From positions 1 through 38,989 of the forward strand of contig MEDX01000032.1 of assembly GCA_001724245.1 (NCBI GenBank): a DNA stretch of 38,989 bases, given 5' to 3'. The notes below the pieces were generated by a model. The model ran no database searches. It was not told the origin of the DNA and saw only the letters and a list, made by a program, of their open reading frames with translations. A program made the translations under genes and the position numbers. The stretch comes from Fonticula-like sp. SCN 57-25 (lineage: Eukaryota). How positions within the stretch are numbered: position 1 is the stretch's first letter; every line of letters begins with the position of its first letter. Below, piece by piece: positions 1-38,989 of this stretch.

Positions 1-3000
1 TCGTACCAGAGCAAGGGTTGGTAATGTTGCCCCAGTTGCCGCTCTCGTCGCACTCGCGCGTCGGCGCACCGAAAAAGCCCGGGTTGCACTCACCGCTGGC
101 GAGCGACAGAGCGGGCGTCTCGGCCCACTGGGCGTCGCCGTCCTCAATCACGGGGCACTTGTTCTGGACGCACGGGTTCTGAACATCCTCCCAGGTACCG
201 GCGAGCGAGCACGCGCGCGACGGGCTGCCAGAGTAACCAGTGTCGCAGACACCCGCGGCGGACGAACCGGCCGACGTCTGCGGCCAATCGGCCGAGCCAA
301 AGCGCTCAGACGCGCACTGCACGACGCTGCACACGCCAGTGATGGTGCCCCACGCGCCAGACAGCTCGCAGTTGCGGGTCGGCGAGCCAGAGTAGCCGGC
401 CGGGCACGAGCCGGTAACGTCAGTCGAGCCGGCGTTGGCCTCGGGCCACGAGCCAAGCTCGTTCTCGTTGATGGCGGCGCACTTGGTGCGCAGGCACGGG
501 TTCGAGACAGCGCCAGAGTAGAGACCGTTGACGTCGCAGTCGCGCGTCGGGGCGCCCTGCCAGCCGGCAACGCACACGCCGCTGACGCCGCTCGTCATCG
601 AGTCGGCGATGGGCCACTCGGCATTGTCGATCGTGATAGAGGCGCACTTCAAGCGGTCGCACGAGCCAACAGTCTCGCCCCACACGCCGGAAGCGTCGCA
701 CGGACGAGTGGGCGCGGTGGAGGCGCCATAGCCAGAAGCGCACGTGCCGACGGCCTGCGAGCCAGCGGCGGTCGAGCTCCAGACAATGTTGTTGTTGGTC
801 TCGGCGGCGCACGAAACAGTGGCGCACGTGCCAGTAACGGTGCCCCACACGCCCTCAATCGAGCAGGCGCGCGAGACAGAGCCAGTGTAGCCGGTCTTGC
901 AGGTGCCCGACACGGTGGAGCCGCCGAGCGTAGCGGGCCACTCGGAGGTCGAGTCGGTCAGCTGCGGGCACTTCTTCTGCGAGCACGGGTTGGTCGTCGC
1001 GCCCCACTGGCCGTTAAGGTCGCAGGTGCGGGTCGGCGGGCTGCCGTCGGTCGGCTCATAGCCAGTGAGGCACACGCCGGTGGCCTCAGTGCCGGCGTTG
1101 GCGGTCGGCCACGACTGGTGGCTGCCGTCGTCCGAGATGGACGCGCACTGGATGGCCTGGCAGAGCGGGGACGGCGTCGACCACTCGGCGGTGAGCGAGC
1201 ACGTGCGCGCGGTAGTGCCAGAGTAGCCAGCAAGGCACGTGCCGGCGGTGAAGGTGCCGGCCTGAACAGACGCCGGCCACGAGGCACCAAAGGCAGAGTA
1301 CGAGGGGTCCGACTGCGTGCAGTAGAGCGGCACGCAAGGGTTGATGATCTCGGTGTCCCACGAGCCGTCCGTGCGGCAGAGACGCGAAGGCTTGACGGCA
1401 GTGCTGTAGCCAGCGACGCACGTGCCCTCGACGATCGTGCCCACTTCATCGGGGGAAGACCAGTCGGCGTGCTCGTCATTGGTCAGCGCAGTGCACGGGT
1501 TGGTGCTGCACGGGTTCACGACGGCGGACCACGTGCCGTTGTAGAAGCAGTCGCGGGCGGGGCGGCCAGACGTGTTGTCATAGCACGTGCCGGGGACGGA
1601 GAACATGCCGGCGTTCGTCTCGGGCCAGATGGCCTGCGAGTCAGACTCGTTGGCGGCAGCGCACTTGAGACCTAAAACAAAAGTCAGCACGTGGCCAAAA
1701 TATATCGCGAGGGCGTACGGGTGCAGGGGGTGCCGGTGGCGGCGCCCCACGATCCCTCGATGCCGCAGCTGCGGACCGGCGCGCCGACAAAGCCGAGGTC
1801 GCACGTGCCCTCAACAGTGGCCGAACCGGCAGCGCTGGAAGCCCACGTGGCCGAATCGGCGGTGAGGAGCGGGCACATGATCTGCACGCAGGGGTTGATG
1901 ATCTCGCCAAAGTCACCGGCGGGGTCGCAGGTGCGCGTCGGGCTTCCGGTCCATCCGGCGACGCAGACACCGGGGGTCGTCACGAGCGAGTTGGTGAGCG
2001 GCCAGTTGGCATTGCCGTCGGTCACGGCAGCGCACGTGTTGCCTATAAAGACACGTGAGCATGGAAAAAAAACCAACAAAAAAAGTCGGCGCACGAGTGC
2101 AGGCAGTCGTGACGGGCACCCAGTTGCCGTTGAGGTCGCAGTTGCGGGTGGTCGGGCCAGACCAGCCCGACACACACTCACCCGAGACGCCGTTCGTGCC
2201 GGCGGTAACCGTCTGCCAGTTGGCGTTGTCGAGCATGGTGGCCGGGCAGTAAATCTCTGCAAAAGGCAAACATTGAGCAAACAAGACGCATGATCAAGGT
2301 CGCGTACGCTGGCAGGGATTGGTCACATCGGTGGACCAATCGCCGGCGGCACCGCACGAGCGCGACGGGGAGCCAGAGTAGCCGGCGACGCAGGTGCCGA
2401 CGGCCACAGTGTTGGAGAGCGTGTTGGCGGGCCAGACGGCGTTCGAGTACGTGTCGGCGGCGCACACATTGCCTATATCACGGTCCGTGAGCAAAAAAGG
2501 TCGCAATGCGCGGCAAAGGCGTACGGATGCACGAGGGGCTGACAGTCGCGGACCACTCGCCGCTCAGCTGGCAGAAGCGCTGAGGCGAGCCAGAGTAGCC
2601 AGAGTTGCAGGTGCCGGTGGCAGTCGAGCCAGCGTTCGTCTGCGACCAATCAGCGTTGGAGTAGGCAGTGACCGCCGAGCACTTGAGCTCTGAATCATAT
2701 CGTCGTTAGCGAACGCGCAAAAGTGCATGCCAAGGCGTACGAATGCACGAGCCGGTGATGGCGCCCCAGGTACCGGTGGCCCCGCACGCGCGCGTCGGCG
2801 AGCCCGCAAAGCCGGCGTTGCAGGTACCGGTCGCAGAGGCAAAAGAGAGGGCAGTGGGCCAGACGACGTTGTTGGCCGAGTCGGTAAAGCCGGCGCACTG
2901 GTTCTCTGTGTGCGTGTCAGAAAGAAAGCGAAAAAAAAATGTTGGCGCGTACGGGTGCACGCGTTGGAGACGCCGCCCCAGGTGCCCGAGGCGCTGCAGG

Positions 3001-4638
3001 GGCGCGTCGGCGAGCCAGAGTAGCCCGACTGGCAGGTGCCGGTAGCGGTCTCAAGACTGTTCGTGGTGGGGAAGGTGGCAGTGCCAGAGACCCCGCCGGC
3101 GCACGTAAGGCCTAGTAAAAATGGTTAGTCCACAAACCAGGATCAAAAGCAGAGCACGCACGAGAGCAGGGGTTGGTGACAGTTGCGGCCCAGGCGCCGT
3201 TGTTGTTGCACGCGCGAGTGGGGGTAGCACCGCTCGCGTAGCCGGTGAGGCAGGTGCCGCTCGCAGTGGTGCCGGCGTTGGCCAGCGGGAAGGAGGCCGC
3301 GCCAACGGAGCCAGAGTCGGCGGGGCACGTGATTTCTGGAAAAGCAAGCACGGTTGGAAACACGACAGAAAGCAAACCGATTGTACGTACTGACGCAGGG
3401 GCTCGAGACAGCGCCCCACACGGTGTTGGTGCACGTAGCCTTGGGCGTGCCCGTAAAGGTCGCAATGCAGGTACCGGTCGCCTGGACGCCCGTGTACGAG
3501 AACGGGAAGTTGGCGTTATCCTTGAGGATCGGCTGGCAGCTGCTCACTACAGACAATAGTTAGTTTCATATCTGCGGCAGGGTCGGATGACATACCAATG
3601 CAAGTGCCGGTAGTGCCGCTTCCGCTGTAGCCGAGGTTGCAGCTGCAGGTACCAGCGGATTCGTTGCACGAGGCGTTCACATCACACGTAATGTAGTTGA
3701 ACGACACATAAGGCCTGTACGTGGCGTACGACACTTGCGTTTCCCACACGGTCTCCAGAGTCGAGAGACGGTAGTGGACGCGCAGCGAAGTCTAAAAAAA
3801 AACAAAAGTCAGCCAAGACCGCGATGATGCAAGGGCATTCGTACCATAGAGTTGCTTTGACGAACGGCCTTGTTCAAAACGTTGGGGTTCAGGTTCAAGT
3901 ACCACCAACTGTGAAAACCAAGAGTTAGTAAAAATGAAAAAGCCCATCGCTAATTGCATACTAGTTGGTGGTGTAAGTGAAGGTCGACGCAACTGACGCG
4001 AGGCTGCTGCTGAGCGAGGGCTGGTTGTTCCAAGTGAGCGTCCAGTAGCCCCTGCGTATTTGTTTAGAAATTACAAACGAGAAAAAGTGCACACGAACCA
4101 GGTCGCGTTGGGGACGTCAACAGTCGTGCCTCCGACTCCCGTGTAGGCATTGTTCGTGCCATAGCGATTCAAATAAAGCTGAGGCGTGCCAGTTGCGCAG
4201 AAACGAGTAGGGGTAGGCTAAAGAAGCAAAGGGGAGTTGTCAATGCGAGAAACAACAAGGGCAGTAGAGGCGACACGCACAGCCACAGAGGCAAAGTTGA
4301 AGTGAATGTACGAAACAGACCTCTGGGTCGAACCAGTACCCTGGATGTAGAGGTAGGGGTAATAGCCTGAATGGAGAGAGTGAGCATCTCTTGTTGAATT
4401 CTGTACTACGGGGGCGTCGTACCGGAAACGGGGTATACGTACGTCGGCTGCCCCGAGAAGGGAGCCGCGCCATCATAGATGTAGATCTTTGTTTGACCGT
4501 GAGCTGACGTACAAAAAAATGGGAAAAAAACCACCAGAGTGAGCCAGAGTTCAAGTATAGGCAAAAATTCATTGTGCGCGCACCAGTTGAGCAGAGCAGG
4601 GCAACACAAAGTGCCACCGCGATCGCGGCACGTCCCAT
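1..4638 (-). CDS. Large secreted/cell-surface Cys-rich protein: signal peptide, DNRLRE/CBM96-like domain, EGF domain, at least 19 tandem ~55-aa HormR(HRM)/sushi-like repeats; multi-exon, 3' end outside window
   Basis: ATG at 4638 (alternative 4653) followed by hydrophobic MGRAAIAVALCVALLCSTA. Spliced N-terminal domain has SYIHFNF...QLYLNRY...WTLTWNNQP...RPYVSFNY, then EGF-like CDVNASCNESAGTCSCNLGYSGSG. Repeats follow the pattern C-x7-10-WP-x-T-x-AG-x4-G-x-C-x2-GYSGSPTR-x-C-x3-G-x-W-x5-7-C. GT-AG introns between repeats; a donor GTACGA sits at 6..1. Confidence 0.85.
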
Positions 4639-5602
4639 TCTGTGGGGAAGCATCGCCAGCGCGGGGGACTCGTTTTGAGTCTGTTTTTTTCACGACGACT
4701 TGCCATGGCGCATGACACTAACAAGCGTCGGAAGTTCCAAGTGAACATGAGCAATATGTATGCTCGGATCTTGCTCAAAATTTGCCCCGTGTGCAACATT
4801 CCTATTTAGGTAGTAATTTGTGATCGCATCGTCATGGGCCAATCGTTTTGCGAAATTCGCGTGGGGGTGGTAATCATCCGATTGGATGAATGGAATGTTG
4901 GGGAACGTGATAGGCGCAACACTCAGTCCCAGCTTGGCTCCCACGGAGTGACGTCCAGAGCGGAGGATGGTGAACATTGCGCATCGCGGGCCACTCTGCA
5001 ACCTCTCTTTGTCCATACGGCCGCCACTGTCCCAAGCTGCCATTTCGTCGCTATTTCTGTTTATTGATACGGCTTTCTCATGATCCAAAAATTTCTTCCG
5101 GATTCGCGATTCCGAGTTTCCGATGGCCTCGGCCTTTTTTTTTGAAGTCTGTATTCCGAGCTGATATCAGCACAAATGCTGGCAGAGTTGACTTTATATG
5201 CGGCATTATCACAGAGGGGTGCCGCAAGGGCCAATTGTGTGCCGGGGCCCGCGAAGAAAAGCGGCTCTTACCTCAGCTTTCTCATCTTGTTGGCCAATGG
5301 ATATCATCTGGTACCGTATCATATGATAGCATTGCTTTATCGAAGGAAGAGACACTTTTGAGCTTTAAACCAAAGGACAAACGAAAGAAAATTCGTTCAT
5401 GGCAATAACATGCCTACGGTCAGTTTAAGACGTTCCCCCCCCCGAGCCCCCGGGCCCCCGCAGCCCCATATTCCGCAAGGTCCAAATCCAATCGCACTGC
5501 CCCTCAAGTTTTTATGTGTTTTATAAGTCAATGTTGGACGGAGATTTCCGATGATGCCCCTCAAGTTACTCAAGTCGTAGGCTGCCCCTCGAGTTCAGCG
5601 AG

Positions 5603-8600
5603 ATGGCGCGCTCCATGTCCTTGATGCCTCGAATTCTGCCAGGGCCGCAACATCCACAGAACAAAGGTAATGATCTTGGCGGCCGCAACGTGCTTTTTTA
5701 ACAAAATTTTAATAGGAGCCGCTGATTGGGGCCCGCAGGGGTTTGTGGCGCATGGCTCGCATGCTCTCGTTGTCGTCACCGATTCCGCGTCCCTGCAGGT
5801 GGTACAGGTCCTGGACGGGCATGGGTCGCTCATCGTTTGCGTAAAGTGGTACGCAAATGTGGCAATTTTACGTAGCGATGCTAATATTGATCCAGGGCGC
5901 TGGATGACTCTTTCCATGATGTCTATCGTCCGTATGCCCTGACATTGGCTTCGGCCGATGCGCTGGGTCGCGTGTTTATATGGCATCTGCACAAGGCGCG
6001 TCTTTTAAATCATGTCCGCGCACATTTTCTGACTTTTCTTTTTCGTTTTAGACGCAGCCAGTGCTCCGGCTGCCGAGCGCGGGGCGCGGCGTCGTGGATC
6101 TCGCGTGGCAGCCCGGCTCCCCTGACGTGCTCGCCGTCGCCTACGCCCCCGGGATGCTGTCCCTCTTTGACGTCAAGCTGAATCAAAAGATATCCGTTCT
6201 TTCCTTTCATGTTTTATTGTTGAATTTTTGTTTTTTCTCTATTGAATTTCGTGTTTTCCTTTCTTGATCGTGCGCAATCCCCTTTTTTTTTTCCTTGACT
6301 CGCCCCTCACGTCTGGAGCCGCGAATTCTCTGGCGACGTCCTTCGCTTCCAATTCAACCCCTTTGACAGCAGCAGCGGCTTTCTCCTCACCGCGCAAGGC
6401 GTCATGTTCAACCTGACCGGGATCGGCAACACGCGATCGCAAGACATGCAGATCCGCAAGTTTCAGGTCGGCGCCGATCGCGGCGATGGCGCATCGCCCG
6501 GCCAGATCCCCGCGCCGTCAACGCCACGTAAGCGCGGCGCGCTTTCAACACCAAACGAGCTTTACCAGTCATGTGACTTTATCGCTTCTTTCTACTCGCC
6601 AAACGAGCGCGACATGATCCTGCTCGTGACGCGATCCGAGATCCTCTTTCTGGACGTCAAGGTGAGCCAGATCGTGTCGACCATTAGTGGCGAGCCACGT
6701 GGTCCGCACTTGGTTGGCGCGCTGCTTTGCCGTGAACATCCTGACTTGCTCGTCACTCTCAACGAGGCCGGAAGGTGCGCAGTTTTGCTATGAAAATCGA
6801 CCTTTTCGGCCCTTTTTGAACCATTTTTGCCCATTTTTGACCAAATTTTGACGTTTTTTGACCCATTATTAAACCTATTTTCTTTTTTCTAACACAATTT
6901 CCTTTCCATTTTCAGCATTTTAATAAGAAATCTTGGCGACCAAACCGGCCGCCGCGGCTTCTCCATCGTTGCTTCTGGTGACATTGGCCCTCGCCGCCCC
7001 GACCGTTCCTTTCAACTATTAGGAAATCCGCTTGATGACCTTGAATTCATGGCACTAGCAACAGACGGTCGCATGTACGCATACAAATATCTATTTTTAG
7101 ACTTTATACTTGATGCTATACTTGATGCTATTATGCTATACTTGATGCTATACTTGATGCTATAATTGATGCTATTATGCTATTGATGCTATTATGCTAT
7201 AATTGATGCTCAAATTGATGCTATTATGCTATACTTCAAGCTATAATTGATGCTATATTTGATGCTAATATTGATGCTTTTATGCTGTAATTGATGCTAT
7301 AATTGATGCTATATTTATGTTATTATGCTATAATTGATGCTATAATTGATACTATTATGCTATATTTGATGCTATTATGCTATTGATGCTATAATTGACG
7401 CTATTATGCTAAAATTGCTATAATTGATACTAAAAATACTTTTTTTCTAGCTATAGTTGGACACACAACTTGCCCGACCGTCTACTAGTAACTGGTTATT
7501 ATGAAGGCCTATGGTCATCCGTCACGTGCCTCTCCATGAACACCCCCCCCAAATCCACCCCAGACTCCCCCCCCCTCCTATGCGCCCTCGGCACACGCAC
7601 AGGCCACATATTCATACTAAATTTATATACTTTTTCCATTGACCGCTGCCTTGCCGCACATGATCTCCCTATTCGCGGCCTATCATGGATTGACACGTCA
7701 ACAGTTTTGTCATATGCGACGGATGAAGTCGGAACGAGGCAGTATAGGAATTCGGTTAGGATTGCTGACGTCAGCACTGGGAGGATGAGGGAGGTGAGGA
7801 GTGAGAAGAATAAGGATCAGTGGGCGATTAGGGGGGTGAGTTTGTCGTGGAGGAGGCAGTATATGGTCGTCTTATTTAAGGATGGGTACGATTATGAATA
7901 TGAATATGAATATGAGTATGTGTATGAGGGTTGTTGATGACGTTATTGATTATTGTCGTTGATGAGTATGAGTATTATTTGAATATGAGTATCATTGATG
8001 AGTATCCATATATGTGTTATTGATGAGTATTATTGATGAGTATGAGTCAGTCATTGATGAGTATGAGTATGAGTATGAGTATGAACATGAACATGAACAT
8101 GAACATGAGTATGAGTATGAGTATGAGTATGAGTATGATTATGATTATGAAATTGTGTATGAGTATGATGTGTAGTATGAGTGGTATGAGTATGAGTATG
8201 AACATGAGTATGAACATGAGTATGAGTATGAATGAGTGGATATGAACATGAGTAAGAGTATTATTGATGAGTAAGAGTATTATTGATGAGTATGACTATC
8301 ATTGATGAGTATGAGTATGAGTATCATATATGAATATGAGTAATATTGAGCATTATTATAACTATTAATAGCTCAACCTCTAACACTAACACATTCCCTC
8401 TAGTCCAATGGAACTCTGGGACATTATCACATTCACCCTCCTCAAACCCGCCTTTTCCTCCCTTTCAATCCCAACCGCCCTTTCAATCTCATTCAGCCCA
8501 ATCGCACCAATCACAGCCACGCAAACCTCACCCATATTAACCTCATTAAGACCATCTTCATCTATTCGCAAATCACGCAACCACGTGGCCTTTGATACGT

Positions 8601-11600
8601 CATCATCAATGACGTCATCATTATTAAATACGTCATCATCAATGACGTCATCAATGACGTCATCATACCATGGTTCATCCTACCATGGTTCATCATATGG
8701 TTCATCATCTTCAGTATTGTACCCAGAATCCCTTGCGATCCTATTGGCTGATGGCACCCTAGTGGGGTGTACCATAAATGGGTGTCTGGTGACAGAAGAC
8801 TATAGGCTGTCACGTGGCGGTGCTGCAGCGAGTGGTGGGGTAGAATGGGATAGGAAGGAGAGTGTGGTTGTGGGGGGGGATGGGGGGGGGAATGTGTTTT
8901 TTTATCACGTGGGGCAGTCGAGAATAAAGTACGAAGAGGGGTAATATGGGGTAATAATGGGGAAGAATAGGGAATAATAGGGAATAATAGGGAATATTGA
9001 TGCTTTTTTATGTTATTTATACGTATCTTTTTGTCTCTATTTTGTGTCAATTTTGATAGATTTTCATGATTTTGTGTCATTATAGATACTTTTTTGATAC
9101 TTTTTCAATGATGTTTTTATATCATTTTTATATCATTTTCTCTCTCTTTTCTTCTCTTTTCTTCCCTTTTCTCTCATTTTTCTCTTCTTTTTCTCCCTTT
9201 TCCACCCCCTTACTAACCCCATAATAGATCATTTTCCACCCCAAATTACGGCGAAGTTCGCAAAATCCGAAGCTCACCTTCCGGCCGTTCCTCTCACCGT
9301 TTCCTTATCCTTTTTACACGTGGCCTCGGCCTATTCGAAGGCGGCCGTTTCGAATGTGCCGCTTTCCTTCCATTTGCTGACTCATCAAATATGAGTACCT
9401 ATAGTGTTAATGTTTCATTGGATGAAGTGAAACAGAGTCCGAACAAGATGGGAGTTGGGGGTGGAATTGGGGGTGGAATTGGGGGTGGATTGAAAGAGAA
9501 GGAAAAGATGCAGTTTGGGTATGAGGCATTGAGTGTGGTGGATGTCGAGTGGGTTTCATTAGACAGGATTATTTGCCGTACGAGGGGAAAAATGGGTGAA
9601 AAATGGGTGGAAATGGGTGAAACATGGGCTTTTTAGGTGAAAAATATTGTTTTTTGGTGCAATTTGGTACATTTTGGTGCATTTTTGGTGAAAATTGGTT
9701 CATTTTTGATGTATTTTGACTATTTTGTTGTTGACAACTGTGATCATTTTATGACCATTTTGATGTCATTTGTCTCATTATTGATACAATTTTGATGCAA
9801 TTTGTCTCATTTTTACACACTTTTCATATCATTTTCACACCACTTTATCTTCATTTTCATATCATTTTCCCTATTAACTCTTCTCTTTTCCTATTACTTT
9901 CCTTATTACTTTCCTAGTAATGGGTGATGGAAGTGTTCGCCTTATGGACAGCGACCTTCGCCGCGCCGTTTCGCCCCTTCTTTCCTATCCAACCAATCGC
10001 CGCGTCCAATCACTTTCCCTCCTTCCTAATAAGGACGCATTCACCCTCAAGACTCTGCTCACGTGCCAGCCATGGCGAAATGGTGAGTCACCATTATTGC
10101 CTAATAAGGCAGATTCATTGCTGTCATTGTCGTCGCTTTTCTCGGAAATTGGGGAGGAAAGTGTCCACGTGGACATTGATGTTGATATGGCGGAAGGTGA
10201 GGAAGGAAAAGCACAACATGGCGCCAATAATGAGGTACGACTATGGATAAAAATCTAAAAATAGTATTTTTGGATCCAACTGACATGGATTAAAAGGACC
10301 ACTTGTCATCATTACTTATGTTTGCTGGACGTCACGTGCCGCCACGTCATCTTGCCTTATTGAGCGCCCCCATAAGTGTCGCCGATCGCGCCGTCCAAAC
10401 AGCGCGCCTATTTGGTGACGTGGCAGAAGTCTCCTTTTGGCGATTGGCACTTTTCTATCTTGATTACGTCACCCAACACCCCGAAGAAATGCCACCGATC
10501 GCGCCTTCAAATGTCCACGTGGCCATACCAAATGATGACATCAGCATGGAAAATTTTTCCCTTTCGCCGCTCAAATCTCCCGCGCGATCGCGCCGCGCTT
10601 TGGCCGCCGAAGCCACGTCATCAGCAACACTCGAAACACGACGTCTGACGTCACTGATGACGTCACTCAACCCCACAAATGACGATAAAAATCACGTGAC
10701 TAATTCAACTTCACTCCCGCCATATTTTGATATGTTTCGGCCTGCAAAACAACTTCGCCCATTTCATATAAAACGTCTCGAAACGCGCGAACGCGTCTCA
10801 TTATCATATGAAAATACGCAACAATTAACAAGTACAAGTATGATGCTTGGCGAGCATGAAAATGCGATAAGATTGTTGTTGGAGACGCCGTCGAATACGG
10901 TTAATTTTAGGGGTGATGCTATGAAGGCGTGTTTGATAGCGGCGTTGTGTTCGCCAGAGACATTAGAGTCAACGGTGCGTGGGAAGTGATATAGGGAAAG
11001 TGATATAGGGAAAGTGATATAGGAAGGGAAAGTATATGTTATGGGTTGTACTGTGATGATATATAGTACATGATATGATATGATATAGTACATGATATAT
11101 GATATATTGTGGTGATAAAGTACATGTGGTATGATATAGTACATGATCCATCATATAGTGTGGTGATTTAGTACATGATACATGTGGTGATATAGTACAT
11201 GATATAGTATGATATAGCACATGATATAGTATGATGAAGTACATGATATATTGTGATATAGTGTGTTGTATTCGTATTGATCACGTCATAGATGTTCTTG
11301 TTTTATGTTCTGATTCCATCTGATTCCCTTCTGATTTTGTTTTCTCCCTTCTGATTTTCCTTATTTCCTTCTGATTTCTCCTCTTCAGGTCCGTATTGTC
11401 GCTACTCGCTTCATGTCCAACAACGATCTCGACCAAGCCATCGATCTCCTCTGCATGCTCAACCTCGGCCTCACCGCCTGCCACCTCCTCCAAGATGATC
11501 ACCGCTGGGATGATGCCGCGCTCATCGCCAACTCAATCTTGACATCATCTGATCGCGCATCTGTTTTCAAGCGATGGGCAGATGATCTGGTTGAGGGGCA

Positions 11601-12272
11601 GGAGATCATTAAGGCTATTAATGTTTATTTGAGTATGGGTGATTTCGTGAATGTGATTGGCTTGTTGAGGGCGCAGGGGTGTAGTGAGATGGCGGCGGTG
11701 TTGTGGGGGGAGTGTGAGGAGAGAGGGATTACGAAAAAGTGGGATGGTACGCATAAGGGGAAATTGAGGAAAAGGAATATATTATGAATATATTTGATAT
11801 GAATTTGATCTTATTTGATATGAATTTACTCTTTTGATATGAACATGTTTGATATGATTTTTTAATATGAACATGTTTGATATGAACATGTTTGATGTGA
11901 CTCTTTTGATATGAACATGTTTGATATGTTCTTTTGATATGAACATGTTTGATATGACTCTTTTGATATGAACATATTTGATATGATTTTTTGATATGAA
12001 CATGTTTGATATGCTTTTTTGATATGAACATGAACATGTTTGATATGAATTTGCTCTTTTTTGAACATATATATGCGTTTATCTTCCTTTCTTCTTCTTT
12101 ATTCCTTTCTAAATATGTTATAGATTCAGCGCAGTTACTTGCAAGGGATGTCTGCAATGGATATGCAGACTATTTAAGCGAGCTCGGATTGGCTCAAATC
12201 GCCGCATCTTATCGGTCACGTGCTGAAGAGATCGGTGCATCGACAATGCAGGACACGCCAAGTGACATGTAG
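5603..12272 (+). CDS. WDR11: WD repeat-containing protein 11 ortholog, 13 exons: 5603-5666, 5716-5848, 5896-5995, 6052-6189, 6311-6774, 6916-7074, 7451-7885, 8404-8928, 9228-9577, 9918-10234, 10297-10974, 11389-11746, 12124-12272
   Basis: Spliced protein begins PQNKGAADWGPQGFVAHGSHALVVVTDS...LASADALGRVFIW and ends with AIRLLLETP...DAMKACLIA...ACHLLQDDHRWDDAALIA, matching remembered WDR11 N- and C-terminal motifs. All junctions keep frame. Confidence 0.92.
6190..6310 (+). other. U12-type (minor spliceosome) AT-AC intron in WDR11
   Basis: Starts ATATCCGTT, branch site TTCCTTGAC at 6291-6299, ends CCTCAC. Removal joins KLNQK|VWSREFSGDVLRFQFNPFD in frame. Confidence 0.9.
7100..7440. repeat. Intronic degenerate minisatellite, ~8-12-bp TGATGCTATA(C/A)T / TATTATGC units
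   Basis: Visible tandem array filling WDR11 intron 7075-7450. Confidence 0.9.
7890..8345. repeat. Intronic hexamer microsatellite (ATGAGT/ATGAAC/ATGAAT)
   Basis: Tandem array in WDR11 intron 7886-8403. Confidence 0.9.
10985..11270. repeat. Intronic degenerate repeat (GTGATATAGGGAAA, then ATATAGTACATG-like units)
   Basis: Visible in WDR11 intron 10975-11388. Confidence 0.8.
11785..12070. repeat. Intronic minisatellite, TTGATATGAACATGT-like units
   Basis: Tandem array in WDR11 intron 11747-12123. Confidence 0.9.
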
Positions 12273-12769
12273 TACATTGCTGTGACACGCCTGCAGGCAC
12301 ATTTGATTCATGTTGTGTTGGTATGGGTATGTGTCTTTGGTCATATTTGGTACAGCATTGTGACAGGCATGTAGACATGTAGTCAATGTCAATGTCCTTT
12401 GTGTAGGTTGATATTCAGTACTGTAACATCTATTCAGTATTGTTGAATATGGCCACATGGCCATGGTAGTGTTCCAATGTTCTTCTATTAGCTATGCAAA
12501 TGTGTTCTTTTGTATATTTCTTCACATTCCGCATATAAAGTGAAACATAATGTAATATTCAAAGAGAAAGCACATATGGTCAATGTAATAGAAAAAAAGT
12601 ATGAAAAATGCGCGCGAAACACGCAAAGAAAAACACCCAAAAGAGACTTTTTTCGCGTCTTTCCCGCCAAACAACCCTTAAAATATCCCTAATAACTCCC
12701 TAATTCAATTGAAATTGACCAACATTTTTATTGCTATTTTTGGTATTTCTCGTCATCTCCATCATCTTC

Positions 12770-13479
12770 TTATTCGCCGTGCTTAAGGACACGGACAAAC
12801 TCGCGGTAATTAAAGTTGCCCTCCTTGTCGGGCGCGGCGCCCTTGAACATGATGTCGACCTCCTCCTGCGAGAAGCGCTCGCCCATGGTGGTGAGGTGCT
12901 CGCGCAGCTCGGCGGCGCTGATGAAGCCGGTGGTGCCCTCGTCAAAGCACTCGAACGCCTGGAGGATCTCGTGCTCGGGATCCGTGCCGCTCAGCTTGTC
13001 GCCCATGAGCGTGAGGAACATGGTAAAATTGATATCACCAGTGGCCTCGCTGAGCATCTTTTCAATAACTTCGTCGCTCGGGTTCTGGCCGAGTGACGAG
13101 AGCATGTCTTTGAGATCCTCCTTGTCAATGAAGCCATCATTATCGTGGTCAATCATGGAGAAGGCCTCCTTGAACTCGGCAATCTGCTTCTGGTCAAACA
13201 TCGCAAAGACGTTCGACGTCTGGCGCACAGCGCGCTTCTTGGCCTTTCCCTTGCGTCCAGCCTACGCAAAAGGAGCAGTGTTAACCAGGGGAGCGGGGGG
13301 ATGGCAAGACTTGGCATCGCGACCATGGAAGACCACAATCGGCGGCAAAAATAGAGAGAAAAAATGGGAAAAACACACAGGAAAAGAGAGATAATACAGA
13401 CAGGGCAACGTGCGCGCGTGCGCACGCGCACAGAGCGCAGCGAGCACACAAAAAGAGGGGAAAAAGAAGCGCGTACCAT
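12770..13479 (-). CDS. Myosin II regulatory light chain (EF-hand); exon 1 is the ATG alone (13479-13477), intron 13476-13262
   Basis: [51 protein letters not shown]...[20 protein letters not shown] matches the RLC (MYL9/MYL12/sqh) family. Junction ATG|GTACGC...TAG|GCT. Confidence 0.93.
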
Positions 13480-13946
13480 CCTTCCAGCAGCAGAACCTGA
13501 ACCAAAGAGGACAACAAAAATATGCGTTGACTCGAGGAACGAAGAAAGGGAAAAGGGAAAAAAGTCAGATTGAAATGCGCATTTTGATTGGTCGAGAGCG
13601 GTGCAGGGGTGGAATCAGGGGACGCGATGCGAATTCCTGTGGACCAGGGGGGGTGACCTAATGGAATGTGAATGCCAAGGGTCAGTGGGTCATATAAAGG
13701 TGAACGAGCTATAGTAAATGAGCAAGGGGGACGCGTGGCAAGCAGTGCAAATAATAAAGGTGAATTTGTATTGTAAATATGAATATTTTCTTCATGTTTG
13801 ATTGTGGTCATTGGTATGCGTTTGCATACCAAAGTCAAAAGTAATAAAGTAAAATAATGTTTATTAAGGGCAAGCTAAAGTAAATAGATACATAATACAA
13901 GCCGCGAATGCTGCGGCAGCAGAATACAGAGGAAATGAAAAAGTTG

Positions 13947-14543
13947 CTAGGCGGTGGGCTGCGCCTCCCTGCCGCTCATGTACGCATCGAGCTGCGCGTC
14001 GAGGATCGACGACGCACGGGCCGGGTCCTTGCTCATGTACGCGTTGAGCTGCGCGTCAAGCGCCTCCGTGCTCACCGGCGCGTTCCTATCGTTCGCCTTG
14101 CCGCCACGTCCGCGGCCTGCCTTGGCACCGCGCTTGCCCGACGCAACCGGTACGCGCCCGCCGCGAGCGACGAGTCCGCGGCCACGGCCAGCAGCCGCAC
14201 CACCGCGCACCTGCTTTCCACCGCGCGTGGCGGCGCCGACGCGGTTGTCCGCAAAGCGTCCACCGCGATGTCCTGCAGCGCGGCGCGCAACTGCGGCCGG
14301 CGGGAGCGCCTCGATGATGAGCGGCGCCGTGACGGTCAGACCGCGGCGCTGCTGGTTCAGCGACGACTGGCGCGCCGAAGTCTGGCGCTGCGTCTCAAGG
14401 CGGCGAAACCTGGGAAGAGCGCGTCAAGATCCAGCGCACGGGCGGGCGATGTGGGCGTCATCGCGCCATCACTGGGAAATGCTGACGTACCGCTCGCTAA
14501 GGGTGCCCGGCGGGGCGGCTCCACGGCCCCTTCCACGTTGCAT
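13947..14543 (-). CDS. CHTOP: CHTOP/FoP-like RG-rich mRNA export cofactor; intron 14490-14410
   Basis: N-terminal TLSERF motif, RGG/GRG-rich middle, duplicated C-terminal LDAQLNAYMSK...LDAQLDAYMSG (FoP duplication). Confidence 0.85.
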
Positions 14544-14809
14544 ATCCAAAAAGTCAAATAAGACGGCCGATAAAGGACGACGATGCCGAGAGAATGCGCC
14601 TACTCACAGAGGCGGATGGTGTCACAAGCGGATGCACGCCTATGACCTCCCCTGGATGTGGATGCCTGCGCGCTCGCCCCGCTCCCAAACAAAGAGCGAT
14701 GCAAACTGTCAGACAATCTGTCAAATTGTCTCTCGACAAACGACCTATCGTTGAAGAGCGCCATATTGCTCATCTTATCGCCAATCTAGGACTGAGACGA
14801 TTCCTGCCA

Positions 14810-14821
14810 TTCGCGCCAAAA
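14810..14821. promoter_or_regulatory. E2F-type site in the divergent CHTOP/CenH3 promoter
   Basis: TTCGCGCCAAAA (reverse TTTTGGCGCGAA) about 175 bp upstream of the CenH3 ATG. Function is inferred. Confidence 0.5.
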
Positions 14822-14995
14822 CATTCAAGGGACGTGAGGCAGGCCGAGGTGGCAATCGAGCAAAAACACTTTTCTGTGGCTGCTCATTTTTGCTGAACGC
14901 GCCGCCGACACAGCTTTACTCTGCTGCTATCAAGGAGCAGGAGTATCGATTTTTAAAGAGACTTTTAGTAGGGAACAAGATCAGTTTTTCTATCG

Positions 14996-15533
14996 ATGCG
15001 GTACAAGACGACATCGGGCCGCAAGACGACCCCCAAGCGCCTCCCCGGTGCTGCTCCTGGCCGCCCCGCACGTGCGCCATCCGCATTCGTACCCGCGCGA
15101 TCCCTGTACTCACTGCTCCCTTTTCCGTATTTTTACAGCGCCAGCAAAGGAGACTGAGGCCGCGCCGCGCAAGCGCCGCAGCCGCCCCGGTACACTCGCG
15201 CTCCGCGAGATCCGCAAGTATCAAAAGTCGACAGATCTGTTGCTCCGGAAATTGCCTTTTGCGCGTCTCGTACGTGAGGTCACAATGAACTGCATCACGC
15301 GGGAGCCGCTCCGGTGGCAGTCGATGGCGATCATGGCGCTGCAGGAGGCGACCGAGGCATTCTTGGTTCACCTCATGGAGGACGCGTGCGTGATCTTGTT
15401 TCAGATGAAATCATCGTGCTAATGTTATGCTAATAGGTATCTGTGCTCAATTCACGCAAAGCGCGTCACGTTGATGCAGAGCGACATGCAGCTGGCGAGA
15501 CGGATACGCGGCAGCGTTGGCTTTATGATTTGA
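14996..15533 (+). CDS. CENPA: Centromeric histone H3 variant (CenH3/CENP-A/Cse4); introns 15072-15138 and 15386-15436
   Basis: Divergent N-tail and histone fold [33 protein letters not shown]...[14 protein letters not shown]...[21 protein letters not shown]. Shows CenH3 hallmarks: PFA instead of PFQ, W instead of F in LRWQS, H instead of T after LCSI position pattern, altered loop 1. Confidence 0.9.
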
Positions 15534-15870
15534 TTCATGCCGATTCGCGCATGCCAATGTTTTTCCACCACTTCTCCTTTGTCTCCCCTTTGCCGCTCAA
15601 GTTCTTTCCTATTTGTCATTGAATAACCCTTTTATTGTACATATGGCCTCTTTTTCTCTCTTGGAATACACGCGTGGGTGTGTATCGATGCCGATCAGAT
15701 CGACAAAAGTTTCGAAAATGGTTCGAAAAATGATATGAAAAGTGATATGAAAATGTGCAGTAAAAGAGCGAAAAAGGACACATTTAAGCGCTAAAAACGT
15801 TTATTTTGCAAATAACACATAACTATGCCATTGCTTGCACACCTTCCCTTTCGACATCATCACGCTGCAT

Positions 15871-17068
15871 CTAGTTGCGGGTCTTTTCGGCCGCGACGCG
15901 GACGATGGCGAGATCGCGCATCTGCTGGATGGCGTCCTGCGCGCGCGCCTCGGCGTCGCCCGTCTCCTCAAAGTACTTTGAAAGCGGCTGAACGGCGTTG
16001 TAAGACTCGGTGTAGAAGACAACCTGGGCCTTGATCAGGGCCTCAAAGCAGGGATCCATGTACGGGATGCGTGCCTGAAAAAGTGAGGGATTAGCAAAAA
16101 AGTAGCAAGAAAGTAGCAAAAGGGGAAAAATGCCATGAAAAAAGCACAAAAAGGCTCAAAAAAGCACAAAAAACACCACAAAAACACGCTTTTCTTTCTT
16201 TCTTTTCATCACGATTACGTACGTCGATTAGTTTGGGGATCTCGTCTATAAGGACCTGGTTTTGAGTCTCGTACTGCGTCTTTGCGTCCAGCGCGAGCGC
16301 CTCCGTGCGCGGCAGCTTTGACGCGTCTTCCGACGGCTTGTCCGCAAGCTTCCTCACCTTTGACCTGAGCGCATCGTAATCGAGCAGCTTGTTGTTGCGG
16401 CGCTTGATGGTCGCATGGACATCGCCAAAGATGCCGACAAAGCGGCCCATCGGCTCGAGCAAAGTCTCGCGGAGGACCTTGTCGGTCTGCTGGCGCGTCG
16501 TAGAGTCAAGAAGGGTCTAGAGGAAGGAAAGGAATCGGCGCATGGTTAGGATCGACCAAAGGGATCATGGCAGGAAAAAGGGGATTGCACGATTGCAAGC
16601 GGAAAAAAGAAGAAAAAAGGCGAACAAAACGCACCATTGCGTCCTTGAACTTGAGACCGCACAGGCCGAGCACCGCAGTGTCGTCATAAAAGGACGTGAT
16701 GGCTTCCGCGATGCGCTGCTGTGCCAGACTCATCGCCCGCAACGAGTCAAGGTACTGCTTTGAATCCTTGAGGAGAACCTCTGACTTGGTCTCAAGTGAC
16801 CGGAACTATGAAATACGAGAGGAAAATAGACAAGAAAAGGTCAAGGAAAAGCAAATAAAATAAAGAAAAGCAAAAGGGAAAAGAGGTGAAAAAATCATGG
16901 ACGGTTAGCCGTCGTCAACGTCACCGGGCGGGATCGCCGCCAATGTCAACGCACCTTGCGCTCCTCCTCCTCAAACGACTTGTCAACCGTCTTTTCCACG
17001 GCACCAGCCTTTTGCAAGATGCTGGTGGTCGTGCGCTGCATCGACTGCTTCAGATTGGAGAACGCCAT
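15871..17068 (-). CDS. RVS161: N-BAR-only amphiphysin, Rvs161/Hob3/BIN3 family; 4 exons
   Basis: Spliced MAFSNLKQSMQR...KTVDKSFEEEERKFRSLE...YLDSLRAM...IKRRNNKLLDYDALRSKVRKL...RIPYMDPCFEALIKAQ. No SH3 domain. Confidence 0.88.
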
Positions 17069-17741
17069 CGCAACGTCTTTCCCCCCCTTTCAGGCTACCG
17101 TGCGTGGGCCGACGTGGATCGGGGAACAACAAAGCACAGTTGATGATCATCAGATACTGGTTAGATAGTGATTAAGGGGTGGGATCACGGCCGGATCAAG
17201 GAGGCATATTGGGCCAATATTGGCACACGGGAGCAGACAGTTAATATAATAAATGGTAGCAGTATATGTGTTTATAAACACCAGTATTTGCCAAAGAAAG
17301 TGCTTTGTAGGGTTGCCATATCATTTGTTGGAAAAAGTGACCTTTCTTGGGCACACGTGACCTAACTGAAGTGACTTTTCCTGGACTTGTACGTATGGCC
17401 ATACAAGAACAACGTCATTTTATAATAAAACATGACGTGTGTATGCACGCACTTTACTGCTTACGTAACCAATTTAAAGTATGGCGATGTCTGCCAATGT
17501 CTGCCAACATACGGGCATACGTAATTAGGTACTTGGAAGATCCCTGTTTCTACAATTTGCGGTAATCAGCCGACCAATCAGGATCGAGCAACTTTTTGTT
17601 GTCGACATTCATGTCTGCCTACGAAGTCCAAAACGGGCAGGCCTAGGTCGGTTAGTTGGCGAATAGGTGTATATAGCAGAGTTTGTAGCCACAGCGATCT
17701 GCAGAGAGACTTTGCAGGCGGCGGCCACCTCTCTACCGAGA

Positions 17742-20471
17742 ATGTCGAATGTGGATATTTGCCGCCGTTTTTTAATACAAGGGCAGTGCACCACTGTGGG
17801 ATGCACGAGAGCCCATAAGCTCAGCGAACTTTCGAGACCGATCCATCCGCCAAAGACGTTGTCGCGGAATAAGATCTCGCTATGCAGGTACTGGTTGCTG
17901 AATGAATGCAAGAACACGTCTTGCGCGTACGTTTGCCTCTTACCGGACAATTTTTGAAGGCTAACTTGGCGGGATTTTTGCTCAGGTATGCGCACGCGTG
18001 TATCGAGCTTCAGTGGTACGATGCTCCAAACCGCGGGAGCAAGGATTCGCTTTGCACGTACTGGCTTGCTACAGGACGTTGCCACGTACAAGGTTGTCAG
18101 AGCGCGCACAGTTTGCAGCAGATGCACGGCATCGAGGTACGTTTTTCCCAACTGTTTTTTGATTTTCCCGCCCGATTTTAACATGCGCATGTCAGCTCGC
18201 CCTCCCGACATGTTCCGAATGGTTCCTTCGCGGCGTCTGCTCTCGCGGCGCGCGCTGCACCGCCCAACACACAATAGGCGTACGCCTCTCTTTTGTGTAC
18301 CTTTCCGCTGCTAATCTCTTTGACTCTAGCTTCGCGCATCGGCCATCGCCGCAAAAGAGGAAGGCTACCGGTTACCGCTCTCCTCCTACTACCAGTCAAC
18401 GGATCGCACCGTAAACAAGGCCATTGACGGCTACTACCGCAGCGGCCTCACGAGCACGCTCGCCCTCTTCTCCGAACTGATCAAGGAAATCTCCCGCTCG
18501 GCCGACACTCTTTTAACATCAACCTCGATGCGCGATTGCGCCCGCTTCAAATCGACCCTCGAAGAATTTCTCGGCTACACTAAAGTAGAGTCTTACGAGT
18601 GCCGACGCGTTCTCACCGACCTCCGCTTCCTCTTTGAACACCTTTTTTTGGAACTCACGCAGCTCGCCGGCGTCGAAATTGACCGCCCCACTTCGACCCC
18701 ACTACTACTTCGCGTCGTCCAGAGCATTGACGACGTCGGACTTTCCCGCTTTGTCAAGACAACAGGAATGCAACTTTTAGACATTGTAAACCCCGCCGTC
18801 CACGCGGACACTGACGTCAGCCTTCAACACGTCAACCGCGCCTGCTTTCTCTTTGTTGAAATTGTCATGCTTTTAAAGGCAATGCGCATCGACCTCGACG
18901 TCCGCTCACGACTTGCGGCCATTATCGAGACATCCACGTGGTCAAAACCTGCGATTGCCGACCATCTTTTCCAGTACATTGAAAAGTCGCCGGTGCGCAT
19001 CACCACCTTCAAGATGGACGCGGCATCAAGGAATACTATTGTCCACGTGGCGGCAATGAATGGTCATTTTGCCGGCGCGGCCGAGTTTTTGCGCCGCCTC
19101 GTGGCCGAGCCATATGGCGTACAAGCTTTATCTGAAACGAACGTGATTGGCTGGACGCCCATATTTGTCGCTGCTCGTGTCGGCGCTCTCGATGCAGTCA
19201 AGGAAATGCTGACAATTACGGACGATATTGAATCGCAGCGCGATCCACATGGCCGTAATGTTCTTATGGTGGCGCTGATGCCGGCGGATGATGGAGTGCT
19301 AATTGACCCGAAGGGCCGCGTGGCGACAGCCAAATATTTGCTGACACACTGCAGTGCGCTTGCTCTTGCCCAAGATCATGATGGAAATACCGCATTGCAT
19401 TATGCGGCAATGTTGCAATCGAGTGATCACGTGGCCGCGCCGGCCTTGTGGGATTTGCTAATTTCACATTCGAGGTCGAATGTTACTAATTTGGAGCGCA
19501 AGAGGGCGGTTGACGTGCGCAATGACGTCATGAGAATGCAGCCGGGAATGAGTCAGAATGGAATGCAGCAGCAAGGTCACGTGCAGCAGCAAGGTCACGT
19601 GCAGCAGCAAATGATGACTCAGCAACAAGTTCCTCAGCAGCAAACGGTGACTCAGCAACCAGTTCCTCCGTTGCATGTTCAGAATGCAAGGCCTCAGCAG
19701 CAAACGATGACTCAGCAGAACGCCCAGCCAAATGTTCAGCGTCCAAGACCTCAGCAGCAAACCGTGACTCAGCAGCAGCAAACGGTGACTCAGCAACCGC
19801 CGCCTTTTGTGCCGCTATCAAGGCCTCAGCAAGTCAACTATCAGCAAATGTTTCACTCTCAGCCAATCACATCGCAGCAAGCCGCCGCTCAGCCAATCAC
19901 GTCGCAGCCGCCTGGTCTTCAAAACCCAAGCAATGTATTCCAACAAGGACGCCACGTGGCCCCATCTGCCCCACTTCGCCAGCCGTTACAAAGGAAAACG
20001 TCGGACAATTTCAGCCCTTTTAGCGCCAACGACACTGATTGGGAGGCGGACGCTTTTGATGACACGCACATTTCGTCTCAAAATTCGTCTCAATCGTCTC
20101 AACAATCGTCTCAAAATCCATTTCAAAATTCGTCTCAAGCAAGTCACGTGCGCCTTTCACCCGCGGCGGGTTTATTGGCACCCGGCTCGTCATCCTCTTC
20201 CCCTGAACGCGTCCCTATCGATCGCCCAACTGTCCACGTGACCAATACCCACGTGACCAATACTCACGTGACCACCAATGGTCCCGTTCCGCAATTAGAA
20301 CAAACGTATGCTGGATATTTGACTGATAAGGAAAAGCGCCCAGAACTGGAAGAGAATATGGCAATGCTAGTGAGACTTGGATATGATCGTGATATGGTTT
20401 TGCAAGCATTATTAGTTGTTGGTAATAGGAGAGATGAGGCGCTTGCATTATTGGAGAGCTTTTCATCATAA
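17742..20471 (+). CDS. Multidomain protein: 4 CCCH zinc fingers, helical (HEPN/DUF4145-like?) domain, ankyrin repeats, Q-rich linker, C-terminal UBA-like domain; introns 17927-17985, 18137-18195, 18280-18329
   Basis: Fingers CRRFLIQGQCTTVGCTRAH, CRYWLLNECKNTSCAYAH, CTYWLATGRCHVQGCQSAH, CSEWFLRGVCSRGARCTAQH. Ankyrins NTIVHVAAMNGH, GWTPIFVAARVG, GRNVLMVA, GNTALHYAA. UBA-like MLVRLGYDRDMVLQALLVVGNRRDEALALL. Splicing joins in frame to ORF 18528-20471. Confidence 0.85.
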
Positions 20472-20792
20472 AAAATGTGTGTTTATGTGTTGCAAATATG
20501 TCTATATATGTGTAGAGTATGTGTGATTGGTGTGGTATGCTGTGAGCATATCAAGTTTATGTACTTTGAGTACATGATTTCCTAACTCTACAATGTGTGC
20601 AATACGTCTTCAAGGAAAAGCACTAAGCTTCAAACCCCATTTTTGTCTTACAATTCTGACTTTAAATACACTATTTATCAATTTTATTCATTGTTTTCTA
20701 TTGGCAAAATGCATAGTGTACACGAATCAACCCAGAAAAACAACCAACCAATCACAACCAACAAAAAAAAACTCTCAACCAATCACATCATC

Positions 20793-23639
20793 TCACCTTC
20801 CCGATATGGCAAAAAGCATATTTGCCGCCGTTTGCGCGAGCGGCGTCGGCGCCATTGCCAAACTGAGCAGCAAATCCTCATAGGGCTCAATGATCTGCGC
20901 ACCAATCCGATCGCCGCAAAGCGCACCAATCGCATTCGCCGCCAATGCCGCGTGTTCAAGTGACGTAGGCACTCTTAATACCAGTGAGGCCACGTGCATG
21001 AGCAGAGGAATGGCAAAAGCAGTGCGGGAAATTATGGCGGGAAATGGGGCTGGGTAGGCGCAGAGCGCGCATAGACCAATCAGAGCGGCTTCATAGGCAC
21101 GTGAGTCGCGCGAAAAGACACTGTCGGCGACACGTGGCCATAAAAAGGCGCATAAGGTGCCCATGAGGTGCGCCACGAGGCGCTCTTTTTCGTCCAATGA
21201 GAGGCCGTCGGATATGTATGGCTTGTTTTCGTGGAGTAGAATGAGTTGTGCTAGTGATTCGATCGCGCAGACATTGACCCATGGCGAGTGCTGATTGGTG
21301 GGAGAAGATGATGTAGAAGGTGAAAAAGGGGGTGAAAAAGGGGTAGGGTCGTTTAGGGCGTCGCGGACAAGGCGCGAAAAGGGGGTTTCTATCGAGGGAT
21401 CGGCCCAATTGGATGACAAAAAGACGCGAAGCGCATCCGAAGCAGTCGTTCTTGATGACGTCATCGTGGCATTTGAAGTATCTGATGACGTAATTGATGA
21501 CGTAATTGATGACGTAATCACATTATTCAATGATGTATTTTCTTCCTTGACTTCCTTGATTGATACTGACGCACTTGAATCCCCTGCCTCCACCTTGATA
21601 CCAACCTCATTGGCCAATTTCGATGACGTGGACAATGCTGATTGGCCACGCAAAAGCTGCGCGCGAACGACCGCCGAAATGCTGACAAGGCCATTCAAAA
21701 GACCCGCGGCAAGTTCGGTGGAACGCAATCGAAGATCGCCCGCGAGCAAGCTTGATAGGTGAACGGCGGCGTCACGATGACAGGGGCGTGAACACGTGAC
21801 CTCGCGAAGCAGAAGCCAAGGAAGGACCGCGTGATTGGCCATGCGGGCGCGGTGGTGGCGGGAAAGTGCGAGGTTGCGGAGAATGAGCCAGCAGGACGAA
21901 ATTATGCCTTCAGTCGCATCGCCAAACACATCTATTGGAAGAAAAATGAGGAAGAAAACGTGTTAAAAGTGAGAAAAATGGTTGAAAAAAGCATGAAAAT
22001 GACACAAAATGACACAAAAAAGTGCACAAATTTCGATGAAATTGACCAAACAAGGCACGAAATGTCACAAATTACCATCAAATTCACCATAAAAATACGC
22101 ACCCTTTACGCCTTCCTTCTCCAATGACACCAACGGTGACATCAGCAAATACTTTGACGGCGCCCTCTCCTCACTACACCCCTCTCTCCTTCCCGCCAAA
22201 ATCTCCACGACCCCATCCAACAACGCCGGATTTCCACCAATCGGAATCTGTTCCGCCGCCGCGTCATTCGCAGACAGCACCGTCATCACATTCAGCGCCC
22301 ACGTGACATCCACAAGCAGACTCGATCGCAGGCACAAACCAACGCGCGCATAGCTCACGTGACCAAGCGACTCTGGGCGGATCGCCGACAGCGACGACGT
22401 GGTCGCGCGAACAAGAATGGAGGCCGCGTCCAATGGGATGCCGACGGAAGGTGCTGACGTCATCGCTTGGGAGAAGAGCGTGCTCAAGTTGTGTTCGGGC
22501 GCGGCGGGCGGCGCAGCAGAAGAGGAAGAAGTTGTTATAGAGGCGCCTCGGCGGCCGCCGGCGGGCGCGGCGGACGAGCGCGGCGGGGGGGCGCCCGCGG
22601 CGGCGCTCATGTACTGGCTGTACCGCGGGTGGTTCTGGCCGGGCGGGCGGCCGGGCGGGCGCGACGGCGGCTTTGGCGATTCAGTGGGCGCGCGGGAAGT
22701 GGCAGGAGAAGAGGAAGAAGTGTGCGGCAGGGGGCGCTGAGAAGGGCTCCAAAACTGCTGCTGCTGCTGAGCCTGTTGGAGTTGGTGAAGCTGCTGCTGG
22801 GAAAGCTGCTGGTGGCTCGGTAGCATTATCGTGTTCTGCTGCTGAGTTTGCTGCTGAGCTTGAGCTTGTTGCTGGAAGCGCTGCTGAAGAATTTGCTGCT
22901 GCTGAATCTGCTGCTGCTGCTGCTGTTGGGCTTGAATTTGGGGTTGTTGAGCCTGCTGCTGACGAGCTTGGAATTGTTGCTGCTGCTGGGCTTGAAGTTG
23001 CTGCTGCTGAATGCGTGCTGCTGCTTGGGCGTGCGCAAGGGCGGTGGCGTTCTGTGCTGCCGGGATCTGCGCGCCCATCCGCTTCTGCATGGCCATATAA
23101 TGCTTCTGGGCCTGGAGCTGCTGCTGCTGCTGGAGGGTTTGCTGCTGCAGCATCTGCATCTGCTCGAGAGAGAGGTGGCCAAGAGAGGGGCGCTGCGGCG
23201 GGTGGCGGGCAGCGGCGACGCCAGCGGGACGCGGCGAGGCGACACGAGGGGGGGCGATCTTTGCAGGCGCGCTGCTGCTGCTGGTGATGCCGCCAGTGAT
23301 GCCGCTGCTCGTTGGGCTGCTTGTTACAGTCATGTCTTGCCTGAGGAGCATCTCGTGCACTTGCTGCTGCAGCGCGCGCTGACGGCTCTCGACCTGCTGG
23401 AGCTGCTGCGCGGTGGATTCAGTCGCGTCGCGCGGCTGCGGCGCCGTCGTGATGGGCGCATCGGACGGGGAAGGCGGCGAAGCCGAAGATGCGGAAGAAG
23501 TGTCGGCCGTCGGCGGGGCCGATGCCGGCGCGTCTATTGAGGAGGGGTCGTTAGGCGTCTGCGTGATCGAGTCGATCCACGCTTGCTCATCGCTCGCAAA
23601 GAGCGGATCAAGGACAGGGCCTGACAACCCTTCGGTCAT
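20793..23639 (-). CDS. SWI/SNF ARID1/Swi1-like subunit (Q-rich N-terminus plus BAF250_C-like ARM region), no ARID domain seen; intron 22102-21932
   Basis: YARVGLCLRSSLLVDVTWALNVMTVLS and CWLILRNLALSRHHRARMANH resemble ARID1/Swi1 C-terminal motifs (LxSGLxxExxWAL; ILRNLS). Phase-1 GT-AG intron links the two ORFs. Confidence 0.7.
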
Positions 23640-23887
23640 GTCGCCCGTCCTGCAGGAAAATTAAGACGCCAAAACGCCGCTCTAGCGCTGCGGCCGAGGC
23701 AAGTCGGCGCGGCTGGATTAAAAATAGGAAAGAAAAGACCGCTTCCGGGTGCCTAAACAGCGATGGAAGGGCGTTCGCGCGCGCGGCAGGTGCCCGCCAG
23801 GGGATCGAGCGTTGCAGCAACGCACGTTCGCGCTGGCAAAGTGTCACTTTTGATGACCATCAGATCGTTTTTGATGGTCATCAGCGA

Positions 23888-23927
23888 TTTGGCGCCAAAG
23901 CAAACGCAGGCACATTTGGCGCGCAAA
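23888..23927. promoter_or_regulatory. Paired E2F-type sites in the ARID1-like/MSH2 bidirectional promoter
   Basis: TTTGGCGCCAAA (23888-23899, palindromic) and TTTGGCGCGCAAA (23915-23927) just upstream of the MSH2 ATG. Confidence 0.55.
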
Positions 23928-23959
23928 CCACCCAGACGGGATCAGCATCAGCGCGGCAA

Positions 23960-26900
23960 ATGTCTGGAGATCACGAGGACGTCGAGGATGAGGGGATGGA
24001 GGTAGAGGAGAGCAACAAGGCCCCCACGCTCGTGCTTGACAAAAAGGCAGAGTCGTCGTTCATTCAGGCTTTCCGGGATCTTCCCGCCAAGGTCGACGAC
24101 ACGATCCGCCTCTTTGAGCGGAGCGACTTTTACACCGCGCACGACGATGACGCGCATTTTATCGCGCAGCACGTCTTCAAGACGACGACCGTCATCAAGC
24201 AGTTGGGCGGCGAAGGTTCGCGCGGTCTCGCAGGTGTCTGCATGTCGCGCATGCAGACGACATCCTTCCTCCGCGAGATGCTGCTCGAAAAGCAAAAGCG
24301 CGTCGAGGTCTACGTGATGGACCGCTCCAAGAACCGCTGGGTCGTCAAGCAGCGTGTACGCACAAACATTTTATTTTTATTGTACTTACTGTTCATTTTA
24401 CAGGGCTCGCCAGGCAATCTTCAGGCCTTTGAGGACATTTTGTTTTCGTCGGCATCGACGAGCGAGTCGGCCGCATCCCCCGTCGTCATCGCGATCAAGG
24501 TCGGCGCGCAAGCGGCCGACGGCACGCGCCCCGTCGGCGTCGCCTTTGCCGACGCCACCGCCCGCTCGATCGGCATGTCCTCTCTCACCGACACTGAAAC
24601 CTTTGCCGCCCTCGAGTCGCTCGTCGTCCAGCTTTCCGCGCGCGAGTGCCTCCTCCCCGAGGTCGCCTCTGACGATTCCGCCGACGCCTACACGCACAAA
24701 AAAGTGCTCGCTCTTCTCGACCGCTGCGGCGTCGTCGCCACCCCCACCAAGCGCTCCCTTTTCAACACCAAAAACGCCGAAGCCGACCTCTCGCGCCTCC
24801 TCCGCACGCCCGCCGCCCTCAACGTCGCCGCCCACACGCAGCAGTCGCTCGCCTGCGCCGCCGCCCTCGTGGCCTTTCTCGACCTCATGTCGGACGACGC
24901 AAACCTCGGCCGGTTTGCACTCTCTGAATTCGACGCGACCGCCTTTATGCGCCTCGACGCCTCTGCCGTCAAGGCGCTCAACATTCTGCCGCCGCCCGGC
25001 GTCCCCGCCAACAGCACAAGCTCGCTGTACGGCCTTTTCAACCGCTGCCAAATGGCGCAAGGCAGCCGCACACTTTTGCGCGTCTTGAAGCAACCTCTTG
25101 TCGACGTGGCCGCCATTGAAGCTCGCCAAGACATTGTTGAAGCCTTTTTCTCCGACGCCGAGCTCCGCACCGCCGTCCGCGACGAACACCTTCGCCGCAT
25201 CCCCGACCTTTCCCGCCTCGCCAAGCGCTTTGAGCGCCGCCGCGCGACCCTTCAAGACACTGTCCGCCTCTACCAAGCCATTGCAGTCCTCCCCGCGCTC
25301 GCCGACGCGCTTTCCCGCCACGACGGCTCGCACGCCGCCCGCCTTTCCTCCACCTACACTGCCCCAATCAAAGAGTGCGCCGAAGCCCTCGAGCGCTACC
25401 AGCAGCTCATCGAGACCACCGTCGACCTCGAGCGCGTCCGCGACCACGAATTTGTCGTCCGCGCCGAGTACGACGAAGCGCTCGCTGCCCTCGGCGAGCA
25501 GCTCGCCCAAATGCGCAAGCGCGAATTCCCGCGCATTCTCAGCAAGGCCGCCGACGACCTCGGCCTCGAAGCGCACAAAAAACTAAAGCTCGAGCACAGC
25601 GCCGTGCACGGCCACCACCTTCGCGTGGCGCGCACCGACGGGTCAAAGTTGCGCGGCAAGCCGCTCTACACTGAGCTCAGCACGCAAAAGCAGGGCGTGC
25701 TTTTTACGACGCGCGAGCTGCGCGCGGTCAGCGAGCGGTATGAAGACGTGTCACAAAAGTACGCGTCGGCGCAGGCGGACGTTGTCAAGCAGGTGATTGA
25801 TGTGTGCGCGTCGTACTGCCCGGTGATTGAGACGCTCGGGGAAGTGCTGGCGATGATGGATGTTATGGCGGCGTTTGCGGATGTGGCGGCGCACGCGCCG
25901 GCAGAGTATGTGAGACCCAAGGTGGTGGGGAAGGAGAGTGGCGAGGTGACGTTGGTGGAGGCGAGGCATCCGTGTATTGAGGCACAGGATGGTGTGGCAT
26001 TCATTCCAAACGACATTGCTTTGAGTCACGCTGGATTTGGTACGCGTTGATAATAGTTTGTTTTGGGAGGGCTGTGTTTTTTTTTGCAGCATTTGTGACA
26101 GTCTTTTCATTGATTTTTGATTGTTTTTGACTGTTTTTGACTGTTTTTCAATGACGTTACACTGTTTTCCACTGTTTTTTTGCATTTTCCCACACCTTTT
26201 CCCACCCTTTTTTCTTTTTCCCGCCACTTTTTCCTTCTTTCCCAAACCGTATTCTGACCCTTTTCCGATAGATGTTGCGCTGGTAACTGGCCCCAATATG
26301 GGCGGCAAATCCACTTTTATCCGCCAAATCGGCGTTCTCGTCCTTCTCGCCCAATGCGGCTCATTCGTTCCCGCCACTTCCGCCACAATTTCCGTCCGCG
26401 ACGCCATCCTCGCCCGCGTCGGCGCCGGCGACAGCCAGCTCCAAGGCGTCTCCACCTTCATGGCCGAAATGCTCGAAGCAGCCGCCATCCTTCGCACCGC
26501 ATCACGTGACTCGCTCGTGATCGTGGACGAGCTTGGTCGCGGCACTTCGACGTATGACGGTTTTGGCCTTGCTTGGGCCATTGCAGAACACCTCGCGAGC
26601 GCCATAAAGTGCACTGCCCTTTTCGCGACGCACTTTCACGAGCTCACAGCCATGGCAAACGAACATAGTAACGTGCAAAATTTGCACGTGACCGCGCACG
26701 CCACAGAAAAAGACATTACATTGTTGTACAAGGTGCAGCAAGGCCCGTCGGATCAGTCGTTTGGTATCCACGTGGCCAAGTTGGCGCACTTTCCGGACAC
26801 GGTTGTTGCGCTGGCCAAGCGAAAGGCGGATGAGCTGGAAGATGAAAGTGGCGGGAAAGTGAGGCGCGTTGAGGCGAGTGAGGAGGAAAGAGAGGAGGCG

Positions 26901-27041
26901 GATAGGGAAATGGAAGAGTTTTTGAAGAGGGTGGCGGCGGTGAAGAATGAAAAAGAGTTGCCGGAAAAGGTCAAAGTGTGGGGGGAGGAGCTTAGGAAGA
27001 GGAATAATCCGGTTATTCAGAGTATTTTGGCGGAATTGTAA
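23960..27041 (+). CDS. MSH2: DNA mismatch repair protein MSH2; introns 24356-24403 and 26040-26271
   Basis: [59 protein letters not shown], Walker [62 protein letters not shown]. Confidence 0.97.
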
Positions 27042-27279
27042 GAAATTGTAGTAATAAAACGTCATTTTTCAAGTAGTATTGATGAAAAATATAGTTTTTT
27101 TTGTTTTTTATTGCACTATTTTGCGTTCTTTATGTTCATTTTTGCTCACTTTTCCATTATTTTCTTCAATCTGTCGCAGTTTGCAGTTTGCAGTTGATTC
27201 CCGCCAAAATCGCCTCAAAGCATCAGTGCCTGCGGACGAGGCCATGCGTTGAGTAAAGCCCTGGCTGTAGTGGAGAAGA

Positions 27280-28032
27280 ATGTATCAGTTTGAGGACGCG
27301 TTTGCCACTGAGGAGGATGTCGCGACGCTGATGCCGGGATGCTGGCTGAACGATGCCGTCATCAACTTTTACATGGCGTACGTGCGCATGCGAAGAGGGT
27401 GAATGTTGACGGCCGAACAGGTATGCCGAAAAGTCGTTTGATGATCCGCGCTGCGCATTTGTTTCGCCGTCCGTCGTTCAACTAGTCCACCTCAGCAACG
27501 ACGGTACATGTTTGTGTACACATGCTTCAGTCTAACGCGCGATCTAGATGGGCTGAATAGCGCGCTTGTCGGCCATCTGTCGTCAAAGTCGTTTGCTTTT
27601 CTTCCTGTAAATAACGCATCTTCGTCCGCCGCGCTCGCCGGCACTCACTGGTACGTTTTATTTTCATTCTCTTGCTGCTCACACTACTACAGGAGCTTGC
27701 TTGTGTGCGACGTTTCAGCGCGTCGCTTCCTTCACTTTGACTCTATGAATCACATGAACCGATCGCCCGCCGAGCGGATCGCGTCGTCGATCGCGTCGTG
27801 CCTCTGGGGCCGCCGGTCATCTGCGCCCGTGATCATGTCGGCATCGCCTCAGCAGCGCAATAACTCGGACTGCGGCATCTTTGTCGTCGAGTTTATCGAG
27901 CAGATCGCGCGGCAGATCAAGGACGACAAGCGCGATCTCGCCGTCAGCGACGGTACATTGAGTTCTGCGGACAGGCGAAAGTGGCTTTTCGACATTATTC
28001 GACAATTTCCTTGTACGAAACACGAAAAATAA
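27280..28032 (+). CDS. SENP8: NEDD8-specific protease SENP8/NEDP1/DEN1 (peptidase C48); 4 exons, start tentative
   Basis: CWLNDAVINFY, FLPVNN...GTHWSLLV...FLHFDSM, PQQRNNSDCGIFV: catalytic H-D-C and oxyanion Q in a short stand-alone C48 domain. Confidence 0.87.
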
Positions 28033-28259
28033 CCTCTTTTTGTGCATGTTTTATGCGTATTTAAAAGGGATTATCTCTGAGTTGCCGGCCGAGCCATGCC
28101 TGTTGACTTCGTTTATATTTCCCGAGAGCCTTTTCAATTATGTTTTCAGTGTCTTTTCCTTTCCTTTCACCCTCTTTTCTAACGCATTTTCACAGGTAAA
28201 TGACCTCTTCATTTCGCATATTAATACACTACACATATCCCCTTTCACCTCACATGTGC

Positions 28260-30539
28260 TCACACGGCCGACTCCTCGACCAACCTGACATGCGCCATCG
28301 GCACCATTCCCTCCTTGCCATTCAGCTCGGCAATCCACCAGCCATCGTCCAGCCCTTTTACACCATATTAGCCCATCATAAACAAAAGCAATAGAGCGCA
28401 CCTTCTGTCTGAACAATCTTCATCGTATCGCCCTTTCTAAACATGAGCTCGTCATCATAGCCAGGCTCGCTGTTGTGCAGCGCCACCGCCAACCGACCAA
28501 TAAGCGACGACACTTGACGCTCAACCTTGTGTTCAGCGGCCACGTGGTCATGTTCAGTAGTCACGTGGTCATTGTCAGCAAAAGTTTGTTCAGCCTGATC
28601 TTGAGCCTGATCTTGAGCCTGATCTTGAACCTGATCTTGAACCTGATCTTGAGCGTGATCTTGAGGCTGATCTTCAGTCACTTGATGAGTATCAGCACCT
28701 TCATGGTTATCACCCTGATGACCATCAGCAGCTCCTTCATGGCCATCAACAACTGCCTTTGGCGGCGTCCAAAGCGGAATGACCGGCTCTGCCTCTGCGT
28801 CGGCCGCCTCTTCCTCGTCGGCCCCGCCGGCATCTTCGTCATCATCTTCGTCATCTTCGTAATCTTCGGTAATGTCCACGTAACGGCACGGAAAAATGCC
28901 TTCCTTTCCGTCGCGTTCGCGGCGGCCCAGCCAATGGCCGTTGGCCGGTCGGTCAATGACGAGGATGATTTCGTCCTTTTGGATGTGCAGGCCGTCCTCG
29001 TCGTAGGCGTTGGGGGCGAACTCGCGCGTGCAGACGGCGCGGGCGACGGCGGAGCGGAGGGAGGAGGCGGAAGAAGAAGTGGCGGGTTCGGCGGTGGCGC
29101 GCATCGGTGAAGAGGCGGCTGAAAAGTGTGTCAGAGAGCTGGAAAAGTGGCAGGAAAAGTGGCAGAAAAAGGAGAGAAAATGCACAGAAAATGAAAGAAA
29201 TGCGACACAAAAAGCAAAAAATAGTCATAAAATGAACAAAAAAGAGTCATAAAATGAAATAAATACAACGTAAAATACATAAAACAGTCATGAAATGTGC
29301 CATTTTCCCCTTTCCCTTTAGTCCACATACCCTTTGGGTCAGGGAGCCTTGACTTTGTAGCGAGCTGCAGGTGGTACATCCACCTGTCCATAACCACCGG
29401 GCTGTCTGCCGACAAAAAGTACGTCCTTGCGCCCTGCCCCGCCACCTTGAACCCATTGGTCATGATCTTTGTCGCGGTGGACACTTCGCATCCCGGCATG
29501 CTGATCTTGCCGAGCGCCGCCTCCTCATCAGGCGTCTTGAAATAGTACACGCAAAAAGTCTTTGTGAGCACGAACCACCGCCGTTTCCACGACTTTACGA
29601 CTTCGCCCTGCTTTGTGAGCCAGCCACTGAGCACCGGGTCTTCCTGCGCGAGGCTGCGCGCCGACGGCATCGGCTCGGGCGTCCCGGGGCCGAGGCCGAT
29701 CGACGAGCTCGATGAGCTCGGGCTGATCTGGGGGACGGCGGCGGCGGCGGCGGCGGCGGCCTTGCGGCGGGGGGCCCACGAGCGCGCGCGCGCGAGCATC
29801 GCCGTCGGCGACGAGATCGAGCCAAAAGTCTGCTTGCGGGGGGCATCAGATGGCGCGGCATCGGGAGTGGCGCCGATCGGGGGGGCGGAGAGGATCGGCG
29901 CGGCGGGCTGTGCGGCGGGTTGGGGCGGCGTGGGGATCGTGCGAGAAATGACGGAGCGCGGCACCCAGCCGGTGAGGCCGGGGAGATGCGCGTGCTCGGC
30001 GTAGATCCACTGGCTGGCATCGCGCGTCGTGGGCGAGGGAGGGGGGATGATGAAAAGCTCATCGTTCTCAGTGACGGGCATCTCGTCCGCATCGTCAGAA
30101 GACCATGTGGTCGCCACCTAGGAAAAGAAAGAGAGCGCGTAAGAAGCCGCAACAAAAGGGAAAAGATGGCGCACGAGGCGGCGGAGGCGGCTGCCAGGGC
30201 TGGGCGGCGGCGACGAAACAGTGCGAAGCACGTCAATCTGAGTCATGAGAATGCGCTTGCCGTTCGCTTCCGTGATGCCCATCGATGACATATTCGCGTC
30301 CGTCAGCGTAAACAGATGCACGCCGTCAATCTCATTGTCTACAGAAAAGGCAAGATGAGCGCATCGGACGTGGCGCCCCATAGTGTAAACACACCTTCAA
30401 AAACAGGCGCATGCACAGCAAGGCCAATGTCCTTGAGCCACGCGCACACCTGCGACACACTCCACCCTACTTGCATGTTAGAACACGCACAGCACCCATA
30501 AAAGCGAGAAACAAGGAACGTACGCGGCGCGTCCTCCAT
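28260..30539 (-). CDS. Signalling adaptor, SAM-SH3-PH-SH3-SH3; 6 exons
   Basis: SAM: WSVSQVCAWLKDIGL...NEIDGVHLFTLT. SH3: DEMPVTENDEL...GWVPRS. PH: GWLTKQGEVVKSWKRRWFVL...MDRWMYHL. SH3: LHIQKDEII...WLGR...GIFPCRYV. SH3: ELMFRKGD...DGWWIAELNGKEGMVPMAHV, then TGA at 28262-28260. Confidence 0.85.
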
Positions 30540-30951
30540 GATCTGCAAGTGCCCCAGCGGGTCAGCGGCCTTCCCACAGCTGTTTTGGTGGCCAAGGGGT
30601 TGGACGCCTCTGATTGGTCAATCAAGCATGTCTGATCATGTCAATCGGCGCGCCAAAGTCTCGAGTCGCCCATATGATATCTTTTATTGAAAGCCCCCGA
30701 AAACAGCACGAAAATGATAGTTTTTGATCAAATAATAGATAAAAGAATCATATTGTTGCATTTATATAGTCAAAATTGATATGGCCATATTTCCATAGTA
30801 CATTATAAATGTGTAAATTTGGTTCAACTTTGATCAAATTTTGTTATCGTTTATGTATCTACATTGGAGCATCCAAACATTGTAGTATGAACACGTTCAA
30901 ATGTAACGCGTCGCATGAACATGTACAAAAAACATAATTCCCTTTTCCTTT

Positions 30952-33900
30952 CTAGTCGAAAAAGTATAAACTTTCCCTCACTTCACTCACATCAAACTGC
31001 CCCCGCTCCGGCACCGGCGCGATCTGCAGCGGCCGCCATCCCGCCGTCCCCGAAAACCGAATCGCCTCCTGGCCCTCGCTCGACGGCCGCTGGACACCCT
31101 CAACATATGCAAGCGACGCGTCATCAATCGCCTTCTCGAAAACCACGTGGTCCTTGTAGCGCTCGAGGAATTCATTTCGAAGATTGTCCATGATTGGCTG
31201 CGAGTGCAGCGCAATAAACTGCTCGCGAATGGACTTGTTCATTTCGTCGACTGTTGCCGCGTGCGTCCAGAAAGAGTCGTGCACGCTGGCAAAGACGAGC
31301 GGCGGCGACACTTCATTGGTGCAGGCGAGCGCGGTCATGAGCATGTGCGTAGAGTCGAGCGAGTGGATAAAGTTGGGCGGGAAGGCGGATTTTTGGCGGT
31401 TGACATTGACTTGTTTTTGGTGAACTGGGTCGTCAACTTGAATGCTCTGAAGATTCGTGTAAATCTGCGAAAAGTCAGTAAAATTAGACGGAAAAACATG
31501 CAAAAGTAGAAATGAAGCAGCAAAAGTACAAGAACACGTACAAGAACAAGTACAAGAATACTATCAATACCAATACCAATACCAACAACATTACCAACAA
31601 CATTACCAACAACATTACCAACAACATTACCAACAACATTACCAACAACATTACCAACAACATTACCAACGACATTCCCAATACAAAATATTTGCCACTT
31701 TTCGCACCTGCTTCATTGACTTTTTCCTGTAAGGCTGCACGATCGGCAAGTCCAATGGCGTCGTCCACACGACGAGCGTTTCTCCCTGCTCGCGCACATC
31801 CTTCTTCGTCGCCGCCACCGAGTACTCTTCCGCGACATTCGCCGCCGGCCGCGACCGCGCAATCTCGCGCGCCGTATCCGTCAGCCAATTCTGAATTTCC
31901 CGCGCGCCGTTAAACATCGTCCCAAGCGACTGGAAAACAAGCCTTGTAAGGTAAACCGACGTCTTATATATAAGCTCTTCCGGCACGACATTTCCTTCGA
32001 CAAGGCGGTTCTCAATCTGCTGACGCGCGCCGACAAATGTCACGCCGTACACGTTGGTCATGACGGTCTGCTTGACAATCTTGCGCGACACTTTGCCCTG
32101 CATGTGCCGCGCAATGTCACGTGTCAGCGGGTCGCTCGCTTCGGCGGCGTCGCGGTCAACAAACTGGCTCACGACTGAAGCAACGGCGCTGTAAACGTCC
32201 TGGGGGATGTCCGACTTTACAAGATTGACAGATTCGGCGCCGAGACGGTCGCCGCCGAGCGCGGCATAATGCTGAAGGCCGTTGCAACTGCCGTCCTGGT
32301 GGACGGGGAGGGAAGACTGGAAGAGGAGAGGGTCGGGCGAGCGAAGGGCGGCGCCAAGTTCAAGGCAGGTGGCGAGAAGCTGCCAGGGGTCATCGCTCTT
32401 TTTCCACCAATCATTCTGTAGGGAAAAGGTTAGGAAAAAGCCAGAAAATGTGGTTAAAAGTACCAAAAGAGGGTCGTCGGCGACGGCAAAGATCTGGTCG
32501 CGCATTTCGTCCGCCTTGGCAACGCGGCCATCAAACGAAAGCCTTTTTAATGGTCAGCAAAAATAACATTAAATATTTGATTTCGTACTTGTCGTGGCCG
32601 GCGAGGTTGGCAAAGTGGACCTTGAGCCAGAAAAGTCCGCGCTCGCCGAGCGGCCTCGTCTCATTAAACGTGAGCAGACCGCGGCAAATATCCGAGCCGA
32701 GATGGTTCAGGTGCGGCGGAATCGGGTACGCGCGCCCGCGGAAATCGACCGTGTGCGGAAAGTAAATCGGCTGCGATTTAAACTGCGAATCATGGGCGTC
32801 AGAAAAACATTCTGACCAATAAAAATACGCACGGCATTGGCGATTTCGAGCTTGTAATTGACGTCGCAGCGGAGCGCGTGCAGCTCGCGGTTCTGCTTCT
32901 CGGCCTTGCGGCGCTGCACGACAACCGATCGGCGCTCAAAAGGCGTGACGTCATCACCGGTCGGCATCTCGGGCACTTCGACGTCGGTGCGCGCGGGAAT
33001 GTCGGCCACGCCGCCGCCGGCCTCCCACAACGCCGTCGCGACGTCCAGCACGCGGTCATTGACGCGCCACGCAGTGTGACCAAGCACGTCAAGCGCAGTC
33101 AGCACGCCAGTGAGGCGGCCTTTGCGCGAGGCGGCGCGCAGCAGCTTGAGCTGCTCGGGACTTTCCTTCAAGCGCAAGCACGGACCTGAAGAAATCAACA
33201 CGTTAGCAACAAAAATAAACCAATAAACATAGCATACGGTCGATGGTGAGGTAGCCACCCGTGTTGAAAGTGAGCCATGGGCGGGGCGGAACGAGCATGG
33301 GCAGCATGCGCGACGGGATAATGTCGCGTACGGATCTAATGTCTGCAAACATGCGCTCAACGTGCGGGTGCGGCTTGACGACGCCAATCTTTTTCCCGCC
33401 GACAAAAATGTATGAATGGTACCAGGCCGGCACGATGCGCTTGCTGTCCGGGTCCTTTTGCCCGCTCGGCGTGAGGTTGTGCAGCTCGAGCTTGGCGTGG
33501 TCGAGCAGGAACTGGAGCAGCACTGCGCCGACGCGGACCTTGATGGCCACGGGCCACTTTGGCTGCCACGTGCCGAGCTCGTCCTGCAGCTTTGTCTGGT
33601 ACTCGCTCGCCATCTTGCGGACCTGCATGTTGAAAATCCTGCCAGAGCCCATCATCTGCTGGAACTTTGTCTCGTCAAGGTTGAGACGCTTGCGATGCCG
33701 CCGAAGGTGCATGCTGTTGTACGCATTTTCGAGCGCCTGGCCCATGCCGGCCATCGCGCGGCTGATCTTGATCGCGCCGACAACGCCGAGGTTGTACGAC
33801 GACATGAATTCGGCAAAGAGGGCGTCGAGGATCGTGTCGGGAGGCAAGAGAAGAAGGAAGGGGCCGTAGAGCTCGCGGCCGTTGCCGGGAACTTCGTCCT

Positions 33901-34997
33901 GGATTTTTTGCAGTTCCTCCATGAGGACGGGGCGCAGGCTCGCCTTCCAGTAGAACAGCAGCTCGTTGAGGCGCTCGTCGCGAAGGCCGGTATTGATGTT
34001 TTGCGTGCGGAAGCGGTCGAGACGGTCGCGCGCGAGCTCGCTCGAAAGGGACTCGAGCTCCTCTTGCATGGTGTAGCGGTCGAGGTCCGTGCGCGTGAGG
34101 ACGGCCAAATTGCGACGCATGTCCTGCACGCCTTCCGTGCTGATGTTGGACACGGCGAACGGGAGATCATCGAGCGTGTCGTCATTGCCGCCGGCGGTCA
34201 GGGCCTCGGGGCGCTCCTCGGCTAACGTGCTGACGGCCAAATTAAGAAGGCTGCGCTCGGCTTCGGTGAAGCAGGGGTTCTCCACCATGCGGACGAGCGA
34301 GTGGTTCTGCTCGAGCATCTTTACCAGCACCGTTTTCAGGTTGGCATCATTAAGCGTGCTAAATGAAAAAGAAGGGGTGAGAAAATGCTAGGCGACAACG
34401 AAAAGGCGCGTCGTACCTAAAGGCCGCCTTGAGGAGATTGACAAAGGTGCCGGTCGTCGGCCGCGTGCCCGTCTTGTGCATCCAGTCGAGAACGCCCAGA
34501 GCGCGTTCAAACTGCCCCGCGTTGCCAAACTCTTCAATAAAGGCGTGGTATACCTTGATACCAAATTTAAAGTTGCTTTCCGCCAGCTTGGTGTAGAGCT
34601 TTTCGGCGCGCACGAGATTCCCGTTCCGCAGGCACGCGTCAAGGATGGCGAGCGTCTCGTCCACGCTAAAGGGCGAGATGCGCGGGCCACGTGCGGATGA
34701 CGTAGAGCTCTTGCTAGACGAAATAGCACGTCCGCCCGTCGAAACAAGCGCGCTGGCTTCTTCTAGGTCGTCCTCGAGCTCCTCCTCCCACGCATGCTCC
34801 TCTTCGCCGTCTTCGACCATGGCGGGGACGGCGATGAATGACCGAAGCTGCGGGCCATGACCGGCAAACAGCCTCGGTTGAGGGGTAAGCGTAGAGGGCG
34901 GCGGCGGTAGTAACCGCGCTCGGCTGGCACTTCCATATGACAAGGCGGAAAGCGCACGGCCGGCCGTCGCCTGTACTGCACGTACTCCGCGCAACAT
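30952..34997 (-). CDS. RPO41: Mitochondrial phage-type DNA-directed RNA polymerase (Rpo41/POLRMT) with targeting peptide and PPR-like repeats; 7 exons
   Basis: [91 protein letters not shown]-terminal YFFD. Arg/Ala-rich presequence MLRGVRAVQ. Confidence 0.96.
31581..31676. repeat. Near-perfect 12-bp tandem repeat (ACCAACAACATT)x7 plus one variant, in mtRNAP intron 31707-31465
   Basis: Directly visible; flanked by AAGTACAAGAAC-like and ACCAAT repeats. Confidence 0.95.
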
Positions 34998-35909
34998 CGC
35001 GGCACCACGTGAGGGTACACGGCAAACTAACCTGCAACCCGAGCTGCAAACTGACATGCAATCTGGATTGCAAACTGGCAATCTGTGTGGCGGGGCAGAG
35101 AGCAGCGCGACGCCAGGTGACCCCGCATTGTCGGCGAAAAATATGGGACTGTGTTGTATAGAACGATTCCTGGGCCTATGCTGCGCTTGTGTACAAATGG
35201 CTCAACCGAATTGACGCCTTTTGAGCGCGGTAGAGGTCATGGAACACAGGTACCCCACAGCGAGGGTACAGAGTGCACTATACACACCATATCACTTGGA
35301 TCCGAGCGACGAATGAAGGTGCTGTCCAGTGTTTTCGACTTTAGGGCACAATAGACCTGCTCAAAAATACGATCTTGCTATTGATTACGATTTTCAGGTG
35401 AGATTAGGAGGAATTCTGGTTCCCGTAACCCAGATTCGAAACCCAGATGTCGGTACAGCATCCATAATTGTATTGGCACAGCGCATGTTGCACTGAATAC
35501 CAAATGACTGAGTATGGCCATGGTATGAGAGCGACTACTCTAGAGCAAATGGACCGGGTTTGTAAACTAGAGCGATCACCATCTGGCATCGGCACGTCAT
35601 GACACACACCGGCGAGCGCAGCCGAGCTTCGTACTACGGTACTCGCGCGCAGTCAAGATCAAGTATTGGGAAATGTCTCGCTCGTAAAACCTTGGCTGCG
35701 ACGCATGAACGCGCTATTTGTTGGCGTGGTTGTGCATTCCTTCAAGATGCCTGGATGTCGTGGACAGATGCACACGTAAAAACGCAAATTTGGCGGGAAA
35801 GTTTGTGCATCAATATTCATTATTCATTGTACAAATCCTCGTTCATATCATACATAATACTGTAATACCATTGAACACAGAGTGCCAGAAAATTAAAAAT
35901 TGATCTTGA

Positions 35910-37154
35910 TCACCATAGCGCAATATGCTCTTCGGCCCAGCCAAACACGTCGCGGATGACAAACTCCTTTGAGCCCGCTCGAATCGTCCCCTCAAACGTG
36001 CCAAGCATCTGATGCACCTGCGAAAAAATGACGATTGCGTTCGTTTTGGTAAAGCGATCAAAAGAAGGGGTGAAAACGAGTTCTACTTGCGCGCCGTCAC
36101 CGTCGTGATCTGCGCTCGTCGGCGCCGTCAGCCTCCACGGCTTCATCCAGTCGGCGGTATCGTAAACCCATTCGGCTGGCCCATTGATGCGGTAGAGGCG
36201 GCCGTCAATGCAAACTGCATTCTCAGTCGTGCCCGTCCCGTCGGTCCACTTGCCGCCAAGATTGAGGCCTACACGATGCTGCCCGCTCTTGTCCCACCCC
36301 GAAAACGAGCTCCAATTCCACCGCGAGTACGCCGGCCAGACGCCGCGGCCATAGTCGAGGCACGCAAATGACGATTGCGAGTCAAACTTGTACACCAAAG
36401 GAGATCCGTCGCCGGGCAGCGAGATGGTCACGCTGCCGCTCGCGGGCAAGGTGTTGTGCTTGGCGGTGAACTGGAAGCGCGACGACGACCAAGGGACGAC
36501 AACATGAAGCTGCTCGCTGTTGGCGGGGTACACCACTTCAATGTCGGCGGAAAGCGAGCTGCCGGTACCCAAAAAAGTGTGCGAAGCATTCCCGCTCTTG
36601 ACGAGATTCAAACGATCGGCGCGAACCGAGATGCGCTGCGTCGTACGATCAGAGCTTGTGCAATCAATGCTCACCGAAATGCCCCGACCGCGAGCACGAA
36701 CCGTCTCAAATACTCTCCCTGGCATGCACGAATCGCCTCCAAGCCCAAGCGGGATCACGGCGGAAGCGTTGAACGCCGCGCCGCTCGTACGATCGTACAC
36801 ATCAACAGAGAGAAGGCCGATGTAGTCGAGATCGGCCACAGTAACGGCAAAAAATAGCCCGCTCGACGCGTCAGTCACTGCCCAGTAGTTCCAATACTTG
36901 CGGCGCATCAGAGGCGCTTCGGCGAGAGACGCGTCGATTGTGGCGTGGCGTGACCAACCAATCGCAGCCTTGTTCAGTGTGCCATCAGGCATCGCCAACG
37001 AAATATCCAACGAATCTTTCCTTTCAACATCAGTCGGCAGATCGGCAGCGTAAGGAATACGCTGTTTACTCAGCACGCCAAGCCAGAAGCTGAGAATCGT
37101 CAAGACGCCTTCCGGCAAGCTCATGAGCAGCCGCCAAAGCCGGTCGATGCGCAT
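35910..37154 (-). CDS. Intronless DUF2804-like protein (bacterial-type family), possible N-terminal membrane anchor
   Basis: 414-aa uninterrupted ORF with PDGTLNKAAIGWSR...RRKYWNYWAV, VPWS..RFQFTAKHN, LDYGRGVWP..SRWNW, GLNLGGKWTDGTGTTENA, WMKPWRL, QVHQMLG.F.G, FGWAEEHIALW, recalled as DUF2804 motifs. Confidence 0.75.
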   Translation of the reverse strand: MRIDRLWRLLMSLPEGVLTILSFWLGVLSKQRIPYAADLPTDVERKDSLDISLAMPDGTLNKAAIGWSRHATIDASLAEAPLMRRKYWNYWAVTDASSGLFFAVTVADLDYIGLLSVDVYDRTSGAAFNASAVIPLGLGGDSCMPGRVFETVRARGRGISVSIDCTSSDRTTQRISVRADRLNLVKSGNASHTFLGTGSSLSADIEVVYPANSEQLHVVVPWSSSRFQFTAKHNTLPASGSVTISLPGDGSPLVYKFDSQSSFACLDYGRGVWPAYSRWNWSSFSGWDKSGQHRVGLNLGGKWTDGTGTTENAVCIDGRLYRINGPAEWVYDTADWMKPWRLTAPTSADHDGDGAQVELVFTPSFDRFTKTNAIVIFSQVHQMLGTFEGTIRAGSKEFVIRDVFGWAEEHIALW

Positions 37155-37455
37155 TGCAGTGGTAGGCGATGGGGCCTTAACACATCAAATATTGACGAAA
37201 ACGCTTCTTGCGACGGATTCGCTACGGTTGGTGCTCGCATGCGCCCGAGTGGTGCGCAATGAGCAGACGTGCGATCAGCGCCCCTGCTGCCCCGCGGATG
37301 CGCCGATGCCAGCGGTGGTCGATTCAAATTTTACCCAGGAATCCAGCGACGATTCAAGAGCAGATTCCAGCCCGCGGCGCATCTTGTCAGCATCTTGTCA
37401 CCATGAAGCAGTCGACGCTCTCTGACAGTCCGCATTTTCTTGTTTCCTGCTTGCC

Positions 37456-38784
37456 ATGACAGTGAGAATCTCGCCGCAGCCGATCTCTGGCGCAGTCTAC
37501 ATGGATCCCATTTCTCGTTTTTGGAAGTCGCTGATTGATGCCAAAGAGGTGCATCGGCAGCTGGATTGGCAGGAAGGAGGCATCACCGGCACCTTTCTCC
37601 ATCTGCCTGATGGCGTTGAACTTCTGGGGCAAAACGGGTTGGGTTCCATTTTATATGTCCGCGAGTGTTACCGAGCCCTCTACACCATGATTACGCAACA
37701 AACCATGCAACTGCCTGGGGCGATGGAGGCGCCGCGCTGGATCCTCACTGGCAACCCCGGCATCGGCAAGTCGCTTTTTTTGGCGTACCTGCTCTGGAGG
37801 GCTCGATGTGAAGGCGCCACTGTGGTGTACGAGCCATCCACAGTGTATGGCTACATGAGCGCATACATGGAAAAGCGCTATTTAATGCGACCGGACGGGA
37901 CGTGCCTTTCTGGGCAGGCGGGCTTATGCCTCTATGAGGACGAGTTGGACCAACCAAGCACGTGGTACATTGCTGATGCTCACGCTCCGACGCGTCAGAG
38001 CGCACGCACGCTCTTTGTGTCTGCGCCCCTACGCAGTTCGTACGGAGGCTTTGAAAAGCTACCGGGTACATTCAAGTGTTTTATGCCGGTCTGGACGTGG
38101 GAAGAGGTTGAGATTTGTTGGCGATTCGTATTCCGCAACGACGAGCGGGTTCCACAATCGCGCGTTCGCGAGCTTTTTAGCTATTGGGGTGGAATTCCTC
38201 GCATGGTTCTCGAGAAGCCATTGCAATGGAGCGACGACGTCATCATGCAAATGCTTGAATCATCATCGCGTACCTGTACACTTGCAATGTGCGAACGCAG
38301 CATTGGTGAAATTGGGGGCCAAGACGAGTTGCCGTACAATATTCTGCACATTATCGTCGGTGAAGACTATCGGCACTCACACATGGCGTTTGCCTCTGCG
38401 CGTGTGGTCGAGATGATGCTCAACAGATTTTTGATATTTGATCGGACTGAAACCTTCGAGTTTATTAACGAAGGCTGTACGATTTGTCCACAATCAACTC
38501 TGCGATTTGAACTGCTGCAGCAACTTGCTCAAGATCAAATTCATAAGGAGGTGTCCATCATTGCACGAGACCTCAAGACCGGCCGTGATTTCGAGGTGAA
38601 GGACATTGGCATTGATTCGAGTCATGCGAAAAAGACGACCTTTACGTATGACCAAAACAACTTGTCTCAACGTAGCTACCTATCATTGGCAGCCATTGCT
38701 CAACCAGGCGAATCATCGATTATTTCCGATGTGCATGATTATGTTGCAATACTTGTCATTGATAGGAAGGCGAGTCAGATGTAG
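37456..38784 (+). CDS. Crinkler (CRN)/RHS-type P-loop NTPase with degenerate or truncated C-terminal nuclease region
   Basis: LYVRECY, Walker A ILTGNPGIGKSLFLAYLL, Walker B-like WYIADA, VSAP, FMPVWTWEEV, WGGIPRMVL, FASARV: the motif series of CR-NTPases. Confidence 0.75.
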   Translation: MTVRISPQPISGAVYMDPISRFWKSLIDAKEVHRQLDWQEGGITGTFLHLPDGVELLGQNGLGSILYVRECYRALYTMITQQTMQLPGAMEAPRWILTGNPGIGKSLFLAYLLWRARCEGATVVYEPSTVYGYMSAYMEKRYLMRPDGTCLSGQAGLCLYEDELDQPSTWYIADAHAPTRQSARTLFVSAPLRSSYGGFEKLPGTFKCFMPVWTWEEVEICWRFVFRNDERVPQSRVRELFSYWGGIPRMVLEKPLQWSDDVIMQMLESSSRTCTLAMCERSIGEIGGQDELPYNILHIIVGEDYRHSHMAFASARVVEMMLNRFLIFDRTETFEFINEGCTICPQSTLRFELLQQLAQDQIHKEVSIIARDLKTGRDFEVKDIGIDSSHAKKTTFTYDQNNLSQRSYLSLAAIAQPGESSIISDVHDYVAILVIDRKASQM

Positions 38785-38989
38785 AGAGCGTTTTGTACCC
38801 ATCATTCAATGAATACAACGTGTTCTGTTTGAGCAATGGGATAATTTTATAACCCGTAAAAAAAAATGGCGGGTTTCTATTATGTACAATCTTAGGGTTA
38901 GGGTTGGTTTCGTTGTTATTTTCCCAAGGTCAATGACCTACAAAAGAGCTGACAATCGACACACACTACAAAAGAGATCATGCGACGAA

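What the first reader, a model, noticed from the sequence alone, without database searches (positions are those of the whole stretch)
7451..12123. Periodic strand-symmetric GC-skew wave locked to exon/intron structure
Seen: WDR11 exons 7451-7885, 8404-8928, 9228-9577 and 11389-11746 start strongly C-rich (CACCCCCCCCAAATCCACCC) and end strongly G-rich (TGGGGGGGGATGGGGGGGGG), including at synonymous sites. The long introns 8929-9227, 9578-9917 and 10975-11388 do the reverse (G-rich start, C-rich end), giving a period of roughly 0.7-1 kb. CACGTG/TGACGTCA clusters often sit near the C-to-G switch (7690-7775, 8580-8700). Inference: a bidirectional strand-asymmetric mutational process centred in exons (origin firing, break resection, or chromatin-phased damage and repair), strong enough to alter amino-acid content such as Gly-rich exon ends.
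Basis: partly seen in the sequence, partly recalled or inferred. Interest (0 to 1): 0.7.

Follow-up and report, generated by a model that had tools for sequence, protein, structure and literature searches.

The report
Exon-by-exon G/C skew wave
In this fungus-like microbe from a wastewater metagenome, exons next to long AT-rich introns start poor in G and end poor in C even at silent codon sites, and the introns do the reverse; this repeats, exon by exon, a skew that fungi normally show once per gene and whose cause is still unknown.

Summary
It is a WDR11 gene of 13 exons. Six exons run from C-rich to G-rich and the long introns from G-rich to C-rich.

- **Silent sites.** Fourfold sites within 200 nt of 12 long introns on both strands, in five genes: G173:C71 upstream of the donor, G45:C228 downstream of the acceptor. 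For 11 short introns there is no difference.
- **Intron length.** The effect scales with intron length (rho 0.78, n=23).
- **Base change.** It is a G-for-C swap with A and T almost unchanged.
- **Protein effect.** It shifts amino-acid use.
- **Gene ends.** It also appears at the 3' ends of MSH2 and the mitochondrial RNA polymerase gene.

The closest known case is the 5'-C/3'-G skew of fungal genes (PMC3315797). Here it restarts at each long, tandem-repeat-filled intron.

- Variants inside intronic repeat arrays show strand-symmetric rates that cannot sustain the skew.
- The CACGTG and TGACGTCA motifs are highly enriched but do not sit at the switch.

My best guess (0.4) is selection on the pre-mRNA of long introns. 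Only one 39-kb window was available, with no RNA data and no close relatives.

The parts
5603..12272 (+). WDR11-like gene, 13 exons: 5603-5666, 5716-5848, 5896-5995, 6052-6189, 6311-6774, 6916-7074, 7451-7885, 8404-8928, 9228-9577, 9918-10234, 10297-10974, 11389-11746, 12124-12272
   Evidence: The spliced model gives 1289 aa with no internal stop. Pfam WDR11 propeller and TPR domains match.
7075..7450 (+). Long intron (376 nt, GC 0.26) filled with a 12/32/44-nt tandem array. The skew inside it is weak and the short upstream exon has no G block.
7451..7700 (+). C block: G-poor first part of exon 7
   Evidence: Skew -0.18 to -0.65 in 50-nt bins. Fourfold sites in the first third read G1:C18.
7701..8350 (+). 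G block: C-poor end of exon 7 plus most of intron 7886-8403, which holds an ATGAGT-type array
   Evidence: Skew +0.39 to +1.00. Tandem repeats.
8351..8750 (+). C block: last ~53 nt of intron 7886-8403 (branch-point-like CTAAC motifs, acceptor at 8403) plus the first part of exon 8
   Evidence: Fourfold sites in the first third read G1:C16.
8751..9100 (+). G block: end of exon 8 plus the 5' part of intron 8929-9227, which has GGGG runs
   Evidence: GGG 9 vs CCC 0 in the first 100 nt of the intron
9101..9400 (+). C block: pyrimidine-rich 3' part of intron 8929-9227 (TACTAAC, acceptor at 9227) plus the start of exon 9
   Evidence: Position 3 downstream of the acceptor reads G0:C22.
9401..9750 (+). 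G block: end of exon 9 (encodes GGGIGGGIGGG) plus the 5' part of intron 9578-9917
9801..10050 (+). C block: 3' part of intron 9578-9917 plus the start of exon 10
10235..10296 (+). Short intron (62 nt), with only a weak change of skew across it
   Evidence: position 3: upstream G16:C6, downstream G9:C16
10801..11300 (+). G block: last ~175 nt of exon 11 plus most of intron 10975-11388
11301..11550 (+). C block: 3' end of intron 10975-11388 (repeated TTCTGAT) plus the start of exon 12
   Evidence: Fourfold sites in the first third read G0:C17.
11551..12050 (+). G block: end of exon 12 plus most of intron 11747-12123
25640..27041 (+). MSH2: G block 25640-26039; long intron 26040-26271; C block 26272-26711; terminal G block 26712-27041, ending at the stop codon
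   Evidence: Position-3 G:C per 40 codons reads 25:3 before the intron, 3:29 after it and 23:2 near the stop. Pfam MutS domains match.
31447..31707 (-). Long intron in the mitochondrial RNA polymerase gene, with the same G-then-C order on its own strand
   Evidence: position 3: upstream G33:C8, downstream G10:C25
29119..29330 (-). Long intron of the PH/SH3-domain gene, same pattern
21932..22102 (-). Long intron of an unnamed gene (ORFs 20793-21962 and 22065-23660), same pattern
   Evidence: position 3: upstream G30:C2, downstream G10:C23
16075..16222 (-). 148-nt intron of the BAR-domain gene. The pattern is clear inside the intron and weak in the exons.

Best explanation
This is an exon-scale form of the coding-strand C-to-G skew known from fungal genes, in an unsequenced member of the Holomycota (fungi and their unicellular relatives).

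**Architecture.** Each long (141-518 nt), AT-rich intron filled with tandem repeats sits between two blocks:
- a C-poor, G-rich block: the last 150-400 nt of the upstream exon plus the 5' part of the intron;
- a G-poor, C/U-rich block: the last 50-180 nt of the intron plus about 200 nt of the next exon.

**Proposed mechanism.** I think the blocks are kept by selection on the pre-mRNA. This organism's ordinary introns are about 50-60 nt and can be recognised across the intron. Introns that tandem repeats have stretched to hundreds of AT-rich bases need extra help. The G block supplies G runs at the donor side. The C/U block extends the branch-point and pyrimidine-tract side. Because the two blocks are broadly complementary, they can pair across the intron and bring the splice sites together.

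**Shown:** the composition, its presence at silent sites, its dependence on intron length, its absence at short introns, the G-for-C swap, and predicted folding that shortens the intron.

**Inferred:** that selection rather than mutation maintains it, that pairing or protein binding happens in the cell, and why it reaches 200-400 nt into exons and into some terminal exons.
For: 1. Silent sites: for 12 long introns, G173:C71 upstream of the donor vs G45:C228 downstream of the acceptor (p 1.9e-37). For 11 short introns, G109:C161 vs G128:C200 (p 0.74).
2. The size of the switch rises with intron length: Spearman 0.78, p 1.3e-5, n=23. Within WDR11 and the RNA polymerase gene, only the parts with long introns show it.
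3. A and T at fourfold sites stay at 17% each upstream and 19% each downstream. This is a G/C swap that keeps GC content.
4. Variants in 19 intronic tandem arrays give strand-symmetric rates. The implied equilibrium skew is -0.16 (-0.59 to +0.29) against +0.70 observed in G-block arrays, and +0.24 (-0.50 to +0.90) against -0.72 in C-block arrays.
5. First 100 nt of long introns: GGG 29, CCC 2. Last 100 nt: GGG 0, CCC 21. Intronic G runs exceed shuffles, 23 vs 13.9 +/- 2.8.
6. The predicted path between donor and branch region is 12.2 steps in native introns vs 27.5 in shuffles, and lower than the shuffle mean in 11 of 12.
7. Intergenic AT-rich islands have weaker, one-sided flank skew (mean left-minus-right about 0.24 for 8 islands vs 0.68 for 12 intronic islands; my arithmetic) and carry no tandem arrays apart from one 29-nt hit.
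8. Published precedent: complementary AC/GT repeats bridge zebrafish introns, and GGG at the start with CCC at the end of human introns is four times over-represented (PMC4691745, abstract and sections 5 and 10).
Against: 1. G and C blocks of the same intron pair no better than blocks of different introns: duplex energy -86.1 vs -82.6 kcal/mol, with cognate ranks 6,2,3,3,5,4,10,5,10,0,0,0 out of 12. So there is no co-evolved helix, only generic complementarity.
2. The blocks reach 200-400 nt into exons and change amino acids in conserved proteins. That is far more than known splicing enhancers do, and it would bury the splice sites in any long helix.
3. Strong G blocks also end the last exons of MSH2 (position 3 G37:C2 in the last 60 codons) and the RNA polymerase gene (34:8), where there is no donor site.
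4. In exons, G runs are fewer than in shuffles (32 vs 55.5). The exonic part is therefore diffuse composition, not motifs.
5. G blocks carry many cryptic donor-like sites.
6. Exceptions exist. Intron 7075-7450 (376 nt) has no upstream G block (position 3 G2:C21). The 215-nt first intron of the EF-hand gene has no wave.
7. The array test has few C sites (61) and very few G sites (20), and a consensus is not an ancestor.
8. Everything rests on one 39-kb window. Intron boundaries are inferred from reading frames and splice motifs only.
Confidence: 0.4

Rival explanations
1. Transcription-coupled mutation bias that restarts at long introns. This would be the same unexplained process that McLean and Tirosh proposed for fungal gene ends, perhaps reinforced by R-loops. 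In that version, G-rich nascent RNA hybridises, the displaced coding strand loses C, and the skew grows. C-rich stretches would behave the same way for antisense transcripts.
For: - The skew has similar strength at fourfold sites and at neighbouring intron sites and crosses the splice junction without a break.
- It reaches extreme values (position 3 G37:C2) over hundreds of bases and changes amino acids.
- The feedback idea and the R-loop link are recalled knowledge and my inference. They were not tested.
Against: - Array variants show no strand asymmetry, and their implied equilibrium skew excludes the observed one.
- No T or A gain accompanies the C or G loss, so plain deamination is out.
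- The wave is absent from the short-intron halves of the same transcripts, so transcription alone is not enough.
- Only 7 four-run G-quadruplex motifs lie in the window.
Confidence: 0.25
2. One reading: a strand-symmetric DNA-level process anchored on the AT-rich islands rather than on exons. One example is recurrent breaks or gaps in fragile tandem repeats, followed by resection and error-prone filling that enriches G on the strand whose 3' end points to the island. Another is retention of lagging-strand primers at the edges of nucleosome arrays.
For: - The pattern reads the same on both strands: 20 of 21 islands go G to C on the + strand whatever the gene orientation.
- Some intergenic islands between convergent genes also go G to C inside (20355-20823: +0.45 to -0.44).
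- The sign fits a 3'-tailed strand that loses C. The C-to-G swap resembles insertion of C opposite abasic sites (recalled, not tested).
- All 12 long introns carry tandem repeats.
Against: - Promoter-side flanks of intergenic islands show little skew (26991-27199 right flank +0.16; 30669-30996 left flank 0.00).
- Five gene ends that abut AT islands have no G block: DUF2804 19:16, gene at 37426-38784 14:12, Ulp1 17:23, EF-hand 18:35, WDR11 12:10.
- Array variants are strand-symmetric.
- Replication origins every 0.7-1.5 kb are not credible (established knowledge).
Confidence: 0.1
3. A by-product of repeat growth. Splice signals (G-rich donor context, pyrimidine tract) were copied many times by slippage, so the introns inherited their skew, and the exon part is coincidental or driven by the protein.
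For: - Each long intron is built from its own 6-63-nt units. These are C-free near the 5' end and G-free near the 3' end.
- Where arrays expanded, the G part grows with intron length, while the C part stays at 53-184 nt.
Against: - It cannot explain fourfold sites in conserved exons.
- It cannot explain terminal G blocks.
Confidence: 0.05

Closest known systems
[quoted passage not shown]
   Same: - The coding strand is C-biased first and G-biased last.
- The skew is present at fourfold sites.
- Amino-acid use shifts.
- It extends into flanking non-coding DNA.
- A and T barely change.
- The cause is unknown (their proposals: a mutational or an adaptive one).
- Their 'group four' (mostly C-biased with a short G-biased 3' end) matches MSH2 here.
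   Different: - There it is one gradient per gene, measured from start to stop codon. Here it restarts at every long AT-rich intron and is absent from several genes and from short-intron exons of the same gene.
- The amplitude here is far larger, as far as their text lets me judge; their supplementary figures were not available.
- Introns play no part in their analysis: 'intron' occurs once in their text.
Intron-bridging complementary repeats: (AC)m-(GT)n introns of zebrafish, and GGG...CCC introns of humans (Lin et al. 2016, PMC4691745; read: abstract, sections 5 and 10)
   Same: - Low-complexity, mutually complementary sequence lies at opposite ends of an intron and arose by simple repeat expansion.
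- It is predicted to bring the splice sites together.
- G triplets at the start and C triplets at the end are exactly what is seen here.
   Different: - In fish the repeats co-occur across introns and not across exons. Here the blocks run deep into exons, so each G block has a C block on both sides.
- There is no cognate specificity.
- There is no experimental support here.
Splicing-coupled strand asymmetries and G-avoidance in the pyrimidine tract (Touchon et al. 2004 and Zhang et al. 2008, seen only as cited in PMC10030826; PMC10946897, listing and start of abstract only)
   Same: Composition differs between strands at intron edges. Introns are T- and G-rich relative to exons in mammals. G is avoided upstream of the acceptor.
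   Different: Those effects are small and lie close to the splice sites. None is reported, in what I read, to flip sign in mid-exon at silent sites over hundreds of bases.
GC-skew jumps at replication origins and at bidirectional promoters (recalled; reviewed in PMC10030826)
   Same: A C-to-G sign change on the reference strand at a centre of symmetry.
   Different: The scale there is tens of kb to Mb rather than under 1 kb. The centre here is mid-exon with no sign of an origin or promoter, and the pattern depends on neighbouring intron length.
Introner-type mobile introns (recalled)
   Same: Many similar-sized introns that may be recent.
   Different: No sequence family: the all-against-all comparison of 19 introns and islands gave only 10 short (14-19 nt) low-complexity hits. 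Each intron has its own repeat unit.

Membership tests
Fungal gene-end GC skew (McLean and Tirosh) | Coding strand C-biased at the 5' side and G-biased at the 3' side | tested here: met
   Met per exon for 11 of 12 long-intron flanks on each side. Also met at the 3' ends of MSH2 and the RNA polymerase gene.
Fungal gene-end GC skew (McLean and Tirosh) | Present at fourfold-degenerate sites and continuing into non-coding flanks | tested here: met
   G173:C71 vs G45:C228 at fourfold sites. The skew continues into the introns.
Fungal gene-end GC skew (McLean and Tirosh) | Shifts amino-acid use; A and T little affected | tested here: met
   Gly, Val, Glu and Lys are enriched before donors. A and T at fourfold sites stay at 17-19%.
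Fungal gene-end GC skew (McLean and Tirosh) | One gradient per gene, from start codon to stop codon, seen as a genome-wide average | tested here: not met
   The skew restarts at each long intron. There is no C block at the 5' ends of WDR11 or MSH2. There is no terminal G block in 5 of 10 ORF ends. A genome-wide average cannot be made from one window.
Intron-bridging complementary repeats (Lin et al.) | Complementary simple sequence at opposite ends of the same intron | tested here: met
   GGG 29 / CCC 2 in the first 100 nt; GGG 0 / CCC 21 in the last 100 nt of 12 introns.
Intron-bridging complementary repeats (Lin et al.) | Predicted structure brings the intron ends together more than in shuffled controls | tested here: met
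   Path of 12.2 vs 27.5 steps, lower than the shuffle mean in 11 of 12 introns; energy -54.2 vs -48.5 (20 mononucleotide shuffles each).
Intron-bridging complementary repeats (Lin et al.) | Co-occurrence across introns but not across exons; cognate pairing | tested here: not met
   The blocks flank exons as much as introns. Cognate duplexes are no better than non-cognate ones. Exon ends are not brought closer than in shuffles.
Intron-bridging complementary repeats (Lin et al.) | The repeats are required for correct splicing | not testable with these tools
Replication-origin skew jump | A sign change at an origin, with domains of replicon size | tested here: not met
   Units are 690-1471 nt and track exon plus intron length.
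Introner / transposon-derived intron family | Introns share sequence with each other | tested here: not met
   Only 10 short low-complexity hits among 19 introns and islands.
R-loop-forming GC-skew regions | RNA-DNA hybrids over stretches with a G-rich coding strand | not testable with these tools
   The sequence has the skew. No hybrid mapping exists for this organism.

The most novel reading that the evidence does not exclude
The long-unexplained fungal 5'-C/3'-G gene skew may not be tied to the start and end of transcription. It may instead be tied to the edges of coding blocks that border long AT-rich spacers. In this lineage, where tandem repeats have stretched introns several-fold, the skew has become a strand-composition code that marks the 3' side of an exon (C-free) and its 5' side (G-free). 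It is strong enough to overrule codon preference and to push glycine, valine, glutamate and lysine toward exon ends.
Probability: 0.3. Interest if true: 0.7.

Novelty: new variant of a known kind. Interest (0 to 1): 0.6.

Why it matters
The fungal gene-end GC skew has had no accepted cause since 2011. The original authors offered RNA polymerase II phases or CTP shortage.

A genome in which the same skew restarts inside genes, only at long introns, separates 'position in the transcript' from 'neighbourhood of a long AT-rich spacer or splice site'. That makes the cause testable within single genes: WDR11 carries both kinds of exon.

If selection is the cause, it would be an unusually strong nucleotide-level constraint on coding sequence. 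Silent-site G:C flips from 0:22 to 23:3 across one exon. It would also be a new way for a small-intron organism to cope with repeat-expanded introns.

If mutation is the cause, it would be one of the sharpest local mutational asymmetries known in a nuclear genome.

In either case, gene finders and codon-usage or selection scans would be misled in such genomes.

Tried and rejected
**Tools and searches that gave nothing**
- Whole genome: none is held.
- RNA evidence: no RNA holder is listed, so splice junctions are inferred, not observed.
- Relatives: a WDR11 exon found no homologue among longer proteins. The first metagenome scan with the MSH2 protein found nothing. The second, with an alignment, gave 80 loci at 42% identity or less, which I used only as controls.
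- SNP spectrum: run X4 holds a relative about 2-3% diverged, but only 40 of 277 differences were listed and few lie in the wave, so no spectrum by block could be made.
- Rfam and tRNA scans: nothing in the window.

**Ideas tested and dropped**
- Introner family: rejected.
- Co-evolved helix across introns: rejected.
- Exon hairpins: wave exons 15.6 vs 12.9 steps in shuffles, and control coding stretches behave no worse. The measure is uninformative for GC-rich RNA.
- G-quadruplexes as the basis: only 7 motifs in 39 kb, and exonic G runs are below shuffles.
- CpG loss: CG observed/expected is about 1.0-1.2 in the exon blocks.
- Motifs at the switch: rejected.

**A correction to my own set**
- One candidate intron (30632-30981) was in the metaplot. 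I dropped it because Pfam shows the RNA polymerase gene ends at 30952.

**Literature**
- Searches listed no paper describing an exon-by-exon restart of GC skew. That covers those term sets only.
- Supplementary files of PMC3315797 (its fourfold-site figure) could not be seen.


Full report
**What the window is**

The window is nuclear DNA of a eukaryote assembled from a bioreactor/wastewater metagenome. One run holds 96% of the sampled words, and no RNA run is listed. No whole genome is held.

Its MSH2 is at most 45% identical to named proteins, and the best hits are chytrids and Mucoromycota. Its mitochondrial RNA polymerase core is at most 60% identical, with best hits in Mortierellomycota, Fonticula and Blastocladiomycota. 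It is therefore a member of the Holomycota with no sequenced close relative.

Contigs assembled independently from run X1 match the window with 0 differences over five long pieces. The sequence is not an assembly artefact, although X1 may be the source sample.

**The gene**

Using reading frames and GT-AG ends, I built a 13-exon model that translates to 1289 residues without an internal stop. It also shows that the first six exons are separated by short introns of 47-141 nt, one of them GC-AG and one AT-AC.

**The observation**

The 50-nt skew profile is a square wave. A G-rich, C-poor block begins in mid-exon, crosses the donor site and fills most of the intron. A C-rich, G-poor block begins 53-184 nt before the acceptor and fills the first half of the next exon.

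In the six wave exons, fourfold sites read G24:C116 in first halves and G77:C26 in second halves. The five upstream exons show nothing comparable (G28:C52 vs G28:C31).

**The pattern is not confined to WDR11**

I curated 12 long introns (141-518 nt): seven in WDR11, one in MSH2 and four on the minus strand in three other genes. I also curated 11 short introns of 47-121 nt.

| Fourfold sites within 200 nt | Upstream of donor (G:C) | Downstream of acceptor (G:C) | Fisher p |
|---|---|---|---|
| 12 long introns | 173:71 | 45:228 | 1.9e-37 |
| 11 short introns | 109:161 | 128:200 | 0.74 |

- The switch at codon position 3 rises with intron length (Spearman 0.78, p 1.3e-5, n=23).
- Read on its own coding strand, every long intron is G-rich first and C-rich last (12 of 12). 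This is why the wave looks the same on both strands.
- Without any annotation, 20 of 21 AT-rich islands in the window go G to C inside and 19 of 21 across their flanks. In 33 unrelated eukaryotic loci from metagenomes the figures are 52 of 99 and 54 of 99.

**Nature of the change**

- At fourfold sites, A and T stay at 17% each upstream of donors and 19% each downstream of acceptors, while G and C trade places.
- CpG is not depleted in the exon blocks.
- Amino-acid use shifts. In 600 codons before donors versus 598 after acceptors: Gly 57 vs 31, Val 52 vs 30, Glu 44 vs 21, Lys 34 vs 11. Ser, Thr, Pro and Leu go the other way.
- In MSH2, aligned with 60 homologues, the codon position 1-2 G-minus-C excess over the homologues is +0.36 just before the intron and +0.48 near the C-terminus.

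**Gene ends**

MSH2 is C-biased at position 3 through most of exon 1. It flips to G (25:7, then 25:3 per 40 codons) for about 400 nt before its 232-nt intron. It returns to C (3:29) after the intron and flips again to G (23:2, 17:1) before the stop codon.

| ORF end | Position 3 G:C in last 60 codons |
|---|---|
| MSH2 | 37:2 |
| Mitochondrial RNA polymerase | 34:8 |
| Unnamed gene, 20793-21931 | 27:8 |
| Ankyrin gene | 17:2 |
| PH/SH3 gene | 21:13 (weak) |
| DUF2804 | 19:16 |
| Gene at 37426-38784 | 14:12 |
| Ulp1 | 17:23 |
| EF-hand | 18:35 |
| WDR11 last exon (48 codons) | 12:10 |

For the unnamed gene and the ankyrin gene, the end of the ORF may be a donor site rather than the stop codon. 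The G block is therefore not strictly a donor-site feature. Most terminal exons that carry it follow a long AT-rich intron. The EF-hand gene follows a 215-nt pyrimidine-rich intron and has no wave.

**Closest known phenomenon**

McLean and Tirosh (PMC3315797) found that most unicellular fungi have a coding strand that is C-biased at the 5' end and G-biased at the 3' end. The bias is seen at fourfold sites, shifts amino acids, extends into UTRs and leaves A and T flat. They left the cause open between mutation and adaptation.

[quoted passage not shown] What is new is that the pattern restarts at each long intron, is missing from short-intron exons of the same gene, and reaches near-total exclusion of one base at silent sites. 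Searches listed no paper that reports such a restart.

**Mutation or selection**

I had no population data. X4 holds a 2-3% diverged relative, but only 40 of 277 differences were shown.

As a proxy for mutation input, I compared each copy in 19 intronic tandem arrays with its consensus. In G-block arrays, complementary changes occur at similar per-site rates:

| Change | Rate | Complementary change | Rate |
|---|---|---|---|
| A>G | 11/416 | T>C | 12/548 |
| G>A | 23/352 | C>T | 5/61 |
| A>C | 5/416 | T>G | 6/548 |
| G>C | 8/352 | C>G | 0/61 |

The equilibrium skew these rates imply is -0.16 (95% -0.59 to +0.29) against +0.70 observed. For C-block arrays it is +0.24 (-0.50 to +0.90) against -0.72.

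This argues against a point-mutation bias acting now. The caveats are few C and G sites, consensus used as ancestor, and introns only.

**Splicing-related evidence**

- The long introns carry GGG 29 times and CCC twice in their first 100 nt, and GGG 0 times and CCC 21 times in their last 100 nt.
- Intronic G runs exceed shuffles (23 vs 13.9).
- Predicted folds bring the donor and branch regions to 12.2 steps apart against 27.5 in shuffles.
- This is the architecture that Lin et al. (PMC4691745) showed to bridge zebrafish introns, and that they found enriched as GGG...CCC in human introns.

Against a specific helix:
- Cognate G and C blocks pair no better than non-cognate ones (-86.1 vs -82.6 kcal/mol).
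- Exons are not predicted to fold end-to-end.
- Exonic G runs are below chance.

**The long introns themselves**

- All 12 are built from private tandem arrays with units of 6-63 nt, many with periods of 10-12 nt.
- They share no sequence with one another.
- The intergenic AT-rich islands have no such arrays, apart from one 29-nt hit, and weaker, one-sided flank skews.

CACGTG occurs 54 times against 11.9 expected, and TGACGTCA 12 times against 0.79. In the wave exons they exceed local-composition expectation about 20-fold (10 vs 0.39; 20 vs 0.95). They are spread over all skew classes, not gathered at the switch. The translations show them in all three reading frames. They are a separate oddity.

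**Verdict**

It is a new variant of a known but unexplained fungal skew.

I favour selection on the pre-mRNA of repeat-expanded introns (0.4).

The data are one window. Intron boundaries are inferred, and the cause remains open.

Noticed in passing
window 6190-6310 (+): WDR11 intron with ATATCC at its 5' end, TCCTTGAC about 10 nt before an AC 3' end, and phase 0 on both sides. It looks like a U12-type AT-AC intron, so this organism probably keeps the minor spliceosome.
   Followed up: partly
window 5996-6051 (+): A 56-nt GC-AG intron (GCGCGT donor) is needed to keep the WDR11 frame open.
   Followed up: partly
whole window, e.g. 8582, 8811, 8906, 10166, 20235-20270: The palindrome CACGTG occurs 54 times against 11.9 expected. 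CCACGTGG occurs 11 times vs 0.8, and ATGACGT 14 vs 2.3. TGACGTCA occurs 12 vs 0.79. In WDR11 the CACGTG sites fall in all three reading frames (translations). The flanks avoid A before the motif and T after it, and favour CC two to three bases downstream. This looks like bHLH and bZIP binding sites kept at the DNA level; the function is unknown.
   Followed up: partly
long introns, e.g. 7105-7432, 7962-8342, 11061-11262, 11876-12032, 31568-31681: Every long intron is built from its own tandem array, often with periods of 10-12 nt and multiples. Intergenic AT-rich islands have none apart from one 29-nt hit. In-frame arrays of 12-33 nt also sit in exons (8597-8708, 9451-9489, 19564-19795, 28592-28674).
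   Followed up: partly
long introns, sense strand: TTGAT, which fits the branch-point pattern yURAy, occurs 58 times against 12.6 expected. Its reverse complement occurs 0 times. Most copies lie inside the arrays, so they are not independent.
   Followed up: partly
window 1-4640 (-): A secreted or membrane protein gene with Hormone receptor (HRM), Sushi and Ephrin cysteine-rich domains, GC 65-70% and only ~50-nt introns. This domain set is better known from animals and their relatives than from fungi.
   Followed up: no
whole window: The donor consensus GTACGA is over-represented (31 vs 10.6 expected). CTAG is strongly avoided (26 vs 151 expected from base composition).
   Followed up: no
window 13262-13476 (-): The EF-hand (myosin light chain-like) gene has its first intron directly after the ATG. 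The intron is 215 nt, pyrimidine-rich throughout, GC about 0.5, with no G block and no exon wave. It is an exception to the long-intron rule.
   Followed up: partly
run X4 on window 5000-24999: An aquatic metagenome from another study holds a relative about 2-3% diverged (for example 14 differences in 655 nt). A second population therefore exists for comparative work.
   Followed up: no
L063, L064, L065 (metagenome loci with a 34%-identical MSH2): These control contigs show a milder version of the same island-flank skew (left-minus-right 0.27-0.29; 11 of 11 islands positive). The phenomenon may exist in other lineages.
   Followed up: no
window 19000-20200 (+), ankyrin gene: A long uninterrupted ORF shows an internal G-to-C switch near 19600, at a CAG-rich tandem array. 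It could be the footprint of a lost intron or simply the repeat.
   Followed up: no

Follow-up and report, generated by a model that had tools for sequence, protein, structure and literature searches.

Promoter words are over-represented in exons beside long AT-rich repeat introns of a Fonticula-like genome

Introduction

Why should words typical of promoters crowd into coding sequence? The question is raised by a contig of Fonticula-like sp. SCN 57-25 (MEDX01000032.1; its 38,989 nucleotides are referred to here as the window), in which an earlier note made from the letters alone had reported an excess of E-box, CRE and E2F motifs within exons and at gene 3' ends. It is disputed whether exonic factor sites reflect selection or arise as by-products, in part because animal genomes give a weak signal that is subject to confounding. 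A 2013 paper reportedly described exonic transcription-factor sites as duons, and critiques are said to have followed.

Results

Promoter words in the window

We use TGACGTCA as the CRE word, CACGTG as the E-box, and TTCCCGCC and GGCGGGAA as the E2F 8-mers. The previous tally of 12 TGACGTCA is exact at all 12 positions, and its approximately 50 CACGTG become 54 in our count. One of the E2F-type positions it listed is corrected from ~21035 to 21036, and the window holds 15 E2F 8-mers (TTCCCGCC ten times, GGCGGGAA five times). Three TGATGACGTAAT were indeed found in the ARID1-like gene, at 21483, 21495 and 21507, but they form a 12-nt tandem repeat. The 12 CRE words reduce to nine independent clusters, since 8610/8643/8655 and 10646/10658 are tandem copies. 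CCAATCA, absent from the earlier note, is the fourth word of the set.

The excess survives both 4th-order Markov and codon-aware nulls. With both-strand counts halved, TGACGTCA occurs 12 times in the window against 1.5 expected (4th-order), and CACGTG 54 times against 20 (3rd-order) and 37 (4th-order). When gene 1 is set aside and tandem copies are counted once, the observed and codon-null counts in the window's exons are 8 and 2.0 for TGACGTCA, 33 and 10.2 for CACGTG, 11 and 2.1 for E2F, and 14 and 3.4 for CCAATCA, and none of 500 shuffles reached any of the observed values. The modelled exons contain all 12 CRE words and 49 of the 54 E-boxes; 10 of the 12 and 34 of the 54 lie in exons adjoining a long AT-rich stretch.

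The Cys-rich repeat gene (gene 1, 1..4640, reverse strand) lies outside the phenomenon, its CACGTG being mostly Thr-Cys codons. About a dozen had been assigned to Thr-Cys; nine are, while two encode Thr-Trp and two are intronic. Its 11 exonic CACGTG compare with 6.7 expected and were reached in 14 of 500 shuffles, and most of them are therefore attributable to the protein sequence.

The window is an outlier relative to the genome sample, with densities of 308/Mb versus 71/Mb for CRE and 1385/Mb versus 545/Mb for the E-box. Exon DNA beside long AT-rich stretches takes up 13,631 of 26,497 bp in the window (about half) versus ~10% in the sample. Genome-wide, TGACGTCA occurs 675 times versus 77 for the reversed word, and CACGTG 5333 versus 3233.

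In the WDR11 gene (forward strand), the exon 7451..7885 (Pfam Beta-prop_WDR11_2nd, E 1.6e-11) starts C-rich and ends G-rich, with CACGTG at 7523 and TGACGTCA at 7766. It is followed by a long AT-rich repeat intron of 518 nt (7886..8403), whose 5' half is G-rich and 3' half C-rich. The next exon (8404..8941; the gene finder puts its end at 8928) has an open frame and gave no Pfam match when searched alone; its motif cluster at 8507-8665 comprises CCAATCA, CCACGTGG and three TGACGTCA inside a Thr-Ser-Ser-Met tandem insert, and CACGTG follows at 8811 and 8906. Two further exons with a 340-nt intron (9578-9917) span 9228..10235 and carry CACGTG at 9317, 10060 and 10166 and CCAATCA at 10006. A cluster of three CACGTG and two TGACGTCA (10330-10700) lies in the exon 10297..10974 (Pfam TPR_WDR11, E 4e-5), after which the exon 11389-11746 stands between long repeat introns of 414 and 377 nt (10975..12123 in all). 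A search with one exon for longer WDR11 homologues found none among 175 candidates.

An ordinary divergent promoter at 17069..17905, with CACGTGAC at 17354 and CCAATCA at 17574, serves for comparison. The last exon of the ankyrin-UBA gene (18330..20468, forward strand; Pfam Ank_2 and UBA) holds 13 strict sites, and the AT-rich G-to-C flip 3' of it, called an intron by the gene finder, most probably represents a 3' spacer. Over 17467-21165, the second assembly, L100, agrees at 3698 of 3699 bases. A metagenome search with the ankyrin exon returned seven loci, the identical one in L100 and six distant ankyrin matches (26-41%), none of them suited to an ortholog comparison.

On the reverse strand, the last exon of the ARID1-like gene (20793..21930), named from the earlier sequence reading and without a Pfam match, carries TGACGTCA at 21456, the three TGATGACGTAAT, four CACGTG, two GGCGGGAA and four CCAATCA words. 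Behind 21935, within its long intron (21931..22102), a contig of strain X4 anchored by 828 exon bases carries a different G-rich repeat. The 3' part of the preceding exon (22103..22500) has TTCCCGCC at 22190, CACGTG at 22300 and 22356, and TGACGTCA at 22455. MSH2 contributes a 232-nt long intron and its last exon (26040..27040, forward strand), in which CACGTG at 26503 encodes Ser-Arg where human MSH2 has Thr-Lys, and those at 26685 and 26769 encode conserved His-Val. Two reverse-strand genes complete the set: an SH3-adaptor exon with its upstream 212-nt intron (28402..29330; CACGTG at 28541 and 28562), and the last exon and 243-nt repeat intron of a single-subunit RNA polymerase gene, a name read from sequence (30952..31707; CACGTG at 31144, TGATTGG at 31191 and GGCGGGAA at 31376).

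Exon classes in the genome sample

We examined 883 kb of the genome with genes called by a self-trained gene finder, the second one used, since a first three-class finder skipped motif-rich exons. The top promoter 7-mers in this sample are the four words, i.e. YCACGTGR, TGACGTCA, CCAATCA and TTCCCGCC. Our data show that exons beside long AT-rich repeat introns hold these promoter words in excess, whichever strand or frame is read. Such long-intron exons, adjoining introns of at least 150 nt, make up ~10% of the coding DNA, and their word density of 1.67/kb compares with 1.73 in intergenic DNA and 0.34 in other exons. The words exceed synonymous-codon nulls there by ~2-4x in every frame and on either strand.

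The genome-wide process proposed by the earlier note is not what we observed: the excess is domain-specific, and the ordinary exons (511 kb) stay at the synonymous null, with 180 CACGTG versus 180 and 50 YCACGTGR versus 54. Its supposed extension to gene 3' ends also lacks support, the words being near null in convergent 3' spacers (CRE 0/Mb, CACGTG 247/Mb, E2F 124/Mb) compared with divergent promoters (301, 1599 and 185/Mb), and 3' flanks holding 0.77 words/kb versus 2.55 in 5' flanks. What does hold is that sites of transcription-factor type, as predicted from their words, do lie away from promoters and inside exons above a codon-aware null.

Nine of the top-50 promoter words are also among the top 50 in long-intron exons, and none in other exons. 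In a single-substitution scan that included the window, the enrichment of YCACGTGR is 11.8x in promoters and 8.0x in long-intron exons but 1.0x in other exons, and all nine one-letter variants stay at or below 1.9x, most variants of the words lying close to the null; CRE, CCAATCA and TTCCCGCC peak likewise, with best variants at 2.2-3.0x. The number of sites per kb climbs with flanking intron length (0.28, 0.42, 0.51, 1.06, 2.14) and is 2.34 where both introns are long. Close YCACGTGR pairs number 262 genome-wide versus 3 for the control, with unlike spacers in nearly all pairs listed. The words alter amino acids and not just synonymous choice in long-intron exons: His-Val pairs number 71 there versus 39 expected, and 47 of the 71 are spelled CACGTG versus 101 of 344 elsewhere. 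Genes with long introns are longer; the other exons of 39 such genes do not differ in codon bias from 302 genes (p=0.88), and their promoter motif load does not differ either (0.75 vs 0.62 per 250 nt, p=0.42).

Could codon usage, slippage of tandem repeats, wrong annotation or misassembly have produced these counts as an artefact? Tandem copies do occur, gene 1 owes most of its sites to its protein, three of the 14 modelled long introns of the window are probably flanks, and window exons served as the seed for the skewed codon classes. Yet the excess persists once copies are collapsed and the window is left out, when intron length is the sole criterion for choosing exons, and when the introns are restricted to the strict ones. 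In a strict set of 118 exons from 31 loci, window excluded, we counted 35 YCACGTGR versus 9.0, 58 CACGTG versus 22.4 and 14 CCAATCA versus 4.5 (each 0/500 shuffles), 8 E2F versus 3.0 (4/500) and 5 CRE versus 1.8 (12/500); without the five richest loci the count is 26 versus 10.6 (0/500). In addition, 31 of 46 exons have Pfam matches, and the L100 assembly and strain contigs carry the same exons. The artefact is largely refuted and retains next to no probability.

Strand skew around the words

Long-intron exons carry a local C/G strand bias, passing from C-rich to G-rich around the words, and the introns flip it back. At fourfold sites the C and G fractions are 0.21 and 0.49 before introns of at least 250 nt and 0.60 and 0.12 after them (reference 0.42 and 0.36), and hence a local force must override codon preference. 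The skew decays within ~250 nt of the intron edge, and in WDR11 the skew units recur every ~800 nt. A flip of +0.18 +/- 0.055 (n=30) persists at strong sites that have no intron of at least 100 nt within 600 nt, versus +0.018 for matched palindromes (n=266; p=0.01), a hint that the sites contribute to the bias. At a distance from long introns, CCAATCR and E2F words have no clear flip (+0.06 and -0.01).

The earlier note had also suggested that bound factors shield CpG from methylation-driven decay. CpG does occur in three of the four words, its o/e is lower in long than in short introns (0.73 vs 1.13), and one C5-methylase domain is encoded (a PF00145 match); a single MT-A70 match was found as well, and PF12047 had none, the control for that search being likewise matchless everywhere. 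However, CpG is in excess overall (o/e 1.19 in the window, 1.22 in the sample) and CCAATCA, which holds no CpG, is enriched too, so that shielding fails as an explanation. The CG/GC ratios of long and short introns are 0.65 and 0.77, the skewed exons, once ACGT is masked, show no loss of CpG across codon junctions (574 vs 544 expected), GACGTC, TACGTA and AACGTT are not enriched, and the fourfold shift is mostly between C and G rather than from C to T. We consider this idea largely refuted, with a chance as slight as that of the artefact. As the other option in that note has it, the motifs might organize chromatin.

Encoded factors and related strains

The genome encodes 17 bHLH proteins, 11 bZIP proteins (7 above the cut-off), E2F/DP and NF-YA. 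One bHLH has the basic region HNELERKRR, which we take to be of the E-box type. Spo11 has intact-looking exons, and Mnd1 was not found in a search of the incomplete assembly. Related strains in public runs differ by ~2-3% in exons. Among the differences listed (40 of 115), none of 29 X4 differences falls in motif cores versus 1.8 expected, with patchy cover from four DNA runs.

Discussion

Our tentative preference, at somewhat less than even chances, is for a local mutational or conversion process with strand bias that spares sites covered by protein. The words would be occupied by bHLH-ZIP, bZIP, NF-Y and E2F proteins of the organism itself because the chromatin beside AT-rich islands may be open. 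These domains would undergo strand-specific C loss, as expected where break resection or R-loops leave DNA single-stranded, and the intron repeats would turn over fast alongside. A covered site would evade damage, or serve as the unbroken donor allele in repair; it would thus be kept once arisen, and sites could ratchet up without benefit, probably through synonymous choice first and then through tolerated amino-acid changes and slippage. Several points count against this explanation: the flip is weak at true promoters (about -0.05/+0.05) despite the same words, control palindromes also reach 1.2-1.6x in long-intron exons, the incomplete assembly yielded no Mnd1, and isolated sites, if they provoke breaks, should be eroded by conversion. 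Such erosion of break-provoking sites is the well-known hotspot paradox. In fission yeast, one study reports fewer breaks on TGACGT and CCAATCA and more in their flanks, and calls these motifs poor hotspot predictors (PMC4199369); C>N strand asymmetry around human break sites is described in another (PMC11922761).

A bolder form reverses the paradox, and we regard it as unlikely. In gene-body domains prone to breaks, a bound factor would block cutting of its own allele, conversion would drive promoter motifs into exons, and flank repair would write the C/G skew and grow the repeat introns, proteins being recoded without benefit; genes would thereby be split into ~800-nt units.

The main competitor, rather less probable than the favored explanation, holds that the words are regulatory elements under selection (duons, or enhancers or barriers within gene bodies), through which genes burdened by long repeat introns would recruit promoter factors to their exons and so stay open or transcribed, the skew arising from two-way nascent transcription out of the sites. 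The exact promoter words and flanks, the homotypic clusters and the sites within conserved domains (35 of 58 fall in the 31 Pfam-matched exons, by hand tally) agree with it, and isolated sites center a C-to-G flip with the polarity described for human promoter GC skew (PMC3787257). But almost all WDR11 exons are loaded, unlike a discrete enhancer, codon preference collapses in the same exons, and one promoter word, TGCCCC, shows no enrichment (16 vs 19 expected). Gene bodies of Capsaspora are reported to be poor in regulatory sites (PMC4877666). Nor did we see in the flanking introns the 3'-end signals that bidirectional cryptic transcription units would have: in 72 long introns, searched on either strand for the genome's 3'-end words, TGTACA occurs in 5 versus 3.2 expected, with 16 versus 36 for antisense AATAAA.

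Replication initiation zones, in which AT-rich introns would unwind, factor sites aid licensing and the skew be a fork or initiation signature, would suit the AT-rich cores with symmetric flips and the spacing of introns of at least 250 nt (29 in 883 kb, ~one per 30 kb). A skew gone within ~250 nt and units of ~800 nt are however short for fork-based skew, making this improbable. An RNA-level signal, i.e. splicing enhancers or fold-back pairing that aids long-intron splicing, is more improbable still. In its favor, the excess goes with long introns, and the base composition at one end of these introns complements that at the other, but own ends pair no better than swapped ones (37 of 72 introns better, p=0.43), the words stand on the coding strand in both orientations, and the first fifth of exons is poor in them (2 of 85 strong sites).

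Bacterial DNA uptake sequences and HIP1 are exact short words amassing in coding DNA in all frames. The likeness is a short exact word that bends amino-acid use; here, however, the host is a eukaryote, the words are four promoter words, and they are domain-restricted. Exonic enhancers share with our exons factor-type sites inside codons at synonymous or tolerant positions (bioRxiv 10.1101/2021.09.06.459186), and a motif excess beyond a codon-aware null, with cognate factors encoded here. They differ in that here the excess is 2-9x from sequence alone at promoter-like density, with binding and function predicted, and is confined to exons that adjoin long repeat introns, with a dipeptide shift and skew flip. 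Two of the four words are identical to fission yeast hotspot motifs, M26/CRE bound by Atf1-Pcr1 and CCAATCA by Php2/3/5 (PMC4199369; PMC6827382); the accessible parts of those papers do not describe word accumulation, and a role of breaks here is suggested by skew polarity. Human GC skew with R-loops at gene 5' and 3' ends (PMC3787257) likewise ties G/C asymmetry to promoter-type sequence, whereas here it is symmetric, recurs every ~800 nt within genes, is weak at real promoters, and accompanies introns without 3'-end words. Yeast nucleosomal signatures are palindromic base asymmetries that also shape codons and amino acids, but on a one-nucleosome scale and mainly in A/T (PMC5703254), not over several hundred bases in C/G anchored on introns and motifs. 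Our literature search, from which subscription journals were mostly missing, found no paper describing the pattern.

Conclusions

For the dispute over exonic factor sites, this genome offers a signal that is large and legible from sequence, with an internal control in the ~90% of coding DNA near null, and accompanied by introns that change fast and by a strand bias that can be measured. Polymorphism among strains could by itself separate selection from a neutral ratchet. If the reversed hotspot paradox were true, it would be a eukaryotic counterpart of uptake-sequence drive.

Promoter words in exons beside long introns

The excess of transcription-factor words inside exons is real and domain-specific. 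The words concerned are CACGTG, in longer form YCACGTGR (E-box), TGACGTCA (CRE), TTCCCGCC/GGCGGGAA (E2F-type) and CCAATCA (NF-Y type). A recount of the window confirmed the counts of the earlier note (12 TGACGTCA, 54 CACGTG and 15 TTCCCGCC/GGCGGGAA); CACGTG is the window's top hexamer under Markov models of 1st to 3rd order, and the excess of TGACGTCA holds under a 4th-order null (12 observed vs 1.5 expected), with five of the 12 copies in two tandem groups. The whole genome has 675 TGACGTCA and 5333 CACGTG, vs 77 and 3233 of the reversed control words, and hence the window is 4 and 2.5 times denser than the genome, respectively. About a dozen CACGTG in the Cys-rich repeat gene (1-4640, minus strand) had been read as Thr-Cys codons; nine are, but two encode Thr-Trp and two are intronic. 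One sampled stretch, L054, carries 33 CACGTG in 10 kb without skew oscillation, a load that is probably protein-driven because the locus contains an FG-GAP repeat gene.

The assembly (9.51 Mb, 749 contigs) represents an intron-rich microbial eukaryote. Our sample covers 99 stretches (882,891 bases, 9% of the genome), most of them chosen at even contig-number steps. Five (L005-L008 and L011) were chosen with CRE positions already known, despite which the CRE density is 71.4/Mb in the sample and 70.9/Mb in the genome. The foreign-looking L068 and L079 were kept; their GC (0.43-0.44) and CpG observed/expected (~0.7) are unlike the remaining sample, and they are possibly foreign contigs. Genes were modelled by a purpose-written, self-trained HMM gene finder, which gives a median intron of 53 nt. 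Hand-read window exons served as the seed for its skewed codon classes, and the main tests therefore sort exons solely by the length of the adjoining intron and leave the window out. In the sample, intron donors follow the consensus GT-A/G-CG; position +4 is C in 84%, and ~5% are GC donors. The window models include 14 long "introns", but three of them (20370-20614, 23650-23825 and 27953-28195) are probably flanks, so we reran the test on a strict set, in which an intron had to be enclosed by exons of at least 30 codons each (118 exons in 31 loci).

The earlier note had proposed a genome-wide process. Under a codon-aware null the excess holds in exons beside long introns, but ordinary exons lie at or mildly above it, which limits the process to particular domains. 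In 1766 ordinary exons (511 kb) the synonymous null matches CACGTG (180 vs 180) and YCACGTGR (50 vs 54), and the excess is mild for CRE (17 vs 13), E2F (44 vs 28) and CCAATCA (53 vs 39), with control palindromes at 0.7-1.3x. The 191 exons adjoining an intron of at least 150 nt (60 kb, 45 loci; copies up to 40 nt apart collapsed) have CACGTG 78 vs 41, YCACGTGR 43 vs 18.5, CRE 9 vs 3.3, E2F 16 vs 6.1 and CCAATCA 20 vs 9.0 (0-1 of 300 shuffles), or 3.6-7.3x relative to a codon-order shuffle. The strict set gave YCACGTGR 35 vs 9.0, CACGTG 58 vs 22.4, CCAATCA 14 vs 4.5, E2F 8 vs 3.0 and CRE 5 vs 1.8 (control palindromes 1.2-1.6x); this excess persists without the five richest loci, and 12 of the 31 loci have no site. 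Taken together the four words reach 1.67 per kb in long-intron exons, 1.73 in intergenic DNA and 0.34 in other exons, and exonic density climbs with flanking intron length from 0.28 to 2.14/kb. The long introns themselves hold few E-box and CRE words.

Likeness to promoter sites

By their sequence features, the exonic words resemble sites for proteins that bind double-stranded DNA. E-boxes are in excess in all three frames, and the non-palindromic words are found in both orientations. With the window included, YCACGTGR stands at 8.0x vs at most 1.9x for each of nine one-letter variants, and the other three words peak similarly (best variants 2.2-3.0x). The flanking bases favoured in long-intron exons are C or T, as in promoters, and nine of the top-50 promoter 7-mers are in the top 50 of long-intron exons, vs none in other exons. 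The promoter word CAAACTG is weakly enriched in long-intron exons and TGCCCC is not. Pairs of YCACGTGR at most 30 nt apart number 262 genome-wide (control 3), and nearly all of those listed have unlike spacers, so they do not stem mainly from slippage. The genome encodes 17 bHLH and 11 bZIP domains, E2F/DP and NF-YA.

Divergent spacers hold 1599 CACGTG, 301 TGACGTCA and 1135 CCAATCA per Mb, vs 247, 0 and 198 in convergent ones. CCAATCA, overlooked in the earlier note, is the top promoter 7-mer, and the excess claimed at gene 3' ends is absent from the average convergent spacer of the sample. Three E2F-like words (GCGCGAAA, TTTCGCG and TTTCCCGCC) at 12640-12670, in the convergent WDR11/myosin-light-chain spacer, are a local exception. 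In tandem spacers CACGTG and CRE alike have a median distance of ~70 nt to the ATG. CAAACTG/CAGTTTG also counts among the sample's promoter words (35 vs 13 expected) and is repeated in the window upstream of two genes (27174-27195 and 35030-35090). TGTACA is the top word 3' of stop codons in the sample (85 of 338 flanks vs 10 expected; AATAAA is weaker, 61 vs 29) and a candidate 3'-end signal. The AP-1-type TGACTCA is depleted in sample exons (5 vs 20; 0 vs 2.6); its window copies (19549-19792) stem mostly from a Thr-Gln repeat.

The words also affect the encoded proteins. Pfam matches were found in 31 of 46 motif-bearing exons of at least 50 codons, including a myosin I motor, FAM91, tandem SH2 and WD40, and by hand tally 35 of the 58 sites in these 31 exons fall within the matched stretch. 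Pfam also confirmed WDR11, the ankyrin-UBA gene, MSH2 and others in the window; the myosin light chain is by its features nearest to animal non-muscle regulatory light chains. Long-intron exons have 71 His-Val pairs where 39 are expected; CACGTG spells 47 of these (expected share 0.29), vs 101 of 344 in other exons (p=1e-8). Two single cases are MSH2, with Ser-Arg (TCA CGT GAC) opposite Thr-Lys of human MSH2, and myosin I, with His at a variable position followed by a mostly conserved Val.

Strand skew around repeat introns

Whatever the gene strand, long-intron exons start C-rich and end G-rich, and long introns reverse this. The period in WDR11 is ~800 nt. Intron skew grows with length, running from +0.62 to -0.49 at 250 nt or more, and extends ~250 nt into exons, where the shift at fourfold sites is mostly a C/G swap. 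A 9-mer is present at least three times in 27 of 35 introns of at least 250 nt, and in a related strain one long intron is swapped for a different G-rich repeat beside an exon 97% identical. The median distance of strong sites to the intron centre is 435 nt, with observed/null of 3-8x across all distances and the minimum at the edge. Strong E-box/CRE sites far from long introns centre a flip (n=30, many single values being near zero); real promoters show a weak flip, and matched palindromes and R-CACGTG-Y no centred one.

Possible mechanisms

Shielding of CpG from methylation-driven decay, suggested in the earlier note, is contradicted by a CpG excess, undepleted codon-junction CpG in skewed exons and enrichment of a CpG-free word. 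A single MT-A70 domain (contig C41, 7264-7620) and a single C5-methylase domain (contig C53, 290-781) were detected in the assembly. Strand and position tests ruled out splicing enhancers, a partner-swap test ruled out fold-back, and a 3'-end word test led us to reject terminator-like long introns. Protein occupancy together with a local strand-biased process remains.

To the left of an intron's centre the DNA is G-rich, and to the right it is C-rich; loss of C from exposed single strands would produce this polarity. Such strands could be 3' tails of breaks in introns or non-template strands of transcripts from motif clusters; the sequence fits both. We speculate that a neutral ratchet operates, in which bound sites would be spared or serve as repair donors, and hold it tentatively, at somewhat below an even chance. 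The main alternative, that these are selected gene-body enhancers, we consider somewhat less likely; the ratchet is placed slightly ahead since in these very exons the bias prevails over codon preference. A Spo11-like gene (L026, 2031-3431), multi-exon and with exon frames open in the HMM model, has what we take to be DLFY and Toprim-type motifs and looks intact as read from its sequence; no Mnd1 was found in the genome assembly, which is incomplete. Fission yeast provides a matching geometry: TGACGT and CCAATCA themselves have fewer breaks and the DNA alongside has more, although both words are stressed to be poor hotspot predictors (PMC4199369). Human break sites are reported to have C>N strand asymmetry nearby (PMC11922761).

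Elsewhere in the window, a histone H3 variant whose tail is divergent (15139-15533) is a candidate CENP-A-like protein, a weakly codon-biased gene encoding a GxPGxGKS P-loop (37463-38784) is possibly of a mobile or effector-like family, and two TTAGGG repeats (38891-38905) lie ~90 bases from the contig end.

Exonic factor sites are already a known kind (bioRxiv 10.1101/2021.09.06.459186). In Capsaspora, regulatory sites are described as proximal and depleted in gene bodies (PMC4877666). Our literature search, of incomplete coverage and confined to main texts, found no account of promoter words being restricted to exons that adjoin repeat introns with strand skew. What is new is that word pile-up and strand skew form one pattern, with methylation and RNA-level causes ruled out, and that the exonic words are the promoter words of the same genome while its ordinary exons stay near the null.

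What the first reader, a model, noticed from the sequence alone, without database searches (positions are those of the whole stretch)
19520..20285. Disordered protein linker built from tandemly amplified transcription-factor motifs
Seen: the Q-rich linker of the CCCH-ankyrin gene is encoded by repeats whose cores are classic TF sites. These are TGACGTCA (19523), GGTCACGTG x2 (~19575-19601), TGACTCAGCA x5 (19615, 19648, 19708, 19765, 19786), AGCCAATCAC x2 (19861, 19891), GCCACGTGGC (~19951) and CACGTGACCA x3 (20235-20274). The peptides HV, MTQQ/VTQQ and QPIT use the same motif-forming codons each time. Established: these are CRE/bZIP, bHLH E-box, AP-1/Maf-ARE and NF-Y consensus sites. Inference: the DNA motif, not the peptide, is what is being kept or amplified, either as an exonic enhancer or as protein-bound footprints protected from mutation.
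Basis: partly seen in the sequence, partly recalled or inferred. Interest (0 to 1): 0.75.

Follow-up and report, generated by a model that had tools for sequence, protein, structure and literature searches.

The report
Promoter words rewriting a protein linker
In an uncultured single-celled eukaryote, short DNA words that gene-regulating proteins normally bind in promoters have piled up inside protein-coding DNA next to long AT-rich introns and gene ends, strongly enough to change the proteins, and this glutamine-rich linker is an extreme case of that regional pattern rather than a special switch for one gene.

Summary
All listed motifs sit at the stated coordinates. The 17 sites in the linker collapse to about 9 independent ones, still above codon-shuffled chance for the G-box (whole exon, duplicates masked: CACGTG 8 vs 1.4). 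The pattern is regional, not gene-specific. In exons beside long introns, CACGTG occurs in all three frames (77 vs 38.5 in loci not chosen for motifs; 27 vs 8.8 in fresh loci), rises with intron length, and makes His-Val the top dipeptide. Exons far from long introns show no excess. AP-1/Maf is not supported: the five copies are one duplication family. Tandem units genome-wide are not biased toward motifs (8 of 135 vs 5.6), so 'amplified motifs' is not the general cause. The same zones show mirror G/C skew, position-dependent C>G changes and 10-11-bp-periodic duplications. Best reading: AT-rich islands are break-prone, and protein-bound sites are spared or favoured during repair, so they accumulate in tolerant loops (inferred, 0.4). 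Binding is untested. The scan noted the motif pile-up and the skew earlier on other contigs of this genome.

The parts
17742..17926 (+). Exon 1 (start codon, CCCH finger 1, most of finger 2)
   Evidence: Pfam zf-CCCH_2 and related hits; GT-AG introns and open frame
17986..18136 (+). Exon 2 (end of finger 2, CCCH finger 3)
18196..18279 (+). Exon 3 (CCCH finger 4)
   Evidence: own HMM; C-x8-C-x5-C-x3-H pattern and splice signals
18330..20471 (+). Exon 4: helical region, ankyrin repeats, Q/P/S/T-rich linker, UBA-like end
   Evidence: 713-codon ORF; Pfam
18812..19433 (.). Five further promoter-type words upstream of the linker: TGACGTCA 18812, CCACGTGG 18934 and 19043, TGATTGG 19144, CACGTG 19428
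19044..19484 (+). Ankyrin repeats (residues 239-385 of P0001)
   Evidence: Ank_2 E 5e-14, Ank E 2.5e-8
19520..20285 (+). Low-complexity linker (Q 22%, P 12%, S 11%, T 8%, V 8%); 113 of 766 bases in motifs, 179 in recent duplicates
   Evidence: coil in a low-confidence single-sequence model
19523..19530 (.). TGACGTCA (CRE-type), single
19549..19555 (-). TGACTCA on the opposite strand, single
19564..19610 (+). Exact 18-bp duplication carrying GGTCACGTG; one unit is absent in protein P0122 from another assembly
19602..19795 (+). One duplication family (33- and 21-bp steps) giving five TGACTCAGCA copies
19858..19917 (+). 30-bp duplication carrying AGCCAATCAC twice
19951..19960 (.). GCCACGTGGC (G-box), single
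20036..20042 (-). CCAATCA on the opposite strand, single
20072..20138 (+). 12/21-bp tandem array without any of the tested motifs (SSQ-rich)
20144..20150 (.). TCACGTG, single
20234..20274 (+). 15-bp unit x3 carrying CACGTGACC
20346..20426 (+). UBA-like three-helix end
   Evidence: Pfam UBA E 0.003, below cut-off; three helices with pLDDT about 70
20472..20792 (.). AT-rich gap (33% G+C) between convergent genes with mirror G/C skew (+0.60, -0.41, -0.57 in thirds)
20793..21931 (-). Last exon of the convergent gene, equally motif-dense, with an exact 12-bp x3 duplication at 21483-21518
10294..10989 (+). WDR11 exon whose motif cluster includes a loop about 57 residues longer than in human WDR11: a second example in this window

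Best explanation
The linker is a tolerant, low-complexity loop inside a genome zone where a DNA-level process, not protein selection, sets the sequence. Shown: such zones lie beside long AT-rich introns and AT-rich gene ends. They carry G-box (CCACGTGG, TCACGTGA), CRE and, less firmly, CCAAT words in every frame, a mirror-image G/C skew centred on the AT-rich islands, and short tandem duplications that in introns come in steps of one DNA turn. Inferred: the islands are recurrently broken or single-stranded DNA. Repair makes insertion-biased duplications and C>G changes on the strand left single-stranded. Sites occupied by the organism's bHLH, CREB/ATF and NF-Y proteins are cut or damaged less, so alleles that create a site persist or are copied over unbound alleles during repair. 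Sites therefore accumulate wherever the protein tolerates them, and ordinary duplication then multiplies whatever lies in the loop, motifs included.
For: Regional and frame-independent: exons within 50 bp of an intron over 100 bp, 189 exons from loci not chosen for motifs: CACGTG 77 vs 38.5, CCACGTGG 32 vs 9.4 (rank 2 of 22,089 8-mers), CCAATCA 15 vs 5.5, TGACGTCA 8 vs 2.6; a third of the exons over 500 bp from a long intron (271): 38 vs 33.6, 8 vs 5.3, 6 vs 10, 3 vs 2.5. Fresh loci, 33 exons beside introns over 150 bp: CACGTG 27 vs 8.8, CCACGTGG 9 vs 1.3, TGACGTCA 3 vs 0.2. Dose-response: CACGTG 0.28, 0.33, 0.38, 0.71, 1.71, 2.32 per kb as the neighbouring intron grows from under 60 to over 400 bp, while GTGCAC stays at 0.34-0.62. 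His-Val is the top dipeptide there, 81 vs 42. The same words are among the top intergenic words and cognate factors exist. Fourfold-site skew is -0.73 just after and +0.43 just before long introns; it is also seen before AT-rich 3' ends (+0.12 vs -0.05). In intron repeat arrays, consensus-to-copy C>G is 19 of 357 C in the 5' part vs 10 of 757 in the 3' part (p 2e-4), G>C 12 of 491 vs 6 of 977 (p 0.004); 94 of 132 arrays have periods near multiples of 10.5. Spo11 and Rev1 genes are present. Literature: breaks are depleted over about 50 bp at TGACGT sites and enriched on both sides in S. pombe (PMC4199369, section 11 read); human hotspots show strand-asymmetric C>G with ssDNA left of the break on the forward strand and insertion bias (PMC7615360, passages and section 8 read); Spo11 double cuts have 10.5-bp periodicity (PMC7968521, passages).
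Against: No binding, break or recombination map exists. Within single loci the contrast is modest: rate ratios 1.66 (CACGTG), 2.4 (CCACGTGG), 2.85 (CRE), 1.96 (CCAATCA), with control GTGCAC at 1.42; 11 of 29 long-intron loci have no CACGTG in such exons. CCAATCA (3 vs 2.5) did not replicate and His-Val only weakly (15 vs 10.7); exons beside short introns in the fresh loci also had CACGTG 25 vs 14.7, with GTGCAC 31 vs 19.2. The skew also flips in exons without a G-box. This exon is 1.4 kb from the nearest intron over 100 bp; its link is to the AT-rich 3' gap. Only 7 of 122 differences laid from run X4 are C<->G (includes alignments of foreign repeats). A>G is not mirror-asymmetric. The C>G test alone in the fresh introns is not significant (5 vs 3). 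Spo11 and Rev1 are common in eukaryotes, so their presence says little. 10-11-bp periods could equally come from slippage between phased T-tracts.
Confidence: 0.4

Rival explanations
1. Selection for binding: general regulatory factors (Cbf1/USF- or Max-like bHLH, CREB, NF-Y) are needed in exons beside long, repetitive, nucleosome-disfavouring introns to keep chromatin open, position nucleosomes or prevent silencing. Loops absorb the cost.
For: Motif density peaks 100-200 bp into exons after long introns and scales with intron length; several factor classes co-occur; G-box flanks are symmetric (46 CCACGTGG and 14 TCACGTGA sites against 10 mixed), as expected of two homodimer preferences.
Against: Many long-intron loci lack the sites; no fixed spacing or order was seen; it does not explain the C>G asymmetry or the helical duplications, which would need a second cause; the common intergenic word CAAACTG is barely enriched in these exons (18 vs 14.6).
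Confidence: 0.25
2. Bound sites trigger local insertions that duplicate the site, as reported for human germline sites, so clusters grow by tandem amplification (closest to the first reader's title).
For: Four of five repeat families in this linker carry a motif; one 18-bp unit differs between assemblies; motif-bearing duplications also occur at 8597-8666, 21483-21518 and 28530-28580.
Against: Across 1,218 exons, 3 of 37 and 5 of 98 tandem units carry a motif vs 2.5 and 3.1 expected, and three of the five are this gene; the excess remains after masking duplicates; most sites are single.
Confidence: 0.12
3. The words are sequence-intrinsic end points of a context-dependent mutation or repair process (for example palindrome perfection or CpG-context effects) and no protein binding is involved.
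For: CCACGTGG, TCACGTGA and TGACGTCA are perfect palindromes; long introns lose CpG (o/e 0.42-0.48).
Against: Palindromes in general are not enriched (median 8-mer ratio 0.94); non-palindromic CCAATCA and TTTCCCGC are enriched in the first sample; exon CpG is not depleted near long introns (1.12 vs 1.11); the only DNA-methylase match is on a phage-like stretch; the words match the top intergenic words and the factor repertoire.
Confidence: 0.12
4. A gene-specific exonic enhancer or internal promoter for the CCCH-ankyrin gene or its convergent neighbour.
For: The linker is the densest window sampled and mixes site types like a promoter.
Against: The gene has an upstream region with CACGTG, CRE half-sites and CCAAT (17354-17574); equally dense clusters lie in unrelated genes (WDR11, L008, L026, L069); enrichment follows intron length, not gene identity.
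Confidence: 0.08
5. Peptide-level selection (HV, TQQ, QPIT as protein motifs) with codon bias.
For: In this linker each motif family stays in one frame.
Against: Three frames and both strands genome-wide; codon choice within His-Val departs from usage; one frame per family follows from in-frame duplication.
Confidence: 0.03

Closest known systems
Exonic transcription-factor sites ('duons'); Chen et al., bioRxiv 10.1101/2021.09.06.459186 (abstract and section list seen)
   Same: Promoter-type sites inside codons, reported to fall in loops more than in helices and strands.
   Different: There the sites are inferred from binding data in human; here exact consensus words are several-fold enriched, change dipeptide frequencies and track neighbouring intron length. 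No binding data here.
Bacterial DNA uptake sequences in coding regions; Findlay and Redfield, PMC2817400 (abstract seen)
   Same: A DNA word accumulates in all frames, about doubles the peptides it encodes and prefers poorly conserved residues.
   Different: Bacterial, one word, genome-wide, driven by uptake bias; here eukaryotic, several factor-type words, confined to zones near AT-rich islands, driver unproven.
Motif-duplicating 5-20 bp insertions at germline factor sites; Kaiser et al., PMC8559717 (abstract and passages seen)
   Same: Short tandem duplications that copy a binding site and build clusters.
   Different: Human regulatory regions; here coding loops, and exonic duplications are not motif-biased overall.
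Mutagenesis at meiotic break hotspots (Hinch et al., PMC7615360, passages and section 8) and factor-shaped break maps in S. pombe at TGACGT and CCAATCA (Fowler et al., PMC4199369, section 11 and passages)
   Same: Strand-asymmetric C>G flanking a centre, insertion bias, breaks depleted on the bound site; the same two words.
   Different: Those are measured break maps with 1-2 kb tracts; here only sequence scars over about 300 bp, and the passages read do not report sites accumulating in exons.
CCCH zinc finger / ankyrin / UBA proteins
   Same: Domain types.
   Different: No ortholog found: only identical copies from other assemblies and generic ankyrin matches.

Membership tests
bHLH E-box/G-box site (CACGTG) | Exact consensus present above chance | tested here: met
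bHLH E-box/G-box site (CACGTG) | Cognate bHLH with H-x3-E-x3-R basic region in the genome (rule recalled) | tested here: met
   17 HLH matches; 5 of the 8 loci read show the pattern
bHLH E-box/G-box site (CACGTG) | Occupied in vivo | not testable with these tools
   no chromatin data
CRE (CREB/ATF) site | Consensus above chance and cognate bZIP present | tested here: met
   8 vs 2.6 and 3 vs 0.2 in exons beside long introns; CREB/ATF-like basic regions among 7 read of 11 bZIP matches (labels recalled). The single linker copy alone is not significant.
NF-Y CCAAT box | Extended consensus above chance in exons; NF-YA present | tested here: inconclusive
   15 vs 5.5 and 12 vs 2.8 but 3 vs 2.5 in fresh loci; NF-YA found
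AP-1 / Maf-ARE site | Word enriched independently of duplication | tested here: not met
   4 vs 3.6 and 1 vs 1.3; five copies are one family; TGCTGAC is concentrated in short introns (23.7 per 10 kb), where it fits the branch point
Exonic enhancer / duon | Regulatory activity or footprint; conservation of the DNA word across orthologs | not testable with these tools
   no ortholog found; 0 of 39 listed strain differences fall in motifs vs 1.0 expected, uninformative
Kaiser-type motif-duplicating insertions | Duplicated units contain the motif more often than chance | tested here: not met
   8 of 135 exonic units vs 5.6 expected; 4 of 5 families in this linker only
Uptake-sequence-like molecular drive | Word in all frames and encoded peptides over-represented | tested here: met
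   (His-Val weak in the fresh set)
Uptake-sequence-like molecular drive | Biased transmission of word-bearing alleles | not testable with these tools
   needs crosses or population data
Break-hotspot mutational scar | Mirror strand asymmetry with C>G and insertion bias around a centre | tested here: met
Break-hotspot mutational scar | Breaks or crossovers mapped at the centres | not testable with these tools
   no break or recombination data
Methylation-protected CpG footprints | Eukaryotic cytosine methyltransferase and CpG loss outside motifs in the same exons | tested here: not met
   only a phage-like methylase (search is exon-wise and the assembly may be incomplete); exon CpG o/e 1.12 vs 1.11

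The most novel reading that the evidence does not exclude
An inverse hotspot paradox: beside recurrent DNA breaks, any allele that gains a transcription-factor footprint is cut less and is copied over its unbound partner. Binding sites are thereby driven into exons regardless of gene regulation and rewrite disordered protein regions, a eukaryotic counterpart of bacterial uptake-sequence drive, here visible from one genome sequence.
Probability: 0.2. Interest if true: 0.85.

Novelty: new variant of a known kind. Interest (0 to 1): 0.62.

Why it matters
If bound factor sites can be driven into coding DNA by repair bias, part of the sequence of disordered protein regions and of exonic 'duons' would be a by-product of DNA metabolism, not of selection on the protein or on regulation. 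This genome separates the options unusually well: the effect is several-fold, tied to a measurable neighbour (intron length), and comes with its own mutation scars. It makes the disputed question of why exons carry factor sites testable with population sequencing and one chromatin experiment.

Tried and rejected
Ortholog comparison failed: three protein searches and an atlas look-up gave only identical copies or generic ankyrins. No RNA holder listed, so the splice model is from sequence only. Strain differences: only 40 rows of the table were shown (114 not shown); 0 of 39 used fall in motifs vs 1.0 expected (one row in a CAG-rich stretch dropped), no conclusion. Single-sequence structure prediction was low-confidence (mean pLDDT 38.8) and was not used for a fold search. 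Generic palindrome formation rejected. CpG methylation with protected footprints not supported. Maf half-site TGCTGAC rejected as a branch-point word. Plain bidirectional-promoter origin of the skew is doubtful: ordinary first exons show little skew. The HMM 'class 1' motif densities were set aside as partly circular; later tests group exons by neighbouring intron length. Six loci (L069-L074) were chosen from motif listings and, with the window, were excluded from the counts called unbiased; include them. Literature searches for the exact pattern found nothing relevant (open-access library only, supplements not read), which does not show it is unpublished.
Full report
Setting. The window is a whole contig (C32) of a 9.5-Mb, 749-contig assembly. 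Its Msh2 has best named hits at about 44% identity to early-diverging fungi, and the DNA is held by bioreactor, wastewater, aquatic and 'fungus' metagenome runs (the first three with shares 1.00, 0.56, 0.56). It is an uncultured eukaryote without close sequenced relatives. The assembly also holds phage-like DNA, so whole-assembly counts mix sources.

The gene. Four exons (17742-17926, 17986-18136, 18196-18279, 18330-20471) give one frame of 853 codons with four CCCH patterns, ankyrin repeats and a weak UBA match. The linker is 22% Gln, 12% Pro, 11% Ser. No ortholog was found. Another assembly has the same DNA with one substitution; protein P0122 lacks one 6-residue unit, which is either a variant or a collapsed assembly.

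The observation. All motifs are where stated. The 17 sites reduce to 11 by automatic masking and about 9 by hand. With duplicates masked and local base composition modelled, the exon has CACGTG 8 vs 1.4, TGACGTCA 2 vs 0.1, CCAATCA 3 vs 0.4, TGACTCA 3 vs 0.7 (the last still counts two copies of one family). Six of 8 independent His-Val pairs are CAC GTG (p 0.004-0.012).

It is not gene-specific. CACGTG is the top hexamer of the whole window (54 sites vs about 13). The assembly holds 1,351 CCACGTGG and 675 TGACGTCA against 170 and 77 for the reversed words (a crude control). I fetched 80 stretches (755 kb), annotated them and the window with a self-trained HMM (checked only against the window's Pfam-supported genes), and shuffled synonymous codons within exons after masking duplicates. 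In 189 exons next to introns over 100 bp from loci not chosen for motifs, CACGTG was 77 vs 38.5, CCACGTGG 32 vs 9.4 (rank 2 of 22,089), CCAATCA 15 vs 5.5, TGACGTCA 8 vs 2.6 and TGACTCA 4 vs 3.6. In 271 distant exons (a third of that class) none was enriched. Fourteen fresh stretches (140 kb; most on contigs already seen to have long introns) repeated the G-box and CRE result: 27 vs 8.8 with frames 9/9/9, 9 vs 1.3, 3 vs 0.2. They did not repeat CCAATCA (3 vs 2.5). Density rises with the length of the neighbouring intron from 0.28 to 2.3 per kb (the top bin is only 4.3 kb). His-Val is the most over-represented dipeptide beside long introns (81 vs 42; 15 vs 10.7 in the fresh set). In the WDR11 exon of this window the cluster includes a loop about 57 residues longer than the human one. 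Limits: within loci the rate ratios are only 1.7-2.9, a control word reaches 1.4, and 11 of 29 long-intron loci have no such site.

Are they factor sites? The same words are among the top intergenic words, with an E2F-type word. The assembly encodes bHLH proteins with the G-box-type basic region (5 of 8 loci read; 17 matches), CREB/ATF-like bZIPs (7 basic regions read of 11 matches), NF-YA and E2F/DP (family labels and specificity rules recalled). Palindromes in general are not enriched, and G-box flanks are symmetric, C..G or T..A. AP-1/Maf is not supported: the five TGACTCAGCA copies are one family whose upstream ten bases are equally invariant, the word is not enriched elsewhere, and TGCTGAC belongs to short introns. 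Occupancy is untested.

Amplification. Four of five repeat families in this linker carry a motif, but among 135 tandem units in 1,218 exons only 8 do, against 5.6 expected. Duplication multiplied sites here; it did not create the regional excess.

What else marks these zones. Fourfold-degenerate sites are C-rich just after long introns (skew to -0.73) and G-rich just before them (+0.43); the introns themselves run from +0.55 to -0.52. Weaker versions flank AT-rich 3' ends, including the gap behind this gene. In this exon skew goes from -0.79 near its start to +0.64 at the linker start and fades along the linker as G+C at fourfold sites drops. In intron repeat arrays, C>G from consensus to copy is fourfold commoner per C in the 5' part and G>C fourfold commoner per G in the 3' part (p 2e-4 and 0.004; net flux 31 vs 16, p 0.04), and 94 of 132 arrays have periods near multiples of 10.5 bp. 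A cytosine-methylation model fails on present data.

Mechanism (inferred). A centre with G-rich DNA on the strand running toward it, C>G excess and insertion-biased duplication fits repair of breaks with single-stranded tails (PMC7615360: passages and section 8). Spo11 double cuts have helical spacing (PMC7968521: passages), and breaks avoid about 50 bp over TGACGT sites while rising beside them in S. pombe (PMC4199369: section 11). Spo11 and Rev1 are present. Bound sites would then be lost less often, or win conversion against unbound alleles, and build up in tolerant loops, much as uptake sequences reshape bacterial proteomes (PMC2817400: abstract). I give this 0.4. Selection for chromatin-organising binding (0.25), site-triggered duplication (PMC8559717: abstract and passages; 0.12), a binding-free mutational attractor (0.12) and a gene-specific enhancer (0.08) remain. 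Against the best reading: few C<->G differences in the one strain comparison (7 of 122), skew flips without motifs, and no direct break data.

Earlier notes of the scan on other contigs of this genome describe the motif pile-up in one gene (e1-7130851) and the intron-linked skew (e1-7131333). I tested both here. Added here: the dose-response link between the two, the negative test of motif-biased duplication, the rejection of AP-1/Maf, and the substitution and period signatures. Four literature searches for this pattern returned nothing relevant.

Verdict. Observation confirmed; interpretation partly supported. A real and unusual regional phenomenon of which this linker is the densest sampled example; mechanism open. 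Interest 0.62; new variant of a known kind.

Noticed in passing
window 7068-12495 and long introns in L008, L026, L034: Long introns are T-rich on the sense strand, nearly CpG-free and built of tandem units with 10-11, 21-22 and 31-33 bp periods (94 of 132 arrays), recalling the periodic A/T clusters of nematode germline introns (recalled).
   Followed up: partly
window 6052-12268 (+): WDR11 ortholog with introns of 300-500 bp against a genome median of 52 bp; motif-dense exons at 8404-8861 and 10294-10989.
   Followed up: partly
intergenic DNA in sampled loci; window 35022-35077: TGCAAACTG / CAGTTTGCA is the top intergenic 8-mer family (46 vs 6.7), richest between divergent and tandem genes, with a 12-bp tandem array near the start of the mitochondrial-type RNA polymerase gene; no factor assigned, and little enriched in exons.
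   Followed up: partly
L089 (G000:C53:1-2281): Phage-like stretch with a cytosine methyltransferase, an HNH-type ORF and a terminase-small-subunit-like ORF inside the eukaryotic assembly (labels of the last two from reading the sequence).
   Followed up: no
window 14996-15520 (+): Divergent histone H3-like gene with introns, possibly the centromeric variant (read from sequence).
   Followed up: no
window 37426-38784 (+): Intronless 452-codon ORF with a P-loop and only a weak nSTAND3 match (E 0.037), at the contig end.
   Followed up: no
window 35910-37184 (-): Intronless DUF2804 gene (E 3e-81), a family recalled as mostly bacterial.
   Followed up: no
window 1-2256 (-): G+C-rich multi-exon gene with 12 CACGTG sites in 741-2052 despite short introns; many may be Cys/Thr-codon effects; it does not fit the long-intron rule.
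   Followed up: no
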